Shown: positions 1 through 64,000 of the stretch, piece after piece
Position numbering within the stretch: position 1 is the stretch's first letter
Layout of the letters: every line of letters starts with the position of its first letter
Assembly (NCBI GenBank): GCA_964500725.1
Contig: CAZCNP010000001.1
Coordinates: forward strand, 321,520-385,519
DNA length: 64,000 bases
Direction of reading: 5' to 3'
Origin: an uncultured Gammaproteobacteria bacterium
Lineage (GTDB): Bacteria; Patescibacteriota; Microgenomatia; Daviesbacterales; UBA10151
Notes under the pieces: generated by a model
What the model was told of the DNA's origin: nothing
The model's input: only the letters and a program-made list of their open reading frames with translations
Databases searched by the model: none
Made by a program: the position numbers and the translations under genes

Positions 1-596
1 GCATCTAAAATGAAAGTACTAAACCTATCAAAATATATCTTAATACTCTCTACTATTAATAGGTACCTCAATAATTTAAATAATCCTCTGGCAAATCTTG
101 CCTGATAAATTATTAAGTATGTTAAAAGAAGAGTTGCAAAAAGTATTACTATAATAATCATGATAAACTTCATATTTAAAGTGGTAGGAACTACAAAAAA
201 CAACACTGCAGTTAATAACAAAACAACTAAAAAATCTACAAATCTATCCATAAATATCCAAATTACAGATTTACCTAAAGGCAGCTTATACTGAGTGTTC
301 AGATAAACCCCTTTTAATATCTCCCCAGCCCTGATAGGAATAAAAAAATTAAGTATCTGAGCAGCTCCGTTTAAAAAGATTAGATCTAACAGTTTAATTT
401 TAGTAATTTCTGTTAAAAAAACCTTTAACCTAACTGCCCTTATTAGCGGAGAAAGTAGCATAAATAAGAAAATAGGGACCAAATAAATTAAATTTACCTT
501 AGATAGATTAGAAATTATTTGGGGAATATCAACAAATCGGGACCAAATATAGATTAAAATAACACCTAAAACAGTGTTTAAAAGTATTTTGAGCAT
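1..596 (-). CDS. Partial multi-TM membrane protein running off the window start; UPF0104/flippase-like (lysylphosphatidylglycerol-synthase TM-region-like) family
   Basis: Open minus-strand frame from ATG (complement of cat at 594..596) to position 1 with no stop. It is absent from the ORF track because it has no stop inside the window. Translation MLKILLNTVLGVILIYIW...LLSPLIRAVRLKVFL...IPIRAGEILKG shows several hydrophobic helices and the LxxxRxxRL and GE motifs typical of this family. Confidence 0.45.
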   Translation of the reverse strand, partial: MLKILLNTVLGVILIYIWSRFVDIPQIISNLSKVNLIYLVPIFLFMLLSPLIRAVRLKVFLTEITKIKLLDLIFLNGAAQILNFFIPIRAGEILKGVYLNTQYKLPLGKSVIWIFMDRFVDFLVVLLLTAVLFFVVPTTLNMKFIMIIIVILFATLLLTYLIIYQARFARGLFKLLRYLLIVESIKIYFDRFSTFILD

Positions 597-644
597 AAGT
601 TATTGCCAACTCTCCTTATTAAATATACACTATTCATATAGATT

Positions 645-1538
645 ATGTTTTCTACTTTTAAACAAAGGTTAATTTTAGGAATTTATATTTTTATCCTACT
701 TTCTATTCCAGCAGGAGCTTTTCTGGTTTCCCAATACAGAACTACTGTCAAAAGCAGCGCTTTTGAACAAAAAGGTGTTAAACCTACCTTACAAATTCCC
801 CCAAAACCAGCAACCCCTTCAGCCAGACAATTACTAAATGCCTCACAACAAGCTGCTAACTCTACAGCTGGATCAACTACTGCTTCTTCTTCCGAGCCTT
901 CTCCTACCCCTGAAGGCTCATCCCCTACTATTGCCACCTCTTATGGCCCAACCTTATCCCTTAAAGTAGCCTTGGAAGGCAGAGCTGAAAATAATCAAAC
1001 TACTAAATTGTTTGTAGGTATTGCAGAAGGAGCTCTAACAGCTAACCCTAAATTTGTCTTAAGTTTTTCTGTGGATCTGCCTGCTTCAGGGCAATATTCT
1101 AATTTATCCTTGGCAGGGCTCACTGTAGGATCAAATTACACTGCTTTGGTAAAAGGAGCTGCTCAAATTGCCGGCTCTGCTGCCTTTACTATGGCTCCTA
1201 CAATTACAAACCTAAATGATGGCGTAGTGATTAATTTAACTTCAGGAGATTTAAATGAAGATAATGTCATAAACTCTACAGACTATACTATTGCCCAAAA
1301 AGCCATTGGCTCTACCTCAAAATCTGCAAATTGGAATGAGACTGCTGATATTAATAGAGATGGTATGGTAAATACTTTTGATTTAGGAATAATTTCTAAA
1401 AATATTGGCAAGACTGGGGATTCAGGAGCCTGGACTTCACCTATACCTAAAACCTCAACTCCTTCTGCAGGACTGGCTGCTCCTCCTATGGGTTCCCCTG
1501 ATGGCAGTGATGGCTACTGGCTCTGGCTACCCAAATAA
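645..1538 (+). CDS. Membrane-anchored/secreted protein with a C-terminal type-I dockerin-like domain
   Basis: N-terminal hydrophobic anchor (LILGIYIFILLSIPAGAFLV) and a P/S/T-rich linker. Two tandem Ca-binding dockerin repeats: DLNEDNVINSTDYTIAQKAIG and DINRDGMVNTFDLGIISKNIG (DxNxDGxVNxxD pattern). Confidence 0.55.
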   Translation: MFSTFKQRLILGIYIFILLSIPAGAFLVSQYRTTVKSSAFEQKGVKPTLQIPPKPATPSARQLLNASQQAANSTAGSTTASSSEPSPTPEGSSPTIATSYGPTLSLKVALEGRAENNQTTKLFVGIAEGALTANPKFVLSFSVDLPASGQYSNLSLAGLTVGSNYTALVKGAAQIAGSAAFTMAPTITNLNDGVVINLTSGDLNEDNVINSTDYTIAQKAIGSTSKSANWNETADINRDGMVNTFDLGIISKNIGKTGDSGAWTSPIPKTSTPSAGLAAPPMGSPDGSDGYWLWLPK

Positions 1539-1559
1539 TCCTCATAGATCCCATAGGAC

Positions 1560-1588
1560 TTGACATAGTGATTTATATATGCTATCAT
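1560..1588 (+). promoter_or_regulatory. Sigma70-like promoter TTGACA-N17-TATCAT upstream of the 1602 gene
   Basis: ttgaca at 1560..1565, 17-nt spacer, tatcat at 1583..1588; the start codon is 14 nt downstream. Confidence 0.4.
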
Positions 1589-1601
1589 ACACACTTGTAT
1601 T

Positions 1602-2420
1602 ATGAAAATTATAAGTCTTTCTAACATTAGCAAAAAAGTTTTAGCCCTTAGTTTTATTGGGTTATCTATCTTATCCCCTCTTAATATTCTAGCCGTCGAA
1701 CAACCAGTTTCTGCTCCAATTACTATTCCAGTGCCTGTCCCACAACCCTCAACTACTCCCATCCCATCTTCTACCCCGATACCTACACCTTCTGCAACTC
1801 CATCCGCTACCCCCTCAGCTACCCCTACTCCAGTACCAGCCGCACCAGAGATGGTTTATCCAAGAAATGGTCAGACCTTAGATTTAGAAGGAGCATATAT
1901 GTTCAAAGTAAAACCTGTAGCAGGAGCCCGTGGTTATTTATTTGGTTTATTCCAAAATGGACAAATGGTATATGAAAATTATAGAGATACTAGACAATTA
2001 AATCCTAATGGAGAATTTGTCCTTACACAATCCAACCCTGCTCATGCCAAGTTTCATGCTGGTAACATGACACTTATGGTTAGAGCTCAAGTTAATGGCA
2101 AATGGACTGATGCACGCACAATTACTGTAACTTTAAAGCAACGGATTTTCTTACCTCAAATTACTACAACTTGGCCTGCTACACTAAAAGAAGGCAGATT
2201 CTTCGTCCTCACAGGTAACAATTTTGGCAATTCAGGCGGAGTCAAATTATACAAAAGCGGAGTTGCTTATAATGCTACAGTTTATTATTGGTCAAACAAT
2301 ACGATCTTTGCTGCTATCCCAGCTAACTTCTCTACGTACAGAACATACAACGTTGGCATACAAGTTAACACCCCAAATAACAAACAAAGTCCTATTGTAT
2401 ATCGCTCTGTAAGTAAATAA
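1602..2420 (+). CDS. Secreted hypothetical protein: signal peptide, Pro/Thr-rich linker, C-terminal beta-rich (IPT/TIG-like) domain
   Basis: Signal peptide MKIISLSNISKKVLALSFIGLSILSPLNILA; PT-rich repeats TPIPSSTPIPTPSATPSATPSATPTP; C-terminal FFVLTGNNFGNSGGVKLYKSG... Confidence 0.5.
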   Translation: MKIISLSNISKKVLALSFIGLSILSPLNILAVEQPVSAPITIPVPVPQPSTTPIPSSTPIPTPSATPSATPSATPTPVPAAPEMVYPRNGQTLDLEGAYMFKVKPVAGARGYLFGLFQNGQMVYENYRDTRQLNPNGEFVLTQSNPAHAKFHAGNMTLMVRAQVNGKWTDARTITVTLKQRIFLPQITTTWPATLKEGRFFVLTGNNFGNSGGVKLYKSGVAYNATVYYWSNNTIFAAIPANFSTYRTYNVGIQVNTPNNKQSPIVYRSVSK

Positions 2421-2438
2421 TTGCTATAGTTAGTATCT

Positions 2439-3911
2439 ATGGCTTCTCTGTCCCGGACCAGTTGGTTGTTTGTATTTCTGGTTTTTGCCCTTCCTTTAGT
2501 TTTTTTCCCTTATACTTACCTTGCTTTTGAAATGCCAAAAGTCTTTTTATTGTATCTTTTTACAGTTTCCACCCCTTTTCTTTTACTCAAGTCAGGCTAC
2601 AGATTAGGCAATTTTAGTAAAGTTTACTTACTGTATTTGGTGTTCTTTGCTTGGATTATCTTGACCGCTGCCTTGGGCTTATCTTTTGGGCAAAGTTTTT
2701 TAGGCAGCTATTTTAGGTGGCAGGGAATAATAACCTGGATATGTTACTTTGTGTTATTTTTTATATCTGCCAAGTTATTTGAAAACCCTCATTTTAAAAA
2801 ATACACCTGTTACGCTATTTTAATAGCTAGCACTGTTACCGCACTGTTGGCTATCACTCAATTTGCTCTTTATTGGTTTGATGGGAATACCACCCAACTA
2901 CTATATAACCGCAGAGTAATATCCACCTTTGGCCAGCCTAACTTTTTAGGAGCCTACTTGGTCATGTCGCTTCCATTTACCTGGCTTTTACTCAAACAGG
3001 CCAACCTAAAGCAAAAGGGGTTAATAGGCTTGGGGCTAATTATTATAATTTTAGGCATCCTTTCTACTACCTCAAGAAGTGCTTATTTAGGCTTGATCTT
3101 TCTAGCTTTAATTTGGGGAATTTTTCATTACCGTCTGCTTCTTGCAGGCATTATTGCCTCAATAATACTTCTTACTATCTTAGCAAATCTTTTTCCTTTA
3201 CTAGTGTTCAATGAGTGGTATAGATTTAAGATTGATACTACCTCAAAATGGACAGCTGAAAACAGGCTCCTTATAGCCCAGAGATCAGTTCAATTAGTTC
3301 TACAAAAACCCCTTACTGGGTATGGTTTGGAGAATTTCTCCTTAGCCTTCCCTGCTGTTGTTAACAGTCAAGATTTAGGCTTGAAAGATATTGTGGTTGA
3401 TTCTTCTCATAACCTATTTTTGGACTTAGCAGTCCAATTAGGCCTGGTAGGATTAGGGCTATTTCTTGCTTCTGTCTCCTCTGCTTTAATAACTGGCTTA
3501 AAACGCCTCAAATCGGCAGATATAGAGTCTCAGCAACTTATCAAAGCAGCTATATGTGTAGTCATCACCTTCTTGAGCATGCACCAATTTTCTGTTGTTT
3601 CAGTTGTGCCAATGGTACTTTTTTGGGTCTCCTTAGGAATCATCACCGGACCAGCTTTAGCTTATCATGCAATCTCCAAATTAAGTAGAAATATTATAAG
3701 CCTTGCTGGGATCAGTTCCATAATAATTATATCTCTCCTTATTATTCAAACAATTAGGGCAGATATTTTATTTCGGGAAGCCAGTGCTTATGAAGTATCT
3801 GATATACATAGATCTATTAAGCTAGATAATGATGCAATTAAAATAGCCCCATGGATCTATTTTTATCAAGTTAGAAGAGATTTCCTCCTCAAGCAACTCG
3901 GGTATAATTAG
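2439..3911 (+). CDS. O-antigen ligase (Wzy_C)-like polytopic membrane protein, possible O-oligosaccharyltransferase/polymerase
   Basis: At least 10 predicted TM helices; central motif STTSRSAYLGLIFLALIW...H with a large periplasmic loop, as in the WaaL/PglL/Wzy_C family. Confidence 0.5.
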   Translation: MASLSRTSWLFVFLVFALPLVFFPYTYLAFEMPKVFLLYLFTVSTPFLLLKSGYRLGNFSKVYLLYLVFFAWIILTAALGLSFGQSFLGSYFRWQGIITWICYFVLFFISAKLFENPHFKKYTCYAILIASTVTALLAITQFALYWFDGNTTQLLYNRRVISTFGQPNFLGAYLVMSLPFTWLLLKQANLKQKGLIGLGLIIIILGILSTTSRSAYLGLIFLALIWGIFHYRLLLAGIIASIILLTILANLFPLLVFNEWYRFKIDTTSKWTAENRLLIAQRSVQLVLQKPLTGYGLENFSLAFPAVVNSQDLGLKDIVVDSSHNLFLDLAVQLGLVGLGLFLASVSSALITGLKRLKSADIESQQLIKAAICVVITFLSMHQFSVVSVVPMVLFWVSLGIITGPALAYHAISKLSRNIISLAGISSIIIISLLIIQTIRADILFREASAYEVSDIHRSIKLDNDAIKIAPWIYFYQVRRDFLLKQLGYN

Positions 3912-3936
3912 CCATCACCTTCAATTTACTTATAAC

Positions 3937-4683
3937 TTGCGTTATAGTCACTCTGTTCCTGTAAGTTTGACTTATAGGCCTAAATATAGTATAATAGTCC
4001 CTCCTATTTTTGTATTTTACTATAGGAAATATATGGCTATTAATCAAATAGAACTAGGCTCAGCTGCAATTGCGCATATGATAACCATGGCTTCTGGTGA
4101 AGCAATAGGGGTAGCTGCTGCATTAACTCATGAAAAAAGACCCTTATCAGCCGAGGAAAGACTTCGATTGCTTGGGTTCACCCTACCTGAAACAATAGAA
4201 CAAGGACATAACGGACTTAAAGGCCATCTGCAAATCGCAGGTAAACTTATGCAAAGAAATGGCAACGTAAAAGGATACTGGCATACATGCTGGCTAAACG
4301 AAGCTGTTGACATAAACCAAAAAGCAATCATACCCATAAGAAACCTAATCATAGATGGTCATTTTGACAGCAATCCACAAGCGGGAATAAATGCCATGCT
4401 TGCTTTAAACCCTGAACTTATTGGTCGCGCAAGAGCAATTGCCATGGGTATTCACAAAAAACTCCTTCCTAAGCCCCTTTTAGAAAATATTTCCCAAATT
4501 GTGCCAAATACTCAGAGATTACTTGATCTTGGTATCGAAAATTATGAGCAACTTCTTGTTTTAGATCAAACTTTAAGACTTCCACCAAACTATCCAATAG
4601 ATATTTACCATGGCTATAACGGAGATCCTATTCTGCTTATTGCAAAAAAACACCTCCCGGAAAACATGAAGCAAGCAGCCTAA
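3937..4683 (+). CDS. Hypothetical protein; likely true start at MAINQIELG (about 4033)
   Basis: ORF-track translation. The first 32 codons are hydrophobic and low-complexity and overlap the upstream gene's terminator region. No recognisable motif. Confidence 0.3.
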   Translation: MRYSHSVPVSLTYRPKYSIIVPPIFVFYYRKYMAINQIELGSAAIAHMITMASGEAIGVAAALTHEKRPLSAEERLRLLGFTLPETIEQGHNGLKGHLQIAGKLMQRNGNVKGYWHTCWLNEAVDINQKAIIPIRNLIIDGHFDSNPQAGINAMLALNPELIGRARAIAMGIHKKLLPKPLLENISQIVPNTQRLLDLGIENYEQLLVLDQTLRLPPNYPIDIYHGYNGDPILLIAKKHLPENMKQAA

Positions 4684-4827
4684 AGCTTTAATTCCTCTTA
4701 CCTTAACTTATGCCGAAACTAAAAGACAGATAACCTCAGTTTAATCCTGCCAGGCTTTTCTGATATCTTGACAAGGTATATTATTTTAACTCATACTAGA
4801 ATTAGCAGATAGCAGACGGGCAATTTA

Positions 4828-7800
4828 ATGGTTAGCCCTAAAAAAACCTTTTTGGCTGTTGTAAGTCTTTTATTGGTTGTTATTTCTGTATTTCCTCAAC
4901 CTCTTTTTGCCTCCCAAAAACAATATTTTGACTATGGCCCTTACTATTCTACCTCTCAAGTCTTAGGTTTTTCCTTCTCCTCTTTAGAAAACCTGCCTGC
5001 TTTAAAAGTTCCTGATAATTTAATACCAGCAAAAGCCAGCGGTGTTTTGCCAGACAGTCCTTTTTATTTTTTTGAGAAAGTTGCTGAAAATACCCAACTA
5101 ACATTTACCTTTGATCCAGTTAAAAAAGAACAATTAAGAGTAAGTTTTGCTGCCGAAAGATTAACTGAAGCTAAAACTCTGATGGACCAAGGTAAAACAG
5201 GTCCAGCTTCCCAAGCTTTAAATGATTACAGCAGGACTTTAGATACACTTGCTCAAAACCTGCCAGCAATTGCCCAAAGAAATGATCCAGCCTCTCAGCA
5301 GTTACTGACTCAGGTAGAAAAAGTTACTGCTGATCAAGCGGTGGCAGCTACTGCCTTAAGTTTGACTTCCTCCCCTGCTCAAGCTGAAAACTGGACTGAG
5401 GCCCAAAATACTGCCAGGCAGGTCTTGGATAAAATTACTGAAAGCAAAGGCGAGAGCGCTATTCCACAAGATTTATCAACAAGCCTTCAGCAACTCAAAG
5501 AGCAGGGTTTAATCTCAGAAGAAGAAAGCGGTAAAATATACAGCTTAAAAAACCGCGGCGAGGTCCGGGAAGAATTAAACAAGTTAGCTTCCTCAGGAGG
5601 CATTCCTCCTTCAGAACTCCTTAAGCTAGATACATCTGTAGCTAAATACTACCCAGATGTTCAAAAACAGGAAATTGCTAATTGGCAGATAGTAGAACTT
5701 AGAAGTTATCAATCTTTACCACAACCTACTGAAGAAATTATAGAGCAGCTGGAAAAATGGCAAAATCAATCAAATATCCCCCCATCAAATGATATCAAAC
5801 CATATCTTTGGTATACTAGAGCTTCTGATTTAGCTCAAAAAGTAGACTTATCAAACTTTACCTCTGAGCAGCAAACTGAAGCAGTCAAGTCTTACCCTGC
5901 TATTGCTGCCAACCCTACCTATTCACCTCCTCCCAGCCCTACACCCACTCCTTCTCCTTCACCAGCAGCTGATAATACATCTCCAGTGCCTTCAGCCACA
6001 CCTTTATCCTCAGCTCCCCCAGCATCTCCGCCTCCTGTCCCGGTTGAACCATATTTGGAAGAAACCGTTGGAGCTTTGCCTGGCCAACCTACCTATATAT
6101 TAAAGCAGCTAGGTGAAGGTTTCAGTCTAGCTTTCACTTTTGATCCTGCTGAAAAAGCCAGGCTGCAAATGCAAGTGGCTGAACGCCGTCTAGCTGAAGC
6201 TGAAGCACTCTCCAGCGATCCTAAAAAAGCTAGTCTTTATGAGGCTACCCTGAAAAATTATCAACAGGCAGTAAATACTGCCTCAACTTTTGTTAAAGAA
6301 TTGAAGGATCCCAAAATTGCCAAACAGGCAGCAGAAAGGCTGGAATCCCAGTCTGCCAGGCATGAGGTAGTTTTTGAAAAAGGACTCCTGCCTGCCCCGG
6401 CTGAAAATCCCAATCTAATTTCAGATGTTATTAATGCTGCTGAAGATGCCATGGACAGAAGCGCTGATGTTTTGGATCGTCCTGCCTTGCCGCCGCAACT
6501 TGCATCCAGATTAGGCGATCTGAAAGCTCAGGGGTTGATTTTAGAAGAAGAAGCTGCAGATTTAGTCAAATCTGCTACTAGAGAAGAAGCGCGCAGTAAA
6601 ATCAGAAAACTGTTAGAAGCCCAAACTTTTCCTCTGGCTGATGCTAAAAAGCTGGATGAGGCCCAAAGTTTTGTCAACTCAACTGACTACAATCAACTAG
6701 TAGAGGTTAGAAAAGTTGAGGAACTGCAAAACTTAAGATCAGTACAAACAGATCTGGCCCAAACTCCCACACTCAAATCTCAAGCTACCAACTTAGCCCA
6801 AAAAGAAGCAGTTTTAACTAGCTCTTTTGATCCTGCCCTTATCAATAAAGAAGATCTGGCTGGCAAAGAGAACTTAGTTAAAACTTATGAAAAACTCTCA
6901 TCAATCCCCCGTCCGATTAACGGCGGACAGTTTGGGTCCGAGGCTACTCCAGGGGCCAAACCCGCAGCTACCCCCTTACCCCAAGATGCAGTTTTAACAG
7001 CTTGCCCTGAAGGTGCTGTTTTCAAGCAATATGAAGGCTGTGTGTGGGCTGACAGCGGTAAAAAGCTCAACGACTATGATCAGTACAAATGCGAAGGCCC
7101 CAGGCAGTATTATTCTTTTGCTGTAAGAAAATGTGTGGCTTATGATTCCTCTCAAGGCTATCAACAAGATGCCCAGCCTGTTTGTCCTGTAGGTTATCAA
7201 TGGAGTTGGCAAAATCAAAGCTGTCAAACTTCAACTGGAGGTATTTTACCTTGGCCCAGCCCTTCAGCCCAACCAGAACCTAAAGACGAAAAAGAAATAG
7301 AAGAAAGATCAAAAAGCTGTCCTGAAGGCTCTTCCTACAAACCTCCCCAGGGCTGTGTTTGGGATGATGATGGCAAATCAGTTTATGATTCTGAGCAGTA
7401 TCGCTGCAACGGACGTGGTCAATATTACTCTTTTGAACAAGGAAAATGTGTAGCTGCTCCTAAAGAGGGAGAGCCATATCCCAAAGATACCTCCCCTGCT
7501 TGTAAAGAACCTGACACTTATTGGAATTGGTCCCAAGGCAAATGTGTTAAAACTGTTGAGGCAGTCGCCGCTACTCCGCAAGCTATTAATATTGATGAAG
7601 TTAGGCCAAATTTTGCCACCCCTGGTAATCCTTTCTATTTCCTAAAACAAGCTGCTGAAAGAGTGCAAGAATTTACCGCCTTTACTCCTGAGGCTAGAGA
7701 ACAAGTCCGCGCATCTCAAGCCAAAGAAAGACTGGCTGAGGCTATTGATGCTTCAAAAAGAGAAGATGAAACAGGGATTAAAAATGCTTTATCCGCCTAT

Positions 7801-10344
7801 ACCTCTACCATGCAGAATCTGGTAAGCGATCTGTCTAAAGCTCAACTTTCTGATACTGCCAAAAATCAAATCAGCAAAAATTTAGCCCAAAGCTCTGTTG
7901 AACAAAACCTCCTGTTGCAAAAACTCCAAGCTTTGGCGGGAGCCGAACAAGATACTCCTATCAGCGCTGCAGTTTCAGCCACTATCTTAGGTGTAGATAA
8001 AGCAGCAGATATTGGCGGTGAGCCTCCTATTCCTGCTGATGTAAAAGAAAAAATTGAAGCCTTGCCAGAGAAAATGATCTCTGATGGTGACAAGAAAAAA
8101 CTTTTGGAGATGAAATCCCGGGTAGAAGCCAGACTCACTTTAGGAGGCTTGATAGCAAATGGCGCTTTAACACAAACTGATACTAATTTTCTAAATGAAG
8201 ATTTTGACAAGGTAGACCAAAATACCAAGATTAAGGTAGAAGAACTCAAAAAACTAGAAGAGATTGCAACTGCAACTGAAAGCAAGGATAAACTTGATGA
8301 AAAAATCAAAAAAAATGAAGATGTGGCCCAAAAATTACAAGAATTTGAAAAAACTTTTGAAGTTGGCCAGGAAGTTCCTGTGGAGATTAGACCTTATGTT
8401 AGACTCACCAGAATCAATGAGGTAACCCAGACTATCAGGCCTGACCTAGTCAGACTTAATGAGTTCCAAAACCGCAAAGATATACAGCTGGCTGTGGCTA
8501 CTTTACAAGAAGAGTTTAAACCAACAGCTGAAAACTTTGGAAAGATTGAAGAATTCCGAAGAAGAAACCCCTCCTCGCCTCTTCCTCCAGATCTAGCCAG
8601 GGTCGAGGCTCTATCTTACAATTTAGGAGTAAGGAGGGAAGCAGGACCATGTTTTCTACCCACTCCACCTTTTGCACCAAACACTCCTTGTCCAGCAGCT
8701 GGAGCAGCTATCCCTGTTACTTCATACTATAGCTTCGTCACGCTCTATGCACCAGAGGATCCAGGTTCTCTCAACCCTTCCATACCCTCCACTGACAAAG
8801 ATGGCAAACCTTTAGTTTACGGACAAGGGCCAAAACCCGCAAGTCCTGGAGTTTGTCCATCAGACTCTCATTGGATGTATGACAGCGGAGGCTGGTGTAT
8901 GTCCAACAGCGGCAACTATAGTTCATCTTACTCTTACACACCAACTGGCACTGGCGCAGGTTATACTCCTTACAGCTCTTATTACACTGCCCCAGGAGCG
9001 CCTCCAGCAACCTACGGCTATCCTGCAGCAGGAGGTAATTACAACTACTCTTCCTACAGCCCGCCAAGTTATTACGGCACTGCTCCCACTTATTACACCA
9101 CTAACCCTCCTGCTGGTACTGTGCCTGGTTCAGGACCAAAACCTACCTCACCTGGTCAATGTCCATCAGGGTACCATTGGATGAGTGATAGTGGTGGCTG
9201 GTGTATGGCTGATGGACCAACCTATGTACCAAGTGGTTCTTACCAAAGCTCTTATCCTGCAGGCGCTACCACCAGTGAAACTCCACCCTCAGGAGGCTAT
9301 AATTGTGGCAGCCAGCCATATGATCCTGTCACCAAAAGATGTAAAGACGGAGCTTGTCCAGGAGGATTTAATTGGGATGGTAGCAAATGTGTAGCAAGTA
9401 GTCCTTATTATTCCCCTAATTTAACTCAGTCAAGCTGCGGTCCTGGATATTACTGGGATGGTAGAGGTTGTATTCCCACCTATTCCGGAGGAAACAGCAA
9501 CGGAGGAAGTTACTCTAGCAGCGGAGGCGGGTATTCTCCCGGCTCATACCAGTATGGCTGTACTCCAGGATATTATTGGGATGGTAGTAAATGTGTGGCA
9601 GGCAGCAATGAAGGCTCAGGCTGGTCAGATACTGCTGCCCGATCCCAATCCTGGTGTCAACCTCCCTCAAACGGCTGTGGCTCTAACTCTTATTGGGATT
9701 ATGGCAGCTGTTATTGCCGAAGCTCAAGCACTTATTCTGGAGGTAGCGGTCCCTCACCCAGCAATCAATGTCAAGGTCTAAGCTGCGGTGGAGGTGCATG
9801 GTTAGATTACTCAACCTGTAGTTGTAAGTATTCAGGTGGTTCTGGAACTAGTTCTACAGGATCTACCATCACTTGTTATCCTCCTTCTGCAGGTTGTCCA
9901 GGCGGCTGGTATGACTATAGCAGTTGCAGCTGTAAAACCAGCTCCTATAGCACAGGTTCATCAGGCGGGACTTCTGGTGGATCATCTTCAGGCTCTTGCC
10001 CCTCAGGCTCTCATTGGATGAGTGAGAATGGCGGTTACTGTATGTCTGATGCTGAAAGAGATGCTGCTTCCACCGGCGGTTCTTCCGGCGGATCATCCTC
10101 TTCCGGCTCCTGTCCTTCAGGCTACCATTGGATGGATAACAGCTGGTGTATGCAAGATGGCAGCGGTAGCACCTCTACACCCGCACCTACTAGTACCAAC
10201 TCTACACCTACTCCAACCTCTCAACCTGAACAGCAACAGCAAACACCCCAACCTACTTCCCAACCTGAGCAACAGCAACAATCCACCCCCCAACCTGAGC
10301 AACAGCAGTCTACTCCTCAACCTGCATCCTCTCCTTCATCATAA
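4828..10344 (+). CDS. Large secreted protein (1,838 aa): signal peptide, three DUF5667-like helical domains, novel Cys-rich repeat modules, Y/S/G-rich low-complexity region, C-terminal Q/P/T repeats
   Basis: Signal peptide LAVVSLLLVVISVFPQPLFA. Three copies of the FYF[FL]K...F.F.P...LAE helical module (DUF5667-like) at aa ~75, ~430, ~940. Four copies of CPSG[YS]HWM..GGWCM, three of C.PGYYWDG..C, paired CPEG...GCVW...Y.C...QYYSF..KCVA modules. YS-rich stretch SSYSYTPTGTGAGYTPYSSYYTAPG.... Terminal TPQPTSQPEQQQQ x3. Confidence 0.7.
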   Translation: MVSPKKTFLAVVSLLLVVISVFPQPLFASQKQYFDYGPYYSTSQVLGFSFSSLENLPALKVPDNLIPAKASGVLPDSPFYFFEKVAENTQLTFTFDPVKKEQLRVSFAAERLTEAKTLMDQGKTGPASQALNDYSRTLDTLAQNLPAIAQRNDPASQQLLTQVEKVTADQAVAATALSLTSSPAQAENWTEAQNTARQVLDKITESKGESAIPQDLSTSLQQLKEQGLISEEESGKIYSLKNRGEVREELNKLASSGGIPPSELLKLDTSVAKYYPDVQKQEIANWQIVELRSYQSLPQPTEEIIEQLEKWQNQSNIPPSNDIKPYLWYTRASDLAQKVDLSNFTSEQQTEAVKSYPAIAANPTYSPPPSPTPTPSPSPAADNTSPVPSATPLSSAPPASPPPVPVEPYLEETVGALPGQPTYILKQLGEGFSLAFTFDPAEKARLQMQVAERRLAEAEALSSDPKKASLYEATLKNYQQAVNTASTFVKELKDPKIAKQAAERLESQSARHEVVFEKGLLPAPAENPNLISDVINAAEDAMDRSADVLDRPALPPQLASRLGDLKAQGLILEEEAADLVKSATREEARSKIRKLLEAQTFPLADAKKLDEAQSFVNSTDYNQLVEVRKVEELQNLRSVQTDLAQTPTLKSQATNLAQKEAVLTSSFDPALINKEDLAGKENLVKTYEKLSSIPRPINGGQFGSEATPGAKPAATPLPQDAVLTACPEGAVFKQYEGCVWADSGKKLNDYDQYKCEGPRQYYSFAVRKCVAYDSSQGYQQDAQPVCPVGYQWSWQNQSCQTSTGGILPWPSPSAQPEPKDEKEIEERSKSCPEGSSYKPPQGCVWDDDGKSVYDSEQYRCNGRGQYYSFEQGKCVAAPKEGEPYPKDTSPACKEPDTYWNWSQGKCVKTVEAVAATPQAINIDEVRPNFATPGNPFYFLKQAAERVQEFTAFTPEAREQVRASQAKERLAEAIDASKREDETGIKNALSAYTSTMQNLVSDLSKAQLSDTAKNQISKNLAQSSVEQNLLLQKLQALAGAEQDTPISAAVSATILGVDKAADIGGEPPIPADVKEKIEALPEKMISDGDKKKLLEMKSRVEARLTLGGLIANGALTQTDTNFLNEDFDKVDQNTKIKVEELKKLEEIATATESKDKLDEKIKKNEDVAQKLQEFEKTFEVGQEVPVEIRPYVRLTRINEVTQTIRPDLVRLNEFQNRKDIQLAVATLQEEFKPTAENFGKIEEFRRRNPSSPLPPDLARVEALSYNLGVRREAGPCFLPTPPFAPNTPCPAAGAAIPVTSYYSFVTLYAPEDPGSLNPSIPSTDKDGKPLVYGQGPKPASPGVCPSDSHWMYDSGGWCMSNSGNYSSSYSYTPTGTGAGYTPYSSYYTAPGAPPATYGYPAAGGNYNYSSYSPPSYYGTAPTYYTTNPPAGTVPGSGPKPTSPGQCPSGYHWMSDSGGWCMADGPTYVPSGSYQSSYPAGATTSETPPSGGYNCGSQPYDPVTKRCKDGACPGGFNWDGSKCVASSPYYSPNLTQSSCGPGYYWDGRGCIPTYSGGNSNGGSYSSSGGGYSPGSYQYGCTPGYYWDGSKCVAGSNEGSGWSDTAARSQSWCQPPSNGCGSNSYWDYGSCYCRSSSTYSGGSGPSPSNQCQGLSCGGGAWLDYSTCSCKYSGGSGTSSTGSTITCYPPSAGCPGGWYDYSSCSCKTSSYSTGSSGGTSGGSSSGSCPSGSHWMSENGGYCMSDAERDAASTGGSSGGSSSSGSCPSGYHWMDNSWCMQDGSGSTSTPAPTSTNSTPTPTSQPEQQQQTPQPTSQPEQQQQSTPQPEQQQSTPQPASSPSS

Positions 10345-10363
10345 TTTGTGATAGTATAAATTT

Positions 10364-12313
10364 GTGAATAGATTATCAACAGTTATAATCTTTATTGAAG
10401 ATAAACGTAAAATCCTCATCTCGCTATTTTTAGTTGTTGGTCTTGTAAGCGCCACCATAGACGGAATTATTCTTGTGCAACGTCCTGTAACCTACCAGTC
10501 AAAAGCCAGCAGCAAATTCCAAAAAAAACTTTCTGTAGTAGAACCTGCCCAACCTTCCTCTGTAGTCAAATTTGCCTCTCCCAAAGGTTTGTATAAACTT
10601 TCTTATGACCCAAAACAATGGACTTTAATACAAGATAAAGAAAGAGTGACTTTTAACCTAAGAAAAGAATATGGCTATGCCAGGTTAGATATTCTTGAGG
10701 GCGAAAGCCAAAAAGATCTGGATAGTTTGAAAGAAGAAATAATCAAACTATCCCCTGCCAAACCTATTAGCGTAGAGGCTACTACATTCAAAGGCAAGAG
10801 CGCATATTTATTAACTTACCAAGAAACAACTCTAGGGACAGAAACGTATTATTATCAACAGATTGTCAAAGATAATAATAAATTTCTCATTTTAGAAAAG
10901 AGGTTCCCTCGTTTAAGCTATCAAACTCCCTATTTGGATAACTTACTGGAGAACATTTCCTTAAACAGTCAAACCCCACCACAAGTTAAAGGCATTTCTG
11001 AAAATAGGACTAAGCTAACAACAGTTGAGCTGGTAGATTTAGTCCGCCCTGCTGTTGTCAATATTGTCCATACCTATTGTGTTGATATTGTTAATCTTTC
11101 ACCGGAGCTTTCCAAACTCACCAAAGACAAATATAACTTTTGCAGTTTATCAAAAGGATCAGGATTTTTAGTAGATGAAAAAGGGGTAGTTGCTACCAAT
11201 GGCCATGTTGCCAAAACCTATCCAGAAGAAGGTTTGGTAACCAATATTCTCTCTGGTGGCAATAAAATTTTAGCTATAGATTTAATCAAAGGTGTATATG
11301 CTTCCTCAGGATTTGCTGCCAGTGAAGGCCAAATTGAGGATTTTTATACAAAAGTTAGTCTAAACCCCCAATACCTTGATCATATTTTGGCAGAAATTTT
11401 TAAGCTGCTTGATAAAAAAGCTGTCTCAGTTGCAATCAGCAATGAAAAATATTATGTCAATGTAGGCAACGAACCGATCAAAATAAACTATCAAACTCAA
11501 ACTGTAATACCTTCTTCTACCACCTATAGCGCCAATATGTTGGATTTTGATTATCCTAATAAGTACATAAAATCCCAGCCTGGTTCTGATGTAGCTTTAC
11601 TGCAGATTAAAAATTCATCTAATAGTCTTTTTCCAGCACTGGCACTGGTCAACACTCAAAATCTAAGAGAAGGTTCAGATGTGATAGTTGCGGGCTACCC
11701 TGTTTTGGTTGAAGGAGGAGAAGGACCAGGAGCTACTATCAGTTTTAAAACCTCCACCAAACCTACTGTAACCCGGGGAATTATCAGCGCTATAAAACAA
11801 GATCCTTCAGGCAGACAAGTATTTCAAACAGATGCTTCTATAGATCATGGCAACAGCGGCGGTCCTGCATTCAACTTACAAGGTGAGACAATAGGTATTG
11901 CCACCTTCTTTTTTGAAAGCAAAAGCGGTAATTTTAACTTTTTGCGAGATATTTCAGACCTTAAAACACTAATGTCTAAAAATAATATAAAAGGCGGAGC
12001 TGGAAAGCTGACTGACACTTGGAAAGCAGGCTTAACCCAGTTTAGGCAATCATATTATAAGCAGGCAATTAAATATTTTGAGGAAGTCAAAACTCTATCT
12101 CCTACCCACCCTACTGTTAAAGAATTTATTAAACTTTCTCAGGATGCTATTGAAAGAGGTGAAAGCTTAGAGGGACTAGTAGGCTTTGTGAAAAACGGGC
12201 AAGGAACAAACATCATTCTAGTAGTATTTGGGGCTATTTCAATAGTAAGCTTTTTATCAGCAGGGTTCTTGGCCATCTTGCCTTTTTTTACCAAATATGA
12301 TAAAGTAGCTTAA
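10364..12313 (+). CDS. Trypsin-like serine protease (S1/DegP-like catalytic domain) with N- and C-terminal TM anchors; GTG start
   Basis: Catalytic triad context VATNGHVAK (His), GSDVALLQI (Asp), DHGNSGGPAF (Ser, GxSGGP). TM segments near both termini. Confidence 0.7.
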   Translation: MNRLSTVIIFIEDKRKILISLFLVVGLVSATIDGIILVQRPVTYQSKASSKFQKKLSVVEPAQPSSVVKFASPKGLYKLSYDPKQWTLIQDKERVTFNLRKEYGYARLDILEGESQKDLDSLKEEIIKLSPAKPISVEATTFKGKSAYLLTYQETTLGTETYYYQQIVKDNNKFLILEKRFPRLSYQTPYLDNLLENISLNSQTPPQVKGISENRTKLTTVELVDLVRPAVVNIVHTYCVDIVNLSPELSKLTKDKYNFCSLSKGSGFLVDEKGVVATNGHVAKTYPEEGLVTNILSGGNKILAIDLIKGVYASSGFAASEGQIEDFYTKVSLNPQYLDHILAEIFKLLDKKAVSVAISNEKYYVNVGNEPIKINYQTQTVIPSSTTYSANMLDFDYPNKYIKSQPGSDVALLQIKNSSNSLFPALALVNTQNLREGSDVIVAGYPVLVEGGEGPGATISFKTSTKPTVTRGIISAIKQDPSGRQVFQTDASIDHGNSGGPAFNLQGETIGIATFFFESKSGNFNFLRDISDLKTLMSKNNIKGGAGKLTDTWKAGLTQFRQSYYKQAIKYFEEVKTLSPTHPTVKEFIKLSQDAIERGESLEGLVGFVKNGQGTNIILVVFGAISIVSFLSAGFLAILPFFTKYDKVA

Positions 12314-12323
12314 GCTTAAGATA

Positions 12324-12404
12324 GTGAGCACTAAAGTTAAGTCTCACTGAGGCAATCGGACTGAAAAGTTCAAAACGATGTCCTCGCTTAAGCGAGGATT
12401 TTTA
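12324..12404 (+). promoter_or_regulatory. rplJ leader: two hairpins, the second sequestering the GAGG Shine-Dalgarno immediately 5' of the start codon (putative L10/L12 autoregulatory leader)
   Basis: GTGAG(N14)CTCAC at 12324..12347. TCCTCGC-TTAA-GCGAGGA at 12381..12398 followed by TTTTTA, then ATG at 12405. Confidence 0.35.
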
Positions 12405-12911
12405 ATGGCTAAAACTAGACAACAAAAAGAAGAAACAGTAATACAGCTTCAGGAAAAAATAGCTAAAGCAAAAGCTTTGGTATTTGCAGACTATAAAGGT
12501 TTGAGTATGAAACATCTCTCTGACCTAAGAAATAGCCTTAGAGAGGTAAATAGCGAACTTGCTGTTACTAAAAATACCCTTCTCAAAAAAGCCTTACCAG
12601 AAGCTAATGCAGAAGGCCCAACTGCTACCCTATTTGCTTATGATGATGAAATCTCCCCTATTAAAATTTTAGTTAAAGCTTTAAAAGATGCTGCTATTGG
12701 TAAAGTAAAAGGCGGCTTTTTAGGCAGTTCCCCTTTAGATGAGGCAAAAGTTTTACAACTTGCAACTTTACCTACTAAAGATGAGCTAAGAGGCAAAACT
12801 GTTGGGGTTTTAGTTGCTCCTCTGCAAGGCATTGTTTCAGTTCTGCAAGGAAACTTAAGAAACTTAGTATATGCACTTTCCGAAATCAAAAAAGTGAAGG
12901 GAGGTGTTTAA
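12405..12911 (+). CDS. rplJ: 50S ribosomal protein L10
   Basis: MAKTRQQKEETVIQLQEKIAKAKALVFADYKGLSMKHLSDLR... is a typical L10 N-terminus. The ORF-track start at 12378 lies inside the leader hairpin; the ATG at 12405 is preferred. Confidence 0.85.
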   Translation: MAKTRQQKEETVIQLQEKIAKAKALVFADYKGLSMKHLSDLRNSLREVNSELAVTKNTLLKKALPEANAEGPTATLFAYDDEISPIKILVKALKDAAIGKVKGGFLGSSPLDEAKVLQLATLPTKDELRGKTVGVLVAPLQGIVSVLQGNLRNLVYALSEIKKVKGGV

Positions 12912-12914
12912 AGT

Positions 12915-13421
12915 ATGGCAGACGATCAAACAAAAACAGAAGAAGTAAAAGCCGAAGAAGCAGTAGAGGAAGTTAAAGAAGTTGTACAAGAAGCAAAAGC
13001 TGAGGAAGCTCCTAAAAAAGAATCCAAGGCAGTTTCAGCTAATTTAGAAAAAATCATAGAAACAGTAGAGAAATTAACTGTTTTAGAACTGGCTGATTTA
13101 GTACATGCTTTAGAAGACAGATTTGGTGTTTCAGCCTCAGCCCCAGTAGCTATAGCAGCAGCCGGGAACGGTGGCGCAGTAGCTGCAGGTGAACCAGCTG
13201 AAGAGAAAACTACCTTTAATGTTATCTTAGCAGGAGCAGGAGCAAACAAAATTGCAGTTATTAAAGCTGTAAGAGAACTCGTTCAAACCTTAGGCTTAAA
13301 AGAGGCTAAAGATTTGGTAGAGGCAGCTCCAAAACCAGTTTTAGAAGGTGTTAATAAGGCAACAGCTGAAGAAGCTAAAGCAAAACTCACAGCAGCAGGA
13401 GCAACAGTTGAGCTTCAGTAA
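12915..13421 (+). CDS. rplL: 50S ribosomal protein L7/L12 with an unusually long acidic N-terminal extension
   Basis: C-terminal domain [57 protein letters not shown] is canonical L12 CTD. About 40 extra N-terminal residues rich in E/K/A. Confidence 0.85.
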
Positions 13422-13430
13422 TAATCAATT

Positions 13431-13479
13431 ATCACCTCGGACAAGAAGTTAACGAATACTCTTCCGAGGTGATTTTTTG
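13431..13479 (+). terminator. Rho-independent terminator after rplL
   Basis: Stem ATCACCTCGGA (13431..13441) and TCCGAGGTGAT (13463..13473) followed by TTTTTT. Confidence 0.7.
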
Positions 13480-13500
13480 AAGGAAATCGAAACTAAACCC

Positions 13501-13531
13501 TTGACACTGTCTGTTTTGTTATGATATATAA
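13501..13531 (+). promoter_or_regulatory. Sigma70-like promoter TTGACA-N17-ATATAT(AAT); transcript would be near-leaderless
   Basis: ttgaca at 13501..13506; TGaTATATAAT extended -10 at about 13521..13531; ATG at 13541. Confidence 0.45.
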
Positions 13532-13540
13532 TGAGTCAGA

Positions 13541-13777
13541 ATGGCTGACAAGATATCACTCGAGAGTCTCCCCGATTTATTAACAGTCAAAGAAGTTGCA
13601 GAAATTTTGCGTGTATCTCCCTTAACTATTAAACGCTGGGGCAAAAGAGGAAAACTCCCAGCAATAAGAATTAACTCCAGAGGAGATAGAAGATATAAAA
13701 AAGAGGCTGTTTTATGGTTATTAGGCATCACCCAAAAAACATCTTCATCTGACTCTTCACAAGTAAGTTCTTATTAA
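13541..13777 (+). CDS. Small MerR/excisionase-family helix-turn-helix DNA-binding protein
   Basis: LTVKEVAEILRVSPLTIKRWGKRGKLPAIRINSRGDRRYKKEAV is an excisionase/MerR-type HTH. It is paralogous to the N-terminus of the giant ORF at 16417. Confidence 0.6.
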   Translation: MADKISLESLPDLLTVKEVAEILRVSPLTIKRWGKRGKLPAIRINSRGDRRYKKEAVLWLLGITQKTSSSDSSQVSSY

Positions 13778-13804
13778 GAATTCCACAAAAAAAATATTAG
13801 AAAA

Positions 13805-13833
13805 GCAGCAAAGCCACAACTGTGGCAAGCTGC
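13805..13833. terminator. Nested perfect hairpin between convergent genes; T-run on the minus-strand side, so likely the terminator for the 13902 gene
   Basis: GCAGC-aaa-GCCACA-act-TGTGGC-aa-GCTGC. The reverse complement is followed by ttttctaatatttttttt. Confidence 0.4.
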
Positions 13834-13901
13834 ATTATTAGCACTCAGTTCAGATAAATTGCTAATTGGGTTTGAATATGTTGTCAGAGAGCCAAAAAGG
13901 G

Positions 13902-14408
13902 TTACTCTGTAGCAATTTGGGGATGAACCTGATAGTTAGGATTTTGCTCAAAGACAATTTCCCCTTTTTTCTCTACTACATAATAAGCAAGGCCTCTTTT
14001 TTCTATTATTGGCTGAGCAACCTGATATTTTTTATCCAAAACTATATTGGCCAAAACCACCAAAAAATTATTGCCAGTATTAACAAGACACATTCCCCAT
14101 CCTGCAGGCACTGAAAAACTTTTTAAAGGATTTAAAACCATCACTTTAAATTCTTTAGCATCTCCTAGCTGATCATTTCTTTGCAGCAGTAAAATTCCAG
14201 ACCCATATAAGCACTGAAATGTTTGTACTCCAGGGAAATTACTGACAAACCCTTCAGTTTTATTAAACTCTACACCATTTCTACCAGCAGAAACTACAAA
14301 AATTGTTTGGTTTTTATCTTCTATCTGGTAGTAAGGAGTTTTTACTCCCTTTACTTTTGGTTCCATCAGCACTGGCTTTAAATCCTGAGCTGTCTTTTCA
14401 GTAACCAT
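13902..14408 (-). CDS. Cupin-type phosphoglucose-isomerase (cPGI)-like protein lacking the metal-binding histidines
   Basis: GSGILLLQ...GDAKEF...VPAGWGMCLVNTGNNFLVVLAN...EKRGLAYYVVEKKGEIVFEQNPNY aligns to the archaeal cupin PGI core (GKGGMLLQ...GDAKW...VPPYWAHRTVNIGDEPFIFLA). The GHxH and WAHR His positions read GRNG and WGMC here. This comparison is from memory of the family, not a search. Confidence 0.4.
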   Translation of the reverse strand: MVTEKTAQDLKPVLMEPKVKGVKTPYYQIEDKNQTIFVVSAGRNGVEFNKTEGFVSNFPGVQTFQCLYGSGILLLQRNDQLGDAKEFKVMVLNPLKSFSVPAGWGMCLVNTGNNFLVVLANIVLDKKYQVAQPIIEKRGLAYYVVEKKGEIVFEQNPNYQVHPQIATE

Positions 14409-14428
14409 AGTATTTCTAGCTTAACATA

Positions 14429-15124
14429 TTATCTTTTAGCAAGTAAAAGGAGGTAGTTTATAAGCGCAAATTGCCTCTTTACCCTCCAAGGCTGCATCAC
14501 CAACCTAAACAACCACTCCAATCCTAAACTCCTGACCCATTTAGGGGCTCTTGGGATACTGCCTGAAAGATAATCAAATGCTCCTCCTACTCCCATACTA
14601 ACATGGGCAGGAATTTTAGCCAAATTATCAGCAATCCATTTTTCCTGCTTTATATGCCCAAAAGCAACAAAAAGAATATCCAGAGGAGGAACAGTTAAAT
14701 TAGCAGTTGTCTTCCCCTCTTTATTAACATCTCCACCTGAGTTAATAAAGTTTACTTTTAACCCTGGGTACTTTTTCTTTAAGCGCTCAACTGTCCTCTC
14801 TGCTACCCCTTCTTTACCTCCTAAAAAACCTATTACAAAGCCTTTTTCTGCAGATAGCTTAATTAATTCTTCCATAAAATCAGTCCCAGAAATAGTGTTT
14901 TTTACACTACCAGACAGTCTTAAACCAGCTCCATCAGGAATAGATAAATCTGCATCATTTAATATCTTCTTAAAATGTGAATCTTTTTGCGCTGACACAA
15001 TAAATTCTGGATTAGGAGTAACAATATAATATTTACCAGGAGCTATTATCCACTTCTCCACTTGGGCCAAACCCTCATCCATACTAACATCATCAATTTT
15101 AACTCCTAGAACTTTAACTTTCAT
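14429..15124 (-). CDS. WecB/TagA/CpsF-family glycosyltransferase (N-acetylmannosaminyltransferase-like)
   Basis: MKVKVLGVKIDDVSMDEGLAQVEKWI...YIVTPNPEFIV...DADLSIPDGAGL; family-typical N-terminus and length. Confidence 0.75.
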   Translation of the reverse strand: MKVKVLGVKIDDVSMDEGLAQVEKWIIAPGKYYIVTPNPEFIVSAQKDSHFKKILNDADLSIPDGAGLRLSGSVKNTISGTDFMEELIKLSAEKGFVIGFLGGKEGVAERTVERLKKKYPGLKVNFINSGGDVNKEGKTTANLTVPPLDILFVAFGHIKQEKWIADNLAKIPAHVSMGVGGAFDYLSGSIPRAPKWVRSLGLEWLFRLVMQPWRVKRQFALINYLLLLAKR

Positions 15125-15131
15125 ATACCTT

Positions 15132-16253
15132 CTATACTGCTTTTTCTAAAACAGCAAGTGTTTCTTTGGCGCATTTTTCCCAACTAAATCTTTTAACGTT
15201 TTCAAATCCCTCTTTTATTTTTTCCATTCTCAATTTTCCATCGTCAACTTTCCTCATTCCCTCTACTATATCATTAATTTTATAGGGGTTTACATAGATT
15301 GCCCCTTTCCCAGCTATCTCAGGCATACTGGAAAGATTGGAGGTAATCACAAGACATCCGCAAGCTTGAGCCTCAATAATAGGCAAACCAAACCCTTCAA
15401 AAAGGGATGGAAAAATTAGGGCAGCTGCGCCACTATAAAAAACAGGTAGTTTTTCGTCTGGCACATACCCTAAAAATTTAACTCTATCTTCTACCCCTAA
15501 TTTCTTAGGTAATTGGTAAATGTCATCACTAAGCCAACCTTTAGAACCAATTATAACTAACTTTTTAGAAAAGGTTGGAGATATCAATTTACTAAAGGCA
15601 GAAATTACCCTCTCCAAATTTTTCCTTGGTTGAACAGTTCCCACAAATAAAAAATATCCTCCAGGTTCAAGACCATACTGCCTCAAACTATAAACTAATG
15701 TATCACTCCTAACTGGCTTAAACAAACTTTTATCATACCCTTCATAAACTGTCTGAATTTTAGCTGGGTCAATCCCTTCTCTATCAATTAGATCTATTTT
15801 GGTAGCTTTTGATACAGTTATGATTTTTGTGGCTTTTTGCAGTTGATACCTTTGCATAAACCCCAGATAAAGCCTTTGTTTTAACTGATGCATTGAAGGC
15901 AGGTACTGCGACCCTAAATCATGAACAGTTACCACAGTTTTAAGTCCTGGTTTAATAATTACTGGCAAGGTGTGGGCAGGAACAAACAAGAGATCTAAAT
16001 TGTCCCTAAAAGTCTGCAAAGACAAACCTGCTTGTGTCCATAACCTTTGAAAAGGAATTTCCTTAAACTGGAATTTTTTTGACCAAGAAGAACCTTGCAA
16101 ATCCCCTCTTCGCCTGCTTTGAGGACGTAAATAAATTATATATTTATTTTTTTGATCAATCTTAGATAGGGCTCTTAAAAGCTGGTAAGAATAGTTTTCT
16201 GTGCCAGTCCGCCAGCTGGCGAATGCCCTGGATCCATCAATACCAATCACCAT
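15132..16253 (-). CDS. GT4 (group 1) glycosyltransferase
   Basis: C-terminal EGFGLPIIEAQACGCLVITSNLSSMPEIAG (EX7E-type GT-B motif). Confidence 0.75.
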   Translation of the reverse strand: MVIGIDGSRAFASWRTGTENYSYQLLRALSKIDQKNKYIIYLRPQSRRRGDLQGSSWSKKFQFKEIPFQRLWTQAGLSLQTFRDNLDLLFVPAHTLPVIIKPGLKTVVTVHDLGSQYLPSMHQLKQRLYLGFMQRYQLQKATKIITVSKATKIDLIDREGIDPAKIQTVYEGYDKSLFKPVRSDTLVYSLRQYGLEPGGYFLFVGTVQPRKNLERVISAFSKLISPTFSKKLVIIGSKGWLSDDIYQLPKKLGVEDRVKFLGYVPDEKLPVFYSGAAALIFPSLFEGFGLPIIEAQACGCLVITSNLSSMPEIAGKGAIYVNPYKINDIVEGMRKVDDGKLRMEKIKEGFENVKRFSWEKCAKETLAVLEKAV

Positions 16254-16285
16254 AGTTTAAGTATATCTCAAGTCTTATTATATAT

Positions 16286-16362
16286 GTTGACGTGTTTTAT
16301 TATATATGATACTGTAAAAATAATACTGCATATATGCATGCATAGGTGGGTGCATATATGCA
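16286..16362 (+). promoter_or_regulatory. Divergent promoter region with two copies of the palindrome TGCATATATGCA (putative operator) upstream of the giant ORF
   Basis: ttgacg at 16286..16291. Palindromic 12-mers at 16327..16338 and 16351..16362, centres 24 bp apart. Confidence 0.4.
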
Positions 16363-16416
16363 AAGCCGTAAAAGAGCAATTTAGGAATAAAAACGGCAGC
16401 AGACGGACGGATTTAA

Positions 16417-19400
16417 ATGTTAAAAGTTAATTCGTCCAAAAAATCACTTGTTAAAATTGCCCAAGCCTCCAAGTTATTAGGCGTCCACAAAGATACTTTA
16501 AGAAGATGGGAAAAAGCTGGCAAAATTAAAGTAGTCCGAGACCAAAAAGGAGACAGGCTTTATGATGTTTCTAAACTAATTAACTCAGCTCCTGCTTCTC
16601 AAACCTCCAAGGTGCCTACAACTGAGCAGCTGTTAAAGTCAGCTTCCCAACACGCTCAACAATCCACCTTACAACCTCAGCTACCAGCTTTAGATTACTC
16701 TGCTTTGTTAGATCAAACTATATCAAAGGATAACAAGCAAACAGGCAGAAGGTTTTATTTTATGGCTGCAGGCTTCTTCCTGCTCTTAGTGCTGATAGGC
16801 TTAGGTTATATTAGAGTTTTATCTACTCAATCCAAACCACAAATAATTACTTCTTTGGAAAACAAGATACTGGCAGCTATCACCTCTCAACCTTTAGTTA
16901 AGATAAATGCTGATGTCAAAGTAAGAGGGTCATTATCTGTATCAAACGATATCAATGGGCTGGCGATTGCCACTGATTCAGCAGGCTTTACCTTAACTTC
17001 TGAAAATGGCAAATTAACTGTGGTTGGCGATGCCTTGTTAAACCAAGACTTATCTTCCAGCGGCTCCCCTACTTTTTCTTCTCTAAATTTATCCTCAACC
17101 AGCAATCAGCTAGTCTTTCAATCAGGCGGACCAGCAGGCACCTTAACCTGGACTCCAACTGCTGCAAGAACTATTACCCTGCCAGACACCACTACTACTT
17201 TAGTTGGAAAAGATACCACCGATACTTTTACTAACAAATCCATTTCTGGGTCTTCTAACACTTTTACCAATATCCCCAACTCTGCTCTAACAAATAAAAA
17301 AATAACTGTTACAGCTGGAACTAATTTAACCGGCGGAGGAGATGTAGAACTTGGTTCATCAATTACTTTGAGTTTAAAAGAATCCCCTACTTTCTCCGGT
17401 GTAGTCTTACTTTCTGATGGCACAGCTGCTGCCCCAGGCTTAGCTTTCAGCAATGATACTAATACAGGTTTATATAGAATTGGTACAGATAAAATTGCCC
17501 TGATCACAGGAGGATTAGCTACCTCAGGGATTACCATTGATTCTTCTGGCAATTTAGGAATAGCCAATAATTCTCCAGCATATAAATTAGATGTAACAGG
17601 CACTGCCAATATTACCAGCAATACTACTATTGGTGGAACTCTGGGAGTAACAGGTATCTCTACTTTTTCATCAACTATGGGGGTGTCGTCAGGATTATCT
17701 GTAGGTAGTACCTATTCTTCTCTGTCACCACCAACCAGCGGTGCCATTATAGAAGGAAATGTCGGTATCGGAACCAGCGCCCCTGGTTCTTTTGCGTTAA
17801 ATGTAAGCGGCAATACTTACCTTAACGGGAGGCTAGAAACTTCAGGTAATGTTGGTATAGCTAATTCTGCTCCATCTTTTACTTTGGATGTAGTAGGTAC
17901 TGGCAGATTTTCTTCTTTACTTAATGTCTTAGGTAATATAGGTATTGGTACCTCTGGTGCAGCAGGATCAGCCCTGCAGGTTAATGGTGGAGGATTATTT
18001 GGCTGGGGAACAACTTCTACTGCTTTATCTTCTGGAGCTATCTTAGGAGTTAATGGAAATGTAGGAGTTGGGACTACTTCCCCTCTGGCTAACCTGCATG
18101 TTGTTGGACAATGTGTTGTTGGGGAAACAAAACTTAAAAGAAGAAGGAGAAAGAAGGGCAAAAATGGTGAGTGGTCAGATGAATATGAAGATGTAGAGAT
18201 TAAGGATATCAAGGAAGGGGATGAGATACTAACACTTGATGAAAGTACCGGCAGATTTGTACCTGCTAAAGTTAACGCCCTCAAAGATATGGGGATCAAA
18301 GAAATCTTTGAGTTGACCACTGCTACCGGAAAAACCATCAGGACCACCGGCAACCATCCCTACCTGGCACTTGGCGTAGAACACCTAGCCCTCACTAGTC
18401 ATGATTCGGCATCAGGTGTTACCGGTGCTTCCTTGCTCAACTCTACCATTTTATCTCTCACAAGAGGGAACAAAGACCACCGGATCGCCGTCTTTATCGA
18501 TGCGGCAAACCTTGAAAAATCCGTTGAGAAAATAGGCTTCAAAGTCCACTATAAAAACCTTAAACGCCTAATTGCTTCTTTAGGTTCTCTTGACTATATT
18601 GGTTATTTTACAGTAGCTACTTCTTCAGAACAGAATGTGACTCTTCGCCAGTCTCTGCTGCGCTTTGGTTATAACGTGGTTACCAAACCTCTAAAACTTA
18701 TTAAAACCGCCAAAGGCCTGAAACCCAAGGCTGATGTTGATGTAGAGATTACCACCGAAGTAATGGAACGCAAAGATGACTTTGATCTGATGATTCTCTT
18801 TTCAGGAGACAGCGATTTTTACTATCCAATTAAGCTCTTACAAGAAAAGTATGGAAAGAAAGTAATAGTTATCTCTACCAGATACAGTGTCTCCAGGGAA
18901 CTACTCAAAGTTGCTGACCGTTACATTGATATTGCCAAGCTTAAAGGGGAAATTGCCAGAGGGCAAAAAGAAAGCCCGTCTTTTGCAACGGGCGACTCAT
19001 CTTTCGACGAGAGCAATCTTACGACTGCACTTCAAACTATATCAGATATCCTGCCTTTTGTCAAGAATTTGGGCAAATGGACTAAGGTGTCAGGGCTAAA
19101 GACCGGCCAGATGATAGCTGCAGTAGGGAAAGACAACCAACCTCAGTTTGAAAAAATTGCCTCTATTAAGAAGGTTAAACGCGAGCAGGTCTTTGATATA
19201 GAAGTAGAAGGCACCCATAACTTTGTAGGCAATGATATAGTAGCTCATAATACTTTTATTACAGGTAATGTTGGGATTGGGGCTGCTTTTACCACCTCAG
19301 GTATAGTTACCCCCACTAATGGTTTAGCTGTCCAGGGTAATGTAGGTATAGGAACTTCTACCACCAATGCTGCCTTAACAGTAATAGGTGGGATAACAAC

Positions 19401-22400
19401 TACTGGCAATGTTGGTATTTCAAACTCTGCCCCATCATTTACTTTGGATGTAGTAGGCACTGGCAGATTTTCTTCTGATCTAACTGTTTCTGGAACTACC
19501 TTCTCTGCCTCATCAGCTGCTGGATCATTTGATTCCTTAACAGTAGGAGGAGGTTATGGATCAACAGGAGTATCAATCTCCAATGCTGGAGTAATCCAGG
19601 CTAATGGAGCTTTAACTGCTGATGGACTGATTACTGGTTCAACAGGTTTAACTATTACTGGAGGTGTAGTTTCTTTGAATGCTTCCTCAAATAATGCTGT
19701 CAATATAAACACAGGATCATCTACAGGTGCTTTAACATTAGGAGGAGGATCTGGAACTGTGGAAGTGGCTTCCACCAGCTGGGATATTTCTACTTTAGGA
19801 GCTATCTCTGGTGTCACTGGTATTACTACCTCAGGAGGATATACCCAATCTGGTACTTCCGAGAACCTCTTTACTGGTAATGTGGGTATAGGAGTATCTG
19901 CTACAGGAGCTAAACTTTCTTTAAATGGCGGAGCATATATCTGGCCAATTACAACTAATATTGCTGCTCCTAATAACGGATTAGCTGTTTATGGTAGAGT
20001 GGGCATTGGTACTACCTCCCCCGCAACCAATCTCCACTTGATTGATACTTCTGGCAACACTGAGATAGCCAGGTTTACCTCCACGACCAACTCTAAGGAC
20101 TCCTATGTTCAGTTCAATACTACTTCTTCCACTTCTTCTATGGGATTGCAACTTTCTAGCACTGCTGCTAACTCAGTAGGTATGAGAATTGATGGCTCAG
20201 GAAACTTATCTTTCCATACAGGTGCAGCCAGCAGCTCAGTTATGGCTAATAATAATAAAAAGATGACTATTGATACCAATGGGAATGTGGGTATAGGCAG
20301 CAGTGCCAGCAATGGTATTAGCGCAATTCAACTTTTCCAGGTTAATGGAACCTCCTCCTCCCCATTTGTAGTTACTTCAGCTGGTAATGTTGGTATAGCT
20401 AATTCTGCCCCATCTTTTACTTTGGATGTAGTAGGTACTGGCAGGTTTTCTTCTTTACTGAATGTTTTAGGAAATGTGGGGATAGGAACATCAGGAGTAG
20501 CAGGATCAGCCCTGCAGGTTAATGGTGGAGGATTATTTGGCTGGGGAACAACTTCTACTGCTTTATCTTCTGGAGCTATCTTAGGAGTTAATGGAAATGT
20601 AGGAGTTGGGACTACTTCCCCTCTGGCTAACCTGCATGTTGTTGGACAATGTGTTGTTGGGGAAACAAAACTGAAAAGAAGAAGGAGGAAAAAAGGCAAA
20701 AATGGCAAGTGGATTGATGAATGGGAAGAGGTGGAAATCAAGGATATTAAAGAAGGCGATGAGATACTTTCCTTAAACGAGAGTACTGGTGAGTTTATTC
20801 CCAGAAAAGTTAAGGGGCTTTTGGGTATGGGAATGCAGGAGGTGTATGAAATCTTAACCGAAGAAGGTAAAACCATCCAAACCACCAAAAACCATCCTTA
20901 CCTGGTAGACCTCTCTGAAACAGCAGGTACAGCGCTTCATTTTATTCAAAAAGCCACTTTTGAATATAGCGAGAGATTAGGAAAAGAGTTTTATATTGAT
21001 CATCTTGCAGGCAAGAAAATAAAATCAAAAGCATTAAATGACACTATCAACTTTACTCATACAGGCTGGAACCACTTTACAGAAAAAAGCAGATCAATCA
21101 ATGAATTGATTACCAGATTTTTTGCTCTTCCCTATGCTATTACAGTTCTATCTCAAGCCAGCAAAGTAAAAATTCATGAGGAAAGAAAGAAACCAGATAT
21201 GGTAGTGGAATACTGGATTTTTGAAGAAATTATCGAGTATGCGTTAATCCGGGTAGTAATTTCTGCTGTGAATCATGGCCCTAAGTTTTTCTTGTCTTGT
21301 TCCTGGCTGGGGACACAGGCAGAAGGAGGAATTTTAGCCAACAAAAAAGAGCTGTCTCTCTCGCAGGCAGTTACTCCTGGTCGACGTCGGGAACTGGTTA
21401 TCCCTCAGCTCTTTACTAAGCTGTTTATACCAAAAAATGTCAAAAATGTCAAGTGGGTTGAGGTTAGAAACTTAACAGTTGGGGCTAGTATCGCCACTAT
21501 TTCAGGTTGGGAAAAGATAGTTTCCATCAAAAATATGGGTAGAAAATCTACTTTTGATATAGAGGTAGCAGGGACTCATAATTTTCTAGGCAATAATATA
21601 GTTGCCCATAATACTTTCATTACAGGTAATGTTGGTATAGGAGCTGCTTTTACCACCTCAGGTATAGTTACCCCTGCTGATGGTTTAGCAGTCCAGGGCA
21701 ATGTAGGTATAGGGACAACTACTACCAATGCTGCTTTAACAGTGATAGGAGGAATAACCAGTACTGGTAATGTGGGTATTGCTAACTCTGCTCCATCATA
21801 TACTTTGGATGTAATAGGTACTGGCAGATTCTCTTCTACTCTGCTAGCTAATACCTTCTCCTCCTCAGAGGTAACCATCACTGGTGGAACCATCAATAAC
21901 ACCAGTATTGGAGCAACTGTAACCTCAACTGGCGCTTTTACTACTCTTTCTGCCTCTGGAGCTTTGGCTGCCAATGGTGGGATTACCTTTGATAATGCTA
22001 CTGATACATTAGGAGCTTTTACTGCTGCTGGAACTATCAATATGAATGGCAATATTATTACCAATATAGGGGCAACAGATACCAGCTTTGCCACCACTGG
22101 AGCCTTAGCCATTACCTTAGATGGAGCTGATGCCAGTGGCGCTCTCTCTGTTTCCAATGCCTCTCAAACCTCAGATATCTTTGTGGCCAAAGATAACACT
22201 ACTGCTGTGTTTACCATTAAAGATGGAGGCAATGTTGGGATAGGCTTTACCTCTCCTTCAGCTTTGCTTCATCTCAGACAAACAGGATCAGGTAATGCTT
22301 TCTATGTAGAAGATCAGGCAGATGATACTTCTTCTCCTTTTGTGATCAATGCTGATGGTAATGTTGGTATAGCTAACTCTGCTCCATCATATACCTTGGA

Positions 22401-25400
22401 TGTAGTAGGAACTGGAAGAATATCTTCTGATCTGGTAGTAAATGGCACTACTTTCTCTGCCTCATCAGCTGCTGGATCATTTGATTCCTTAACAGTAGGA
22501 GGAGGTTATGGATCAACAGGAGTATCAATCTCCAATGCTGGAGTAATCCAGGCTAATGGAGCTTTAACTGCTGATGGACTGATTACTGGTTCAACAGGTT
22601 TAACTATTACTGGAGGTGTAGTTTCTTTGAATGCTTCCTCAAATAATGCTGTCAATATAAACACAGGATCATCTACAGGTGCTTTAACATTAGGAGGAGG
22701 ATCTGGAACTGTGGAAGTGGCTTCCACCAGCTGGGATATTTCTACTTTAGGAGCTATCTCTGGTGTCACTGGTATTACTACCTCAGGAGGATATACCCAA
22801 TCTGGTACTTCCGAGAACCTCTTTACTGGTAATGTGGGTATAGGAGTATCTGCTACAGGAGCTAAACTAGCCATTAATGGTGGAGCATATATCTGGCCTA
22901 CTACCACAGCTATCTCTGCTCCCAATGATGGGCTGGCTGTATATGGTAATGTTGGTATAGGAACTACTACACCTTTAGCTAACTTACATGTTGTAGGACA
23001 ATGTGTAACTGGAGATACCAGACTGAGAAGAAGGAAGAAAAAGAAGAATGGTGAGTGGTCAGATGAATATGAAGATATAGAGATTAAAGATATCCAAGCA
23101 GGAGACCAGATACTGTCCTTAAATGAAAAGACAGGGCAATTTGAACCTCACACTGTTCTCGCCCTAAAAGATATGGGAATCCACCAAACTTTTGAGTTGA
23201 TTACTGCCTCCAGGAAATCAATCAGAACAACAGCTAATCATCCATACCTTATTAAACAACAAAAAACCCGCCTTTCAGCGAGTTCTTTGACTGAGTTTAA
23301 TGCTGATGCACTATACTCGGGTCTGAGTATCAATACTCTACCACAAAATACCAATAATGTCAAGTCTATGACTGCACGAAGTGGAACTAATGTGGACCTG
23401 ACGGGAATTGAACCCGCAAACCCAGATTTCTCAGACCCGAGCGTACACCAGTACCAGGCCCACATAAAATTATTATCTCATAAATGGATTAAAGTTTCAG
23501 GGCTTAAACCAGGCATGGAAATAGCTACTATTAATGGATGGGAAAAAATAGCAGCTATTAAAAAATTTGCCAGAGAACAGGTTTTTGATATAGAAGTTGA
23601 AGGAACACATAACTTTGTAGGCAATGATATAGTTGCCCATAATACTTTTATTACAGGTAATGTTGGGATTGGGGCTGCTTTTACCACCTCAGGTATAGTT
23701 ACCCCCACTAATGGATTAGCAGTCCAGGGTAATGTTGGTATTGGGACAACTACTACTACTAATGCCTTAACTGTTGCAGGTAATGTTAATACTACTGGTA
23801 ATTTAGGAGTTGGAACATCAGCTACAGGAGGATATAACTTAACAGTACAGGGTACTACCAGTATTACTGGAGCTGCCACTTTTGGATCTACTGGTACCTT
23901 TGCCTCTACCTTAACAGCTTCCAATGGCTTAACTTTAACAACTGGAGCTTTAAATCTAACCTCTACCTCAGGACAGGCTAATCTAGCTCTAACCAATAAC
24001 ACCAACACCTTCACTGTTAATGGATTATTTGGGATAGACACTACCAATAACAGAGTTGGTATTGGAACCACTGCCCCCTCTGCAGCAAGGCTTGAAGTTA
24101 TTGGAGCAGGATCCGTGACAGGACGCACCTTCTGGGTTACTGGATCAAATCTTTCCTCAGGCCTGGCAGTACTGGATAATGGTAACGTGGGTATTGGTAT
24201 TAGTGGACCAACTGCCAGTTTGGATATTGTGGGAACCTCATATACTACTGCCTTAGATCAATCTCAAACAAGTACTAATGGATTTTATAGCTCCAGTATA
24301 CAAGCGCAATCTTTCACCCCTTCTGTTACCGGCCCTTTCATGTATGCTGATATAAAAATCCAATCAGGAGGAGGAGCTCCAGGCAATACCGCTCTTACCC
24401 TCCGCTCAGGAGAAGATGTTTCAGGTACAGTTTTGGCTACTTCAACCAGTGTTGCCAGTTTAGGCAGTGGTTGGTATCGGATTACTTTTGACAATACCCC
24501 TACTTTAACTGCCGGACAGCAATACACCATCCGCTATGATAGAACAAGTACAAACGACTGGGGAATACAAGGTGCTAATCCCTATTCTGGAGGAAGATTC
24601 TATGGCTTAGGAGCTTGGAAAACCGATGATGGTGCCTTTAAAACTTATGTCTATACAACAGATACTACACTGGCAGATGCAGTTAAAATGGCTAATAATT
24701 ACACCTCGGCAAACAGCGGGGCTGTTTTAAACATTACCACAGCTGGAATAGCTGGAAGCTATGCCTTAAGAGTTAACGATGACGGTACATTTACCGATAC
24801 CTCCCCCTTTGTTATTGATACTACTGGTAATGTTGGTATAGCTAACTCTGCTCCATCATATACCTTGGATGTAGTAGGAACTGGAAGAATATCTTCTGAT
24901 CTGGTAGTAAATGGCACTACTTTCTCTGCCTCATCAGCTGCTGGATCATTTGATTCCTTAACAGTAGGAGGAGGTTATGGATCAACAGGAGTATCAATCT
25001 CCAATGCTGGAGTAATCCAGGCTAATGGAGCTTTAACTGCTGATGGACTGATTACTGGTTCAACAGGTTTAACTATTACTGGAGGTGTAGTTTCTTTGAA
25101 TGCTTCCTCAAATAATGCTGTCAATATAAACACAGGATCATCTACAGGTGCTTTAACATTAGGAGGAGGATCTGGAACTGTGGAAGTGGCTTCCACCAGC
25201 TGGGATATTTCTACTTTAGGAGCTATCTCTGGTGTGACTACTTTGAATATGTCAGGCGCCATCACTGCTGCTACTGCCTCCAATACCATCAATGGTTTAA
25301 TTATTAACTCTGGAGCATTATCTGGTGTCACTGGTATTACTACCTCAGGAGGATATACCCAATCTGGTACTTCCGAGAACCTCTTTACTGGTAATGTGGG

Positions 25401-28400
25401 TATAGGAGTATCTGCTACAGGAGCTAAACTTTCTTTAAATGGCGGAGCATATATCTGGCCAATTACAACTAATATTGCTGCTCCTGATAATGGCTTGGCT
25501 GTATATGGCAATGTGGGTATTGGTACTACTACTACCAATGCTGCTTTAACAGTGATAGGAGGAATAACCAGTACTGGTAATGTGGGTATTGCTAACTCTG
25601 CTCCATCATATACTTTGGATGTAATAGGTACTGGCAGATTCTCTTCTACTCTGCTAGCTAATACCTTCTCATCATCAGATGTAACAATCACAGGAGGAAC
25701 TATTAATGACACTACTATTGGAGCAACTATTACCTCAACTGGAGCTTTTACCACTTTAACTTCATCAGGTAATACCACCTTGGGTACAGGAGCATCATCT
25801 GTCAATACCATTGGTTCAACCACTACTCCAGGAACTCTAACCCTGCATGGAGCCACTACTTTGGACAATACCTTCACTGTTTCAGGAGCCAATCTCACTT
25901 CTTTGGGTGGGAACTTATCTTTTACTGGCACTGCTCCATCTTTAACTTCTGGATCATCAGTACTAGGAATATTTGCTGGAGGTAATGTAGGAATTGGGAC
26001 TACTTCTGCCATGGCCTCCTCTTTTAATGTTAATGGCAATCAGGTTATTGGTTCATCTTTCATTGGAGGTGCTGCCCCCACTAATGGATTAGCAGTCCAG
26101 GGTAATGTTGGTATTGGGACAACTACTACTACTAATGCCTTAACTGTTGCAGGTAATGTTAATACTACTGGTAATTTAGGAGTTGGAACATCAGCTACAG
26201 GAGGATATAACTTAACAGTACAGGGTACTACCAGTATTACTGGAGCTGCCACTTTTGGATCTACTGGTACCTTTGCCTCTACCTTAACAGCTTCCAATGG
26301 CTTAACTTTAACAACTGGAGCTTTAAATCTAACCTCTACCTCAGGACAGGCTAATCTAGCTCTAACCAATAACACCAACACCTTCACTGTTAATGGATTA
26401 TTTGGGATAGACACTACCAATAACAGAGTTGGTATTGGAACCACTGCCCCCTCTGCAGCAAGGCTTGAAGTTATTGGAGCAGGATCCGTGACAGGACGCA
26501 CCTTCTGGGTTACTGGATCAAATCTTTCCTCAGGCCTGGCAGTACTGGATAATGGTAACGTGGGTATTGGTATTAGTGGACCAACTGCCAGTTTGGATAT
26601 TGTGGGAACCTCATATACTACTGCCTTAGATCAATCTCAAACAAGTACTAATGGATTTTATAGCTCCAGTATACAAGCGCAATCTTTCACCCCTTCTGTT
26701 ACCGGCCCTTTCATGTATGCTGATATAAAAATCCAATCAGGAGGAGGAGCTCCAGGCAATACCGCTCTTACCCTCCGCTCAGGAGAAGATGTTTCAGGTA
26801 CAGTTTTGGCTACTTCAACCAGTGTTGCCAGTTTAGGCAGTGGTTGGTATCGGATTACTTTTGACAATACCCCTACTTTAACTGCCGGACAGCAATACAC
26901 CATCCGCTATGATAGAACAAGTACAAACGACTGGGGAATACAAGGTGCTAATCCCTATTCTGGAGGAAGATTCTATGGCTTAGGAGCTTGGAAAACCGAT
27001 GATGGTGCCTTTAAAACTTATGTCTATACAACAGATACTACACTGGCAGATGCAGTTAAAATGGCTAATAATTACACCTCGGCAAACAGCGGGGCTGTTT
27101 TAAACATTACCACAGCTGGAATAGCTGGAAGCTATGCCTTAAGAGTTAACGATGACGGTACATTTACCGATACCTCCCCCTTTGTTATTGATACTACTGG
27201 TAATGTTGGTATAGCTAACTCTGCTCCATCATATACCTTGGATGTAGTAGGAACTGGAAGAATATCTTCTAATCTAACAATAGGTGGATCATTAACTTCT
27301 ACTGGTAACCTACTTCCTTCAGCTGATGATACTTATGATTTAGGTTCTTCTTCTGCCAGATGGCAAGATCTCTATGTTGGCCCCACATCCTTAAATCTAG
27401 TTTGTACTGCAGGAGAATGTGGTACAGCCAGAACTTGGAATATTGGTGTTCAGGAATCTTCTGGAGTAGCAGCTGCCCAAGGTAATTTAAGGATTGGGCT
27501 TTCTTCCAGTAGAGACTTTCTCAATATTAACACCTCTGGAAATTTAGGAATTGGGACCAGTAATCCAGGAAACCTTTTGACTGTTTCAGGAGGCAATATT
27601 GAAATTTCCAGCGCTTCTCCACAGTTGATTTGGACAGACACCACAGCTGGTCAGGATGCTTTTGGAGCTATAGCCAACAGCGATTACTTAGAATTTATGT
27701 CCGGAGGCACCAGAAATATTTTAGTCTTGGCTGGTGCAACCCACGCAAATGCAGGTAATGTGGGGATTGGAACAGCAACTCCTGCCTTTAAACTGGATGT
27801 TAATGGTGGCATCAATTCAGGTACATCTGCTGGATATTCTGTTGGATCGTGGCTTGGTATGTCTTATGCAGCAAATGGAGCAAGTTATAACTTAAACTTA
27901 GGTGGTATTAATGCCTCTACCTGGGTGGGACTAGGTCTTTTCACTTCTGGCACAGAAAAGGTCAGAATCGATACAAATGGCGCACTATATTCAGGCAATA
28001 TTGGTACCTCTATTGCTAATGCTAATTTATTTGTCTCAGGGGCTACCTCTGGAAATGTTGGTATCGGCACTACAACTCCAAATACCAGACTGGATGTTAT
28101 AGGTAATGGGACTTATGCTGCTGATTTCATGAATGGAAGTGTGGGAATTGGAACTAGCAGCCCTCAAGCTACCCTTCATGTAGCTTCTGCCTTTACTGCA
28201 GTTTCAGATACTGGCAGCACTGGTGGTAACTTAATTATTCAAGGAACTGATACTACCAGGGATCCAACTCATGGGGCTGCTTTAAGCTTCTATCTTCCAG
28301 CTACTACAGCAGGAGGAAATCCTTATGTTCAAGCCAGAATTATAGGAGCACCAGATAATAGTTCTAATAATAATACTTCTGGAAGATTAATTTTCCAGAC

Positions 28401-31400
28401 TAGAAATAATACCAGCGCCTCTTTCAATAATGCCATGATGATAGATTCAAATGGAAATGTTGGCATTGGCACAACTGGGCCTAATGCTAAACTGGATGTG
28501 ATTGGTGGAATCAGGGTTACTAATACGAGCAGCACCAATGCTCTTGTGTTTGGTCTTGCAAATAGCAATCATTACCTCAAGCTCTACGCAGATACAGACA
28601 CTGGTATCAGCTACATTAAGAACTTATCTAACTATGATATTAGACTGGGACATGCAAGCAGTGATGATGTAATAATCAACTCTGCTGGTAATGTAGGTAT
28701 AGCAAACTCTGCTCCAAGTTATACCCTGGATGTTATAGGTACAGGCAGATTCTCTTCTGACCTTACTGTTGGAGGAAACTTAACTGTCTCTGGCACTACT
28801 TTTTCTGCCTCAGGAGCTGCAGGATCTTTTGATTCTTTAACAGTTGGTGGAGGTTATGGATCAACTGGAGTAACTATTTCCAATGCTGGGGTAATCCAAG
28901 CCAATGGGACTTTAACTGTTGATTCTACCTCTACTTTAACAGGAGCTGTCAGTATTGGAGCTTCCAATGCTGCTTTAACATTTACTGGTACTACTCCATC
29001 AATCACTTCTGGTTCCTCTGTCTTTGGAATCTTTGCTGGGGGGAATGTGGGAATAGGGACCACCTCTACCATGGGGTCAACTTTGAATGTTTCAGGTAAT
29101 CAGGTTATTGGTTCATCTTTCATTGGTGGAGCTGCTCCACAAAATGGATTAGGGATTCAGGGTAATGTTGGTATAGGCACTACTACTGCTACCTCTTATA
29201 ATCTTCAAGTTGTAGGGACTATTGGTTCAACCAGTGGTATTACTATAGATGCTGGAGCAGGCAGCTCTAATGCAACTCTTACTCTCGCAGGAAGAAATTC
29301 TGGGACAGCCCATTCTGCTTCTGTTTTCTCCAATTTTAACGGAGGCCTTAATCTAAAACCAGCCACAACTGGCAGTGATATTAATGTCTATCTTTGGAAT
29401 AATGCCACAGCTTCTACCTCCAATACCATGCCTTTAAACTTTGATTTAAATGCTACCACAGATGGTAAAACTACTTTTGCTCAAATCATGGGTCTTTCTA
29501 CTGATATTACCTCGGGAGCTGCCTCTGGAGCTTTATCTTTCTACACCAAAAATACTGGATCCTTGAAGGAAAGAATGAGGATAGATCTAAACGGTAACGT
29601 TGGTATTGGTACTTCTGCTCCATTTACTGCATTAACAGGAGCCTTCCAAGTAGCACCAGTTTCTGCCCCTGCTGCTTTCTTTGTAGGAAGTACAGGTAAT
29701 GTTGGGATAGGGACTACTGCCCCTACTAACAACTTATCAGTTATAGGCAATGTTAATACCACTGGTAATTTGGGAGTAGGGACATCTGCCACAGGTGGAT
29801 ATAACCTAACAGTAAATGGAACTGCTAGAATCTCAGGAAATATAGGTATAGGTGGTACTGCTACCTTCAGTAATCCAACTATCTTTAACAATGGTATTAC
29901 CAATAATGGAGTCTTTTCTCAGACAGGACAATTCCTAGCAGGAGATGGATCAGCTGCAGCTCCTTCGTATTCCTTCACCAGTTCCACTGGAGCAGGCCTC
30001 TGGTCACCATCTTCTAACAATATTGCCCTAACTACTGGAACTCCTACTACAACTGGTACCATTAAAGGAATCTCTGTTGATTCCTCTGGTAATGTAGGAA
30101 TTGGGACTTCTAATCCAGCAGGGCTTTTGGACATTGTTAAATTAGGAAATGATAACCCAATCTATATAGATCGATATAGTACAAACAATGGCCATGTTCC
30201 CACAATCCAATTCCGCACCAGCCAACAAAACAGTCTAGGCAACACTGCCACCACTATTAGCAACATGTATGGAAGACTTGAATGGTATGGGAATGATGGT
30301 AACGGCTTCCAAAGGGCTGCCTATATTCAAGCACAGCAGGGTTCAAGTACTGCAACTGATGCTGACTTAACAATATCTACAGGTGCAAGCGGAACAATTT
30401 TCATGGAAGGGAGTTCTGGCAATGTTGGTATTAACAATGCTGCTCCTGTGGCTAAATTACATTTAACAGGAGCTGGGATTACCACTGGAGTTAACTTCCT
30501 CTCCACAGGAGCTGGTGGAGGTGGAGGTCTAGTAGGTATTTTAGATAATGGCAATGTTGGAATAGGGACAACTGCACCAGGACAGAAACTGGATGTGGTT
30601 GGTACTATTAAATTTGGTTCCGGGGGTTATTACTCTTTGGGCACAGATCCTACCCGACTGGAAATAAGAAATGCCGCCAACGATTCCATCGCTCTTTATA
30701 CGAACGGTACGCGCGGCTTACTTATGACTGGGTCTCAAAAAGTCACAGTTGGAGGAGATATTTCTGGTGGTAATAGTTTATTCAATGTTCAAGGTGGTAC
30801 AGCAATTGGGTCAAGTTATTACCTGGCGACAGCTCCTACCAACGGCCTATTAGTTGAAGGTAATGTTGGTATTGGTACCACCAGCCCGATCACTAAATTA
30901 GATGTTAGCGGTGGAGTTGGAGACACTTCATCTACTGATCCTCAATTCTCTCTTTCCAGATGGTCTTCAACTGGTAATAACGAAGTAGTCAAATTTAGAT
31001 TAATGGAGCAAGCTTCAGGTGGCACTAACTTTGGGGTATTTACCATCCAAACCAAGAGTACAGCCTCTGCAGCAGAAAGCGATAGTTACTACACTAATGC
31101 TTTCTCAATCACTGCAGCTGGAAATGTTGGTATTGGTACCACTGGACCAGCTGTTAAGCTTGATGTTGTTGGTGGAGGAAACTATGTTGACGGTTTGAGA
31201 TTAAGATATTCTGCCTTAACTAACGGATGGAACTTTGCTCAGGGGACTGGCGGACAACTTTATTTTGGTTATGGCTCTGCTGCTTCACCAACAACCATGA
31301 TGCTGATAGATACCAATGGCAATGTTGGTATTAATAATGCTGCTCCTGTGGCTAAACTTCATTTAACTGGAGCAGGAACAACTACTGGGGTTAATTTCCT

Positions 31401-34371
31401 CTCTACTGGAGCTGGTGGAGGGGGTGGACTGGTAGGGATTTTAGATAATGGTAATGTTGGGATTGGCAACACCGGACCCTCTCAGTTATTCCAAGTAGGA
31501 CCCAATACTTCTGCTGGATCTTCTGCTATGGTATTTACCTCAGGGGGTAACTTAGGTATTGGCACAACTGGACCTGTTGGTAAGTTTGATGTTACTGATA
31601 CCTCCAACACTGGTGCCTCTTTCTCTCTAACAAATAATACTGCCACTACTATTGGAGCTGGAGTAAATACCTTGGGAGTTCTAGACCTCCAATCCACCTC
31701 TTTGACTACTGGTAACTTTATGAATATAGAATTAAATGCCCTATCTTCTGGAAAAGGTATTAATTTAACCTCTACTTCTACTGCATTTTCTACTGGATCT
31801 TTCTTAAACTTAAATTGGTCTCCTACCACCTCTACTACAGCTACAGGTGACCTAGTTTCAATTGGTATTGGAGTATCTGGAAATGTAGGAAACTTACTTA
31901 ATATTACAGATTCAGGTTCTTCTATCTTTGCTGTATCAGAATCCTCATTAACTACATCACTTCCTGCTAACTTTACTGCTGCTGGAGATGTGGCTATAGC
32001 TTATGATATTAACTTTACCAATCCTACTGCCTCATATGTTAAATCTGCTGCCCCACTATACTTACAAGCTGGAGAAACCTTTAACTCCTCAGACCTGACT
32101 TTGAAAACCTTTAACTCTGGTCAGGGAGTGTTTGATTTTGCAGGAGGAGCCAGTTTTATCCAGCCCCAAACCTGGAACTTCCCTGCTACCACTTCTATCA
32201 ATGCCTTAACATTTTCTGATTCAGCAGGCAATGATTTATTAAACCTGGATACTGCCAATACTAGGGTAGGAATAGGCACTTCTAATCCATCAGCTACTTT
32301 CCAGGTCAATGCCACCGGCACTTCTTCTTTTGTGGTTAACTCTTCAGGTAATGTGGGAATTGGAACTTCTACCACAGGTGTACCTTTGACTATCAGAAAC
32401 CTTGGCACCACCTCAGGAACTGCCTTAGTAGTAGATAGCGAAGGCCAGGTTTATAAAACAAGTTCTTCTTTAAGATATAAAAACAACGTTGCCAATTTAA
32501 ATAATAACTTTGCCAAAATTTTACAGGTTGCTCCCAAATCCTTCAATTATAAAGATACAGGAGCTGCTGATATAGGTTATATAGCAGAAGACTTTGATAG
32601 CTTGGGTCTTACAGATTTGGTACTTTATGATAACCAGGGCAGACCTGATAGTATTAAGTACGATCGGGTTGCCCTTTATGCTGTAGAAATATTGAAAAGC
32701 CAGAATCTCACCCTTAACAACTTAACTAATGCCTTATCTGTAATTGGTGGAAATGTAGGCATTGGAACCACCAATCCAACTGCTGCTTTGGATGTAGTTG
32801 GAGATACTAATATTATGGGGGTACTTTCTGTCAAAAACTCCTTGGGACAAAATCTATTCCAGGTAGATGCTTCTGGTTCTGCCAAACTGGCAGGAACTAT
32901 CACAACTGAGGCAGGAGCTTTTGATATAGCAGAAGACTATCAAGCTGAGGCAGGAATAGAAGCTGGAGATGTGGTTGCTATTTCGGAAGACAGCAGCGCT
33001 GATAACCCACAAGTAGAAAAAACCACCTCCTCCTACCAAAACAATGTCTTAGGTATTATTTCTACCAAAGCAGCCCTTAGACTTAGCTCAGGGTCTTCGA
33101 CCACCGACTCTCAACCTATCGCTTTAGTTGGTAGAGTGCCAGTCAAAGTTTCTACAGAAAATGGAGCTATACAAAAGGGAGATTACTTAACATCCTCATC
33201 TATACCAGGTGTTGCTATGAAAGCAACCAGACCAGGACAAGTTATAGGAAAAGCATTAGAATCATATTCAGAGACAGGAGTTGGCAAAATACTTATCTTT
33301 GTAAATATATCCTTTGCTGATCCAGGCAATTTCTTATCTTCCCTATCTTTGGATGATGAAGGCAATTTGATAATTCCTAAGATAAAAACTGCTAGTATTG
33401 CCCTGGATCCAAAAGTTGCCACAACGCAACAATTGGCACTCGACAATGACCAATTAACAAGCGCAGAGACCTTAAATGATAAGTCTCAAATGTCGAATGA
33501 CACTTACTATGATTTAGGCGGCAAGATTGCCTCGCTGGAGGAAAGAATTACTGAGTATGAAGAAAAGATTAAAGACTTAGAAGCTAAGGTAAATAGTGCC
33601 CCTGAGGCTACTTCTTCAGCAGAAATTAAAGATTTGGCTGATGAACTGTTAACCAGCTCAGAAAAATTGGTAGCAGAGGCCACCTCCTCAGCTACACCTT
33701 CGGCTGTCTTAGCAGATGAAACATTAAACTTAACTCCTCCTGAAGTCCTACTTAACCAGGCTTCTGCTGTCTTGACTGATTTGGAAGTTAAATCAGAAGC
33801 CACTGTTTCTGGACAATTAACTGCCTATAACTTAAATGTCCAAGACGGACTCAAATCTTTGGGAACAACCTCTTTGGGTAATACTACTATTGCTGGAGAT
33901 TTGACTGTTGATGGCACATTATCAATAGAAAATGGTAATGAGATTAATGTCTTAGGTACTCTCTACTTGCAAAAATCTATCCTGGCAACTGCTGTAGATA
34001 TCTTCAATGGCTTGGTAACTATAGATAATAAAGGTAATTTAACAGCTCAAACTATTATAGCTGAGGAAATAGTAACCACTAAATTGACAATTAATGCCAA
34101 GCCTAAAGAGGCTAGCTCCTCAGCTACTTTGGGCACTTCTACTAATGCCACCATTGGATCTGGTAAAATCCTTGCTGGAAAGACCAAAGTAGCCATATTT
34201 ACCAACCAAATCACTGAAGCTTCAAAGGTATTTATCACTTTGAAATCATCTAGCTTGGGTCAAACCCCTTATGTTGAAACTACCCTATCAGGCAAAGGCT
34301 TTGTAGTGAGCATTGATCAAACTGTTGGTAAAGATATTGATTTTGACTGGTGGATTATAAGCACACGATGA
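16417..34371 (+). CDS. Giant surface-fibre protein precursor (5,984 aa): N-terminal MerR/excisionase-like HTH, single TM, hundreds of GNVGIG-type fibre repeats, three inteins, internal peptidase-S74 intramolecular-chaperone domain, C-terminal coiled coil
   Basis: Single uninterrupted ORF. N-terminus LVKIAQASKLLGVHKDTLRRWEKAGKIKVVRDQKGDRLYD is an HTH; FYFMAAGFFLLLVLIGLGYI is a TM. Recurring 35-45-aa repeats carry the motif GNVGIG[TA]..P...L.V.G. Intein and S74 signatures are listed separately. Confidence 0.85.
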   Translation: MLKVNSSKKSLVKIAQASKLLGVHKDTLRRWEKAGKIKVVRDQKGDRLYDVSKLINSAPASQTSKVPTTEQLLKSASQHAQQSTLQPQLPALDYSALLDQTISKDNKQTGRRFYFMAAGFFLLLVLIGLGYIRVLSTQSKPQIITSLENKILAAITSQPLVKINADVKVRGSLSVSNDINGLAIATDSAGFTLTSENGKLTVVGDALLNQDLSSSGSPTFSSLNLSSTSNQLVFQSGGPAGTLTWTPTAARTITLPDTTTTLVGKDTTDTFTNKSISGSSNTFTNIPNSALTNKKITVTAGTNLTGGGDVELGSSITLSLKESPTFSGVVLLSDGTAAAPGLAFSNDTNTGLYRIGTDKIALITGGLATSGITIDSSGNLGIANNSPAYKLDVTGTANITSNTTIGGTLGVTGISTFSSTMGVSSGLSVGSTYSSLSPPTSGAIIEGNVGIGTSAPGSFALNVSGNTYLNGRLETSGNVGIANSAPSFTLDVVGTGRFSSLLNVLGNIGIGTSGAAGSALQVNGGGLFGWGTTSTALSSGAILGVNGNVGVGTTSPLANLHVVGQCVVGETKLKRRRRKKGKNGEWSDEYEDVEIKDIKEGDEILTLDESTGRFVPAKVNALKDMGIKEIFELTTATGKTIRTTGNHPYLALGVEHLALTSHDSASGVTGASLLNSTILSLTRGNKDHRIAVFIDAANLEKSVEKIGFKVHYKNLKRLIASLGSLDYIGYFTVATSSEQNVTLRQSLLRFGYNVVTKPLKLIKTAKGLKPKADVDVEITTEVMERKDDFDLMILFSGDSDFYYPIKLLQEKYGKKVIVISTRYSVSRELLKVADRYIDIAKLKGEIARGQKESPSFATGDSSFDESNLTTALQTISDILPFVKNLGKWTKVSGLKTGQMIAAVGKDNQPQFEKIASIKKVKREQVFDIEVEGTHNFVGNDIVAHNTFITGNVGIGAAFTTSGIVTPTNGLAVQGNVGIGTSTTNAALTVIGGITTTGNVGISNSAPSFTLDVVGTGRFSSDLTVSGTTFSASSAAGSFDSLTVGGGYGSTGVSISNAGVIQANGALTADGLITGSTGLTITGGVVSLNASSNNAVNINTGSSTGALTLGGGSGTVEVASTSWDISTLGAISGVTGITTSGGYTQSGTSENLFTGNVGIGVSATGAKLSLNGGAYIWPITTNIAAPNNGLAVYGRVGIGTTSPATNLHLIDTSGNTEIARFTSTTNSKDSYVQFNTTSSTSSMGLQLSSTAANSVGMRIDGSGNLSFHTGAASSSVMANNNKKMTIDTNGNVGIGSSASNGISAIQLFQVNGTSSSPFVVTSAGNVGIANSAPSFTLDVVGTGRFSSLLNVLGNVGIGTSGVAGSALQVNGGGLFGWGTTSTALSSGAILGVNGNVGVGTTSPLANLHVVGQCVVGETKLKRRRRKKGKNGKWIDEWEEVEIKDIKEGDEILSLNESTGEFIPRKVKGLLGMGMQEVYEILTEEGKTIQTTKNHPYLVDLSETAGTALHFIQKATFEYSERLGKEFYIDHLAGKKIKSKALNDTINFTHTGWNHFTEKSRSINELITRFFALPYAITVLSQASKVKIHEERKKPDMVVEYWIFEEIIEYALIRVVISAVNHGPKFFLSCSWLGTQAEGGILANKKELSLSQAVTPGRRRELVIPQLFTKLFIPKNVKNVKWVEVRNLTVGASIATISGWEKIVSIKNMGRKSTFDIEVAGTHNFLGNNIVAHNTFITGNVGIGAAFTTSGIVTPADGLAVQGNVGIGTTTTNAALTVIGGITSTGNVGIANSAPSYTLDVIGTGRFSSTLLANTFSSSEVTITGGTINNTSIGATVTSTGAFTTLSASGALAANGGITFDNATDTLGAFTAAGTINMNGNIITNIGATDTSFATTGALAITLDGADASGALSVSNASQTSDIFVAKDNTTAVFTIKDGGNVGIGFTSPSALLHLRQTGSGNAFYVEDQADDTSSPFVINADGNVGIANSAPSYTLDVVGTGRISSDLVVNGTTFSASSAAGSFDSLTVGGGYGSTGVSISNAGVIQANGALTADGLITGSTGLTITGGVVSLNASSNNAVNINTGSSTGALTLGGGSGTVEVASTSWDISTLGAISGVTGITTSGGYTQSGTSENLFTGNVGIGVSATGAKLAINGGAYIWPTTTAISAPNDGLAVYGNVGIGTTTPLANLHVVGQCVTGDTRLRRRKKKKNGEWSDEYEDIEIKDIQAGDQILSLNEKTGQFEPHTVLALKDMGIHQTFELITASRKSIRTTANHPYLIKQQKTRLSASSLTEFNADALYSGLSINTLPQNTNNVKSMTARSGTNVDLTGIEPANPDFSDPSVHQYQAHIKLLSHKWIKVSGLKPGMEIATINGWEKIAAIKKFAREQVFDIEVEGTHNFVGNDIVAHNTFITGNVGIGAAFTTSGIVTPTNGLAVQGNVGIGTTTTTNALTVAGNVNTTGNLGVGTSATGGYNLTVQGTTSITGAATFGSTGTFASTLTASNGLTLTTGALNLTSTSGQANLALTNNTNTFTVNGLFGIDTTNNRVGIGTTAPSAARLEVIGAGSVTGRTFWVTGSNLSSGLAVLDNGNVGIGISGPTASLDIVGTSYTTALDQSQTSTNGFYSSSIQAQSFTPSVTGPFMYADIKIQSGGGAPGNTALTLRSGEDVSGTVLATSTSVASLGSGWYRITFDNTPTLTAGQQYTIRYDRTSTNDWGIQGANPYSGGRFYGLGAWKTDDGAFKTYVYTTDTTLADAVKMANNYTSANSGAVLNITTAGIAGSYALRVNDDGTFTDTSPFVIDTTGNVGIANSAPSYTLDVVGTGRISSDLVVNGTTFSASSAAGSFDSLTVGGGYGSTGVSISNAGVIQANGALTADGLITGSTGLTITGGVVSLNASSNNAVNINTGSSTGALTLGGGSGTVEVASTSWDISTLGAISGVTTLNMSGAITAATASNTINGLIINSGALSGVTGITTSGGYTQSGTSENLFTGNVGIGVSATGAKLSLNGGAYIWPITTNIAAPDNGLAVYGNVGIGTTTTNAALTVIGGITSTGNVGIANSAPSYTLDVIGTGRFSSTLLANTFSSSDVTITGGTINDTTIGATITSTGAFTTLTSSGNTTLGTGASSVNTIGSTTTPGTLTLHGATTLDNTFTVSGANLTSLGGNLSFTGTAPSLTSGSSVLGIFAGGNVGIGTTSAMASSFNVNGNQVIGSSFIGGAAPTNGLAVQGNVGIGTTTTTNALTVAGNVNTTGNLGVGTSATGGYNLTVQGTTSITGAATFGSTGTFASTLTASNGLTLTTGALNLTSTSGQANLALTNNTNTFTVNGLFGIDTTNNRVGIGTTAPSAARLEVIGAGSVTGRTFWVTGSNLSSGLAVLDNGNVGIGISGPTASLDIVGTSYTTALDQSQTSTNGFYSSSIQAQSFTPSVTGPFMYADIKIQSGGGAPGNTALTLRSGEDVSGTVLATSTSVASLGSGWYRITFDNTPTLTAGQQYTIRYDRTSTNDWGIQGANPYSGGRFYGLGAWKTDDGAFKTYVYTTDTTLADAVKMANNYTSANSGAVLNITTAGIAGSYALRVNDDGTFTDTSPFVIDTTGNVGIANSAPSYTLDVVGTGRISSNLTIGGSLTSTGNLLPSADDTYDLGSSSARWQDLYVGPTSLNLVCTAGECGTARTWNIGVQESSGVAAAQGNLRIGLSSSRDFLNINTSGNLGIGTSNPGNLLTVSGGNIEISSASPQLIWTDTTAGQDAFGAIANSDYLEFMSGGTRNILVLAGATHANAGNVGIGTATPAFKLDVNGGINSGTSAGYSVGSWLGMSYAANGASYNLNLGGINASTWVGLGLFTSGTEKVRIDTNGALYSGNIGTSIANANLFVSGATSGNVGIGTTTPNTRLDVIGNGTYAADFMNGSVGIGTSSPQATLHVASAFTAVSDTGSTGGNLIIQGTDTTRDPTHGAALSFYLPATTAGGNPYVQARIIGAPDNSSNNNTSGRLIFQTRNNTSASFNNAMMIDSNGNVGIGTTGPNAKLDVIGGIRVTNTSSTNALVFGLANSNHYLKLYADTDTGISYIKNLSNYDIRLGHASSDDVIINSAGNVGIANSAPSYTLDVIGTGRFSSDLTVGGNLTVSGTTFSASGAAGSFDSLTVGGGYGSTGVTISNAGVIQANGTLTVDSTSTLTGAVSIGASNAALTFTGTTPSITSGSSVFGIFAGGNVGIGTTSTMGSTLNVSGNQVIGSSFIGGAAPQNGLGIQGNVGIGTTTATSYNLQVVGTIGSTSGITIDAGAGSSNATLTLAGRNSGTAHSASVFSNFNGGLNLKPATTGSDINVYLWNNATASTSNTMPLNFDLNATTDGKTTFAQIMGLSTDITSGAASGALSFYTKNTGSLKERMRIDLNGNVGIGTSAPFTALTGAFQVAPVSAPAAFFVGSTGNVGIGTTAPTNNLSVIGNVNTTGNLGVGTSATGGYNLTVNGTARISGNIGIGGTATFSNPTIFNNGITNNGVFSQTGQFLAGDGSAAAPSYSFTSSTGAGLWSPSSNNIALTTGTPTTTGTIKGISVDSSGNVGIGTSNPAGLLDIVKLGNDNPIYIDRYSTNNGHVPTIQFRTSQQNSLGNTATTISNMYGRLEWYGNDGNGFQRAAYIQAQQGSSTATDADLTISTGASGTIFMEGSSGNVGINNAAPVAKLHLTGAGITTGVNFLSTGAGGGGGLVGILDNGNVGIGTTAPGQKLDVVGTIKFGSGGYYSLGTDPTRLEIRNAANDSIALYTNGTRGLLMTGSQKVTVGGDISGGNSLFNVQGGTAIGSSYYLATAPTNGLLVEGNVGIGTTSPITKLDVSGGVGDTSSTDPQFSLSRWSSTGNNEVVKFRLMEQASGGTNFGVFTIQTKSTASAAESDSYYTNAFSITAAGNVGIGTTGPAVKLDVVGGGNYVDGLRLRYSALTNGWNFAQGTGGQLYFGYGSAASPTTMMLIDTNGNVGINNAAPVAKLHLTGAGTTTGVNFLSTGAGGGGGLVGILDNGNVGIGNTGPSQLFQVGPNTSAGSSAMVFTSGGNLGIGTTGPVGKFDVTDTSNTGASFSLTNNTATTIGAGVNTLGVLDLQSTSLTTGNFMNIELNALSSGKGINLTSTSTAFSTGSFLNLNWSPTTSTTATGDLVSIGIGVSGNVGNLLNITDSGSSIFAVSESSLTTSLPANFTAAGDVAIAYDINFTNPTASYVKSAAPLYLQAGETFNSSDLTLKTFNSGQGVFDFAGGASFIQPQTWNFPATTSINALTFSDSAGNDLLNLDTANTRVGIGTSNPSATFQVNATGTSSFVVNSSGNVGIGTSTTGVPLTIRNLGTTSGTALVVDSEGQVYKTSSSLRYKNNVANLNNNFAKILQVAPKSFNYKDTGAADIGYIAEDFDSLGLTDLVLYDNQGRPDSIKYDRVALYAVEILKSQNLTLNNLTNALSVIGGNVGIGTTNPTAALDVVGDTNIMGVLSVKNSLGQNLFQVDASGSAKLAGTITTEAGAFDIAEDYQAEAGIEAGDVVAISEDSSADNPQVEKTTSSYQNNVLGIISTKAALRLSSGSSTTDSQPIALVGRVPVKVSTENGAIQKGDYLTSSSIPGVAMKATRPGQVIGKALESYSETGVGKILIFVNISFADPGNFLSSLSLDDEGNLIIPKIKTASIALDPKVATTQQLALDNDQLTSAETLNDKSQMSNDTYYDLGGKIASLEERITEYEEKIKDLEAKVNSAPEATSSAEIKDLADELLTSSEKLVAEATSSATPSAVLADETLNLTPPEVLLNQASAVLTDLEVKSEATVSGQLTAYNLNVQDGLKSLGTTSLGNTTIAGDLTVDGTLSIENGNEINVLGTLYLQKSILATAVDIFNGLVTIDNKGNLTAQTIIAEEIVTTKLTINAKPKEASSSATLGTSTNATIGSGKILAGKTKVAIFTNQITEASKVFITLKSSSLGQTPYVETTLSGKGFVVSIDQTVGKDIDFDWWIISTR
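18112..19251 (+). mobile_element. Intein 1 (380 aa) in the giant ORF, carrying an NYN/LabA-like domain in the endonuclease position
   Basis: Starts CVVGETKL (block A). TTGNHPYL is block B (TxxH). VFDIEVEGTHNFVGNDIVAHN is block F/G, ending HN; the +1 residue is T (TFITGNVGIG). In frame: aa 566-945 of the host ORF. Confidence 0.8.
18478..18933 (+). other. NYN (LabA-like, PIN-related) nuclease domain embedded in intein 1
   Basis: IAVFIDAANL ... DVDVEITTEV ... LFSGDSDFYYPIKLLQEKYGKKVIVIS ... ADRYIDI. Clear paralogy to the free-standing NYN protein at 47173..47667 (AFIDASNI ... CDVDLTMDML ... LTGDGDFAPLL...IIIIS ... GDEHIDF). Confidence 0.7.
20650..21612 (+). mobile_element. Intein 2 (321 aa) with an unknown ~200-aa insert domain
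   Basis: CVVGETKLKRRRRKKGKNGKWIDEW...TTKNHPYL ... STFDIEVAGTHNFLGNNIVAHN|TFITGNVGIG; aa 1412-1732. The insert (20905..21500) contains PDMVVEYWIFEEIIEY and IDHLAGKK with no recognisable family. Confidence 0.75.
23002..23643 (+). mobile_element. Intein 3 (214 aa), mini-intein
   Basis: CVTGDTRLRRRKKKKNGEWSDEY...TTANHPYL ... QVFDIEVEGTHNFVGNDIVAHN|TFITGNVGIG; aa 2196-2409. No endonuclease-sized insert. Confidence 0.75.
23393..23461 (-). ncRNA. tRNA-like element antisense to intein 3: canonical acceptor stem, anticodon arm and T-arm, non-canonical D-arm
   Basis: Reverse complement GGGCCTG-GTACTGGTGTACGCT-CGGGT-CTGAGAA-ATCTG-GGTTT-GCGGG-TTCAATT-CCCGT-CAGGTCC-A. 7-bp acceptor with one G-U; T-loop TTCAATT; anticodon loop CTGAGAA. 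The D region can only form GTAC/GTAC with a 4-nt loop. Confidence 0.25.
23702..27270 (+). repeat. Intragenic tandem duplication: 1,196-bp perfect repeat (23702..24897 = 26075..27270), period 2,373 bp
   Basis: Identical nucleotide strings. Antisense ORFs 24285..24530 and 26658..26903 in the ORF track have identical translations. Both copies encode TNGLAVQGNVGIGTTTTTNALTVAGNVNTTG...GTGRISS. Confidence 0.85.
32455..32735 (+). other. Peptidase S74 / intramolecular chaperone auto-processing domain (as in phage endosialidase and tail-fibre C-termini), internal to the giant ORF
   Basis: SSLRYKNNVANLNNNFAKILQVAPKSFNYKDTGAADIGYIAEDFDSLGLTDLVLYDNQGRPDSIKYDRVALYAVEILKS matches the S-x-R-x-K-x-N-[IV]...Y.YK.....IG.IA.[ED] pattern. 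About 550 further residues follow it, including a coiled coil (SLEERITEYEEKIKDLEAKV). Confidence 0.6.
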
Positions 34372-34859
34372 ACACAGATCATAAAAAAAGCATGATTCTC
34401 ACGGATAAAAAACAGATCAACACCGATCAGTCTACATCCGCTTTAAATCCGCCTAAATCCTCTTCAGGATTATTATTTGCCGACTTAACTTACAGGATTC
34501 GGGGAGCAATATTCACAGTTTACAACCAGCTAGGGTTTGGTCACAAAGAACAAGTTTACCAAAAAGCTTTAGAAAAAGAATTAATAGAAACTAAACTACC
34601 TTTTAAAAGAGAAGTTAGTTTAAATGTGAAATATAAAGATGAAGTGATAGGAAGCTACAGACCTGATTTTGTTGTAGATGATAAAGTAATTGTTGAGTTA
34701 AAAGCTGTTGAGTTTATGCCTAAATCTTTTGAAACCCAGTTAATCCATTATTTAAAAACTACTGGTTATCAATTAGGACTATTGGTTAACTTTGGTTCTA
34801 CTAAGTTAGTTATCAGAAGATTGCTATGGACAGGTCAGAAGGGAGATTCTCACAAATGA
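34350..34859 (+). CDS. GxxExxY-family protein (PD-(D/E)xK-like small nuclease-fold protein); probable start at M15 (34392)
   Basis: LTYRIRGAIFTVYNQLGFGHKEQVYQKALEKEL...YRPDFVVDDKVIVELKA contains the GxxExxY signature and a D...E.K triad. The ORF-track start overlaps the 3' end of the giant ORF. Confidence 0.6.
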   Translation: MDYKHTMNTDHKKSMILTDKKQINTDQSTSALNPPKSSSGLLFADLTYRIRGAIFTVYNQLGFGHKEQVYQKALEKELIETKLPFKREVSLNVKYKDEVIGSYRPDFVVDDKVIVELKAVEFMPKSFETQLIHYLKTTGYQLGLLVNFGSTKLVIRRLLWTGQKGDSHK

Positions 34860-37800
34860 AAAGCAGCCTAACACGGATTTCTTACTATCTGCGTAAATCA
34901 GTTCTCAAATCAGCGTTTATCCTGTCTGCCATACTGGTAGCAGGAGGAGGAATTTTTCTCTATGGTTACTTCCATTCTAAGTCTGCTTCTGCTGCCTGGT
35001 TTGATGAAGGCTGGGCATACAGAAAGGCTGTGACTGTGACTGTTACTTCCTCCTCTTCTGATATTACCAACCTGGAAACTTTAATTACCGCAGATACCTC
35101 TGCCTCCGGCAGATTTCAATCTTCCTGCCAGGATTTAAGATTTACCAACACTAATGGTAAACTTCTTCCTTACTACATAGATTCAGGCTGTACTACCTCC
35201 TCCACCAAAATCTGGATTATGCTGGATTTAGTTCCTAAAAACACCACCACTTATACCCTGTATATGTATTATGGCAATCCCACAGCCTCAGCTGCTTCTG
35301 ATTCCACTAAATTTAGACTATTTAACGGCTTGAAGGGGTATTGGAAGATGAATGATAACGTTTCCGGAGATGCAAAAACTTTAACAGACGCCTCAGTCAA
35401 TGCTAACTCAGGCACCACCTATTATGGAGCCAACACCACTGGAATGGATTGTACCATCACTGCCAAATATGATAAAGGTTGTACTCTGGATGGGACAGAT
35501 GACTATGTCAGTTTAGGAAATCCAGCAGCCCTGCAAATCTCTACTGATATCACCATCAATATTTGGGTTAAACCCACCTCAGGATCATATATTATCTCAA
35601 GGCGTGGCTGGAACATCCTTCTGGGTCAACCGCCAGCATTTGAAACTAGAAACGCCGGCGATACAGGCTGGGATACAAATGCCACCGCCACCTCTACACT
35701 CCCCACTGATTCCTGGTCCATGGTTACTGCTGTCTATAGCACAACAGATCAAAAAAAGTATATCTATATCAATGGGGTACAAGAAGGAAGTGCTGCTAAA
35801 ACAGACGGCAGTATGGGAGATACTACTGCCAGAAATATCTATCTCGGCCAATACATAGTCGGTTCCCAATGGTATAACGGTTCAGAAGACGAGCTTAGGA
35901 TTTATAACCGGGCTCTTTCACAATCAGAAATCACCCAGCTTTATCAAAACCCAGGCAATATTGCCACCTATGTTGACGGTATCAGCAAACCTACCACCTC
36001 CTTTGCCACAGAAGAACAAGGCCCAGGGCCAATAGGTTACTGGAAATTTGATGATGGGCAAGGATCAACTGCCCAGGATTCTACCTCCAGCAACTATGAT
36101 GGAACCATCACTGGAGCAACCTGGCAGACAGAAGATAAATGTATCTCTTCAAAATGTTTATATCTTACCTCAGCTACAGATAGGGTAACTGCTGGCTCAA
36201 GCAATAATTTAAATATCACCTCGGGTGATGCTACTTACCAAACCTGGGTAAGACTTACCGCTGCCACCTTTTTGGATGGCTCTACCAACTGGACTTTATT
36301 TAATAACGAAAGCTACCAGGCTTCTGGAATGACTATTAGAATTGATGGCGGAACTGGAAAATTAATGTACAGATCCAGTCAAGCAGCAGCCTCTACCACC
36401 TTTACCACTACTTCAGCCCCTATTGCTTCTAATAATACCTGGTATCACATAACTGCTGTAAAATCTGGCACCACAATATCTTTCTATGTCAATGGCAGGC
36501 TTATTCAATCAGGAACTATCACCAACCCTGTAACCACTGCCAATGCTTTTACCATTGGTTCAGCTGTAGGTGGATCACAGTCAGTCAGAGGTTTTATGGA
36601 TGATGCTAAAGTCTATAACTTTGCCAGAACTCCCGCACAGATCTTGCAGGATTATGCCTCAGGTTTGGCTAATGCAGGAACTAAACAAGGCTCCTCGGCG
36701 GTACTCGGAGCAAGTACTGAAAAATGGCTGTCTGATGGGTTAGTTGGATACTGGAAAATGGATGAAAGTTCTGGAAATGCTGCTGATTCTTCCGGCAACG
36801 CAACAACTTTAACTAACAACAATATCACCACTTTTGCTGCTGGTAAGTTTGGGAATGGATCATCATATAATGGAACAAGCCAGTACTTCAGCACTGCCTC
36901 AACAATTTCCGGTGTTCAGTCAATAGCTTTCTGGGTATATCCCACTTCCACTACAGATAATTACATTAATCTTAATGGGTCAACTTACATAACTTCATCA
37001 TCCGGTACTGTCTCGGGAACCGGAATAACCTCCCCCAGCATTTATGTCAACGGAACCCTTAATGGCACAATTACTGCCAGTGCCTGGAATCATGTAGTAA
37101 TCACCACCGCCACATCTGTATCTGCATCTGTATTTGAAATTGGGCGGGCAAATAGCTCTTATCTTTCCAACACCAGCAAAATGGATGAGATCCGCGTCTA
37201 TAATCGTGCTTTATCATCCGCGGAAATCTCTTCATTATATAACTGGGCTCCTGGACCATCTGGTTATTGGAACTTTGAAGAAAGAACAGGGACTTCTACT
37301 TATGATACTTCAGGAGGAGGAAACACAGGCACCATCACCAATTCTACCTGGAATACCGGCAAGTTTGGAGCAGGGCTGTCTTTTGATGGGAACGGTGATT
37401 TTGTAAATATCCCCCAAACTACTACCTTAGACACCCCCACAGGTACCATTTCTATGTGGGCTAACTTTAATGATCTAACAGATAATGGGTATTTATGGAG
37501 CCAGAATGTTGATGAATGGAACATTTATAATAATGGCACCCAGCTAAAAACCTATTACGATAGTACTCTCGTTCATAGCTATACCCCAACATTTACAAAT
37601 AACCAGTGGGTTCACCTTTCCTTTACCTTTACTAAAGGAGGCACCTGTTACTTTTATGTTAATGGGGTTCAAGTAGCCAGTAATACCTGTTCCTCTACTG
37701 CCCCTACCCTATCAAACATTCATATAGGAGCAATGAGCAGCAACAACACATATTCTTTTAATGGAAAACTTGATGATGTTAAAGTCTACAATTATCAAAG

Positions 37801-39877
37801 GACTCAAAAACAGGTAGTCCAGGATATGAATGCTGGACATCCTGCAGTGGGCTCCCCGGTGGGATCACCAATCGGGCACTGGAAATTTGATGAAGGAGCA
37901 GATAATACTTGCTCAGGTGGAACAAATGATACCTGTAACTCTAGTTCCCAGGGATCAACTTTAGATGGAGCTTCAAGCGGTGCCACCTGGTCTCAATCCG
38001 GAAAATTCGGCCGGGCCTTATCTTTTGACGGAACTGATGACGTAGTAACAATTACTAACTCTAATCCCATAGATATGGATACCAGTTTAGCCAATTTCAC
38101 TTACTCTGCCTGGATCAATGCTACTGGCGCAGGGGAAAATAACGTGGGACAAATACTGCAAAAAGGCGCTAGCACTTATCTTAGGGTGGATAATCCATCA
38201 GGAAGTAATTTGGATGTTGAGGCAAATCTAGACTTAGCTACAACAGATGCCAATGTAAATGTTTCTGCTCCTATCACCACCAATACTTGGCATCAAATTA
38301 TAGAAACATGGGATGGAACAACTTTAACTGTCTATATAGATGGGGTGAATAAAGGCACTGGAACAGGATCTGGGGCAATATCATCAGATGCCAACAATTT
38401 ATTGATTGGAGGGACAACTACTGCTAACTTTGCCGGCACAATAGATGAATTCAAGGTTTATAATTATGCCTTAACTGCTGATGAGGTAAAGACAGAATAC
38501 AATCGTTCATCGTCAGTGGTTCTTGGTTCATTATCAGATAATTCCAGCTACCAAACCCAAGCTGCTAATCAGGAATATTGTGTCCCAGGAGACACTACCT
38601 CCTGTGCTGCCCCAGTTGGCAGATGGGATTTTGAAGAAGGAGGTTATAACGGTACTTCAGGTGAGGTTAAAGATAGATCAGGTAATGGTTATAACGGTAC
38701 TTATAATGGAACTCTAACTAATCTTTCAGCTCCTGGCAAAGCAGGTAAGGCAGGAAACTTTAATGGCAGTAATAATTATGTCCTGGCTAGCGATAATGAC
38801 ACCTTAAGCTTTACTGATAAAAAAATGACTGTCTCTGCCTGGATTAAAGGCAGCGCTTTTGGAGATAACAACGGGATTGTTGTCAAAAGGGCATCCAGCA
38901 ACTTTGAATATGGATTTTATGTATCAGCCAGCAAGCTAAGCTTCAATATTTGGACCTCTGCCGGGGCATCTGTCTGCAGCACAGCGGGAAGCGCTACTCT
39001 CTCAACCAACACCTGGTATTTTGTCACAGCGGTTGCCGACGGAACCAACTGCCTTCTTTATTTAAACGGGGCGCGGGATGGCAACGCGGGTACTGTTTCC
39101 GGAACAGTAACCAATGGAACAGCCGGAGTATATATTGGCTATGACAACAGCGGAGTTTCCAGATATTTCAATGGCCAAATAGATCAAGTCAGCATCTATA
39201 ACTATGCCAGAACTGCTGCACAAGTTGCCTGGGATTATAACAGGGGCAAGCCTGTAGGACACTGGAAATTTGATGAGTGCCAAGGCACTACTGCCTATGA
39301 TTCTTCCCCTTCGGCAGGCTCAGGGCAAGCAGGAAATAATGGAACTATTACTATTGGAGCCTCTGGAGAAGATACTGTTGGAACTTGTACTACCTCCTCT
39401 ACTGCCTGGGGCTCTGGAGTAACTGGCAAAAGAAATTATTCTCTAAGCTTGGATGGCACAGATGACAAAGTAACAATAGGTACAGCTATCAATGGGGTAC
39501 AATCTATAACATTTTGGGTCAAACCATCCACTAATACAGACTCCTTTATCGATCTTGACGGAGGGACTCATTATATTACTTCCTCCTCTGGAACAGTTTC
39601 TGCTACTGGTTTTTCCTCACCTACTATTTATGTGAATGGTATCTCAGGGGGAACAATCACTGGAGCAGCCTGGAACCATATCGTAGTTACAACAGGCACA
39701 TCCTTCAACACGACCAGCAGCATGACTTTTGGCTACAAAAGCGCAGCTACTGCAGATTATCTAAATGGTCAAATTGATGATGTCAGGGTCTATAACTATG
39801 CCCTCACCCTCACTCAAATCAAGGAAATCATGAATGATGGAGCTATCAGGTTTGGCCCAGCAACAGGAGCACCATAA
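34826..39877 (+). CDS. Large (1,683 aa) membrane-anchored protein with an N-terminal DUF2341-like domain and at least 6 LamG-like (concanavalin-A-like lectin, Laminin_G_3) domains
   Basis: TM helix SAFILSAILVAGGGIFLYGY. DEGWAYRKAVTVTV...LETL...DLRF is DUF2341-like. The repeated motif [DE][DE][IVL][RK][VI]YN[RY]AL[ST]..[EQ][IV] (LRIYNRALSQSEITQLY, DEIRVYNRALSSAEISSLY, DDVKVYNYQRTQKQV, DEFKVYNYALTADEV, DQVSIYNYARTAAQV, DDVRVYNYALTLTQI) marks the LamG C-terminal strands. The true start may be the M at 34856. Confidence 0.65.
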   Translation: MDRSEGRFSQMKSSLTRISYYLRKSVLKSAFILSAILVAGGGIFLYGYFHSKSASAAWFDEGWAYRKAVTVTVTSSSSDITNLETLITADTSASGRFQSSCQDLRFTNTNGKLLPYYIDSGCTTSSTKIWIMLDLVPKNTTTYTLYMYYGNPTASAASDSTKFRLFNGLKGYWKMNDNVSGDAKTLTDASVNANSGTTYYGANTTGMDCTITAKYDKGCTLDGTDDYVSLGNPAALQISTDITINIWVKPTSGSYIISRRGWNILLGQPPAFETRNAGDTGWDTNATATSTLPTDSWSMVTAVYSTTDQKKYIYINGVQEGSAAKTDGSMGDTTARNIYLGQYIVGSQWYNGSEDELRIYNRALSQSEITQLYQNPGNIATYVDGISKPTTSFATEEQGPGPIGYWKFDDGQGSTAQDSTSSNYDGTITGATWQTEDKCISSKCLYLTSATDRVTAGSSNNLNITSGDATYQTWVRLTAATFLDGSTNWTLFNNESYQASGMTIRIDGGTGKLMYRSSQAAASTTFTTTSAPIASNNTWYHITAVKSGTTISFYVNGRLIQSGTITNPVTTANAFTIGSAVGGSQSVRGFMDDAKVYNFARTPAQILQDYASGLANAGTKQGSSAVLGASTEKWLSDGLVGYWKMDESSGNAADSSGNATTLTNNNITTFAAGKFGNGSSYNGTSQYFSTASTISGVQSIAFWVYPTSTTDNYINLNGSTYITSSSGTVSGTGITSPSIYVNGTLNGTITASAWNHVVITTATSVSASVFEIGRANSSYLSNTSKMDEIRVYNRALSSAEISSLYNWAPGPSGYWNFEERTGTSTYDTSGGGNTGTITNSTWNTGKFGAGLSFDGNGDFVNIPQTTTLDTPTGTISMWANFNDLTDNGYLWSQNVDEWNIYNNGTQLKTYYDSTLVHSYTPTFTNNQWVHLSFTFTKGGTCYFYVNGVQVASNTCSSTAPTLSNIHIGAMSSNNTYSFNGKLDDVKVYNYQRTQKQVVQDMNAGHPAVGSPVGSPIGHWKFDEGADNTCSGGTNDTCNSSSQGSTLDGASSGATWSQSGKFGRALSFDGTDDVVTITNSNPIDMDTSLANFTYSAWINATGAGENNVGQILQKGASTYLRVDNPSGSNLDVEANLDLATTDANVNVSAPITTNTWHQIIETWDGTTLTVYIDGVNKGTGTGSGAISSDANNLLIGGTTTANFAGTIDEFKVYNYALTADEVKTEYNRSSSVVLGSLSDNSSYQTQAANQEYCVPGDTTSCAAPVGRWDFEEGGYNGTSGEVKDRSGNGYNGTYNGTLTNLSAPGKAGKAGNFNGSNNYVLASDNDTLSFTDKKMTVSAWIKGSAFGDNNGIVVKRASSNFEYGFYVSASKLSFNIWTSAGASVCSTAGSATLSTNTWYFVTAVADGTNCLLYLNGARDGNAGTVSGTVTNGTAGVYIGYDNSGVSRYFNGQIDQVSIYNYARTAAQVAWDYNRGKPVGHWKFDECQGTTAYDSSPSAGSGQAGNNGTITIGASGEDTVGTCTTSSTAWGSGVTGKRNYSLSLDGTDDKVTIGTAINGVQSITFWVKPSTNTDSFIDLDGGTHYITSSSGTVSATGFSSPTIYVNGISGGTITGAAWNHIVVTTGTSFNTTSSMTFGYKSAATADYLNGQIDDVRVYNYALTLTQIKEIMNDGAIRFGPATGAP

Positions 39878-39920
39878 TATGGTTCCTCCTTGGATGATGG
39901 CAGGCTGAGTTTACGAAGCC

Positions 39921-40211
39921 ATGAATCCATCTATTCTATGGTATAATACCATCATGAAACAGTTTACTTTTAGAACTATTATTCAAAAAGATGGTAAGGG
40001 CTACCATGGTTTTGTACCATCTCTTCCAGGATGTCATACTTATGGCAATACCATAAATGAAGTGAGAAAAAATATCAAAGAAGCGGTGGCGGGTTGGATT
40101 GAAGCCACTTCTGAACAAGGATGGAATATTCCTTCAGACGAAGGAATAGAGACTATAGAATCCATCCAAATAACGCTTCCCAATCCCAAAGCTTCCTTTG
40201 TCTATGCCTAA
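39921..40211 (+). CDS. hicB: HicB-family antitoxin (UPF0150); probable start at MKQFTF (39954)
   Basis: MKQFTFRTIIQKDGKGYHGFVPSLPGCHTYGNTINEVRKNIKEAVAGWIEA. Confidence 0.65.
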   Translation: MNPSILWYNTIMKQFTFRTIIQKDGKGYHGFVPSLPGCHTYGNTINEVRKNIKEAVAGWIEATSEQGWNIPSDEGIETIESIQITLPNPKASFVYA

Positions 40212-40431
40212 AATTCCAATTATCAATGGAACAAAGCTCGTTAAGATTTTAAAAAAGAAAGGTTTTGTTTTAAATAGAATTCGAGGCAGTCACCATATCC
40301 TCATTCACCAAGAAAAACAGATTACTGTTTCAATCCCAGTCCATAAAAGCACAACCTTAGGCAGAGGTATTACTCTGGCTATCATAAAGGATGCGGGGAT
40401 CACTACAGAAGAATTCCTGAAATTACTTTAA
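40198..40431 (+). CDS. hicA: HicA-family mRNA-interferase toxin (YcfA-like)
   Basis: KILKKKGFVLNRIRGSHHILIHQEKQITVSIPVHKSTTLGRGITLAIIKDAGI; overlaps hicB by 14 nt. Confidence 0.65.
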   Translation: MSMPKIPIINGTKLVKILKKKGFVLNRIRGSHHILIHQEKQITVSIPVHKSTTLGRGITLAIIKDAGITTEEFLKLL

Positions 40432-40543
40432 TGGCCAAATTGATTATGTCAGAATATATAACTATGCCCTAACAGCTGCCCAGGTTAAAGGGATCATGAA
40501 CGAAGGAGCTGTCAGGTTTGGCCCTTCCACCGGTTCGCCATAA
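40431..40543 (+). pseudogene. Orphan 3' fragment of a paralogous LamG gene (encodes NGQIDYVRIYNYALTAAQVKGIMNEGAVRFGPSTGSP*), abutting the hicA stop codon
   Basis: About 80% nucleotide identity to 39763..39877, the 3' end of the intact LamG gene. Its reading frame is intact, but no upstream gene body exists. Confidence 0.7.
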
Positions 40544-40572
40544 CTCCTTTGAAAAAGTGTTAAGATGAAAAT

Positions 40573-40835
40573 ATGAATGTAATTTTCTTTAACCCTAAAA
40601 TAAAAGATAACTTGTACTCTTTGGACAAGACTCCGCTCGACAAATGCCTTCGATTAATCGATCTTCTCAAGATGTTTGGGAATAAGCTAAACATGCCATA
40701 TTCAAAGAAAATCTCACACAATCTATACGAGTTGCGCATCCGTGGACAACAAGAAGTCCGCATAATCCCAAAAAACTCCTCAAAAAGAAATTGAAACTGC
40801 ATTAGCCAAAATCTCCATCTTGACAACCACATAAC
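40573..40835 (+). pseudogene. HigB/Gp49-like (RelE/ParE superfamily) toxin pseudogene, frameshift or internal deletion
   Basis: Frame 1 gives ...LYELRIRGQQEVRIIPKNSSKRN*. The family C-terminal hallmark QKTPQKEIETALAKI is encoded immediately after, in another frame. The middle RIFYF...HGF segment is missing. Confidence 0.5.
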
Positions 40836-40855
40836 GTATATGTTATATATAGTAT

Positions 40856-41140
40856 ATGAATAAATTTCAACCTATCCCATTTGAAGATGTTTTAGCAGAA
40901 GCCCTAAAAGACCCTGAGGTAAAAAAGGGGTATGATGCTCTTGAGCTGGAGTTTAGCATTATTGAACAGGTTATCAAAAAAAGGCTGGAAAAAGGCTTAA
41001 GTCAAAAACAGCTGGCTGAAAAAATTGGCACAAAACAGTCAGCCATCTCAAGACTGGAAAGCGGCAATGCCAACCCCTCGGTAGCTTTTCTGGATAAAAT
41101 ATCAAAGGCTCTGGGCAGCAAACTTCAAATCTCAATCTAG
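40856..41140 (+). CDS. XRE-family HTH antitoxin (HigA-like)
   Basis: LSQKQLAEKIGTKQSAISRLESGNANPSVAFLDKISKALG is the XRE HTH; it follows the toxin pseudogene. Confidence 0.65.
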   Translation: MNKFQPIPFEDVLAEALKDPEVKKGYDALELEFSIIEQVIKKRLEKGLSQKQLAEKIGTKQSAISRLESGNANPSVAFLDKISKALGSKLQISI

Positions 41141-41155
41141 CAATTAAGTTAAAGT

Positions 41156-41932
41156 ATGAAAAAAATCTTAATTATTTTTCTTTTATCCAGTCTAGGTTTT
41201 TTTGTGCTAACAACTTCTGCTTATGCTCAAGCCATCTCTTCTGGTGCAACTTATACCTATAAAATAGATGATACTAAAGCAGTTGATGGAGATATTTTAA
41301 CCATGTCTGATAAGGGCTTAGTTAGGGCTAATACTCCTTATACTGGCAGTATTTTTGGTGTGGTGCAAAACGATGCAGTGATAATAATTGAGCTGCTTGA
41401 CGAAGGCGGCCAACCAGTAGCTAGGTCTGGTATTGCCAAAGTTAATGTCACAAATGCCAATGGCCCAATTAAAAAGGGCGGTCTTATCGCTGTCTCTACT
41501 ACCCCAGGAAAAGGCCAACGGGCTGATAAAGCTGGGTATGTGCTGGGAACTGCTCTGGCTGATATGAATGAGGCTACTGGGCAAATCCCTGTAGCTTTGG
41601 AAATCAAATCCTATGATCTTTCCACTACCCTTAACTCAGCTACAGCCAATAGATTCTTAAAATCACTTGACGGTATTTTGCTCGCCAGCACAGAGGACCC
41701 AGAAAAACTTTCCCAACTTGTCAGGTATGTTGCAGCAGCAATTATTGTGCTGGGAGCTTTTGCCATTAGCTTTTTTACCTTTTCCAAATCTATGGCCAAC
41801 TCTGTTGAGGCAATTGGACGAAACCCCTTAGCCAAAAATTTTATCTTTTCTTCCCTGGTAATCAATATTGTTATTACTGTGGTTGTTTTGGGGGTTGCCC
41901 TGGCTGCTGCTTTTATTTTAATTAAGTTTTAA
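41156..41932 (+). CDS. Secreted/membrane hypothetical protein: signal peptide and a C-terminal two-helix membrane hairpin
   Basis: Signal peptide MKKILIIFLLSSLGFFVLTTSAYA; TM helices AAAIIVLGAFAISFF and FIFSSLVINIVITVVVLGVALAAAFILI. Confidence 0.4.
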   Translation: MKKILIIFLLSSLGFFVLTTSAYAQAISSGATYTYKIDDTKAVDGDILTMSDKGLVRANTPYTGSIFGVVQNDAVIIIELLDEGGQPVARSGIAKVNVTNANGPIKKGGLIAVSTTPGKGQRADKAGYVLGTALADMNEATGQIPVALEIKSYDLSTTLNSATANRFLKSLDGILLASTEDPEKLSQLVRYVAAAIIVLGAFAISFFTFSKSMANSVEAIGRNPLAKNFIFSSLVINIVITVVVLGVALAAAFILIKF

Positions 41933-41933
41933 A

Positions 41934-42950
41934 CTAACGTTTTGAAAGACTTCTTTTGTATAGATCTAAGTTCTCCAAAGCTAAACCAGTCCCTAACACC
42001 ACACAAAGCAAGGGGTTTTCTGCCAAAGCAACTGGCACTCCTAAAGCATCTGTTAAGGACCTGTCTAGATTTCTCAAAAGTGATGTTCCCCCGCTCATAA
42101 CAATCCCTTTATCAATGATGTCTGAGGCAAGCTCCGGGGGAACTTGTTCCAAAACTCCTTTTGCTGCAGAAATAATCTTTTTGACAATCTCAGAGATAGC
42201 CTCAGTTACCTCATCTGAGTTAACCTCAACACTTTTAGGAAGACCAGAAAAAGCATCTCTGCCTCTGACTTCCATTTTTTGCACTTCATTGGGTTTTAGG
42301 TGAGTGGCAGAACCTATTTTTATTTTGACCTCCTCAGCCATTCTTTCCCCAATGATTAAATTGTGTTTTTTGCGGACATAATTTTGGATCGCCTCATCAA
42401 TTTTGTTGCCACCAATTCTTACAGATGAGTGCACTACTACCCCACCAAGACAAACCACTGCAGCCTCAGTTGTGCCTCCGCCAATATCTACAATCATATT
42501 GCCTGAAGGATTGGCAATGGGGATTTTAGCCCCGATTGCTGCAGCCAAAGGCTCGTCGATTAAAAAAGCAGTTTTTGCCCCAGCAGATAAAGTAGCATCT
42601 AAGATAGCTCTTTTTTCCACAGATGTTACCCCAGCTGGAGCACAAACCATCACCTCTGGCTTAAAAAGCCTGCTTGATCCACAAACCTTATCTAAAAAAT
42701 ATCTAATCATTGCTTCAGTAATTACATAATCTGCAATTACCCCATCCCTCATAGGGCGGGAGGCGGTGATATTTCCAGGAGTTCTGCCTAACATTTCTTT
42801 GGCTTCATTACCTACAGCCAAAACACGGTGGTCATCTGTGGTAATGGCTACCACTGTAGGCTCATTTAAAACAATACCTGTACCTGCCAAATAGACTAAA
42901 GAATTGGCAGTGCCAAGGTCTATTCCTACCCTTTTGGAAAAATTAAACAT
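41934..42950 (-). CDS. mreB: Rod-shape-determining actin homologue MreB
   Basis: MFNFSKRVGIDLGTANSLVY...IVDIGGGTTE...VMSGGTSLLRNLD. Confidence 0.9.
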   Translation of the reverse strand: MFNFSKRVGIDLGTANSLVYLAGTGIVLNEPTVVAITTDDHRVLAVGNEAKEMLGRTPGNITASRPMRDGVIADYVITEAMIRYFLDKVCGSSRLFKPEVMVCAPAGVTSVEKRAILDATLSAGAKTAFLIDEPLAAAIGAKIPIANPSGNMIVDIGGGTTEAAVVCLGGVVVHSSVRIGGNKIDEAIQNYVRKKHNLIIGERMAEEVKIKIGSATHLKPNEVQKMEVRGRDAFSGLPKSVEVNSDEVTEAISEIVKKIISAAKGVLEQVPPELASDIIDKGIVMSGGTSLLRNLDRSLTDALGVPVALAENPLLCVVLGTGLALENLDLYKRSLSKR

Positions 42951-43019
42951 AACTGGGGATCATTTTACCAACCCAAAAACCTAGTCACAAGATATACTAA
43001 ATAGGTCAAAGGCAATCAG

Positions 43020-44171
43020 CTATTTGAGGTTTATACCATAAAGATTTGGCTCTGAAGCAGTTGGGGTGGGAAAAGAGCTAATAATAACCAGTCTTGAGGA
43101 ATCAAGCCAGGGAAATACAAAATCATCCTTAAAACTGCCAGCATATATCACAGCTTTATTTGTGCCGTCAAAATCTATCACAGAGATGGTGCCCTTCTCC
43201 ACCATAATAATATGGGTGGAGTTTGGCAGCCACATATAACCTTCTGCTTGTGGCAGGATATATTCCTTTTTCTCCTCTAAATCATATACTTTTACAGTCT
43301 CTTTGGTTTTTAATATACCGTCATTTTCAGGATTTGTTATGTTTTCTGTTGGCTTAATGTCTGATTTGGCCACAGCCATAAATTTAGTCTCATCAGGAGA
43401 CCAGCGAATCTCAGCTGCAGACGAGGCAATCTTTCTTAAATTGATATCTTTGACCGCTAAAACTCTGGAGGCTTCTTTATTTTGGCTATCTTCCTCCCAG
43501 GTTGTCAAAGTTGACTCAAGAACTGGGGTAATATCACGGGGATCAGAATTTAACCTATCAGATTCTAACAAATAATTATTATTGCCAACAGTGGCCAAAA
43601 CTTGTTTAGAGTCGGCAGACCATCTGAGGGTAGCTTGAGATAAATCCAGCAGGGTATTTTGGGTAATTTGGTGAGGTTCGGCTGACCTGGCAAAAGAAAT
43701 TGGTTGATTACGGGTCTGAGTCCAAACCCAAATTCCCCCTTTTTTAGCAAGTCCAGGCACAATATAAGCTAACTTGCCTCCATCTGGGCTTAGTATTGGA
43801 TTTTCTACTCCAGTAAAGGTCAAAGGATAAATTGTAGGAATGGCGGGAAAAAGAGTTACTTTAACTGGGGTAACTAAACCTTCTTTAACTTCTATTTGTT
43901 TTTCCCAAGGAATAAAACCTTCTTTAACAACCCTTACTGAATAACTTTTAGGAGGCAATGATGGAACTGTTGCATCTGTGGCTGTTGTTAGGTGCCCATC
44001 TATATAAACCGAGGCAGCATCAGGAACTGAGGAAACAGTAATAATCCCAGTTCCTACAATTCTTTTTTCTTTAGGAGAAAAAGTATAGCCTTTGGCTAAA
44101 AAGATAGCAATAGCTGCAGTTGCAGCAATTGCTAGCAAAGTAATAATAGTGATAATAAACCGTTTCGACAT
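43020..44171 (-). CDS. Membrane-anchored PEGA-domain plus TolB-like beta-propeller protein
   Basis: N-terminal TM; PEGA module VSSVPDAASVYIDGHLTTATDATVPSLPPKSYSVRVVKEGFIPWEKQIEVKEG; propeller-like repeats follow (LSPDGGKLAY, WSADSKQVL, WSPDETKFM). Confidence 0.55.
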   Translation of the reverse strand: MSKRFIITIITLLAIAATAAIAIFLAKGYTFSPKEKRIVGTGIITVSSVPDAASVYIDGHLTTATDATVPSLPPKSYSVRVVKEGFIPWEKQIEVKEGLVTPVKVTLFPAIPTIYPLTFTGVENPILSPDGGKLAYIVPGLAKKGGIWVWTQTRNQPISFARSAEPHQITQNTLLDLSQATLRWSADSKQVLATVGNNNYLLESDRLNSDPRDITPVLESTLTTWEEDSQNKEASRVLAVKDINLRKIASSAAEIRWSPDETKFMAVAKSDIKPTENITNPENDGILKTKETVKVYDLEEKKEYILPQAEGYMWLPNSTHIIMVEKGTISVIDFDGTNKAVIYAGSFKDDFVFPWLDSSRLVIISSFPTPTASEPNLYGINLK

Positions 44172-44196
44172 TTATTTAGTAAGTATAGAATATATA

Positions 44197-44886
44197 CTAG
44201 CTATTTACCAGCTTTGCTCTCACAACCAACCTGTTTAATAATGTTCCTGGAGGGTCACAGGTTTGCAAAGTTAGAACTGGTTCTTCATACTTGTTAGTCA
44301 AATAGGAAACATCATTTGGATTTACTATCTGTTTATCAAAGACAATATAGTCATACCTTTTATTTTTATAAAAGATAATCACTCTGTCGCCTGGCTCCAG
44401 TTCTCTTAGCAGATAAAATATGGCATTATATCTGACAATATTCCAAGGAGCATCTGTGGAATGAGAAAAAAGGTATAAATTGCCTGGCTGCCCTGGAGGG
44501 GTTGAACCCAAAGCCTCAGCCACCCCTTGTTGGAGGGCAATTTGATATTCTCTTTCGCTGGCAGGGTTAACACCAGCTATTACTTTGGCGTTGGCATTGA
44601 TTTTTTCAATCACTATCCCATACTCTGTTGAAACAGGGATAATGTTGTTTTCTGAAGCAGATACATTACCAAAATCCACTGGCCCCCCACTTGCAGTAGC
44701 TTGCCCTTCTTCAGGAATAACAATATTAGGCACGATTCTTTGGACCCCCAACAATCTATCTTTTCTATAACCAATTTCTGCCTGAACAACTGGCCCCAAC
44801 ATAAAAATAAAGGTAATTAAGCCTGTTAAGAATACTAAATATCCAATAAATCTAACAAAAAGTATTTTTTTAAAACGTTTGGTCAT
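44197..44886 (-). CDS. Sortase-family transpeptidase
   Basis: N-terminal TM; catalytic His (LYLFSHST); TLQTC active-site motif (PVLTLQTCDPPG); conserved Arg (RLVVRAKL). Confidence 0.7.
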   Translation of the reverse strand: MTKRFKKILFVRFIGYLVFLTGLITFIFMLGPVVQAEIGYRKDRLLGVQRIVPNIVIPEEGQATASGGPVDFGNVSASENNIIPVSTEYGIVIEKINANAKVIAGVNPASEREYQIALQQGVAEALGSTPPGQPGNLYLFSHSTDAPWNIVRYNAIFYLLRELEPGDRVIIFYKNKRYDYIVFDKQIVNPNDVSYLTNKYEEPVLTLQTCDPPGTLLNRLVVRAKLVNS

Positions 44887-44893
44887 GCTTAAG

Positions 44894-44966
44894 TATCCCT
44901 GGAGGGAATTGCACCCCCGACCAACCCCTTAGGACGGGGCTGCTCTATCTACTGAGCTACAGGGAC
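44894..44966 (-). tRNA. tRNA-Arg (anticodon CCT)
   Basis: Reverse complement GTCCCTG-TA-GCTC-AGTAGATA-GAGC-A-GCCCC-GTCCTAA-GGGGT-TGGTC-GGGGG-TGCAATT-CCCTC-CAGGGAT-A. Cloverleaf with G1-U72 and an atypical T-loop (G at position 55). Confidence 0.6.
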
Positions 44967-45011
44967 AATCATATGTATAATTTTATCACTAAAGAAGATA
45001 TAATTCGATCA

Positions 45012-45084
45012 CGGGACGTAGTTCATCGGCAGAACGCTACTTTCGGGAAGTAGAAGCAAGTGAGTTCAATTCTCCTCGTCCCGA
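45012..45084 (+). tRNA. tRNA-Pro (anticodon CGG)
   Basis: CGGGACG-TA-GTTC-ATCGGCA-GAAC-G-CTACT-TTCGGGA-AGTAG-AAGCAA-GTGAG-TTCAATT-CTCCT-CGTCCCG-A. Perfect acceptor, D and anticodon stems; G37; one mismatch in the T-stem. Confidence 0.6.
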
Positions 45085-45421
45085 CTATAGGTCTATATTA
45101 GCTTCAAAATAACTCTTGACATTTGGGTAATTTTCGGGTAATACTAAATGCCAGTCCTCTGTAAAGAATAGACAAGTCGAATTAATATGCGAAAACTTTC
45201 CTTGTCAAAATAAGTTTAAAAGAAGACTTAGTCAACGATCGTTCCGTAATTTTTGCTCCCAATCCTGTGCTGCAACTCTCAACAATAAATGTAGACAAAT
45301 TAATAAATACAGGATCAATAAACCTCCCTCTAAAACACTTCATACACAGAAACCTAATATTCCTCTTAAATATTGTCAGTATTGCGGAAATAGATGTTCA
45401 TTAAATCGCAATTATTGCTCG

Positions 45422-45823
45422 ATGAAATGCTGGGGAAAAGCTCATGAACTTTCACAAGAAATATTGCTTAAACAAATTAGGTTGTTGTCATTAAAATTAG
45501 GCAGATCGCCCACTAGGCGGGAGTGCAAATATCATACAACTTGCCAAAGACATTTTGGATCATGGAATAACGCTTTAATAGCAGCTGGCTTAACTCCACA
45601 TCGTTCCCTAAATCAACGTATGTATAAAAGACGTATCTGCATTGCTAGAGATGGCCATATTTGTAATTCAGTCTCGGAATTAATAATTGATAACTGGCTC
45701 CATAAACACAACATCACTCATCAAAAAGAAGCACCCTACCCTAAGGGAAAATTTGTTGCTGATTGGGCTATTGCTACAAATACTCTAGTTGAATATTTTA
45801 GTAAGGAATTGAGAATAACTTAA
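45422..45823 (+). pseudogene. Remnant of a zinc-ribbon plus Vsr/DUF559-like (PD-(D/E)xK) endonuclease gene, truncated at both ends
   Basis: The in-frame upstream sequence YPLKYCQYCGNRCSLNRNYCS has no start codon (stop at 45356). The core CNSVSELIIDNWLHKHNITHQKEAPYPKGKFVADWAIATNTLVEYF resembles the DUF559/Vsr motif. The C-terminus is cut by the overlapping recombinase gene. Confidence 0.45.
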
Positions 45824-47086
45824 AATAGCCTTCTTATTTAATTCCATCTCCTTCTTAATAGCTTCTAACTGGTCATCAGCTTCCTTTAGTTTCTTATCTA
45901 AACCCTTTAGATCAGCACTAAACACTCCTTTTATGTAGCTATCAGTCTCACTTCTTAATAAATCCTTTGTCTTCTCAATCTTGTTGTCTAAATTCCGCCT
46001 TATTTGTTGTAAGGACCTTCTTCTGCTCTCAAGCTCTAACTCCTTATCTCTAATTACATTCCTCATTTCATCCACATAGTGGCTGTAAACTGCTTTAGAG
46101 GTGAACTTATTATCCTTTAGGAACTCACAAACAAAATCAACTATTACATGGGCTCTAATTGACTTGCCATATAATTTACAGTCAGGATTATCACATCTGT
46201 AGTAAAAGTAATTAGTCAAACCTTTTTTATTTTGCTTCGGGGTTATACCTGCTATCATGTTCTCTTCACAATCCCCACAAATCACTGCTCCCCTCAGTAA
46301 ATCAGCCTGTATAGTGCCTTCTGCATTGGCTCTGAGCCGATTCTTGAATGCTCTTTCCATATTGGAGAATTTATTTATCTTTAAGAATTCGTCTACTGTG
46401 ACCATTGGCACAAAGTCGTAAATCTCAGTTAAGTCAACAAATTGCTCACCGTATTTGAGTACTCCTGTATAAAATGGATCCTTAAACATCTCCGAAATTC
46501 TACTTCTGCCCCATTTGTAGACTTCATGCTTATCTCCTGTTGAATCCACTGCTCTGGTGAAACCATTGTCATTGAGGTACTTCATAACTACTTCTTGGGT
46601 TATTCCATCTAACCTCATCTTCCAACCCGTTTTTAGAAGAGTAAAATTATCACCGTCTGGTCTTAGGAACTTATTAATATCTTTGTAATAGCCATATTTT
46701 GTTCTGCTTAGGTATTTTCCTTCTTCAATACTCCTTCTAATACCTCGTTTAACATTGTCACTTAATTGGTCTGAGTATTGTTTACTTAAAACGAAGGCTA
46801 TTCCTAAAAGCATTTTCCCAGCTGTATTATTTTGAAAGGTGAAACTAACAAAATGCAGATCCTTTATTATTTGTTTATCTAATAAATCAATAACTTCACC
46901 ATTTGAGCCTACCACCTGATTATCTGCCAAATTTTGTGCAGGTTGTTGATCCTGCTGGGATTGTTGACTATTGTTGGTATCTGTTGACTGGCTATTGTCT
47001 GACTGTTGAGGTTGAGAGTTATCACCTTGAGAAGCTAAACTTGAGGCTAAATCTGTTAAATTATCTTTCTGAATTTTGTCATCCAT
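45785..47086 (-). mobile_element. Large serine recombinase gene missing most of its N-terminal catalytic (resolvase) domain; replaced by S/Q-rich low complexity
   Basis: Only the end of the resolvase domain is present (DLHFVSF...GKMLLGIAFVLSKQYSDQLSDNVKRGIRRSIEEGKY). It is followed by the recombinase domain (YLSRTKYGYYKD), the zinc ribbon (CGDC...YYRCDNPDC) and a coiled-coil tail. The N-terminal 60 aa are SQGDNSQPQQSDNSQSTDTNNSQQSQQDQQ; no catalytic-Ser motif. Confidence 0.6.
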
Positions 47087-47172
47087 ACGCTTACCATTAT
47101 ATCACCCAAAAATTTGCATAAAAAGTGGGGTTGTGTTAGTATATCTACATAACACTGAGGGAAGATTCTAAT

Positions 47173-47667
47173 TTAGGGTCTCCCTCTTTTTTTGTACTCA
47201 ATTAAATATTTCAAACTTCCAAAATCAATATGCTCATCTCCTGCGATTTTCTTGATTTCTCTGGCAGTTCTTTTTGGAGAAGAAATTATAATGATCTTTT
47301 TCTTTTTAGAAATTAAATAAGTAAGTAGTGGAGCAAAATCCCCATCACCAGTTAACACAATCGCTCTTTTATATTCTTTTATTTTAAGAAGCATGTCCAT
47401 AGTCAAATCTACATCACAGTTTGCTTTAGTTCTTGCTCCATATCTTTTGATTTCCTTTACTCTTAAAATATATCCAAATTGCTCTAATTTTTTTAAGAAT
47501 TTCTCTTTCTTTTCACTCTTTGAGTCTCTACCATAATAAAAGAAGACTTTAGAAATCGAAAATTTATTTTTTAGATATTGAATTAGTTTCTCTTGATCTA
47601 TAAACCAACCTTCAGCTCTGGCACCATAAATAATATTAGAAGCATCTATAAAAGCATAAGTTTTCAT
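47173..47667 (-). CDS. Free-standing NYN-domain (LabA-like) protein, paralogue of the intein-embedded NYN domain
   Basis: MKTYAFIDASNIIYGAR...CDVDLTMDML...AIVLTGDGDFAPLL...IIIISS...GDEHIDF. Confidence 0.7.
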   Translation of the reverse strand: MKTYAFIDASNIIYGARAEGWFIDQEKLIQYLKNKFSISKVFFYYGRDSKSEKKEKFLKKLEQFGYILRVKEIKRYGARTKANCDVDLTMDMLLKIKEYKRAIVLTGDGDFAPLLTYLISKKKKIIIISSPKRTAREIKKIAGDEHIDFGSLKYLIEYKKRGRP

Positions 47668-47865
47668 TGCCTAAACTATAGCATAACTGGGTAACTCTGA
47701 GCTGGAAACTGCCTTTTTCCCTTAAAATAGCTTTGGACTTCTGAATTAAACAAATCAACTATTTCTATATTCTTTGTAATATAATTAAGCAGTTCAAGGG
47801 AAGTTTCAGTCTCCCGACTTAGCTTGTATCTTGTCAAAATAAACCAGATTAACTAAACTAAAAAT

Positions 47866-48471
47866 ATGGCAGAAGCTGGTGGAGAAAAACTAGTGGGAGG
47901 TAATACAAGTTTAAGAAGAAATAAGCTTCCGCGCAGGCGTTTTTTAGAAACCGTACTAGTACTTGGGGCCCAACTTGCAATAGGCAAGGCTGGTGGAATT
48001 ATAAAACTAGTAGAGATTGGAACAGGAGCAACTCAAGCTAGTCTTAAAACATTAGAGCAAAACCCTGCCAGCGCTACAGCAACTCAAAGGCAAGCAATAG
48101 AAGAATTCAATAAACTGGAAGATGAAATAAGACGAAACCCTAAAAGTCTAGAACTTCAACGAAAAAGGGTGTACCAACTAAAGACCGGCTCTCAAGGAGC
48201 CTGGCTGGTACCAGAACCATTTACTGCTGATAAACAAATTACTATGGCCAATGGAAATAAACTACTCGCAGATACTGACTATAATATCCCAGGAGGGGCC
48301 ATTAAAGTGCTGGGTAAAAACCCCTTTAACAGTACTGGCTTGCCCCAAATAGAGTGGTATTTTATAACTACTCAACGAGATCGGCAAACTCACAAAGTCG
48401 CTGGTGGATATTTCGCCTATGCTGGAAGTTTTGTCCCAACTGCCAGAGGCACTGTTGCCCAACATAAATAA
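47866..48471 (+). CDS. Hypothetical exported protein with a twin-arginine-like signal
   Basis: LPRRRFLETVLVLGAQLAIGKAGG (RRxFL followed by a hydrophobic core). Confidence 0.35.
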   Translation: MAEAGGEKLVGGNTSLRRNKLPRRRFLETVLVLGAQLAIGKAGGIIKLVEIGTGATQASLKTLEQNPASATATQRQAIEEFNKLEDEIRRNPKSLELQRKRVYQLKTGSQGAWLVPEPFTADKQITMANGNKLLADTDYNIPGGAIKVLGKNPFNSTGLPQIEWYFITTQRDRQTHKVAGGYFAYAGSFVPTARGTVAQHK

Positions 48472-48481
48472 CAGGGTTAGC

Positions 48482-48985
48482 TTATGAGCCAAACCACAGC
48501 TCAATTTCTTTTTGAGCCTCTTCAGGGGAACCTGAAGCATGAATTAAATTATATACTGGTCTTTCCTCCAAGTTAGCTTTTAAAATATTATCTGTCCCTA
48601 AATCTCCCCTGATAGTACCCTTTTCAGCTGTTGCTGGGTCTGTAAAACCAGTGGTTTTTCTAGCCACAACAACTGCATCTTCCCCTTCTAATAATAAAGC
48701 TGCAATTGGACCAGAGGTGATAAACTTCCTAAGCCAGGTAACTACTTTTCTGCCTTGATCTTCTGCAGAGGTAACTTGCTGCCCTGCAGCAATGGTTTTT
48801 TCTCCAATAAGTCTTAAGTAATCTGGGTCCATTGGATAATGTTTTTCTACTATCTCCAAAGGCGCCATCATCTCTTTTCTTTTGACTACTTTAAGTCCTG
48901 CAGCCTCATATCTTTTTATAATTTCCTCGGTCAAACCCCTCTCTACTCCATCAGGTTTTATAAGTATCAAAGTCTTCTGTAACAT
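48482..48985 (-). CDS. ndk: Nucleoside-diphosphate kinase
   Basis: MLQKTLILIKPDGVERGLTEEIIKRYE...NLIHASGSPEEAQKEIELWF; the catalytic His is in the NLIHAS segment. Confidence 0.85.
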   Translation of the reverse strand: MLQKTLILIKPDGVERGLTEEIIKRYEAAGLKVVKRKEMMAPLEIVEKHYPMDPDYLRLIGEKTIAAGQQVTSAEDQGRKVVTWLRKFITSGPIAALLLEGEDAVVVARKTTGFTDPATAEKGTIRGDLGTDNILKANLEERPVYNLIHASGSPEEAQKEIELWFGS

Positions 48986-49031
48986 GATCGAAATATTATA
49001 TACGAAAAAAATAAAAGTTTAAAGGGTAAGA

Positions 49032-50087
49032 TTATTTGATCTCTATATCCTCTAATTTTATTGAGCCATCCTCAAATACCGAAGCTACTGCAAATCTAGG
49101 GGCTTGTGGATTTCTTTCAATTGTTATAGCTCCTGCTGTGCCCATTGATAAACCAGTTACAGGCTCTTTATATTCAGAGAAGAAGTGAATATCCCCAGCT
49201 AATACCTTTTTAACACCTGCTTCTTTTAGCTCAAACATTAATTCCTTTGCCTGAGATTTTAAACTCTTCTCCACCCTGCCCATTACATGATCTGAGGAAG
49301 GATGATAAAGTGGTATATGAACAAATACAAAGATGCCCTTTGTTCCTTCATTTTTTGTTTTTTCAATTTCCTCGCTGATCCATTTTCTTTGACTGTTATC
49401 AAATCCTATATAATTATCACTATTGTCCAGCAATAAAAACTTAAAACCTTCAAAAACAAAAGATTGATAACTGGGACCAAACACTTCTTTAAAACATTCT
49501 GTTGGAACAAGCTCTCTATTTCTACAATCCCACAAATCATGATCTCCTGGTATTAAAAAGTATCTAATTCCTGCATCATCAAGAACCTTTTTGGCCTTTT
49601 CCAACTCAGCTTTAGTTCCTACAGTGGTATAGTCTCCCAAACCTATGATAAATTCAATATCTGGAAATTGGGATTTAACCTGTTCTAAAGCTTTTTGCAG
49701 ATTAAGGTTATCACTATGAGAATCAGCAATCAGCAAAAATTTAAAAGATAGGTTTGCTGTAACAGGCTCTGGTATTTTAGTATTTTCTGAAGGGATCTGC
49801 CTGCTATTTTGCTCACCCAAAATCTTTTGGTTGATTTGATCTGCCAAGCCAGAGGTGGGTTTGTTTGAAGAAAAAAATCCCAGCAGCTGCGGTGGAATTC
49901 TGCCTGCCAACAATTCTGAGACAACAGCCTGTGGGTCAAGTTTTAAAGGGTCAACACCAGTAAAAGATTTGTAGGCAGAATAAACTCCCACCAACAAAAT
50001 GGTTAACATCACCATACTCAAAACCAATCTTAATATAACAAACAATATATTAGGCGATCTTCTTCCTTGATTATGTTTTTTAAACAT
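49032..50087 (-). CDS. Membrane-anchored calcineurin-like metallophosphoesterase
   Basis: N-terminal TM; motifs LLIADSHSD, GLGDYTT, LIPGDHDLW, FVHIPL. Confidence 0.65.
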   Translation of the reverse strand: MFKKHNQGRRSPNILFVILRLVLSMVMLTILLVGVYSAYKSFTGVDPLKLDPQAVVSELLAGRIPPQLLGFFSSNKPTSGLADQINQKILGEQNSRQIPSENTKIPEPVTANLSFKFLLIADSHSDNLNLQKALEQVKSQFPDIEFIIGLGDYTTVGTKAELEKAKKVLDDAGIRYFLIPGDHDLWDCRNRELVPTECFKEVFGPSYQSFVFEGFKFLLLDNSDNYIGFDNSQRKWISEEIEKTKNEGTKGIFVFVHIPLYHPSSDHVMGRVEKSLKSQAKELMFELKEAGVKKVLAGDIHFFSEYKEPVTGLSMGTAGAITIERNPQAPRFAVASVFEDGSIKLEDIEIK

Positions 50088-51685
50088 TACATCCTCTCAG
50101 GAGCTGAAACTCCTAAAAGCTTTAGGGTATTTGCCAAAGTTATTTTGGATGCATAAACTAAAACCAGCCTTGCTTGTATTAACTGTTCATTTTCTGCCTG
50201 CAAAACAGGACAGTTTTCATAAAACTTATGAAATAAATCTGCCAAACCGATTGCATATTCTGTCAATTGATGCACTTGCAAATTAACCATGATTTCTTGA
50301 GTTAAATCAGGAAAGCTAATTAGATATTTTATCAAATCCAGCTCGCTTGGATGAACTAACCTAGTATAGTCAACCCCTTCTAGATTCAAGTTTTTGCTTT
50401 TAAGAAGAATGTTAGTCATTCTGGCATGAGCATATTGAACATAATACACAGGATTTTTGTTTGATTGCTGCTTTAGAAGCTCGACATCAAAGTCCATATG
50501 GGTTTGAGGAGAAAACCTTAGCAGATAAAACCTAAAAGCATCTACCCCTACCTCATCTAAAACTTCTCTTGCTGTAATAAAATTTCCAGCCCTTTTGCTC
50601 ATTTTGACCACTTCATCACCCTTTTTAACCCTGACATACTGATATAAAACTACTTTTAGCTTCTGAGGGTCAAAACCTAAAGCCTGGATAGCAGCCTGAA
50701 TTCTAGGTATATGACCATGATGATTACTGCCCCAGATATTTATTATCAAGTCTGCGCCTGAGGCAAACTTTTGCTTGTGGTATACAATATCGGAGGTAAA
50801 ATAAGTATAATTTCCATCAGATTTCTGGATCACAGTTTCCCTGTCTTTTAAAAACTCATCATTGGGCGCCAGCCACAAAGCTCCATCTTTTTCTTTAACT
50901 ACCCCTTCTTTCTTCAACTCATCTACAACCTCAGCTGCGCCTTCTCTTAGCTGTGATTCGTGAACAACTAAATCAAACTTTATTCCCATAGCATGAGAAT
51001 CAGCCATAATATCCTCGTACATTAAAGCTACCGCTGCCTGACCTACCTCGCTATCAGATTTATTTTCTATATCCTCCAATTCTTTTACTAAATCATTTAT
51101 ATATTCACCCTGATATTGATTTTTTGAGGCTAAATTACCATGATATGCTGCTTTAATTGTAGCTCCTAAAGCTTTAATCTGCTCTCCTACATTGTTATCA
51201 AGATATTCTCTTAATACTTTATAGCCTGAGTTTTCCAAAACATTGGCAGCCACATCTCCTAATGGTCCCCCTCTGGCATTACCAATATGTAAAGGGCCTG
51301 TTGGATTAGCAGAAATAAACTCTACTCTGGCTGTTTTACCTTGACCAACTTCTGATTTCCCAAAGGCTTCCTTATTGTCTAAAATTTCTTTTAAGTTTTT
51401 TGTTAAACTTTCTGCTTTTATAAAAAAATTAATAAACCCTCCTCCTGCTATTTCTGCATGTTCTAAATACTCAGGTTTTCCCAAATTTTGTAAAATTTCA
51501 TTAGCAATTTCTGTTGGCGATTGCTTGCCTTTTGACCCCTCGAGTTTAGCAAGCTGCAAAGCCACATTTGTACTGTAATCTCCAAAAACAGGATTTTTGG
51601 AAATAGATACAACTATATCACTATCTGTAAATCCCAAATCTCTAATTACGTTCTTTAAGTCTTCTAAAATTTGTTGCTTAATCAT
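50087..51685 (-). CDS. argS: Arginine--tRNA ligase
   Basis: FISANPTGPLHIGNARGGPLGDV (HIGH-type motif) and KMSKR near the C-terminal third; 532 aa. Confidence 0.85.
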   Translation of the reverse strand: MIKQQILEDLKNVIRDLGFTDSDIVVSISKNPVFGDYSTNVALQLAKLEGSKGKQSPTEIANEILQNLGKPEYLEHAEIAGGGFINFFIKAESLTKNLKEILDNKEAFGKSEVGQGKTARVEFISANPTGPLHIGNARGGPLGDVAANVLENSGYKVLREYLDNNVGEQIKALGATIKAAYHGNLASKNQYQGEYINDLVKELEDIENKSDSEVGQAAVALMYEDIMADSHAMGIKFDLVVHESQLREGAAEVVDELKKEGVVKEKDGALWLAPNDEFLKDRETVIQKSDGNYTYFTSDIVYHKQKFASGADLIINIWGSNHHGHIPRIQAAIQALGFDPQKLKVVLYQYVRVKKGDEVVKMSKRAGNFITAREVLDEVGVDAFRFYLLRFSPQTHMDFDVELLKQQSNKNPVYYVQYAHARMTNILLKSKNLNLEGVDYTRLVHPSELDLIKYLISFPDLTQEIMVNLQVHQLTEYAIGLADLFHKFYENCPVLQAENEQLIQARLVLVYASKITLANTLKLLGVSAPERM

Positions 51686-51718
51686 AAACTAATCATAGCA
51701 TAATTCAAAAGCTAAAAG

Positions 51719-52738
51719 TCATTTGAGTTTTGGCTTATTAATAGTCATTAGTATTCCTCCCACTATCAAATAATACCCCGCCCAAACCAACCAGAGTTGC
51801 TCTCCTATATATTCCCAGGCAAAAGGCAAAGAGGCAAAAAATTGGACTATATAAATAAAGTAAGTCAGCAAAATATTTACCCCTACTCCTACCAACCCCC
51901 CAATAAAATTTAAGACAACACTAAATCCTAACATAATAACCCCTCCAATCATAATAAAAGGTATCGTCCAAAGAATAAAAAGATTAGCAATTATCCCCAC
52001 TAAAGAAAATTGATGAAAATTTTGGGCAATAATTGGCACAACCATTACTTGAGCTGCCAAAGAAACTGCCAAATCCTGGCCAATAATAGGTAATTTATCA
52101 AGCCACCTTAAGAAAAGCGGTGCCACTACTATTACCCCAAAGGTGGCCAGAGCTGACAACTGAAAAGATATGCTGGTAATCCAGGAAGGATTAACAAGCA
52201 GCATCAATCCTAAAGTTACTGCTAAAACCCATACTCCATCTTTGGTTCTGCCGGTTAGCTGTGCTAACGCAGCCAGAGAAAACATGATGGCAGCTCTTAC
52301 AATTGGTATCTGCATACCAGTTAGCACTGTATAAAAGCTGATTGCTAACAGACTCAAAATAATAGCATTTCTTCTCTTTATTAAACCTGCCAGACTCAAA
52401 AATACCCCTCCCACCATACTTAAATTTTGGCCAGAAGCCACTACTATATGAAGGGTGGAAGTATCTCTTAAAGAAAGTTTAAGGGAACCTGGAAGGCTTT
52501 TATTTTGCCCCAGCAATATGCCTGAAAGCAATTCTGCTTGTGGAGAAGGCAAAAGCTGACTAATCTTTTGATCTAAAAATTGTCTTTCCTGCTGGAAAAC
52601 ATCTATTTTAACCTCCCATCCTCCCTGTTGATATCTAATGTAGAAAATAAGCAGATATAAAATAAGAGCTAGAATATAAGGTAACTTGTCCCAGCGCAGT
52701 AATGCAACCATAATCAGTGGCGAGTTTGAGTCAGTCAA
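51719..52738 (-). CDS. comEC: ComEC/Rec2-family competence membrane channel (competence domain only, no metallo-beta-lactamase domain)
   Basis: Polytopic membrane protein with HIVVASGQNLSMVGGVFLSLAGL (ComEC competence-domain motif). Confidence 0.6.
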   Translation of the reverse strand: MTDSNSPLIMVALLRWDKLPYILALILYLLIFYIRYQQGGWEVKIDVFQQERQFLDQKISQLLPSPQAELLSGILLGQNKSLPGSLKLSLRDTSTLHIVVASGQNLSMVGGVFLSLAGLIKRRNAIILSLLAISFYTVLTGMQIPIVRAAIMFSLAALAQLTGRTKDGVWVLAVTLGLMLLVNPSWITSISFQLSALATFGVIVVAPLFLRWLDKLPIIGQDLAVSLAAQVMVVPIIAQNFHQFSLVGIIANLFILWTIPFIMIGGVIMLGFSVVLNFIGGLVGVGVNILLTYFIYIVQFFASLPFAWEYIGEQLWLVWAGYYLIVGGILMTINKPKLK

Positions 52739-52764
52739 AAAATAAAACGAACGAGCTACATTTA

Positions 52765-53370
52765 CTAATATACCACCAATTGCTCTTTAATCTTCTCAAA
52801 AACAGGCTTGCTGAGAACTTTTTTACTTAATAAATCCTCTACTGCCTGATAAGGCCTGTCTGAGAGAATTTTGGAAGCTGTAACAGGCCCTATACCTGGC
52901 AATGCTTCCAACTCTGCTTGAGAAGCTGTATTAATATTAACTTTAGAACTTGTTTGAGTTCCAGCAACCACCCCACTACTACCAGACCCACCTGTTTGTT
53001 CTCCCTCAAACGGCACATAAACCTTACTGCCATCTGATAATTTTTGAGCCATATTGAAATACTTTGATATATATTCTTTATTGGAGTCTGGAGAAAATCC
53101 TCCTGCAGATAAAATAGCATCCTCAATCCTTGACCCCTCTTTAAGCTGGTAAACACCTGGCTTACCAACAGCTCCGGACACATCAACAGAAATTAATTTT
53201 TGACCTTCAACTAAACTTTCTTTGGGAAATCCGCCGGCTGGCGGATTTGGTTTTTGATTACTCAACCCTGAGCTAAATACTCCACCAATAATCAGCACTA
53301 ACCCTAACATACTTAAGGCTATGGGGATTTTATATTGTTCCAGCTTCTCTCTCCAGCTTAAGCTATCCAT
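52765..53370 (-). CDS. comEA: ComEA-like DNA receptor (N-terminal TM plus C-terminal helix-hairpin-helix)
   Basis: INTASQAELEALPGIGPVTASKILSDRPYQAVEDLL is a tandem HhH; the SLBB-like middle GSKVYVPFEG is also present. Confidence 0.7.
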   Translation of the reverse strand: MDSLSWREKLEQYKIPIALSMLGLVLIIGGVFSSGLSNQKPNPPAGGFPKESLVEGQKLISVDVSGAVGKPGVYQLKEGSRIEDAILSAGGFSPDSNKEYISKYFNMAQKLSDGSKVYVPFEGEQTGGSGSSGVVAGTQTSSKVNINTASQAELEALPGIGPVTASKILSDRPYQAVEDLLSKKVLSKPVFEKIKEQLVVY

Positions 53371-53373
53371 ACT

Positions 53374-53805
53374 CTACCATCTATCATCTAACAACTTCTT
53401 TCTGTATTCTTTCACCCAGGTTTTATAAGCACCATGCAAATAACCCATTCCCCGCTCAACCATTTCTCTTTTAACTACCCCGCCAGCATGAGGATAACGG
53501 TGCAACCTTGGTTGGGTGGATGAAAAACCATGAGTGAAATGTACCAACTCATGACCAATAGTATGATCAACTACTTCCGAGGGAATATTTTGATCTTTAA
53601 ACATTGAAGTGATAGTAATATAACTTGATTTTGTGCTTCTGTTGAGCCTAATGGAGCCTAATCTATATTTGGCAAACCTACCAAACTTGATAAAGACTTT
53701 GTTGTTTTGAGCTACATCTGGAAAATATTTATTCCATAGGTAATCTAAACGAAAAAGCAGCCAGGCATTATCGCGGACTGGTGATCTGGTGGGCATAAGC
53801 ATCAT
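53374..53805 (-). CDS. HExxH zinc metallopeptidase-like protein (SprT-like/DUF45-type)
   Basis: TIGHELVHFTHGF contains HExxH; small (143 aa) soluble protein. Confidence 0.4.
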   Translation of the reverse strand: MMLMPTRSPVRDNAWLLFRLDYLWNKYFPDVAQNNKVFIKFGRFAKYRLGSIRLNRSTKSSYITITSMFKDQNIPSEVVDHTIGHELVHFTHGFSSTQPRLHRYPHAGGVVKREMVERGMGYLHGAYKTWVKEYRKKLLDDRW

Positions 53806-53888
53806 TTTAGAGTTTCAAAGGCAAAATGTCAAAAATCCTGTTACATCAAGCTAAACTAGCTACTGATAAACACTAGCAATTTATAATT

Positions 53889-56345
53889 TTAATTGCTAAC
53901 TACCAAGCTAATTATCTTACCAGGTATATACACAACTTTTTCCACGGATTTTCCTGCTAAGAATTTTTCAATCTTTTTGCTCTCTTTGGCCATTTTTTCT
54001 ACTACTTCTTTGTTACTAACAGTATCTTTTTGTATCACCAAAATATCCCTCACCTTACCATTAATTTGAACAGCTATAGAAACTTGCTCTTCTTCCAAAT
54101 ATTCACTGGCATATTTTGGCCATAACTGCTTATGAATACTCCAGTTATTAGTTCGTAGTTCATACTCTGAACTATTAACTAATTGCCACAACTCTTCTGT
54201 AATATGAGGGGCAAATGGAGCCAGCAGCAACAAAAAGGTTTTATATTCCTCTGCTGAAACTGCTTGTTTTCTAGATAAATGATTCAACCATTCCATCAGA
54301 CCAGCAATAGCAGTATTGTATTTTAACTGCTCAATATCTTCTGTGACTTTTTTAATCGTTTTGTGCATCATCCTCAAGTCACTTGACTCTTGACTCTTGA
54401 CTCTTGACTCTATTTTCTCCTGCAGTCCCCAAACTCTTTGTAAAAATCTATAAATACCACCCATGCCACTATCCCTAAAATCTCCTCCATCTGAATAAGG
54501 ACCTAAAAACATCAAATAGGTTCTTAATGTGTCAGCCCCGTATTCCTTTATATATTTATCAGGATTAACAATATTACCTTTGGATTTGCTCATCTTGGCT
54601 CCATCTTTGATAACTAAGCCATGAGCCCTAAAGGTGGTAAAAGGCTCTTCAAAATTTATTAATTTCAGATCGTATAAAACCATGGTGACAAATCTAGAAT
54701 ACAAAAGGTGCAAAACAGAATGCTCTGCTCCTCCAATATACATATTAACTGGCAACCATTTCTTGATTCTGTTAGCAGCAAACGCTTCATCTTGATATTC
54801 TGTTGATGGATATCTTAAAAAGTACCAGGCAGAATCCAAGAAAGTATCAGAAACATCTGTTTCTCTTCTTCCCTTACCACCACAGTTTGGGCATTTGACA
54901 TTATAGAAATCTGGAACAGAAGCCAAGGGAGACTCGCCTTTTCCAGAAGGCCTAAAATCCTCCACAAACGGCAGCTCCACTGGCAAACCCTCTTCAGGCA
55001 CTGGCACTACTCCACATTTATCACAGTAAATCATAGGAATTGGGGGTCCCCAGTATCTTTGCCTTGAGATTAACCAATCCCTTAAATGATAATTAGTTGC
55101 TTTTCTGGCATGACCTTGTTTAATGCTATATTCAGCCACAGCTTTCCTAGCAGTAATATCATCCATACCTTCAAAATGGCCAGTATTTTCTGTCATTACT
55201 CCTCCCCCAGTGTAAGCCTCCTCCATCTCCTCCACTTTTAAATCTTTATCTGTAGGCCTTACCACTAAAATAAATGGCAAATCATACTTTTTAGCAAACT
55301 CAAAGTCTCTCTGATCATGGGTAGGCGTACATTTAACTATGCCAGTACCGTATTCCATAATGGCAAAATTAGCAATATAGAGAGGCATCTGATGACCAGA
55401 CAGAGGATTTATTACATATCTGCCTACAAAATAACCTTTTTTCTTTTTTTCAGCACTATTTGGATCCTTGATTTTATCTTGCTTGACTTCTTCTATAAAT
55501 TCTTTAGCTCCTTTTTCATATTTAGTACCGGCAACTAACTCTGCTATCACTGGATGTTCTGGAGCGATAACCATAAATGTTGCTCCCCAAGTAGTATGTG
55601 GCCAGGTAGTAAATGATTCTAGGGTCAAATCCATACCTTCTACCTTCCACTGCTCAATCAACCCTTCACTTCTACCAATCCACTGTTGTTGAGCTATCTT
55701 AACCTTTTCTGACCAATCTAATTCTTTTAAGTTATTAAGCAGTCTTTCTGCATAATCAGTAATTCTAAAAAACCACTGCTCAAGCAGTCTTTTTTCCACT
55801 ACGCTACCGCACCTCTCGCAAACACCTCCTACCACCTGCTCGTCTGCCAGCACAGTTTTATCCTTAGGACACCAGTTGACTGAAGCTTTTTTTCTGTAAG
55901 CCAAGCCTTTTTTGTACATCTGTAAAAATAACCATTGAGTCCATTTGTAATAGTTTGATTTATATGTTTCTACTGTCCTAGTCCAGTCAAAACTATTACC
56001 AATTAGATGTAACTGCTCATAAAATCTTTTTTCTGTTTTTTTAGACAGCTCCATAGGGTGCTCATTTACCTTTAAAGCATAGTTTTCACTATGAATCCCA
56101 AAGCCATCCAAACCAATTGGCTCAAATACATCCAAACCCTGCATCCTTTTAAACCGAGAATAAATATCTGAACCAGTAAAAGCATACATATTCCCAACAT
56201 GCAGCCCCTCTGCTGAGGGGTAAGGAAACATCATTAAGCTATAGTAGGGTTTTTCCGCCTTATCTAGATCAGGGCTAAATAATTTCTCTTCAGACCATTT
56301 TTTTTGCCACTTAGATTCTATCTGACCTGGTATATACTTGTGCAT
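53889..56345 (-). CDS. leuS: Leucine--tRNA ligase
   Basis: HVGNMYAFTGSDIY (HIGH) and KMSKSKGNIV (KMSKS); 818 aa with an editing-domain insertion. Confidence 0.9.
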   Translation of the reverse strand: MHKYIPGQIESKWQKKWSEEKLFSPDLDKAEKPYYSLMMFPYPSAEGLHVGNMYAFTGSDIYSRFKRMQGLDVFEPIGLDGFGIHSENYALKVNEHPMELSKKTEKRFYEQLHLIGNSFDWTRTVETYKSNYYKWTQWLFLQMYKKGLAYRKKASVNWCPKDKTVLADEQVVGGVCERCGSVVEKRLLEQWFFRITDYAERLLNNLKELDWSEKVKIAQQQWIGRSEGLIEQWKVEGMDLTLESFTTWPHTTWGATFMVIAPEHPVIAELVAGTKYEKGAKEFIEEVKQDKIKDPNSAEKKKKGYFVGRYVINPLSGHQMPLYIANFAIMEYGTGIVKCTPTHDQRDFEFAKKYDLPFILVVRPTDKDLKVEEMEEAYTGGGVMTENTGHFEGMDDITARKAVAEYSIKQGHARKATNYHLRDWLISRQRYWGPPIPMIYCDKCGVVPVPEEGLPVELPFVEDFRPSGKGESPLASVPDFYNVKCPNCGGKGRRETDVSDTFLDSAWYFLRYPSTEYQDEAFAANRIKKWLPVNMYIGGAEHSVLHLLYSRFVTMVLYDLKLINFEEPFTTFRAHGLVIKDGAKMSKSKGNIVNPDKYIKEYGADTLRTYLMFLGPYSDGGDFRDSGMGGIYRFLQRVWGLQEKIESRVKSQESSDLRMMHKTIKKVTEDIEQLKYNTAIAGLMEWLNHLSRKQAVSAEEYKTFLLLLAPFAPHITEELWQLVNSSEYELRTNNWSIHKQLWPKYASEYLEEEQVSIAVQINGKVRDILVIQKDTVSNKEVVEKMAKESKKIEKFLAGKSVEKVVYIPGKIISLVVSN

Positions 56346-56594
56346 ACTAAGATTCTACCATATTTTGCTTTAAGCGGATGAAAAGCTAATTTACGCGGAT
56401 CTGGTCTATCAGTTTTCCATCGTACAAATCTTTTTCATAGGATGTTTTCACAAGCTAAATTAAACTATATTCAGTTTGAAATGATATAGTTTATGTATAT
56501 TCTGACTTATTCTATACCCTAAGTCCTAGTCCCTATACCCTAACCTGTGCTCGTGCGGTAATTATCTTGATCTGTTTTGCTATAGAATGAGACA

Positions 56595-56717
56595 TTGACA
56601 ACGTAGTTAATTTGCGGTATGGTAAAGTTGCAAAAAAAGGAACAGGGTAGACGGCTGTTTCTTTTTTTGTACCCTTTTTTGTTCTCCTTGTCAATTATTT
56701 GCAATTCGGTGTAAAAT
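56595..56717 (+). promoter_or_regulatory. Two sigma70-like promoter candidates upstream of the atp operon: TTGACA-N17-TATGGT at 56595..56623 and TTGTCA-N18-TAAAAT at 56688..56717; the latter is near-leaderless
   Basis: Hexamer matches. The second -10 ends 9 nt before the atpF ATG at 56727. Confidence 0.35.
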
Positions 56718-56726
56718 GACCTTAAT

Positions 56727-57413
56727 ATGCCCAATCTACCTTTTGACCCAACTACCTTATTATTAATACTAGGACTTATCATTACCGCTATTTTGTACCT
56801 TCGTGAATATAACCTCAGAAACAAGTTGGAAACCAACAATGAAAAAGTCTTGGAAAAAATCAAGGAACAAAGCTGGAGTATCTTGCACGATTCTACCAAA
56901 AAATCAAATGCCATCTTAGGACAAGCAGAGCTTGAAGGAATAAAAGTTGTAGCAGGAAGCAAAGTAGAAACAGCTAAATTTGAGCAGTCTTTTTCAAAAG
57001 AGCTCTCTGAAGCTGTAGGTTCTTCTAAACAAGTTATTGTAAATGCCCAAAACCAGCTGCTTGAGTTTATGAAGGATTTACAAACAAGAAGCGCAGAGTT
57101 TGAGGAAGCCAGTAAACACGCAGGGGAACAAAGAATTAATCAACTATTTGACAGATTTGAACAAAGACTGGCTGATTTTTTGGTGCAAACAGAACAAAAA
57201 ACCACCTCCTCTATTGAACTGGAGCTTAAAAGCACAAGAGCGCTGATTGAAATATATAAAAATGAGCAGCTTAAATTAATTGATGAGAATATTATTGCCA
57301 TGATGGAACAAACCTTAAGTATAGTTTTAGCAAAAAAACTTTCCTTAAAAGATCAGCTTGATCTTGTTTACGAAGCCTTAGAAAAAGCTAAGGTAGAAAA
57401 ATTTATTGTTTAA
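56727..57413 (+). CDS. atpF: F-type ATP synthase subunit b-like (single N-terminal TM plus long coiled coil)
   Basis: TM helix LLLILGLIITAILYL followed by an E/K/Q-rich helical region; first gene of the atp block. Confidence 0.55.
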   Translation: MPNLPFDPTTLLLILGLIITAILYLREYNLRNKLETNNEKVLEKIKEQSWSILHDSTKKSNAILGQAELEGIKVVAGSKVETAKFEQSFSKELSEAVGSSKQVIVNAQNQLLEFMKDLQTRSAEFEEASKHAGEQRINQLFDRFEQRLADFLVQTEQKTTSSIELELKSTRALIEIYKNEQLKLIDENIIAMMEQTLSIVLAKKLSLKDQLDLVYEALEKAKVEKFIV

Positions 57414-57419
57414 GATTTT

Positions 57420-57896
57420 ATGAACGAGATACTCACCATTATTTTGAAAGATACTTATTCCTTATCCCAACTTAAACATAGGCTAAGAATTCTCAAAACG
57501 TCTCTCTTGAAGGCTTTTTTTGGCAGCAAGGAAGAAATCTCCTTCTCCCCTGATGAACTAAGCTGGCTGAAATCTTTACCTGATAACTTTTATCAAAAAT
57601 TCAGCAAGGACAATATCTATCAAATTTTTACTGAATTTGAGCAAGAAATTAGCAAACTACAAACGCTCACCATACATTTGACTTTTGAACCAGACGAGTC
57701 AACATTAGCTCAAATAGGCACTTACGTTAGACATCACTTTGAGGCTACCATACCTTTAGATATCAAGTTCGATCCTAGTCTGATTGCAGGCGCAGCCTTA
57801 GTCTGGAAAGGAGTCTACAAAGATTATTCCCTCAAAGCCAGACTAGATGCAAAAAAGACCGAAATGCTGCAGGAATTCAAAAGGTTTTTAAGATGA
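57420..57896 (+). CDS. atpH: F-type ATP synthase subunit delta (OSCP)
   Basis: Position between b and alpha; C-terminal ATIPLDIKFDPSLIAGAALVWKGVYKDYSLKARLD is OSCP-like. Confidence 0.6.
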   Translation: MNEILTIILKDTYSLSQLKHRLRILKTSLLKAFFGSKEEISFSPDELSWLKSLPDNFYQKFSKDNIYQIFTEFEQEISKLQTLTIHLTFEPDESTLAQIGTYVRHHFEATIPLDIKFDPSLIAGAALVWKGVYKDYSLKARLDAKKTEMLQEFKRFLR

Positions 57897-57900
57897 AATT

Positions 57901-59379
57901 ATGGATCAAAACGAAGTAGGTTATGTTGTTAGTAGTAGAAATTTTCTAGTCAACCTCAACGGCTTTCCAACTATCAAAGTCAACGATATGTTGGAATCTG
58001 ACAATAATTTAAGAGGCTGGGTTAATACCCTCGAGAAAGATAAAATTGAAGTTTTAATGCTTGATGAAGGAACTATTAAACCAAAGCAGCAGTTTAAAAA
58101 GCTACCCAACCATCTAGGAATTAGTGTTGGAGATTTTTTGCTAGGCCGGGCAATCAACCCACTTGGTATCCCAATTGATGGTAAAAAGCTAATTCCTAAC
58201 CCTAAAACAAAACTGGTTTTAGAACTTGATAGAGAAGCTCCAGGAATAGAAGCTAGAAGGTTTATCACCAACCAGTTTTTAACAGGCATCACCTTAATCG
58301 ACACTTTAATTCCCTTAGGCAAAGGGCAAAGAGAGTTAATATTAGGGGATGCTCATTCTGGTAAAACAGGTTTTTTAATTGACACTGTCATAAATCAAAA
58401 AAATACTGGGGTAATTTGTGTAATAGCTTTAATTGGCAAACCTGCTGTGGTAATAAGAAACTTAATTGATATATTAAAAAACAACGGGGCGCTCGATTAT
58501 ACTGTGGTAGTTGCTACCTCCTCTTCTGAAACAGCACCGCTAATTTACTTAACTCCAAAATCCGCAATGACTATTGCAGAATATTTTCAAAGCAAAGGCA
58601 AAGATGTGCTGTTAATTTTGGATGACCTGGGTTCTCATGCCAAAATCTATAGAGAAATTGCCCTGTTGGGTAATAAGGCTCCAGGCAGAGAATCTTACCC
58701 GGGAGATATTTTTTATCAACATGCTCATTTGTTGGAAAGGGCAGGTAGTTTCCTGCCTACATTCGGAGGAGGTTCTATTACTGCTCTACCTGTTATTGAA
58801 CTTAATTTGTCAGATTTTACTACTCTTATCCCTACCAACCTGATGTCTATAACCGATGGACATTTGATGTTTAAAGCTAGCCTGCATTCTCAAGGGCAGA
58901 TACCTGCGGTGGATATTTCACTTTCAGTTTCCAGGGTAGGCAGACAAACTCAAGACTATCTAACCAATTTACTCTCAGCTAAGGTAAGGCAAGTCTTATC
59001 TGAAGCAGCAGATTTGGAAACTATCTCTAGGTTTTCTTCAGAACTACCAGCAGAAACCCAGCTAACCCTAAAAAGAAAAGATTTAATTATGGAAATTTTA
59101 AAACAAGAACCCTTAACCACCATAGCCAAACCAATACAAACAATTTTACTTACCCTCCCCTTTAGCACATTTGTGCAAGATAAAAGCGCCGGACAAACTT
59201 TTTTGCTCAAGAGTAAAGATTTTATTGAAAAATATAAAACAACTATTATCGAGGCTTTCTTAAAGGATCCTCAACTTGTACCAATTACAAAGGCTACCAA
59301 CCAATTAAAAACTGATGAGGAATTAATCAAACTGCTAAATGGAATCGAGCCAATACTAAACAAAATATGCCCACCTTAA
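57901..59379 (+). CDS. atpA: F-type ATP synthase subunit alpha (divergent P-loop GDAHSGKT)
   Basis: GDAHSGKTGFLIDTVINQ is a Walker A motif (canonical GDRQTGKT); ILDDLGSHA and the overall length fit alpha. Confidence 0.75.
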   Translation: MDQNEVGYVVSSRNFLVNLNGFPTIKVNDMLESDNNLRGWVNTLEKDKIEVLMLDEGTIKPKQQFKKLPNHLGISVGDFLLGRAINPLGIPIDGKKLIPNPKTKLVLELDREAPGIEARRFITNQFLTGITLIDTLIPLGKGQRELILGDAHSGKTGFLIDTVINQKNTGVICVIALIGKPAVVIRNLIDILKNNGALDYTVVVATSSSETAPLIYLTPKSAMTIAEYFQSKGKDVLLILDDLGSHAKIYREIALLGNKAPGRESYPGDIFYQHAHLLERAGSFLPTFGGGSITALPVIELNLSDFTTLIPTNLMSITDGHLMFKASLHSQGQIPAVDISLSVSRVGRQTQDYLTNLLSAKVRQVLSEAADLETISRFSSELPAETQLTLKRKDLIMEILKQEPLTTIAKPIQTILLTLPFSTFVQDKSAGQTFLLKSKDFIEKYKTTIIEAFLKDPQLVPITKATNQLKTDEELIKLLNGIEPILNKICPP

Positions 59380-59383
59380 ACTC

Positions 59384-60247
59384 ATGACTATTAAACAAAT
59401 TGAAGCAATCTTAGAAGAAGGACAATCTCTTAAAGAAATTGCCCAGGCCTATTCTGAAATTGCCAGCTTGAAAGTTAAAAGATTAAGAATTGAAGTAGAA
59501 AGAAATAGAGTATTTTTTAATGAGCTTATTAAAGTTTATGGTTTAGTTAAAACTTTGGCTATTAAAAAGAAGATAGCCATCAGTAAACCTAAAAAAAGAC
59601 TTTATATCCTACTTACCTCAAATTCTAGATTTTACGGTAATATCAACTCATCTTTGCTCAACTATTTTATCGGATCAACCAGACAACTGCAGGATGTAGA
59701 TCGGTTAATCCTTGGAAAAGTAGGAATTAATTTCTTCAAAGCCACTAAATTACTACCTGATTACAAAGAGGCTGTTTTAAAGGAAGATATGCCTACCTCC
59801 CAAGAACTGATTGATTTAGTAAAACTCTCTTCTGAGTATAATCAAGTATTGGTATTTCATACTAAAATGAAAAGCTTGCTGACCCAAATGGCCACTTTTA
59901 CAGATATAACTGCAGTTTCCCTATATATGAGAGATTTCTATACCAGCTCTTTTAACGTAAATATAGGAGAAAACACTACGCGTTTTATCTTTGAGCCTGA
60001 ACTTGTCAAAATATTGCAATTTTTTGACCACCAAATACTAACTTTACTGCTTGAACAAACTTTTCTAGAATCCGAACTCTCTAGAACAGCCTCCCGTTTT
60101 ATCACCATGGATCAAGCAGAAACAGAGGCAAATAAGTTCATCAAAGAGTACCAATCCCTCAAAGCTTACGCCAAAAGAAGCCTAAACAATAATACAATTC
60201 TGGAAAATTTTGCTACCATGATAGCGGTAAGGAAAGCAAAAGAATGA
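59384..60247 (+). CDS. atpG: F-type ATP synthase subunit gamma
   Basis: MTIKQIEAILEEGQSLKEIAQAY...; the C-terminal helix and position between alpha and beta fit gamma. Confidence 0.7.
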   Translation: MTIKQIEAILEEGQSLKEIAQAYSEIASLKVKRLRIEVERNRVFFNELIKVYGLVKTLAIKKKIAISKPKKRLYILLTSNSRFYGNINSSLLNYFIGSTRQLQDVDRLILGKVGINFFKATKLLPDYKEAVLKEDMPTSQELIDLVKLSSEYNQVLVFHTKMKSLLTQMATFTDITAVSLYMRDFYTSSFNVNIGENTTRFIFEPELVKILQFFDHQILTLLLEQTFLESELSRTASRFITMDQAETEANKFIKEYQSLKAYAKRSLNNNTILENFATMIAVRKAKE

Positions 60248-61665
60248 ATGCTCAAAATCAAGCAAGAGGCATAATTACCTCAGTTAATGGTCAAATTGCC
60301 ACTATTGAAATTGAGGATGATATTTTCCCTGAGCTTTTTGAAATAATGGTCTGTCCTTCTGAACCTTCGGTTATACTGGAAGTTTTTTCCCAATCAGAAC
60401 TTTCTATTTTTGTTCAAATCTTAAGTAATCCTGAAAAGCTCTTTAGAGGTATGCAGGTTGTAGGAACAGGCTCTGATTTAAAGGTGCCGGTAGGACCATC
60501 TGTTTTAGGAAGAGCCATCAATTTATTTGGTCATCCAAAAGATAATGGTGGAAAATTAAACTCAAAAGGTGCAAATGCTTCTATTTACTCTAAAGCCCCT
60601 TCTTTAAATATCGTCCAAAGCACCTATCAAATTTTGGAAACTGGAATTAAAGCAATAGATTTTTTAACCCCAATACAAAAAGGTGGGAAAGTAGGTTTTA
60701 TCGGAGGCGCAGGAGTTGGTAAAACTATTTTGCTAACAGAACTCATGCATAATATTACTCTCAAACCAACTATCCCTACCAAGACAAATGTGTCAACCAA
60801 GCCAATATATTCTGTATTTGCAGGGGTGGGAGAAAGAATTCGAGAAGGTCAGGAGCTACATCAAAGATTACAAGAATCTCAAGTTTTAGCAAAAACAATT
60901 ATAGTTTTAGGACAAATGAATGAAAATGCTGCCATCCGTTTCAGAGTAGCTCTAGCAGCCGTTGCTCAAGCTGAATATTTTAGAGATGTGATGAAATCAG
61001 ATGTCCTGTTTTTTATTGATAATATGTTTAGGTTTGTCCAAGCTGGAGCTGAAGTAGCCACCCTGCTGGGCACCATCCCCTCTGAACAAGCATATCAAGC
61101 AACCTTACAAACAGAAGTATCATCTCTAGAAGATAGATTAATCCCCACCGCCAATGGATCAATTACCTCTTTCCAAAATGTTTATGTGCCGGCTGATGAA
61201 ATTTCTGATGCAGGAGTAATTGCTGTTATGTCTCTACTTGATAATGCCATAGTGCTATCACGTTCAGTTGCCCAAAAAGGCATTTACCCTCCTATTGATC
61301 TTTTTCAGTCTTCCTCTTCTACTGCTTCCAAATCTTTTTTGGGCGAGACTCATTTTAAAGCTTTAACGGAATTTCAAAAACTGTTAGAAGGCTATAATAA
61401 ACTCTCACATATCGTGGCAATTGTCGGAGAAGAAGAACTATCTCCGGAAAATCGTTTACTTTATAGTAGGACTAAAAAAATCATAAATTATCTAACTCAA
61501 CCGTTTTTTATGACGGAAAAACAAACTGGCAGAAAAGGAGTATATGTTCCTCGAGAAACTACTGTAAAAGATATCGAAATGATACTTTCTGGAAGGTTAG
61601 ATAACATCCCAGCAGATAAATTCAAATACATTGGTGGCTTAACCGAAGGAGGGATAATAACATGA
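60244..61665 (+). CDS. atpD: F-type ATP synthase subunit beta
   Basis: GGAGVGKTILLTELMHNI (Walker A), VFAGVGERIREGQEL, and the DELSEED-region analogue GEEELSPENRL. Confidence 0.85.
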   Translation: MNAQNQARGIITSVNGQIATIEIEDDIFPELFEIMVCPSEPSVILEVFSQSELSIFVQILSNPEKLFRGMQVVGTGSDLKVPVGPSVLGRAINLFGHPKDNGGKLNSKGANASIYSKAPSLNIVQSTYQILETGIKAIDFLTPIQKGGKVGFIGGAGVGKTILLTELMHNITLKPTIPTKTNVSTKPIYSVFAGVGERIREGQELHQRLQESQVLAKTIIVLGQMNENAAIRFRVALAAVAQAEYFRDVMKSDVLFFIDNMFRFVQAGAEVATLLGTIPSEQAYQATLQTEVSSLEDRLIPTANGSITSFQNVYVPADEISDAGVIAVMSLLDNAIVLSRSVAQKGIYPPIDLFQSSSSTASKSFLGETHFKALTEFQKLLEGYNKLSHIVAIVGEEELSPENRLLYSRTKKIINYLTQPFFMTEKQTGRKGVYVPRETTVKDIEMILSGRLDNIPADKFKYIGGLTEGGIIT

Positions 61666-61937
61666 CAGCATCAAATCTCCGCGTCCGCATTATCTCCCCT
61701 CAAGAATTAATCTTAGACACCAGAGCTTACTCAGTAAGCTCTAAAAACTCTCGAGGTAATTTTGACATTCTCCCTGCACATGCTAATTTTATTACAATTG
61801 TAGAAAATGAACCTATCATCATCCGCTCTCCGCAACAGAAACCTTTAACTTTTAAATTCCCTTTAGCCATTATTTTAACTATGGAGAACAACATTAGTAT
61901 ATACACTTATGCTTCTCCCAAAATTGTATTAAATTGA
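61662..61937 (+). CDS. atpC: F-type ATP synthase subunit epsilon (N-terminal beta-sandwich only)
   Basis: LRVRIISPQELILDTRAYSVSSKNSRGNFDILPAHANFITIV. Confidence 0.7.
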   Translation: MTASNLRVRIISPQELILDTRAYSVSSKNSRGNFDILPAHANFITIVENEPIIIRSPQQKPLTFKFPLAIILTMENNISIYTYASPKIVLN

Positions 61938-62010
61938 TCTACAAAGTTTGCTTTTGTATATAATTAATGCTAGTTGCAATTTGAGACAGAATTTCCTACT
62001 CTAAAGATAT

Positions 62011-64000
62011 ATGGATAATTCATTAATAATAGATCTAAAAAAGCTGATTAATACCTATTTTGCTTTAATCTTTAAAATAGGTTTGATAGTTGTAATACTT
62101 TCTGTTCTTTTTCTTTTTACTAATTTGCTTAGCGAGACTTATGATACTCCTAAATTTTTAGTACTGCTTGTTGTAACAGGCATTTTATTGGTACTTTTGA
62201 CTTTAAAGTTTACCCTTACTAGTAAAGTAGTGTTTATTAAAACTCCGCTAGATATCCCTTTACTACTACTTTTAGCAGTTGGTATCGTATCTACAATCCT
62301 ATCGTCATCTCCTTATATTTCTCTTTTAGGCAATCAGCTAAAGATACACGGCAGTTTAATCAGCTTAACAGTGTATATCTTGTTCTATTTTCTACTAGTT
62401 AATAATTTAAAAGGATTTAAAAAAATAAAATGGGTATTTAATATACTTATTCCAGCTTCTCAAATCCTGGCTGCTATTACCCTAGTATCGTATGCAGGAA
62501 TAAAGATACTGCCTGCTCCTTGGACTACCGGAACCAACTTTACTACCACTGGGTCGTCATTTTCTACCACAGCTATTTTGGCGCTTTTAATACCTTTTAT
62601 GGTTACAGAGATTTTAAACTCCAAAAAACCTTTACTTACTATTTTAAATAGCTTATTTTTAACACTCTCTGGTGTTACTATTGCCCTAACAGGCACATGG
62701 GCTACCTGGACTACAGCCTTAGCAGGAGTAGCTTTAACACTTTTTGCAAACAATACAAGAAGCTTAAGTTCTTTCAAACCCTTAAGCTTGATCGGTATAG
62801 TTACTCCTTTGGTGATTACTGCTTTAATTACAGTTTTATCTTTCATACCCCCAATGGGCAGTGCGAAAAACCCAATCTACACTCAAGCGCAAAGCTTTCC
62901 TAGAGAAATTCAATTAGGCTTTCAAGATTCTTGGAAAATATCAGTATCAGCTTTTCGCGATACACCTTTTTGGGGAACAGGCCCAGCAACTTATCTTTTT
63001 GATTTCACTAATTACAAACCAGCGGAATTTAATTCTTCTAAATTCTGGAATCTAAGATTTGACTGGGCATTTAATGAATACTTGCAAGTCTTAGCCACTT
63101 TAGGAGGCATTGGACTGGTAGCTCTACTATCTATTACGGCATTATTTTTCTCTAGCGCATATAAAACAATTTCTAAGCCGCACCAATTACCTGACTCTGA
63201 ACTTCACCTTCCTTTAGCTATCTCCGGCATTCTATTTTTTATAATACTCGCTTTGCATGCATCAACTCTGAGTCTATGGGTAATTGGGGTATTAATTTTG
63301 GCATCATTCATGGTAAACAACATCTCAGAAGGCTTACAAAATAGTTGGAGCAAGATATCGGATTTTAAAAGTCTACTTTCTAGAGTCGCCAGTAATGTTA
63401 CAACTGTCAATTCTTCGGAAGAAACCATAAAGGTAGAGGCTTTACCTGGTGTGCTACTCACTATAGCTTTAGCTTTAGTCTTATTTACTTTCTTTTTTGG
63501 AGGCAAATTTGCTCTTGCTGACTATCATCATAGACTAGCTTTAAATGCAGTTTCACAAAATCAAGGAATAGTCGCCTATAACGAGCTAGTAGCAGCAGAA
63601 AAATTAAATCCTTACTCAGATTTGTACAGAACAGATCTTGCCCAAACTAATTTTGCCCTAGCTAATGCAATAGCAGCTGCCAAGGGTCCGACTGAGGCTT
63701 CACCAGCTGGATCTTTAACAGATCAAGATAAACAAAACATTCAAGTCTTACTTCAACAATCTATTAACGAAGGCAGAACAGCTGTTGCTCTTTCTCCTAA
63801 ATCAGCCAGTAACTGGGAAATATTGGCGCTTTTATACAGACAAATAGCTGGTGTTGCTCAAAACGCCTTGATTTTCTCTTTAGATTCATATGGCAGAGCT
63901 ATCCTTCAAGATCCTACCAATCCTCTTTTAAGAGTAAATGTTGGTGGAGTTTATTACGCAGTTAAAAATTATGATATGGCCATCAGATTTTTCACTGATG
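62011..64000 (+). CDS. Partial (runs off window end) O-antigen-ligase-like polytopic membrane protein with C-terminal TPR-like repeats
   Basis: Open frame from ATG at 62011 (TAA at 62002) to the window end with no stop. At least 10 TM helices; WNLRFDWAFNEYLQVLATLGGIGLV is a Wzy_C-like motif. The tail is TPR-like (AVKNYDMAIRFF, NWEILALLYRQIAG). Confidence 0.5.
   Translation, partial: MDNSLIIDLKKLINTYFALIFKIGLIVVILSVLFLFTNLLSETYDTPKFLVLLVVTGILLVLLTLKFTLTSKVVFIKTPLDIPLLLLLAVGIVSTILSSSPYISLLGNQLKIHGSLISLTVYILFYFLLVNNLKGFKKIKWVFNILIPASQILAAITLVSYAGIKILPAPWTTGTNFTTTGSSFSTTAILALLIPFMVTEILNSKKPLLTILNSLFLTLSGVTIALTGTWATWTTALAGVALTLFANNTRSLSSFKPLSLIGIVTPLVITALITVLSFIPPMGSAKNPIYTQAQSFPREIQLGFQDSWKISVSAFRDTPFWGTGPATYLFDFTNYKPAEFNSSKFWNLRFDWAFNEYLQVLATLGGIGLVALLSITALFFSSAYKTISKPHQLPDSELHLPLAISGILFFIILALHASTLSLWVIGVLILASFMVNNISEGLQNSWSKISDFKSLLSRVASNVTTVNSSEETIKVEALPGVLLTIALALVLFTFFFGGKFALADYHHRLALNAVSQNQGIVAYNELVAAEKLNPYSDLYRTDLAQTNFALANAIAAAKGPTEASPAGSLTDQDKQNIQVLLQQSINEGRTAVALSPKSASNWEILALLYRQIAGVAQNALIFSLDSYGRAILQDPTNPLLRVNVGGVYYAVKNYDMAIRFFTD

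Follow-up and report, generated by a model that had tools for sequence, protein, structure and literature searches.

The cysteine motifs of a giant secreted protein from a Microgenomates-type CPR bacterium, which a preliminary description of the same DNA had sorted into several repeat families, are variants of one aromatic hairpin with the consensus C-[PG]-x-G-x-x-[WYF] and a predicted disulfide closure. The encoding gene (4828..10344, + strand) lies in a window of 64,000 nucleotides, the whole stretch of DNA analysed, which comes from a Candidatus Daviesbacteria genome, and its product is a real, conserved, lineage-specific secreted protein of Microgenomates CPR bacteria. The protein has an export signal, a defined repeat anatomy, cysteines conserved in pairs, loops that structure prediction models as hairpins, and a distribution restricted to its lineage. 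As a best explanation, which we hold tentatively, it would be a Sec-exported surface or extracellular protein in which a helical stalk presents an array of aromatic hairpins that binds an external ligand; we infer the role of the stalk, the binding and the identity of the ligand. CPR bacteria account for much of bacterial diversity and probably live in attachment to other cells, and their surface proteins are almost uncharacterised.

Layout and distribution of the protein

The gene has an ATG start and encodes the 1,838 amino acids that had been claimed for it, 100% identical to the NCBI hypothetical protein HY383_02365 of Candidatus Daviesbacteria. Its description as a secreted-type protein also stands. 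The signal peptide (4828..4914, +; aa 1-29) has a KK start, a hydrophobic core and a probable cleavage site between FAS and Q, and it is the sole hydrophobic 19-mer of the whole protein. An equivalent n/h/c region ending in AxA-like residues is found in every homologue, and the mature N-terminus that directly follows it (YFDYGPYY..VLG) is invariant. The protein contains 42 cysteines, none of them upstream of residue 726.

The only significant Pfam match in a scan of the whole protein is DUF5667 (PF18915), which matches three stretches (E 7e-45, 151.9 bits against a cutoff of 27) and bears out the three DUF5667-type helical modules seen earlier. These stretches belong to three super-repeats of about 230 aa each that are homologous to one another: super-repeat 1 (5005..5727, +), with DUF5667 at aa 72-168 and then a helical extension containing LKxQGLI..EE; super-repeat 2 (6070..6747, +), with the second DUF5667 and 29% identity to the first super-repeat over 235 aa (E 7e-21); and super-repeat 3 (7612..8307, +), with the third. 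A Pro/Ser/Thr-rich linker occupies 5908..6057 (+; aa 361-410). Sequence and profile searches of the PDB with a DUF5667 super-repeat returned no significant match, and a literature search on DUF5667 found no papers.

The protein ends in a low-complexity T/P/S/Q tail (10165..10341, +), in which the TPQPTSQPEQQQQ repeats of the preliminary description correspond to a genuine 30-nt tandem repeat in the DNA at 10249-10324. Homologues have tails rich in SEPAPAP or T, most of them ending in a short P/S/T/A-rich string (...APSP, ...TTSP, ...PSGG). Neither an LPXTG-type motif nor a C-terminal transmembrane or hydrophobic segment was found in the protein, which thus lacks the features of a sortase-anchored surface protein, and Pfam and NCBIfam scans detected no wall-anchoring domain in it. 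No anchor was found, and any attachment of the protein to the cell is putative. A sortase gene is present in the window at 44197-44886.

Besides the database copy of the protein itself, 41 relatives were recovered, most of them full length and 42-69% identical in the best alignment. They come from Microgenomates-type CPR bacteria, among them Daviesbacteria, Levybacteria, Blackburnbacteria, Gottesmanbacteria and Woykebacteria. The question of how widely the Cys motifs occur was answered by a genome-wide motif scan: of 185,579 species genomes, only about 40 have them. When 1.84 billion representatives were searched exhaustively with a profile of the mid-protein Cys module, only family members and two spurious repeat proteins were returned; we rejected these two, as one match falls in a Cys-free repeat region and the other is to an unrelated repetitive protein. 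A homology search with the alignment of aa 1320-1480 was dominated by low-complexity candidates and returned one family fragment. Across 43 related loci, the only syntenic neighbours are a gene for a dockerin protein and rplJ-rplL, both in Daviesbacteria-type genomes only, where rplJ-rplL adjoins the gene. Functional links to the adjacent Wzy_C gene (possible O-glycosylation) and to the adjacent trypsin-like protease gene were considered and rejected, since neither neighbour is conserved in these loci. The scan of the window's larger ORFs, which beyond 16 kb covered those of about 150 aa and more, revealed no disulfide-forming enzyme.

A common consensus for the cysteine hairpins

The mid-protein module is a unit of three hairpins that occurs twice. 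According to AlphaFold2 (AF2), unit 1 (7003..7224, +) contains hairpins C726-C738, C755-C769 and C786-C799, and unit 2 (7318..7545, +) hairpins C831-C843, C860-C874 and C892-C906. The paired CPEG...GCVW...Y[KR]C..QYYSF..KCVA modules of the preliminary description are both recovered by regular expression (aa 726-771 and 831-876), but each is followed by a third hairpin (786-799 and 892-906) that belongs to the same unit.

Further downstream lie a conserved Pro-rich loop, CFLPTPPFAPNTPC (8650..8691, +; C1275-C1288), and two CPSGxHWM...WCM hairpins (8854..8901 and 9160..9207, both +). These are followed by a double hairpin, CGSQPYDPVTKRC-KDGA-CPGGFNWDGSKC (9304..9393, +), with a borderline match to Pfam DUF5874; two CxPGYYWDGxxC hairpins (9436..9594, +; aa 1537-1548 and 1578-1589); three 4-Cys units of the form C-x4-6-C-x10-C-x-C (9655..9933, +; aa 1610-1630, 1648-1666 and 1683-1702); and two further CPSGxHWM...[WY]CM hairpins, copies 3 and 4 (9997..10152, +; aa 1724-1739 and 1762-1775). 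Regular expressions recover the four-fold occurrence of CPS[GD]xHWM...[WY]CM (aa 1343, 1445, 1724 and 1762) and the three-fold occurrence of C...[WY]xDY[GS][ST]C[SY]C (aa 1617, 1653 and 1690). The motif CxPGYYWDGxxC, also quoted as three-fold, has two strict copies (1537 and 1578), the third, CPGGFNWDGSKC (1510), fitting only in relaxed form. When the C-terminal part was shuffled 20,000 times with its composition preserved, none of the quoted motifs appeared.

The common consensus emerges from 652 loops of 42 homologues: position +1 is P or G in 68% of them, position +3 is G in 64% and position +6 is W, Y or F in 78%. Structure prediction of the Cys modules, proposed in the preliminary description, gave beta-hairpins bracketed by Cys pairs: AF2 places a beta-hairpin within each C-x(9-14)-C loop, including all six Cys pairs in the model of aa 712-915 (pLDDT 79, pTM 0.71) and two CPSGxHWM loops. 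In the family alignment, Cys columns are either invariant or lost or gapped pairwise, and 40 of the 42 mature proteins have an even number of cysteines, the pattern expected of disulfide-bonded extracellular repeat proteins. From this pattern and the models we infer that the hairpins are probably disulfide-bonded. The invariant columns are almost exclusively C, W, Y, F, G and P. The number of hairpins, including the 4-Cys units and the C-terminal hairpins, differs between homologues and species. Recent duplication of the hairpins at the DNA level was rejected (copies are 63-85% identical in DNA), and the PQ tail is the only true tandem repeat at that level.

Proposed function and its alternatives

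In the model that we favour, the three super-repeats (DUF5667 plus extension) would form an elongated stalk or scaffold, with two regions of small beta-hairpins on or after it. The first would be the compact 2 x 3 hairpin module between super-repeats 2 and 3, and the second the C-terminal array, in which the number of copies differs from species to species. A single disulfide would close each hairpin, a pair of them each 4-Cys unit, and every hairpin would display invariant Trp, Tyr or Phe residues. The hairpins may be the working part of the protein and together offer a multivalent, aromatic-rich surface to which an external ligand binds. The likeliest ligand would be a glycan polymer, carried by another cell or by the bacterium's own wall (for example GlcNAc-containing chitin or peptidoglycan), and the Tyr/Pro-rich tract between two of the hairpins may be a flexible, sequence-constrained spacer. 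Variable hairpin copy number is as expected for a multivalent binding array. The weak resemblance of the hairpins to that of chitin-binding CBM14 domains, set out below, and the attachment role proposed for large Cys-rich proteins of the CPR Peribacteria point the same way.

Identities of about 40-70% across several candidate phyla are nevertheless unusual for adhesins, which tend to diversify, and a housekeeping role in the envelope would fit them equally well. The protein could then be a wall-spanning fibre, an S-layer-associated protein or a spacing element of the Microgenomates envelope, with the hairpins and the Tyr/Pro-rich segment providing rigidity or cross-linking and no ligand recognition. 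We regard this as a rather unlikely alternative. It agrees with a conservation that is high over nearly the entire length across the Microgenomates lineages named above, with few gaps up to about aa 1480, with a gene that is apparently single-copy per genome and has no second copy in the window, with the rplJ-rplL adjacency of Daviesbacteria-type loci and with P/T-rich tails that resemble wall-spanning segments. The variable number of terminal hairpins and the invariant exposed aromatics, however, suit a binding array better, the scans detected no domain that would anchor the protein in the wall, and S-layer proteins are typically poor in cysteine. A different kind of structural role, which we consider very improbable, would make the Tyr/Ser/Gly tract a prion-like phase-separating domain that drives self-assembly into a matrix or condensate, and the Cys repeats unrelated novel folds. 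The tract had been described as about 150 aa long and prion-like; it measures 86 aa (8902..9159, +; aa 1359-1444), between two CPSGxHWM hairpins, and a composition rich in S, G, Y and P continues through the hairpin array to about aa 1720. The predicted disorder does hold (AF2 pLDDT about 33 and no secondary structure, model residues 42-116), and the tract is almost uncharged and rich in Tyr (18%), Ser (16%) and Gly (15%), all of which would suit phase separation. The prion-like label itself does not: with 17% Pro, 14% Thr and only 7% Q+N, the tract is neither Q/N- nor SYGQ-rich and is far from poor in Pro, and its 87 aa include only two [GS]Y[GS] triplets. Nor does it keep its composition while its sequence drifts, as its mean identity to the reference (0.65-0.66) is as high as that of the folded parts, with many invariant positions (Y, P and G among them) and conserved blocks such as GYTPYSPYYxAPGAPPA and PSYYGxAPTxYTTNPPxGTVPGSGP. 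It is not a typical prion-like domain, and the common consensus of the Cys repeats argues against unrelated folds.

Two further readings concern the hairpins themselves. They could be extremely divergent true CBM14 (peritrophin-A) homologues or members of DUF5874, and hence already classified, which we consider improbable. The earlier statement that they could not be assigned is correct for the whole protein, in which scans found no curated Pfam or NCBIfam family for the Cys modules, but sub-regions reach CBM_14 and DUF5874 at about gathering scores. CBM_14 scores 13-17 bits on the protein (cutoff 22.1) and 22.1-22.6 bits on two fragments of homologues, and DUF5874 (PF19202) scores 30.1 bits (cutoff 27.1) when aa 1485-1600 are scanned alone and 17-26 bits on homologue fragments. 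The DUF5874 score, however, collapses with added context, to 11.8 bits on aa 1481-1715 and to no match on aa 1335-1790 or the whole protein. The CBM_14 matches, present in 21 of 26 family members, always cover profile positions of about 25-49 of 53, that is, the last hairpin and not the whole domain; hhalign of the family profile with the CBM14 alignment gives 22 columns at a probability of 1.7%; and the Cys spacing of the three-hairpin unit is unlike the six-Cys CBM14 pattern. Neither sequence nor profile searches of the PDB, run with the whole protein and with the family alignments, found a significant relative, and the family profile retrieved no CBM14 chain there at E <= 10. Foldseek searches gave TM-scores of 0.10-0.15 and no match at E <= 0.001, the top BFVD match being a 'Chitin-binding type-2' protein (E 7.5e-3) and EHEP, which has CBM14-like repeats, ranking third, insignificantly, in the PDB. 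The pointers from Pfam, BFVD and the PDB converge weakly on the CBM14 hairpin CPxGLxFxxxxxCxW, the one signal to recur across these searches, and we count them in favour of the ligand-binding reading. A clear assignment to known domain families, which would have reduced the novelty first claimed for the modules, was thus not obtained by Pfam, NCBIfam, PDB, profile-profile or fold searches. The other reading would make the CPSGxHWM...WCM hairpins (for example GQCPSGYHWMSDSGGWCMADG) candidate metal sites, for instance for Cu(I), with a CusF-like set of His, Met, Met and Trp, which would give the protein a role in sequestering or sensing metals of the copper type on the cell surface; we give it a slim probability. 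It draws on the all-or-none occurrence of H-x-M with [WY]-C-M in 133 loops of 42 proteins (W in 115, Y in 18, the final Met in all 133, no partial sets). In the AF2 model the strands SHWM and WCMS would bring H, M, W and M together on one face, opposite W30 and C38, and the residue between H and M, which is S, L or P in 3 of the 133 loops and is the sole position so replaced, would face the other way. Model confidence here is low to moderate (pLDDT 56-76), no copper-handling genes were seen among the window ORFs scanned, this type accounts for only 4 of about 21 loops, and the same residues could simply serve packing or glycan stacking as a hydrophobic or aromatic patch. A broader version, in which the stand-alone C-[PG]-x-G-x-x-[WYF]...C hairpin is an undescribed minimal binding module used in tandem and its CPSGxHWM subclass a CusF-like metal site, strikes us as distinctly unlikely. 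Such a site on a single disulfide-stapled hairpin would, if real, be among the smallest known to our knowledge.

The family, which is conserved across several Microgenomates lineages and probably surface-exposed, offers small modules that can be synthesised and assayed directly for binding of glycans, cells or metals: single hairpins (14-30 aa) and the confidently modelled six-hairpin module (200 aa). Should a polymer of the host envelope prove to be the ligand of the hairpins, the protein would be a candidate for attachment as well as a marker of the lineage; otherwise it joins the lineage-specific surface proteins that are still uncharacterised. Were the metal reading true, episymbiotic CPR bacteria would carry a CusF-like site on a conserved protein of their surface.

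Comparison with known systems

CBM14 domains occur mainly in eukaryotes and their viruses, whereas the present family is restricted to CPR bacteria. With CBM14 (tachycitin, 1DQC; the chitin-binding domain of CHIT1, 5HBF) it shares a disulfide-closed hairpin of the form C-P-x-G-x-x-[FWY]-x5-6-C-x-W with exposed aromatics, and an arrangement in tandem copies with S/T/P-rich linkers in extracellular proteins. The last CBM14 hairpin alone matches, and neither the six-Cys pattern nor the distorted beta-sandwich fold of CBM14 was recovered, the loop spacings being different. In CHIT1 a Cys450-Cys463 bond closes this hairpin, and chitin binding depends on Trp465, which lies exposed immediately behind it (PMC4844120); our protein repeats the C...C-x-W layout in its hairpin 1, where the Trp is invariant. 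As to DUF5874, the double hairpin at aa 1493-1522 matches positions 4-38, half of a 74-position profile; a literature search on DUF5874/PF19202 found no papers, and membership would therefore leave the function unexplained. EGF-like, furin-like and TNFR Pfam models all stayed far below threshold (best EGF_Teneurin, 15.3 bits with a cutoff of 24.3, and RANK_CRD_2, 14.1 bits with a cutoff of 26.8), and the insignificant PDB fold matches were mostly megalin EGF repeats, the CR region of the insulin receptor and Pfs25. Read from sequence, CxPGYYWDGxxC fits the second half of the EGF signature, C-x2-[GP]-[FYW]-x4-8-C, which we take to be half of PROSITE EGF_2, but the protein has neither the C-x-C start nor the six-Cys EGF unit.

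CusF is a five-stranded beta-barrel, to which the hairpins have no sequence or fold relationship, and metal binding by them is purely hypothetical. Its Cu(I) ligands are His36, Met47 and Met49, with Trp44 as a cap, in the account of Xue et al. (2008) cited in PMC9302797. The CPSGxHWM...WCM hairpins combine the four kinds of residue found in this Cu(I)/Ag(I) site, always conserved as a set and, by prediction, on a single face.

Three other giant CPR proteins that contain DUF5667 are built alike at the N-terminus, with helical DUF5667 modules and long helical stretches after them. In their distal parts they bear no relation to the present protein: one has PF07705, and two have other Cys-rich segments and other Pfam domains (PF08329, PF16656); this suggests that DUF5667 is a general stalk with interchangeable heads. 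Large extracellular Cys-rich proteins have also been described in the CPR Peribacteria, where a role in attaching to other cells has been suggested for them (Anantharaman et al., 2016, PMC4736985). Both groups of proteins are giant, bear signal peptides, are rich in cysteine and come from CPR bacteria. The Peribacteria proteins, however, belong to another phylum and have other repeats, weakly similar to Cys-rich repeats of Myxococcus, and they are strain-variable (PMC4736985), whereas the present family is conserved across Microgenomates lineages.

The gene, its product and its surroundings

The open reading frame at 4828-10344 (+ strand) is a real gene whose 1,838-aa product opens with a classical signal peptide (residues 1-29: KK, hydrophobic core, FAS/Q), the sole hydrophobic segment of the protein, with an equivalent in all homologues. 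Three helical super-repeats follow, each consisting of DUF5667 and a helical extension; the first and second are 29% identical over 235 aa (E 7e-21), and the second and third match at E 2e-9. Pfam placed DUF5667 in three stretches (E 7e-45), as had been described, and no other family in the whole protein, for which NCBIfam gave nothing significant. All 42 cysteines lie downstream of residue 726. A mid module of six hairpins (aa 726-906) separates super-repeats 2 and 3, and a Cys/Tyr/Ser/Gly-rich region (aa 1275-1775) follows super-repeat 3. The protein ends in a T/P/S/Q tail, and the C-terminal repeats reported earlier correspond to its Q-rich part, a 30-nt DNA tandem repeat at 10249-10324. 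GC content is 0.45-0.47 in the 3' half of the gene (8001-10000) versus 0.36-0.40 in the flanks, which probably reflects coding for many Gly, Ser, Pro and Ala residues rather than a foreign origin.

As a cell anchor, neither an LPXTG motif nor a C-terminal membrane segment is present. Two homologues, P0026 and P0029, have an amphipathic-looking end (STEKNILQF[AI]L[ED][MI]L[FL]G[NK]LR) after a PAPAP tail, absent from the other homologues, which could be an alternative anchoring peptide or read-through. A sortase gene (44197-44886) does occur elsewhere in the window, though the protein itself has no LPXTG; it adjoins a PEGA-domain protein (43020-44171), and beyond it lie divergent tRNA-Arg and tRNA-Pro genes (44893-45085). 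Next come a gene of serine-recombinase type (45785-47086) and one that encodes an NYN domain on its own (47173-47667). The stretch 44197-47667 may be an element integrated at the tRNAs.

In Daviesbacteria-type genomes the gene order runs from a dockerin-domain protein through our gene to rplJ-rplL. The dockerin gene is a conserved upstream neighbour (loci L007, L016, L023 and L033), and its 297-aa product here (645-1538, +) combines a hydrophobic segment at the N-terminus and an S/T-rich linker with a type I dockerin domain at the C-terminus. Our protein showed no cohesin. Distant homologues have no neighbouring genes in common. Upstream also lies a Wzy_C (O-antigen ligase-like) membrane protein (2439-3911, +), and 20 nt downstream a trypsin-like protease of 649 aa that has hydrophobic segments at both termini (10364-12313, +). 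Neither accompanies the gene at any of 43 related loci; both appear specific to the window, and therefore no functional link is drawn.

Further downstream, a single 5,984-aa frame (16417-34371, +) looks like a giant protein of polyvalent or mobile-element type that bears inteins. Pfam assigns it a MerR-type HTH at the N-terminus, intein splicing domains within which an NYN domain is nested (aa 588-945), another Hint/PT-HINT region at ~aa 1438-1547, LPD3 as a weak match and, near aa 5350-5400, Peptidase_S74 (endosialidase chaperone). Directly after it, a 1,683-aa product (34826-39877, +) with seven Laminin_G_3 (concanavalin-like lectin) stretches and DUF2341 is a further large and lectin-like protein, probably secreted.

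A single hairpin theme in one lineage

A regular-expression scan recovered all the motifs of the preliminary description at the multiplicity given there, and none turned up when the C-terminal third was shuffled 20,000 times with its composition preserved. CPS[GD]xHWM...[WY]CM is found four times (aa 1343, 1445, 1724 and 1762) and the W-x-D-Y-x-S-C-x-C unit three times. For CxPGYYWDGxxC the strict form occurs twice, the third copy, CPGGFNWDGSKC, being a relaxed match only. The paired long modules (CPEG...GCVW...QYYSF..KCVA, two copies) are present, but the unit as quoted was incomplete, since each has a third hairpin; the full unit of three hairpins is present twice.

These motifs had been taken as several separate repeat families. 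Among 652 C-x(9-14)-C loops pooled from 42 proteins, position +1 is P or G in 68%, +3 is G in 64%, +6 is W/Y/F in 78%, and an aromatic residue stands at +4 to +7 in 98%. The supposed families are thus versions of a single theme, a predicted disulfide-stapled aromatic hairpin with the consensus C-[PG]-x-G-x-x-[WYF]...C. AlphaFold2 gave a usable model of aa 712-915 (26-sequence alignment; pLDDT 79, pTM 0.71) with a two-stranded hairpin within each of the six Cys pairs, and in a model of aa 1320-1480 both CPSGxHWM loops again came out as hairpins (strands SHWM and WCMS, pLDDT 56-76). In a 42-sequence alignment, each cysteine of the reference is either invariant or lost along with its partner, with the sole exception of C1738, which appears to be an alignment error due to differing loop lengths; the Cys count is even in 40 of the 42 mature proteins. 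Conservation is fairly even to ~aa 1480, beyond which hairpin number differs among species. Hairpin copies are only 63-85% identical at the DNA level, so the duplications are old and maintained at the protein level.

A hypothetical protein from a Candidatus Daviesbacteria genome (HY383_02365) is 100% identical to ours. The 41 further relatives, mostly full length (1,500-1,940 aa) apart from some truncated fragments, few in number, are 42-69% identical in their best alignment and come from Daviesbacteria, Levybacteria, Blackburnbacteria and other Microgenomates-group MAGs. Scanning 185,579 species, each represented by a single genome, for HWMYDSGG and CP[SQT]G[FY]HWM returned 59 stretches, 43 of which encode relatives, at 40 loci. 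Nearly all informatively named loci were Microgenomates-type CPR, adding Gottesmanbacteria and Woykebacteria; the exceptions by title were one Dehalococcoidia and one Planctomycetia locus. An exhaustive profile search with the mid module through 1.84 billion representative proteins found family members and two spurious repeat proteins, nothing else. The motifs thus mark a single lineage-specific protein family. Many TPA MAG records with the gene are titled 'uncultured Gammaproteobacteria' (L004, L005, L009, L015, L019 and others) and one 'Planctomycetia'; these look like mislabels because in several of them rplJ/rplL and glycosyltransferase genes follow a Daviesbacteria-like order and are 57-79% identical to the window.

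The tyrosine-rich tract

Between two CPSGxHWM hairpins lies a Tyr-rich tract (aa 1359-1444) that had been described as ~150 aa long and prion-like; it exists, but spans 86 aa. Predicted disorder (AlphaFold2 pLDDT ~33) agrees with that reading. Its composition (Y 18%, P 17%, S 16%, G 15%, T 14%, Q+N 7%, one charged residue) and its conservation, equal to that of the folded parts and including the invariant blocks GYTPYSPYY.APG and PSYYG.APT.YTT.PP.GTVPG.GP, do not fit a composition-driven domain, which leaves the prion-like reading weak. What fits is a flexible spacer under sequence constraint, or possibly a segment for recognition or modification, between the two hairpins.

Possible role and comparison with known systems

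Taken together, the results describe a genuine secreted protein that is conserved and lineage-specific. In other giants with DUF5667 (P0043-P0045) the distal domains are unrelated, which suggests that the DUF5667 modules are a general stalk. As the most likely role we tentatively favour a helical stalk that would hold out aromatic disulfide hairpins in a multivalent array, and this array would bind an external surface ligand, possibly a GlcNAc-type glycan. The main rival, a structural role in the envelope, seems less likely.

The modules had been considered unassignable, and secure membership of a curated family is indeed lacking, but borderline ties exist. No PDB sequence relatives were found for the whole protein or for two family alignments (A1, 26 members, and A2), and Foldseek gave no PDB match at E <= 0.001, the insignificant top of its list being megalin EGF repeats, the insulin-receptor Cys-rich region, Pfs25 and EHEP (8in6). 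Near-threshold Pfam matches came from scanning family members and sub-regions one by one. DUF5874 scored 30.1 bits (cutoff 27.1) for aa 1485-1600 in isolation, 11.8 bits with more context, and disappeared from the whole-protein scan. CBM_14 (peritrophin-A chitin binding) matched 21 of the 26 A1 members (best E 1.1e-4) and reached 22.1-22.6 bits (cutoff 22.1) in two homologue fragments, always confined to profile positions ~25-49 of 53, the final hairpin CPxGLxFxxxxxCxW. The best match in a viral structure library was a "Chitin-binding type-2" protein (E 7.5e-3, TM 0.10). Against a CBM14 alignment built from sequences that PDB searches had returned (CHIT1, tachycitin, two chitinase modules and three EHEP repeats), profile-profile comparison of the family aligned 22 columns only, at 1.7% probability. 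These comparisons gave no evidence of homology at the level of the domain. The "novel repeat families" thus come down to a single hairpin type that is unclassified and has borderline links to CBM14 and DUF5874.

The resemblance to the C-terminal hairpin of CBM14 is consistent, at the hairpin level only. In CHIT1 the pair Cys450-Cys463 closes this hairpin, and chitin binding needs the exposed Trp465 right after it (PMC4844120); hairpin 1 of our protein shares the C...C-x-W layout, and its Trp is invariant. In the family's 133 H-x-M loops, His, Met, Trp (115) or Tyr (18), and Met (133/133) occur all-or-none, and the hairpin models would place these four on one face, with the disulfide and middle Trp opposite. 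The same four residue types form the Cu(I) site of CusF, with His36, Met47 and Met49 capped by Trp44 (PMC9302797), and by this analogy the CPSGxHWM hairpin may, speculatively, be a CusF-like Cu(I) site. Finally, CPR Peribacteria were already known to encode large Cys-rich extracellular proteins with a proposed attachment role (PMC4736985).

Follow-up and report, generated by a model that had tools for sequence, protein, structure and literature searches.

The two perfect palindromes upstream of a giant surface-protein gene are, by comparison with related loci, the local form of short DNA sites that are conserved as a set at promoters of Daviesbacteria giant surface-protein genes. With moderate confidence, we read them as part of an operator array through which the membrane-tethered HTH of the giant protein would regulate its own gene. 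The window (the whole 64-kb stretch of DNA analysed) belongs to a contig of Candidatus Daviesbacteria (CPR). Giant surface proteins, encoded by costly genes, are characteristic of CPR/Patescibacteria and are believed to serve in attachment to hosts; to our knowledge, these bacteria have few recognisable regulators.

Palindromes and promoter elements ahead of the giant gene

The giant ORF (16417..34371, + strand; 5984 aa) and a GT4 glycosyltransferase gene (15132..16253, − strand; Pfam) diverge from an intergenic region of 163 bp (16254..16416). Within this region TGCATATATGCA, in which TGCATA is followed by TATGCA, occurs exactly at 16327..16338 (palindrome 1) and 16351..16362 (palindrome 2), neither copy being assigned to a strand, at a distance of 24 bp centre to centre. 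An earlier sequence-only reading had described this region and both copies, and all its coordinates hold. It had also proposed a search for other copies; there is no further exact copy in the 64-kb window, and 100 dinucleotide-preserving shuffles yielded none (mean 0, largest 0). Versions with 2-3 mismatches are no more frequent in the window than chance predicts, and they lie within genes. The two palindromes are real and non-random. A third palindrome, TATGCATGCATA (16333..16344, no strand assigned), overlaps palindrome 1, and together they form an 18-nt block, TGCATATATGCATGCATA (16327-16344), that is identical in the nearest ortholog, L080. The L080 copy of palindrome 1 is exact (4920-4931) and lies at the same promoter position as in the window, and palindrome 2 has no counterpart there.

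A putative promoter of the giant gene (16287..16315, + strand) consists of a −35 element TTGACG (16287-92), a 17-nt spacer and a −10 element TACTGT (16310-15). It aligns with TTGACA-N17-TACTTT in L080 and with the invariant TTGACA-N18-TACGAT of the family loci that we call class A. The window palindromes sit downstream of the putative −10. Across the promoter, the 15-nt direct repeat GTyTTATTATATATG is present twice at 22-nt spacing (16272..16308, + strand), each copy containing the partial site ATATATG: one at 16280-16286, upstream of the −35, and one at 16302-16308, in the spacer and adjoining the −10. The spacer copy is kept in L080 as TAATATATGT and is equivalent to the class A site at +16; the upstream copy lacks an L080 counterpart. 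Nearer the coding region, a conserved box, GCAGACGGA (16399..16407, + strand), ends 9 nt before the giant ATG. In most family loci the same box stands upstream of the start at a distance of 8-67 nt, and it also precedes window gene 4828; in this 64-kb window, which contains no 16S rRNA gene, it is a candidate substitute for a Shine-Dalgarno sequence.

A family-wide array of TATGCA-core sites

About 50 related genes share the layout of an N-terminal winged HTH, one TM helix and a huge extracellular part, and nearly all of them carry clusters of a TATGCA-core 10-mer in their own promoter and 5' leader. We had considered the exact TGCATATATGCA 12-mer as the conserved unit and rejected it, as it was missing upstream of the first 41 related genes and was later found only in L080. 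Its lack upstream of these 41 genes indicates that the TATGCA-core site, not the 12-mer, is what is conserved. The pattern nnnnTATG[CT]A shows a 23-fold enrichment (15.2 vs 0.65 per kb) in the 250-nt upstream regions of 42 family genes, those of 41 fetched loci and that of the window. Clusters of at least three sites numbered 38 in 870 kb of fetched DNA and all belonged to the giant gene family, 35 lying directly upstream of a TLRRWE-HTH gene, two inside such genes and one before a degenerate copy. This confinement to genes encoding the N-terminal HTH makes an autoregulatory operator role the best explanation of the sites. A metagenome scan with the pattern KDTLRRWE returned mostly IS607-like transposases and unrelated HTH proteins, the only family members among its matches being L082, L084/86, L087 and L134.

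Cluster positions are fixed and helically phased, the usual set comprising two direct copies in the −35/−10 spacer, a third copy and an inverted copy. Counted from the invariant TTGACA, class A sites fall at +6, +16 and +38 on the + strand and at +60/61 on the − strand, with the −10 overlapping site 2. The window and L080 retain this skeleton. The TGCATA hexamer of palindrome 2 takes the place of the inverted +60/61 site, and the distance to it from the TATGCA of the preceding site is 18 nt, as in class A. In a second group of orthologs, class B, direct copies replace the inverted one, and in a few loci an inverted partner lies upstream of the −35, so that repeats flank the promoter. The layout is position-stable across about 40 diverged genomes, among which no inverted-orientation variants were seen. 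The family pattern is one of 10-bp repeats, mostly direct, as known for BldC and IS607 TnpA, rather than a dyad-type palindrome, and the earlier idea of binding by a dimeric HTH protein does not fit it. A TTGACA followed by phased TATGCA 10-mers provides a simple signature for finding such genes in fragmented metagenomes.

HTH domains of the giant protein and of a small neighbour

The giant protein begins with a winged HTH (aa 11-57; 16447..16587, + strand; Pfam MerR, 1.6e-11), modelled by AlphaFold at a pLDDT of about 95. In the structure model a linker of low confidence connects the domain to a single TM helix (aa 109-136; 16741..16824, + strand), a hydrophobic segment kept in homologues; the remainder is a repetitive extracellular part with inteins. 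The HTH is probably inside the cell, an orientation suggested by the missing signal peptide. Foldseek searches with the model gave BldC (6AMK/6AMA) as best matches, at an rmsd of 1.6-2.2 A. A single-sequence search of the PDB with the domain found no match, and a family profile was needed to reach BldC as top match (E 3e-6). Its nearest sequence relative is the N-terminal domain of an IS607-family TnpA (48% identity, E 7e-15), and its top NCBIfam match is likewise the IS607 transposase N-terminus (NF033518, model positions 2-79, 31.6 bits, below the cut-off of 110); the BldC model NF033787 scored 20 bits, below its cut-off of 77. A resolvase domain was not found in the 5000 aa of the giant protein scanned. 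The domain is therefore best described, on model and sequence comparison, as BldC-like in fold and nearest to the IS607 transposase DNA-binding domain in sequence. In BldC numbering, R30 does not vary across the giant family and K36 hardly does (at least 90%).

Of the free-standing 78-aa winged-HTH gene (13541..13777, + strand; Pfam HTH_17 and MerR_1), which follows rplJ-rplL, the translation quoted earlier is correct. The protein is a BldC homologue: phmmer against the PDB returned 6AMK/6AMA (E 2e-9), both BldC entries (PMC5859096). Like BldC, it is a stand-alone MerR-like wHTH with no coiled coil or effector domain, its sequence ending after the wing, whereas the giant domain has the same fold but is not stand-alone. 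R32 and K38 align with BldC Arg30 and Lys36. HTH_BldC (NF033787) was its top NCBIfam match at 45.1 bits, below the cut-off of 77. Both window HTHs are relatives of BldC, not members of the curated BldC family.

The two HTHs share 35% identity over 40 aa (pairwise E 1e-7), and both match Pfam MerR and HTH_17. They are homologous as MerR-like winged HTHs lacking a coiled coil, at the level of the superfamily, and to this extent the paralogy suggested earlier stands. It does not extend to local duplication. The small protein has 6663 database relatives, the best 120 of these at least 83% identical to it, and its position after L10 and L7/L12 is common to orthologues in L080 and L046; it is a separately and strongly conserved BldC-type protein. 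Its putative promoter (13501..13532, + strand), with TTGACA at 13501-06 and TGaTATATAAT at 13522-32, would give a near-leaderless mRNA and contains no TATGCA site. Compared with seven orthologues, the −35 and extended −10 of this upstream region are conserved and the spacer is variable. A spacer shared by the small-HTH and giant promoters was considered and rejected, the likeness being confined to the close pair of the window and L080.

Site flanks and HTH classes

Three flank variants of the site, AATC-, ACCT- and CATA-TATGCA, track residue 25 of the encoded HTH. Domains with S-I/V/Q-D go with AATCTATGYA, those with S-K-D with ACCTTATGCA or WTATGCA, and those with H-K-D (window, L080) with CATATATGCA. 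The base before TATGCA is C in 37 of 37 I/V/Q loci and A or T in 11 of 11 K loci, an association with a Fisher value of 4e-11 that is uncorrected for phylogeny. Since the promoter adjoins the HTH coding region, both are inherited together, and the correlation could consequently reflect descent from perhaps three lineages rather than co-adaptation. Distant K25 HTH proteins of IS607-like loci show mixed bases before TATGCA, against the rule. Classes A and B occur together on one contig (L040 + L060) and in one MAG (L039 + L058).

Proposed autoregulation by the giant protein and alternatives

According to the explanation that we favour, an operator array would cover the promoter and the early transcribed part of the giant gene itself, and the TM helix would tether to the membrane a winged HTH of the BldC / IS607-TnpA type located in the cytoplasm. 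One domain would occupy each TATGCA-core site, with about one or two helical turns between neighbouring sites. In the window, the sites proposed are ATATATG at 16280 and 16302, TGCATATATGCATGCATA at 16327-16344 and TGCATATATGCA at 16351-16362. Because these overlap the −35/−10 spacer and the first ~50 nt after the putative −10, their occupancy should govern how often transcription of this very gene is initiated, more likely as negative feedback. We infer that the giant's domain, rather than another protein, binds them. Of the regulation proposed earlier by these two HTH domains, autoregulation by the giant HTH is what the site distribution suggests, and the small HTH as binder is not. Among the points against this explanation, the window sites are full palindromes, the second of them lineage-specific, and direct repeats would suit BldC-type head-to-tail binding better; a very low copy number would be expected of a tethered domain on a 6000-aa protein.

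A more specific form of autoregulation is tentative and has a low probability. The N-terminal domain emerges from the ribosome before the rest of the giant protein, and the nascent domain might bind the promoter of the gene copy still being transcribed, providing feedback in cis; insertion of the TM helix would then tether the transcribed locus to the membrane. Every 6000-aa protein, whether finished or nascent, would turn off or pace the promoter of its own gene, one-to-one, and diverged HTH-operator pairs would insulate paralogous giant genes in one cell.

That the element acts instead as RNA seems unlikely, even though a hairpin is predicted. Palindromes 1 and 2 are mutually complementary and would form a perfect 13-bp stem (16327-16339 with 16350-16362), which contributes to a predicted MFE of −28.6 kcal/mol (z −3.7) and, by the folding model, will form in the mRNA whatever its origin. 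Such a stem-loop near the 5' end could stabilise the 18-kb mRNA or control its translation, the DNA symmetry then being a mere by-product. In class A loci this place is taken by an inverted repeat of 10-12 bp, in which 92.6% of cells are paired. The leader also contains a second predicted hairpin with the start codon in its loop (16405..16437, + strand; arms GGACGGATT at 16405-13 and AATTCGTCC at 16429-37). Many loci have equivalents with different, compensated stem sequences, a stem of at least 7 bp surrounding the start in 60% of loci vs 22% at random ATGs, and this covarying hairpin would imply RNA-level control in the leader. Against an RNA role of the palindromes, L080 has no second arm, so the 13-bp hairpin is not a conserved feature, and class B orthologs have direct copies instead. 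The same 10-mer occurs in the untranscribed −35/−10 spacer and, at some loci, also upstream of the −35. The arms in class A are conserved in sequence: their 10 core pairs show no compensated and eight uncompensated changes, and covariation does not exceed that of shuffles (51/500), indicating that RNA pairing is not what is conserved. No Rfam 15 family matched at gathering score in the window, or at E up to 1 in window 16200-16520 or L013 3780-4060.

We consider it improbable that the small BldC-like protein binds the sites in trans, which would leave the giant HTH another role, such as anchoring DNA or contacting a protein. An HTH of the latter kind is that of RodZ, which contacts another protein. 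The small protein is a true BldC homologue encoded 2.6 kb away, in synteny conserved with class B and window-type loci, and the TATGCA core is as invariant as the protein itself. However, the protein stays 92-95% identical whatever motif class neighbours it, though the flanks differ by class. It is not near the class A giant genes, which are located elsewhere in the genome, its own promoter lacks a site, and clusters occur only at genes encoding the other HTH. The binder is thus most likely the giant protein's own N-terminal domain and not its small neighbour.

It is very improbable that the inverted repeats are recombination sites (an invertible promoter or the relic of an IS607-like transposon end, with the HTH as accessory factor): the HTH is nearest to IS607 TnpA and Xis-type domains, IS607-like metagenome loci bear similar left-end motifs (such as AAATCTACGTAAATCTATAAAAACCTATGCATTTTTGCATAAGATTTT in L089) and repeats flank the promoter in a few loci, but a recombinase domain was found neither in the 5000 aa of the giant protein scanned nor next to it in the window, the repeats are mostly 12-13 nt apart without flanking the promoter, and the array keeps its positions and orientation among the diverged genomes.

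Comparison with known DNA-binding systems

The BldC protein of Streptomyces binds arrays of 9-bp direct repeats head-to-tail, with R30 and K36 contacting DNA (PMC5859096). The window HTHs resemble it as MerR-like winged HTHs with no coiled coil or effector domain, in keeping Arg30 and Lys36 and in having sites in promoters; BldC is the best structural match of the giant domain and the best PDB sequence match of the small protein. As regards site pattern alone, class A is similar: its direct repeats of 10 bp lie at +6 and +16, and additional sites are spaced by 22 nt. BldC differs in being a free 68-aa protein, whereas the window domain is joined in one chain with a TM helix and an extracellular part of 5800 aa, and its repeat is AATTxxxx(C), in contrast to a TATGCA-core 10-mer that is palindromic in the window.

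The N-terminal domain of the IS607 family binds four helically phased 9-bp direct repeats, contained in ~60 bp, just upstream of its own gene (PMC6188088). The IS607-like loci fetched here also carry TATGCA-type repeats. Unlike them, the giant gene has neither a serine-recombinase catalytic domain (in the 5000 aa scanned) nor transposon ends, and it is a stable chromosomal surface-protein gene of conserved synteny. An IS607-type transposase may have been the source of the HTH module, its DNA-binding domain having been co-opted along with the end repeats.

Classical MerR proteins (MerR, CueR, SoxR, BmrR) share the winged-HTH fold, the Pfam family and an operator inside the −35/−10 spacer. They differ in possessing a C-terminal dimerisation helix or sensor domain, which the window HTHs lack, and in using one dyad in a spacer of 19-20 bp, whereas the spacer here is 17 nt (window) or 18 nt (class A), the repeats are direct and the window palindromes lie downstream of the −10. 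The order predicted for the giant protein, with an N-terminal DNA-binding domain probably in the cytoplasm, one TM helix and a C-terminal part outside it, would be that of the membrane-bound one-component regulators ToxR, CadC and TcpP, which act on transcription directly from the membrane. In these, the DNA-binding domain belongs to the OmpR/PhoB type instead of being MerR/BldC-like, their outer domain is a small sensor instead of a giant repetitive fibre-like protein with inteins, and the giant protein, unlike them, appears to target its own gene only.

Together, the data suggest a self-contained control module in which promoter sites and the cognate DNA-binding domain reside in the gene and its product, with paralogue-specific variants. 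If so, it would represent a membrane-tethered transcription factor of new architecture, a natural divergence of HTH-operator specificity that could be tested with short peptides and oligonucleotides, and possibly the reuse of a transposase DNA-binding module for gene control.

The glycosyltransferase side of the intergenic region

Joint control of the glycosylation genes, which the sequence-only reading had included, is not supported. The GT4 side lacks a site in L080, and the class B intergenic regions measure 270-800 bp or more; the proposed co-regulation is not conserved. Downstream of the GT4 gene lie WecG (14429-15124) and then a cupin gene (13902-14408; both by Pfam). The order small HTH-WecG-GT4, facing an HTH gene, is common to eight loci (L036, L037, L039, L040, L069, L080, L087 and L134).

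Paired palindromes upstream of the giant ORF belong to a putative family-wide operator array

Database proteins identical to those of the window bear names that assign it to a Candidatus Daviesbacteria (CPR/Patescibacteria) contig. The giant ORF (16417-34371, + strand, 5984 aa) is separated by a 163-bp intergenic region (16254-16416) from the GT4 glycosyltransferase gene (15132-16253, − strand). The sequence-only reading had described paired exact palindromes in this region, and these were borne out: TGCATATATGCA occurs exactly at 16327 and 16351, a search of the whole 64-kb window for other copies, as that reading had proposed, found no further exact one, and 100 dinucleotide-preserving shuffles contained none. 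Copies with 2-3 mismatches occur at or below chance frequency. The two palindromes are complementary to each other, so that a perfect 13-bp hairpin is predicted, and a third palindrome, TATGCATGCATA, bridges them. Partial copies (ATATATG) at 16280 and 16302 lie inside a 15-nt direct repeat with 22-nt spacing, and a box, GCAGACGGA, is found 9 nt upstream of the giant ORF ATG.

Searching with a profile built on the first 400 residues retrieved about 45 loci from other Daviesbacteria and Microgenomates genomes that share the HTH-TM-giant layout. The exact palindrome was absent upstream of the first 41 related genes (0/41). What is shared is an upstream module, TAATAATAACCC-TTGACA-AATCTATGTA-AATCTATGTA(CGAT)-GGATTAAG-AATCTATGCA-(12-13 nt)-TGCATAGATT-...-GCAGACGGA-...-ATG, with an invariant −35 element. 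Its 18-nt spacer is built from a direct pair of 10-mers, of which the latter overlaps the −10 element TACGAT; downstream come one further copy and then a fourth in inverted orientation. Counted from the −35 element, the sites occupy the nearly fixed positions +6, +16, +38 and +60/61, so that roughly one or two turns of the helix separate each site from the next. The pattern nnnnTATG[CT]A is 23-fold enriched within 250 nt upstream of giant-family genes. A scan of all 870 kb fetched for clusters of at least three sites gave 38 clusters: 35 immediately precede a gene whose HTH has the TLRRWE signature, two are inside such genes, and one comes before a degenerate copy. A degenerate family member (L019, 3910-4100) has its operator cluster and GCAGACGGA box intact; its HTH coding sequence is without the first half, and the reading frame begins within ...KRGKITPVRSEGGTRLY.

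The class A 10-mer AAATCTATGCA also appears inside the genes, in the stretch immediately preceding the TM-helix codons (L010, 4339-4372; L017, 4612-4645; L038, 4466-4486; L011, 507-548; L031, 4253-4291), as 12-nt tandem repeats always encoding (K/N/E/Q)-I-Y-A, for example KIYAKIYAKIYA. They may be additional DNA sites or may instead reflect a motif of the peptide, and the window gene has no equivalent before its TM helix.

Positional orthologs were identified by tblastn with the window's neighbouring genes, which are those for ribosomal proteins L10 (12378-12911, +) and L7/L12 (12915-13421, +), the 78-aa HTH protein (13541-13777, +), a cupin (13902-14408, −) and the WecG glycosyltransferase (14429-15124, −). 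The small-HTH/WecG/GT4 neighbourhood exists only in some loci (L036, L037, L039, L040, L069, L080, L087, L134), with a rearranged version in L046, and most of these make up class B. Class B genes carry the HTH sequence VSKDTLRRWE and the 10-mer ACCTTATGCA or WTATGCA in the same skeleton as class A, TTGACA-AACCTTATGCA-ACCTTGTGCATAAT..., and their downstream copies are mostly direct rather than inverted. The closest relative, L080, keeps the order of the window's genes between L10 and MreB and shares with it the HTH sequence VHKDTLRRWE. Its promoter, TTGACA-N17-TACTTT-10 nt-TGCATATATGCATGCATATAG, aligns with that of the window, and L080 is the only fetched locus with the exact 12-mer TGCATATATGCA. 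Over its first 18 nt, the L080 palindrome block shows no difference from window 16327-16344, but the second palindrome is absent, indicating that the conserved item is the TATGCA/TGCATA site block and not the 13-bp hairpin. The window palindromes are thus real, non-random and partly conserved, and by comparison of promoters they are a local palindromic variant of a putative family-wide operator array. The proposed binding of a dimer to the palindrome is not supported in its geometry, since family sites are mostly direct 10-mer repeats.

In the L080 region 5001-7209, the HTH gene has a product of just 290 aa, in which tandem HTHs precede a TM helix and some 80 external residues; the genes after it, MreB among them, correspond to the window from 41156 on. 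The approximately 24 kb of the window with the giant body, the PDDEXK gene and the LamG gene are missing there, by either natural deletion or assembly collapse.

DNA recognition is favoured over RNA pairing

The inverted repeat could instead act as an RNA hairpin. When 18 class A leaders were aligned, six of its ten core pairs proved invariant, and the other four depart solely via eight uncompensated changes; no compensated change was found in the ten pairs, and covariation did not exceed that of shuffles (51/500). Furthermore, the 10-mer is also present in the untranscribed spacer, some loci (L015, L021, L028, L034, L041) have the inverted partner placed before the −35 element, and the leader matches no Rfam family. 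Cumulatively, these features favour protein recognition of DNA. In the mRNA the palindrome hairpin would form regardless, and it could lend extra stability to the 18-kb transcript; the two roles are not mutually exclusive.

The HTH encoded by each giant gene is a candidate binder

A MerR-type HTH lies at the giant ORF N-terminus (aa 13-50, Pfam E 1.6e-11), followed by a linker, a single predicted transmembrane helix (aa 109-136) and a long repetitive part including inteins. In its AlphaFold model, aa 11-57 form a winged HTH (pLDDT ~95) whose best PDB matches are BldC-DNA complexes (6AMK and 6AMA, rmsd 1.6-2.2 Å), ahead of mycobacteriophage Xis, MerR proteins and RacA; BldC is also top by sequence for the family profile (E 3e-6). 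BldC is MerR-like, has 68 aa and lacks a coiled coil; it uses Arg30 and Lys36 to bind, head-to-tail, to 9-bp direct repeats (PMC5859096). In the same numbering, R30 is invariant and K36 nearly invariant in the giant family. The closest sequence relative, and the best NCBIfam match, is the domain at the N-terminus of IS607-family transposases (48% identity), whose targets are four 9-bp direct repeats in helical phase close to the left end of the element (PMC6188088). Both relatives therefore bind the type of array seen at giant genes.

HTH residues 24-26, at the start of the recognition helix, vary with the base before TATGCA: C in 37/37 S-I/V/Q-D loci, and A or T in all 11 S/H-K-D loci (Fisher 4e-11, not corrected for phylogeny). 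As adjacent promoter and HTH coding regions are inherited together, this correlation may partly reflect descent, and distant IS607-like K25 proteins have a mixed base at that position. A single contig carries both class A and class B, about 8 kb apart (L040 and L060), and a single MAG also has both (L039 and L058), so at least two HTH/site pairs are present in one cell. Most simply, each giant gene would be controlled by the HTH it encodes; the autoregulation suggested earlier is in this respect supported by comparative evidence.

IS607-like serine-transposase genes in L089, L097, L098 and L103 encode the HTH sequence GVSKDTLRRWE followed by YARVSSHDQK, with TATGCA/TGCATA pairs and AATCTA-type repeats within 150 nt upstream (in L089, for example, AAATCTACGTAAATCTATAAAAACCTATGCATTTTTGCATAAGATTTT). 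Their resemblance to the giant-gene array hints at a possible shared origin.

The small HTH protein, proposed earlier as a paralogous partner, is homologous to the giant HTH region as claimed (35% identity over 40 residues) and is the window's best BldC homologue (E 2e-9 to 6AMK). Its gene directly follows rplJ-rplL in the window, L080 and L046, and is among the region's most conserved (window, L036, L037, L040, L046, L080, L087). However, the partnership is not upheld: the protein is nearly invariant (92-95% identical) beside class B loci and L080, its own promoter has no TATGCA site, and class A genes are located elsewhere, with no small HTH gene nearby. The protein has 6663 database relatives, with identity of 83% or more for the best 120. 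Nor is co-regulation of the glycosyltransferase genes supported.

We found no published description of a membrane-anchored giant protein with a fused HTH of the BldC/IS607 type. The putative regulatory system would combine known kinds, namely membrane-bound one-component regulators and BldC-like repeat binders.

A conserved box and a predicted start-codon hairpin

The GCAGACGGA box lies 8-67 nt upstream of the ATG in most loci, and its 3' part pairs with codons 3-6, placing the AUG in a predicted hairpin loop. The stems vary by locus yet remain paired (CAGACGG/CCGTCTG; GACGAAG/CTTCGTC; GGACAAAC/GTTTGTCC; GGACAAGTTT/AAACTTGTCC; GGACTATTT/AGATAGTCC; in the window, GGACGGATT/AATTCGTCC, 16405-13 with 16429-37). 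Stems of at least 7 bp occur at 60% of loci versus 22% of random ATGs. This covarying hairpin is clearly a second, RNA-level element.

The conserved box GCAGACGG(A), shortly upstream of the ATG in most family loci, is found in the window at 16399-16437 (with the hairpin) and at 4812-4830, before an 1838-aa DUF5667 gene at 4828 unrelated to the giant family. Most window genes have a TATAAT-like hexamer 6-9 nt upstream of the ATG and no Shine-Dalgarno sequence, which suggests widespread leaderless mRNAs; L7/L12 (12915), with GGGAGGTG, is an exception. Given the box before the 4828 gene and the apparent leaderlessness of most others, box and hairpin may be the translation start mode of the few long-leader genes.

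Other features of the giant ORF

The window giant protein has one HTH before the TM helix, whereas several family members have two (a tandem pair within the first 100-130 codons in L010, L017, L038, L039, L040 and L080). Nested within an Intein_splicing domain (aa 588-945, E 3e-46) is an NYN nuclease domain (aa 689-839), and a Hint module occupies aa 1438-1547; in homologues P0011 and P0016 an insertion follows a conserved V-G-Q-C. An exported giant protein with inteins is unusual. A PD-(D/E)XK nuclease (PDDEXK_3) ORF (34350-34859) overlaps the final 22 nt of the giant ORF, and is itself overlapped by 34 nt by a gene (34826-39877) whose 1683-aa product has seven Laminin_G_3 domains.

Follow-up and report, generated by a model that had tools for sequence, protein, structure and literature searches.

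A giant membrane-anchored, tail-fibre-like surface protein of Daviesbacteria-like Patescibacteria with predicted inteins and a plausibly autoregulatory DNA-binding-type head

The 64,000-nt stretch of DNA analysed here (the window) contains an open reading frame (ORF) that starts with ATG and runs for 5,984 codons with zero internal stops, the frame remaining open across 17,955 nt and through every repeat and intein junction. Translation thus agrees with the first-pass annotation, which had proposed a single ORF of this size. The encoded domains are, in order, a BldC/Xis-like winged helix-turn-helix (wHTH), a variable linker, a transmembrane (TM) helix, a GNVGIG-type repeat body, a Peptidase_S74 module and a C-terminal module. 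The gene encodes the precursor form of a giant surface protein that is specific to its lineage, in a Daviesbacteria-like Patescibacteria bacterium. The main features of the gene are:

16417-34371, + strand: precursor ORF, 5,984 aa; predicted spliced product 5,069 aa
16444-16587, + strand: predicted cytoplasmic wHTH, MerR/BldC/Xis-like, aa 10-57 (PF00376, AlphaFold, Foldseek)
16759-16821, + strand: single TM helix or signal anchor, aa ~115-135 (hydropathy, AlphaFold, charge)
23702-27275, + strand: 1,201-bp unit in two copies (23702-24902 and 26075-27275) of 99.9 % identity
32464-32622, + strand: Peptidase_S74 intramolecular-chaperone motif, aa 5350-5402 (Pfam)
32734-34368, + strand: conserved C-terminal module, aa 5440-5984, with a conserved domain, a coiled-coil region and a terminal 185-aa domain

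The ORF contains 45 GNVG[IV][GAN] motifs, and parts of the body match the phage tail-fibre families phrog_9942 (1.9e-32) and phrog_18345 (6e-25). The GNVGIG fibre repeats of the first-pass annotation are therefore present, but they do not form one continuous fibre, since 915 residues belong to three inteins. The 1,201-bp unit is part of a ~2.4-kb segmental duplication series that builds the body; one duplicated unit (aa ~3015-3045) is without an intein and without one flanking repeat, and several further intragenic repeats of 200-600 bp share 88-95 % identity. The anticipated Peptidase_S74 module scores 29-32.6 bits against a Pfam cutoff of 22. Its SSLRYK sequence (aa 5350-5355) gives a Ser...Lys spacing of five, the dyad being assigned purely by analogy. 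The module is followed by ~580 more residues that are conserved in orthologues; characterised S74 chaperones are not known to have such an extension. Full-length homologues at five loci (L011, L018, L024, L026 and L027) share 40-51 % identity with the C-terminal module at their own C-termini. The last 684 aa have no significant match among PDB sequences and, in a relaxed Pfam search, return nothing but coiled-coil-type noise. A coiled coil had been proposed here, and a region at about 33502-33672 (aa ~5696-5752) does draw coiled-coil-type matches, all of them weak. An AlphaFold model of aa 1-400 is confident for the HTH and TM helix; the start of the fibre, modelled as a monomer, has a pLDDT <50. 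The S74 module probably aids trimerisation into a fibre for attachment, as proposed for other giant surface proteins of the Patescibacteria (CPR).

One explanation for such a long frame is an assembly artefact, either several genes joined into a chimera or repeats multiplied by the assembler. The near-identical repeats inside the gene would be compatible with it; the short-read assemblies of the same population all break within these repeats, and the segment 17896-27240, which holds the inteins and the 1,201-bp repeat, is based on this assembly alone, with a provisional copy number for the ~2.4-kb unit. The rest of the evidence runs the other way. The frame stays open throughout and keeps each intein whole. 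The first 249-493 aa are found at 100 % identity in four independent short-read assemblies, positions 27241-44481 of the window, including the last 2,376 aa, recur at 100 % in six other assemblies, and the ends of the gene are joined to the same flanking genes in independent assemblies. Many genomes encode homologues of 2,479-4,057 aa that share this head and tail. We give scarcely any credence to an artefact; only the internal unit number could be wrong. The HTH-TM-fibre fusion is likewise no chimera, given the identical N-terminal sequence in the four assemblies.

Related loci are present in 23 other genomes, the named ones being Daviesbacteria or Microgenomates. Their ORFs range from 2,479 to >3,836 aa, and 20 of the 23 carry the HTH by a strict pattern. 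An HTH-only query (60 aa) returned one match only from a word-indexed database; an exhaustive profile search returned 142 new cluster representatives, of which 41 show the succession of HTH, TM helix and long body, the longest reaching 4,057 aa. Head and tail are conserved among homologues and the middle is variable. The tethering of an HTH through a TM helix to a giant tail-fibre-like body, to which the first-pass annotation had drawn attention, is thus a conserved fusion. We conclude that the 5,984-codon gene is real and recurrent, and that it represents an apparently undescribed family of giant membrane-anchored tail-fibre-like Patescibacteria surface proteins.

In ~20 genomes the homologues lie directly downstream of atpC, and ATP synthase genes are the conserved neighbours. 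A prophage or phage origin of the fibre was rejected on this position and on the ribosomal and other cellular genes in the window. The flanking genes named earlier (a WecG/TagA glycosyltransferase (GT), GT4, a GPI-type cupin and Wzy_C) are all present, but the glycosylation of the fibre that had been read from them is not supported, there being no GT4, WecG or cupin within 10 kb at any of the 23 related loci. The GT neighbours are kept only in close syntenic relatives of the window, even those with a decayed fibre gene. One close relative has a 5-nt deletion that splits a 61-aa HTH from a 441-aa remnant, and a second retains a 290-aa remnant of the giant gene. As the gene is split or truncated in these two relatives, the giant is dispensable in some strains.

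Judged by sequence, three class-1 inteins interrupt the surface-fibre body, all scoring above the PF14890 (Intein_splicing) cutoff of 35.8 bits:

18112-19251, + strand: intein 1, aa 566-945, 380 aa (PF14890, 69.1 bits)
18481-18933, + strand: NYN (LabA-like, PIN-fold) nuclease domain inserted in intein 1 (PF01936, 84.6 bits)
20650-21612, + strand: intein 2, aa 1412-1732, 321 aa (PF14890, 58.9 bits)
23002-23643, + strand: intein 3, a mini-intein with a short linker, aa 2196-2409, 214 aa (PF14890, 56.3 bits)

Each is complete and in frame, and in the alignment all three have complete catalytic blocks (C1, T-x-N-H-P-Y, VAHN and +1 Thr); those of intein 1 are Cys1, TxNHPY, FDIEVEGTHNF, VAHN and +1 Thr. 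The three occupy the same repeat site, ...LANLHVVGQ/C...VAHN/TFITGNVGIG, where slashes mark the junctions. The GNVG motifs flanking them are 403, 344 and 237 residues apart. Subtraction of the 380, 321 and 214 intein residues leaves 23 each time, which is the spacing of intact neighbouring repeats, and the predicted spliced junction peptide is LANLHVVGQTFITGNVGIG. The inteins would excise themselves by Cys1 to +1 Thr chemistry and so restore the normal 23-residue repeat. The Hint halves of intein 1 are modelled by AlphaFold with pLDDT >85 and match the NpuDnaB, Ssp DnaB and Mtu RecA inteins in Foldseek (TMt 0.83-0.86); its PDB sequence matches are DnaB mini-inteins.

Across the intein family +1 Thr is found at 36 of 36 junctions and the N-extein ends in an LHV.GQ-like sequence at 29 of 35. 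The same insertion context is found in many unrelated host proteins, and other hosts bear Laminin_G_3, FGE-sulfatase, DUF5011 or S74 domains. The family thus appears to be specialised on the repeat motif ...LHV.GQ/T[YF]..GN.G. Because it is sporadically distributed, it is probably mobile; among the orthologous loci, 3 of 23 have inteins. On whether the three inteins arose by in-place duplication or by separate homing the signs are mixed: flanks and intein ends are co-similar, favouring duplication or gene conversion, but the central domains differ. Being flanked by repeats, the inteins could also be copied or lost via recombination between them. The window holds no joined extein DNA copy (<=5 mismatches) as an empty homing site, and JGI metagenome contigs contain no uninterrupted HVVGQ-T[FY][ILM]xGNVG coding sequence.

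The NYN insert occupies the usual homing-endonuclease position of intein 1. Both sequence and fold match 2qip (TMt 0.78), and a second fold match is the MARF1 NYN domain (TMt 0.74). The residues D130, N133, D210, S231-G232-D233 and D235 (intein numbering) do not vary among homologues, whether these are borne by inteins or free-standing. The central insert of intein 2 (about 20983-21237) is weakly LPD3-like at 24-25.5 bits, under the cutoff of 27; an intein at locus L005 has the same type of insert and is 36 % identical over its full length. No LAGLIDADG or HNH domain was found by Pfam in the three inteins, whose centres are NYN, weakly LPD3-like or none. The most likely mobility nuclease would be the NYN domain. 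We found no NYN-bearing intein in the literature, for which coverage of subscription journals was incomplete.

Inteins in a secreted protein raise the question of where splicing occurs. For homing, the topology of an intein that bears a nuclease inside an exported segment is awkward. The inteins have a conserved polybasic hairpin, RRRRKKGK, after block A, which might hold the intein segment in the cytoplasm until splicing.

It is conceivable that these elements are not homing elements and have been exapted as release modules, which would fold outside the cell, splice or cleave there, and shed nuclease-bearing (NYN, LPD3-like) polypeptides from the fibre as effectors against a host or competitors. 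The PT-HINT domains of polymorphic toxins and BIL domains offer an analogy, the inteins are situated in the exported part of a surface protein, and their central domains are swappable (NYN, LPD3-like or none). Intein 2 also gives a weak PT-HINT match (27.2 bits, cutoff 27.7). LPD3 is named, in its Pfam description, after large polyvalent proteins, and such proteins are part of phage and conjugative-element conflict systems. BIL domains sit in variable regions of bacterial proteins (PMC5874633). Self-cleavage, however, would not need the full set of splicing residues, which are all kept, down to the universal +1 Thr. There is no evident immunity-like gene, and by sequence as well as by fold the nearest relatives are genuine splicing inteins, those of DnaB and RecA. 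Most orthologues are without inteins, which are therefore not needed for fibre function. We consider a release role distinctly unlikely and retain self-splicing inteins as the preferred reading.

The head of the protein matches MerR and HTH_17 profiles only, with 43.4 bits for PF00376 (aa 13-49, cutoff 28.2) and 29.3 bits for PF13411 (cutoff 21.6), in line with the MerR-like HTH that had been noticed near the N-terminus; it is not a winged helix of the OmpR/PhoB type. The MerR_1 match ends at profile position 40 of 69, and the head has neither the MerR dimerisation helix nor an effector domain. AlphaFold models it with a pLDDT of about 88, followed by a disordered linker from aa 57 on and then the TM helix. 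In Foldseek it comes closest to Streptomyces BldC (6amk/6ama) and to Xis of mycobacteriophage Pukovnik (4j2n), with TMt 0.65-0.75 and E about 2e-3; for BldC the match covers 46 residues with TMt 0.69-0.71, rmsd 1.8-1.9 A, 30 % identity and a marginal E (~2e-3). The recognition helix T27 L28 R29 R30 W31 E32 is nearly invariant among homologues. The linker is hypervariable except for a conserved TE[EQ]LL motif.

The expected TM helix is the single hydrophobic segment at aa ~115-135 (AlphaFold helix aa 111-135), with a Kyte-Doolittle value of 2.23; the runner-up segment (1.44) lies within intein 2. Homologues have a TM helix at the same relative place. More positive charges flank the helix on its N-terminal side, a distribution from which we infer a ToxR-like layout of cytoplasmic DNA-binding domain, one TM helix and extracytoplasmic part. 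The helix would act as a signal anchor, so that the HTH stays cytoplasmic and the remainder lies outside the cell.

Upstream of the gene we distinguish the following features, the last by minimum free energy (MFE) folding and the others by sequence reading:

16287-16416, + strand: upstream control region
16287-16292, + strand: -35-like TTGACG
16327-16338 and 16351-16362, + strand: perfect 12-bp palindrome TGCATATATGCA, two copies
16399-16407, + strand: invariant GCAGACGGA
16405-16437, + strand: predicted RNA hairpin enclosing the start codon, GGACGGAUU ... AUG ... AAUUCGUCC

The two copies of TGCATATATGCA are the only ones within the 64 kb, where 0.24 would be expected. At 18 of 19 orthologous loci the promoter consists of TTGACA, an 18-nt spacer with two AATCTATGTA, and TACGAT, followed by AATCTATGCA, 11-13 nt and TGCATAGATT; two motif copies thus lie within the non-transcribed -35/-10 spacer. 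Promoters of the gene family carry phased copies of AATCTATG[CT]A, with site starts spaced 10, 22 and 22-23 bp. The window's lineage has the two TGCATATATGCA palindromes instead, and its own promoter is without the spacer copies. Exact TGCATATATGCA was not found upstream of orthologues, where a related ATCTATGCA array is present.

The promoter 9-mer is about 650-fold enriched in orthologous upstream regions, and the core TATGCA/TGCATA occurs within 140 nt upstream of 23 of 24 HTH-headed genes compared to 4.8 % of background windows. The block is conserved though the encoded proteins are merely 35-63 % identical, and the core motif travels with HTH-headed genes through four different genomic contexts. 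The ATATATGCA variant accompanies HK-type heads and ATCTATGCA accompanies SI-type heads, a covariation that amounts to one evolutionary event.

An RNA hairpin formed by the inverted AATCTATGCA/TGCATAGATT pair was rejected: compensatory changes are absent, and in 6 of 10 pairs the only departures are unpaired cells. In MFE folds of 19 of 20 loci the AUG lies in the loop of an 8-10-bp stem, with at least four different compensating stem sequences. The leader RNA matched no known family in Rfam.

The conserved promoter with its phased repeats and the BldC-like head, as read from sequence and structural models, fit a regulatory DNA-binding role, and autoregulation by the head is plausible. The head would bind the phased AATCTATG[CT]A or TGCATATATGCA sites in its own promoter, probably with several heads abreast as in BldC, and transcription of this very long gene would then follow how much of its product is present or how far that product is inserted in the membrane. 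The head is the first translated part of an ~18-kb message and could work in cis, with nascent heads occupying the promoter repeats; later, the heads of assembled, probably trimeric fibres would also occupy them at the membrane.

Alternatively the head may be a cytoplasmic anchoring or interaction module, contacting a cytoskeletal or secretion partner or tethering the base of the fibre non-specifically to the nucleoid, and the promoter motif may belong to another regulator. Another factor could indeed bind it, for example the 78-aa BldC-like protein encoded nearby at 13541-13777, a separate small gene whose product may be what actually binds there. With 45-50 aa and no effector domain the head is a bare wHTH, the conserved TE[EQ]LL of the linker hints at a protein contact, and MreB is encoded close to the gene in the window as well as at loci L030 and L037. 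A nearly invariant T-L-R-R-W-E recognition helix, in contrast, is as expected for sequence-specific DNA contact, and the nearest structures are DNA-bound BldC and Xis. The motif accompanies the gene through all four contexts, and tandem HTH arrays (family members with 2 to 7-8 copies exist) are easier to reconcile with repeated DNA sites than with one protein partner. We judge an anchoring module unlikely.

Less probable again is a transcription factor released by a signal, the second option of the first-pass annotation, in which engagement of or damage to the fibre would trigger intramembrane or juxtamembrane proteolysis and free the HTH for genes elsewhere. The topology and the long disordered linker between HTH and TM helix are compatible with release, and one relative encodes the 61-aa HTH separately. 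Yet no protease gene is conserved beside the gene, whose conserved neighbours are the ATP synthase genes, and the linker is hypervariable apart from TE[EQ]LL. Within the ~20 kb examined per genome the motif is found almost only at the gene's own promoter, which points to autoregulation and not to a regulon.

Our preferred joint reading, which we hold with somewhat better than even confidence, is a giant anchored surface fibre with self-splicing, probably mobile inteins and a head that binds its own promoter. Two linked and more specific readings are offered tentatively, as possible but doubtful: that nascent and fibre-borne heads gate their own promoter at the membrane, so that synthesis and insertion of the giant protein would control its transcription, and that the inteins form a class on a structural repeat with NYN as mobility enzyme. 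If true, the first would amount to a novel type of autoregulatory circuit, tethered to the membrane and common to a giant Patescibacteria surface-protein family, and the second a new intein class aimed at a structural repeat of surface proteins instead of a conserved enzyme site.

Patescibacteria account for a large part of bacterial diversity and rely on contact with other cells; to our knowledge, very little has been described of how their surface structures are built and controlled. A conserved giant-fibre family whose first 60 residues are of DNA-binding type, together with a candidate operator, provides a directly testable model of regulation. An intein family in a structural repeat of exported proteins widens the known intein niche, and it offers a candidate new mobility nuclease as well as compact natural mini-inteins with +1 Thr.

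Among known systems, the giant CPR surface proteins resemble this one in being very large and membrane-associated: those of Vampirococcus lugosii, of 1,392-4,163 aa, are membrane-associated and thought to mediate host-cell attachment (PMC8080830). The terms 'intein' and 'fiber' are absent from that paper, and the literature, with incomplete coverage of subscription journals, yielded no HTH head on giant CPR surface proteins and no inteins in them. Phage tail fibres and tailspikes with S74 (endosialidase, T5 pb1) share the PHROG matches, the GNVGIG repeats and the S74 Ser...Lys. Here, in contrast, the gene is chromosomal and downstream of the ATP synthase operon, the protein is N-terminally membrane-anchored, and the conserved ~580 residues, not the protein end, follow S74.

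With the DnaB and RecA mini-inteins the present inteins share the Hint fold, Cys1, TxxH, terminal HN and +1 nucleophile. They differ from canonical inteins in their host, a non-enzymatic repetitive surface protein, in their insertion site in a structural repeat, in the polybasic hairpin after block A, and in a centre that is NYN or LPD3-like, not LAGLIDADG or HNH. BIL domains are Hint domains of variable, secreted or surface bacterial proteins, sometimes several per protein; they mainly self-cleave, and A-type BILs are often without a C-flanking nucleophile (PMC5874633). The location in the variable repeat body of a surface protein is similar, but unlike BIL and PT-HINT domains the inteins here universally have +1 Thr and match Intein_splicing best among Pfam models, above its cutoff, so that splicing is predicted.

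The layout of the head has two parallels. ToxR, CadC and TcpP have an N-terminal cytoplasmic DNA-binding domain of the OmpR-type wHTH, one TM helix and an extracytoplasmic C-terminal part that is a small periplasmic sensor domain, whereas here the head is of the MerR/BldC type and a multi-thousand-residue fibre with a phage-type assembly chaperone lies outside. RodZ likewise joins an HTH at its cytoplasmic N-terminus through one TM helix to a C-terminal domain outside the cytoplasm; it is small, and its XRE-type HTH binds MreB, an example that an HTH in this layout need not bind DNA. The present protein shares this HTH-TM-outside layout and differs in its giant size and MerR/BldC-type head.

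BldC, a monomer, forms cooperative head-to-tail multimers on 9-bp direct repeats (PMC5859096). Like BldC and Xis, the head is a MerR-like wHTH without a coiled-coil dimerisation helix or effector domain, and as with BldC the promoters here carry phased direct repeats of a 9-10-bp motif. BldC, however, is a free cytoplasmic protein of 68 residues, whereas here the domain, sometimes in 2 to 7-8 tandem copies, heads a membrane-anchored protein of 2,500-6,000 aa.

The giant gene is a single reading frame on the + strand, as the first-pass annotation had read it, running from an ATG at 16417 to 34371 over 5,984 codons with no internal stop. The encoded protein contains the following Pfam features, all above cutoff:

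aa 13-49, + strand: MerR HTH (43.4 bits, cutoff 28.2)
aa 566-945 (18112-19251), + strand: intein 1, Intein_splicing (69 bits, cutoff 35.8)
aa 1412-1732 (20650-21612), + strand: intein 2, Intein_splicing (59 bits, cutoff 35.8)
aa 2196-2409 (23002-23643), + strand: intein 3, Intein_splicing (56 bits, cutoff 35.8)
aa 5350-5402, + strand: Peptidase_S74 (S74; 29 bits, cutoff 22)

Most of the domain list proposed earlier therefore stands: the HTH and S74 are recovered by HMM, phage tail-fibre PHROGs match parts of the body (1.9e-32 and 6e-25), and hydropathy finds a single segment of transmembrane (TM) grade at aa ~115-135, the second-ranked segment falling within an intein. The coiled coil is seen only as weak matches at aa ~5696-5752. 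In the AlphaFold model aa 111-135 form a helix. The protein carries 45 GNVG[IV][GAN] motifs, and its body between 17845 and 27275 is composed of ~2.4-kb segmental duplications with spacings of 2,361-2,538 nt, the copies being 75-99.9 % identical. A DUF4082-like domain scores weakly (19 bits, below cutoff) at aa ~2653-2710, within the first 1.2-kb copy.

The first 249-493 codons, preceded by the GT4 neighbour, are 100 % identical in four independent short-read assemblies, each of which breaks within the repeats, and the region 27241-44481, holding the last 2,376 codons and the downstream genes, has a 100 % match in six further assemblies. The stretch 17896-27240 is found in a single assembly only and contains a 1,201-bp repeat of 99.9 % identity, which leaves the count of ~2.4-kb units uncertain. 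That the frame is open, that each intein is complete and that long homologues exist all speak against a chimeric ORF. The physical joining of HTH and fibre, claimed from the outset, is corroborated by the independent assemblies and by homologues of the same architecture.

Homologues of the first 300 aa have in common the HTH, a hypervariable linker with TE[EQ]LL, the TM helix and a conserved fibre start. The linker motif T-T-E-[EQ]-L-L (16618-16635, aa 68-73) is kept in most homologues while the rest of the linker varies. These sequences are already in public databases under generic names ('MerR family DNA-binding transcriptional regulator, partial'), assigned to Candidatus Daviesbacteria or to the Patescibacteria group. 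Scanning genomes revealed 23 orthologous loci in different species, with the HTH present in 20 by a strict pattern and ORFs of 2,479 aa up to more than 3,836 aa, the longest being cut off by the end of its sequence. In an exhaustive profile search 112 representatives were recovered at < 1e-30, and 41 of 142 newly returned representatives show an HTH, then a TM, then at least 600 more residues, with total lengths up to 4,057 aa. Many representatives have two tandem HTHs and one, P0196 (623 aa), has seven to eight with a period of about 51-64 aa, followed by a single TM at aa 492-524. Some HTH-TM family members have unlike bodies, such as Laminin_G plus Kelch, or zero GNVGIG repeats; the head thus behaves like a module that is fitted to various giant surface proteins. 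Over its C-terminal 545 aa the window protein is 40-51 % identical to the C-termini of full-length homologues; judged from these comparisons, the family has a plastic middle and a conserved head and tail. Eight of the loci (L005, L008, L010, L012, L024-L027) come from MAGs titled 'uncultured Gammaproteobacteria bacterium' (binchicken co-assemblies) and show the Daviesbacteria-type gene and synteny; the label on these records is probably a placeholder or an error.

The three inteins were overlooked in the first-pass annotation, which took their residues for fibre. Each segment has the shape ...LANLHVVGQ/C-V-x-G-[ED]-T ... T-x-N-H-P-Y ... FDIEV.GTHNF.GN.IVAHN/TFITGNVGIG, with the junctions at the slashes, and Cys1, the block-B Thr/His, the terminal His-Asn and the +1 Thr are kept in all three. 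By sequence their closest solved relatives are DnaB mini-inteins. The AlphaFold model of intein 1 (mean pLDDT 75.6, Hint halves > 85) superposes on the NpuDnaB, Ssp DnaB and Mtu RecA inteins with TMt 0.83-0.86. Without the inteins the protein would be 5,069 aa long; the flanking GNVG motifs then lie 23 residues apart at all three sites, the same spacing as in intact neighbouring repeats, and the predicted ligated junction reads ...LANLHVVGQTFITGNVGIG.... Of the precursor's six cysteines, three are intein Cys1. The segments are inteins with the full set of sequence features needed for splicing.

Between the Hint halves of intein 1, the usual place of homing endonucleases, lies a NYN (LabA-like, PIN-fold) domain (PF01936, 84.6 bits) that matches 2qip by sequence and by fold (TMt 0.78) and the MARF1 NYN domain with TMt 0.74. 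The catalytic-type residues D130, N133, D210, S231-G232-D233 and D235 (intein 1 numbering) are invariant in both intein-borne and free-standing homologues, which suggests that the domain is an active nuclease. Intein 2 has a different central insert, with an LPD3 score just under cutoff and of the same type as that of the intein in the related locus L005, and intein 3 is a mini-intein. In one duplicated unit of the window protein (aa ~3015-3045) the intein and one flanking repeat are both missing, indicating that repeat-to-repeat recombination is able to delete an intein and, presumably, to copy one. Right after block A stands a polybasic run, KRRRRKKGK with 8-9 Lys/Arg (18136-18162, with equivalents in inteins 2 and 3), which is conserved across the intein family, modelled by AlphaFold as a confident beta-hairpin and atypical of inteins; DNA contact or a translocation pause are possible roles.

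Searching with intein 1 returned 132 proteins, almost all from Patescibacteria, and PF01936 is combined with PF14890 in at least 20 clusters among these relatives. Most are on contigs of 1-4 kb, as expected since the repeats around such elements break assemblies. The N-extein ends LHV.GQ-like in 29 of 35 readable cases, and the C-extein begins with Thr in 36 of 36, mostly as T[YF][IL].GN.G. The host proteins carry, among others, Laminin_G_3, FGE-sulfatase, DUF5011 and S74 domains. Only 3 of the 23 orthologous loci have an intein, and neither the window nor JGI metagenome contigs yielded an empty copy of the exact junction.

Upstream of the orthologues a block of about 110 nt is conserved, although the proteins are only 35-63 % identical. 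The order is TTGACA, an 18-nt spacer made of two AATCTATGTA copies, TACGAT, an invariant AATCTATGCA, 11-13 nt and an inverted TGCATAGATT. The orthologue promoters (3,040 nt) contain the 9-mer 50 times and the remainder of the loci (278,800 nt) 7 times, and site starts are spaced 10, 22 and 22-23 bp, near whole helical turns. In the inverted pair 6 of 10 pairs deviate only by unpaired cells. The lack of any compensatory change, together with the position of two motif copies in the untranscribed spacer, favours protein-binding sites over an RNA stem.

The head is a winged HTH (aa 10-57, pLDDT about 88 in the AlphaFold model) followed by a disordered linker. It has no MerR dimerisation helix, the MerR_1 match ending at profile position 40 of 69. 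Its best structural matches are BldC and mycobacteriophage Xis (TMt 0.65-0.75), with E of only about 2e-3 limiting their weight. BldC, itself MerR-like and monomeric, binds 9-bp direct repeats in a head-to-tail array (PMC5859096). The motif variant of the window lineage is ATATATGCA, which takes the form of two perfect palindromes TGCATATATGCA at 16327 and 16351, both upstream of the giant gene; the whole 64 kb has no further copy (0.24 expected). The ATATATGCA variant is kept in the two syntenic relatives and all three have the 'HK' HTH variant, while the 'SI' variant pairs with ATCTATGCA; this covariation amounts to one event. Of 24 HTH-headed genes, 23 have a TATGCA/TGCATA core in the 140 nt upstream, compared to 4.8 % of background windows, and 19 have at least two copies (0.3 % of background windows); the 24 genes occupy four different genomic contexts. 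Most simply, the head would bind its own promoter at this candidate operator. Alternatively the binder could be another factor or a separate BldC-like protein. One such protein is encoded in the window, and also at the same position in the syntenic relative L030:

13541-13777, + strand: 78-aa ORF with an HTH_17/MerR-type HTH (44 bits), 35 % identical to the giant's head over 40 aa

It is conceivable that this BldC-sized protein competes with the head for the same sites.

Closer to the gene, an invariant GCAGACGGA just 5' of the ATG pairs with codons 3-6 (16399-16437). An 8-10-bp hairpin around the start codon is thereby predicted for 19 of 20 loci, among which at least four distinct compensating stems occur. 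It matches no Rfam family and may be the reason why the N-terminal 'NPS/NSS' codons are conserved.

About 20 related genomes have the HTH-headed giant immediately after atpC, between the end of the F-type ATP synthase operon and a Wzy-like/TPR gene. In the window's genome this site is empty, the operon (56.7-61.9 kb, 56727-61937) being followed by the multi-TM Wzy-like/TPR membrane protein, and the gene is elsewhere, flanked by GT4 and a PDDEXK_3 gene. The closer relatives L028/L029 and L030, syntenic with 15.2-42 kb, have only remnants of the giant gene and no PDDEXK_3 or Laminin_G genes. One has a 61-aa HTH severed by a 5-nt deletion, plus 40 aa and a 441-aa fibre remnant; the second encodes 290 aa with two HTHs, plus 184 aa. 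These remnants show that the locus is variable (a gain/loss hotspot) and that some strains can dispense with the giant. GT4, WecG and cupin genes are neighbours of the giant gene in none of the 23 other loci, which weakens the proposal, drawn from the glycosyltransferase neighbours, that the fibre is glycosylated.

In the region 34350-39877 (+ strand) the PDDEXK_3 gene begins at an ATGA overlapping the giant stop codon (34368-34371) and runs at its end into the start of the next gene, for a 1,673-1,683-aa protein that carries seven Laminin_G_3 domains and DUF2341; the three genes look translationally coupled. The surroundings (645-12313 and 41156-44886) are rich in envelope and surface genes, including a dockerin protein, Wzy_C, a 1,838-aa DUF5667 protein, a membrane-anchored trypsin-like protease, a PEGA protein, a sortase and MreB. 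Surface proteins around the giant have ordinary signal peptides or anchors, and only the giant has an HTH head.

Sequence comparison establishes the domain order, the conserved fusion and the conserved promoter array. The protein would lie N-in/C-out and, by analogy with phage fibres and giant surface proteins of Patescibacteria (PMC8080830), S74 may assist the assembly of a trimeric fibre with a role in attachment. The head would autoregulate the giant gene. The three inteins are predicted to splice autocatalytically and may be mobile, with NYN as the nuclease. There is a conflict of location here: inteins and nuclease are in the exported part, yet homing requires a cytoplasmic nuclease. We speculate that the RRRRKKGK hairpin just past block A could hold back translocation until splicing is complete.

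In the literature we found no description of giant membrane-anchored fibres that start with a BldC-like head and have a conserved candidate operator, or of an intein family specialised on a surface-protein structural repeat, and no mention of inteins carrying NYN as a nuclease. Each component of the giant protein has a known relative: BldC or Xis for the head, ToxR-like and RodZ-like proteins for the topology, S74-bearing tail fibres, class-1 inteins, BIL (bacterial intein-like) and PT-HINT domains, and NYN nucleases.
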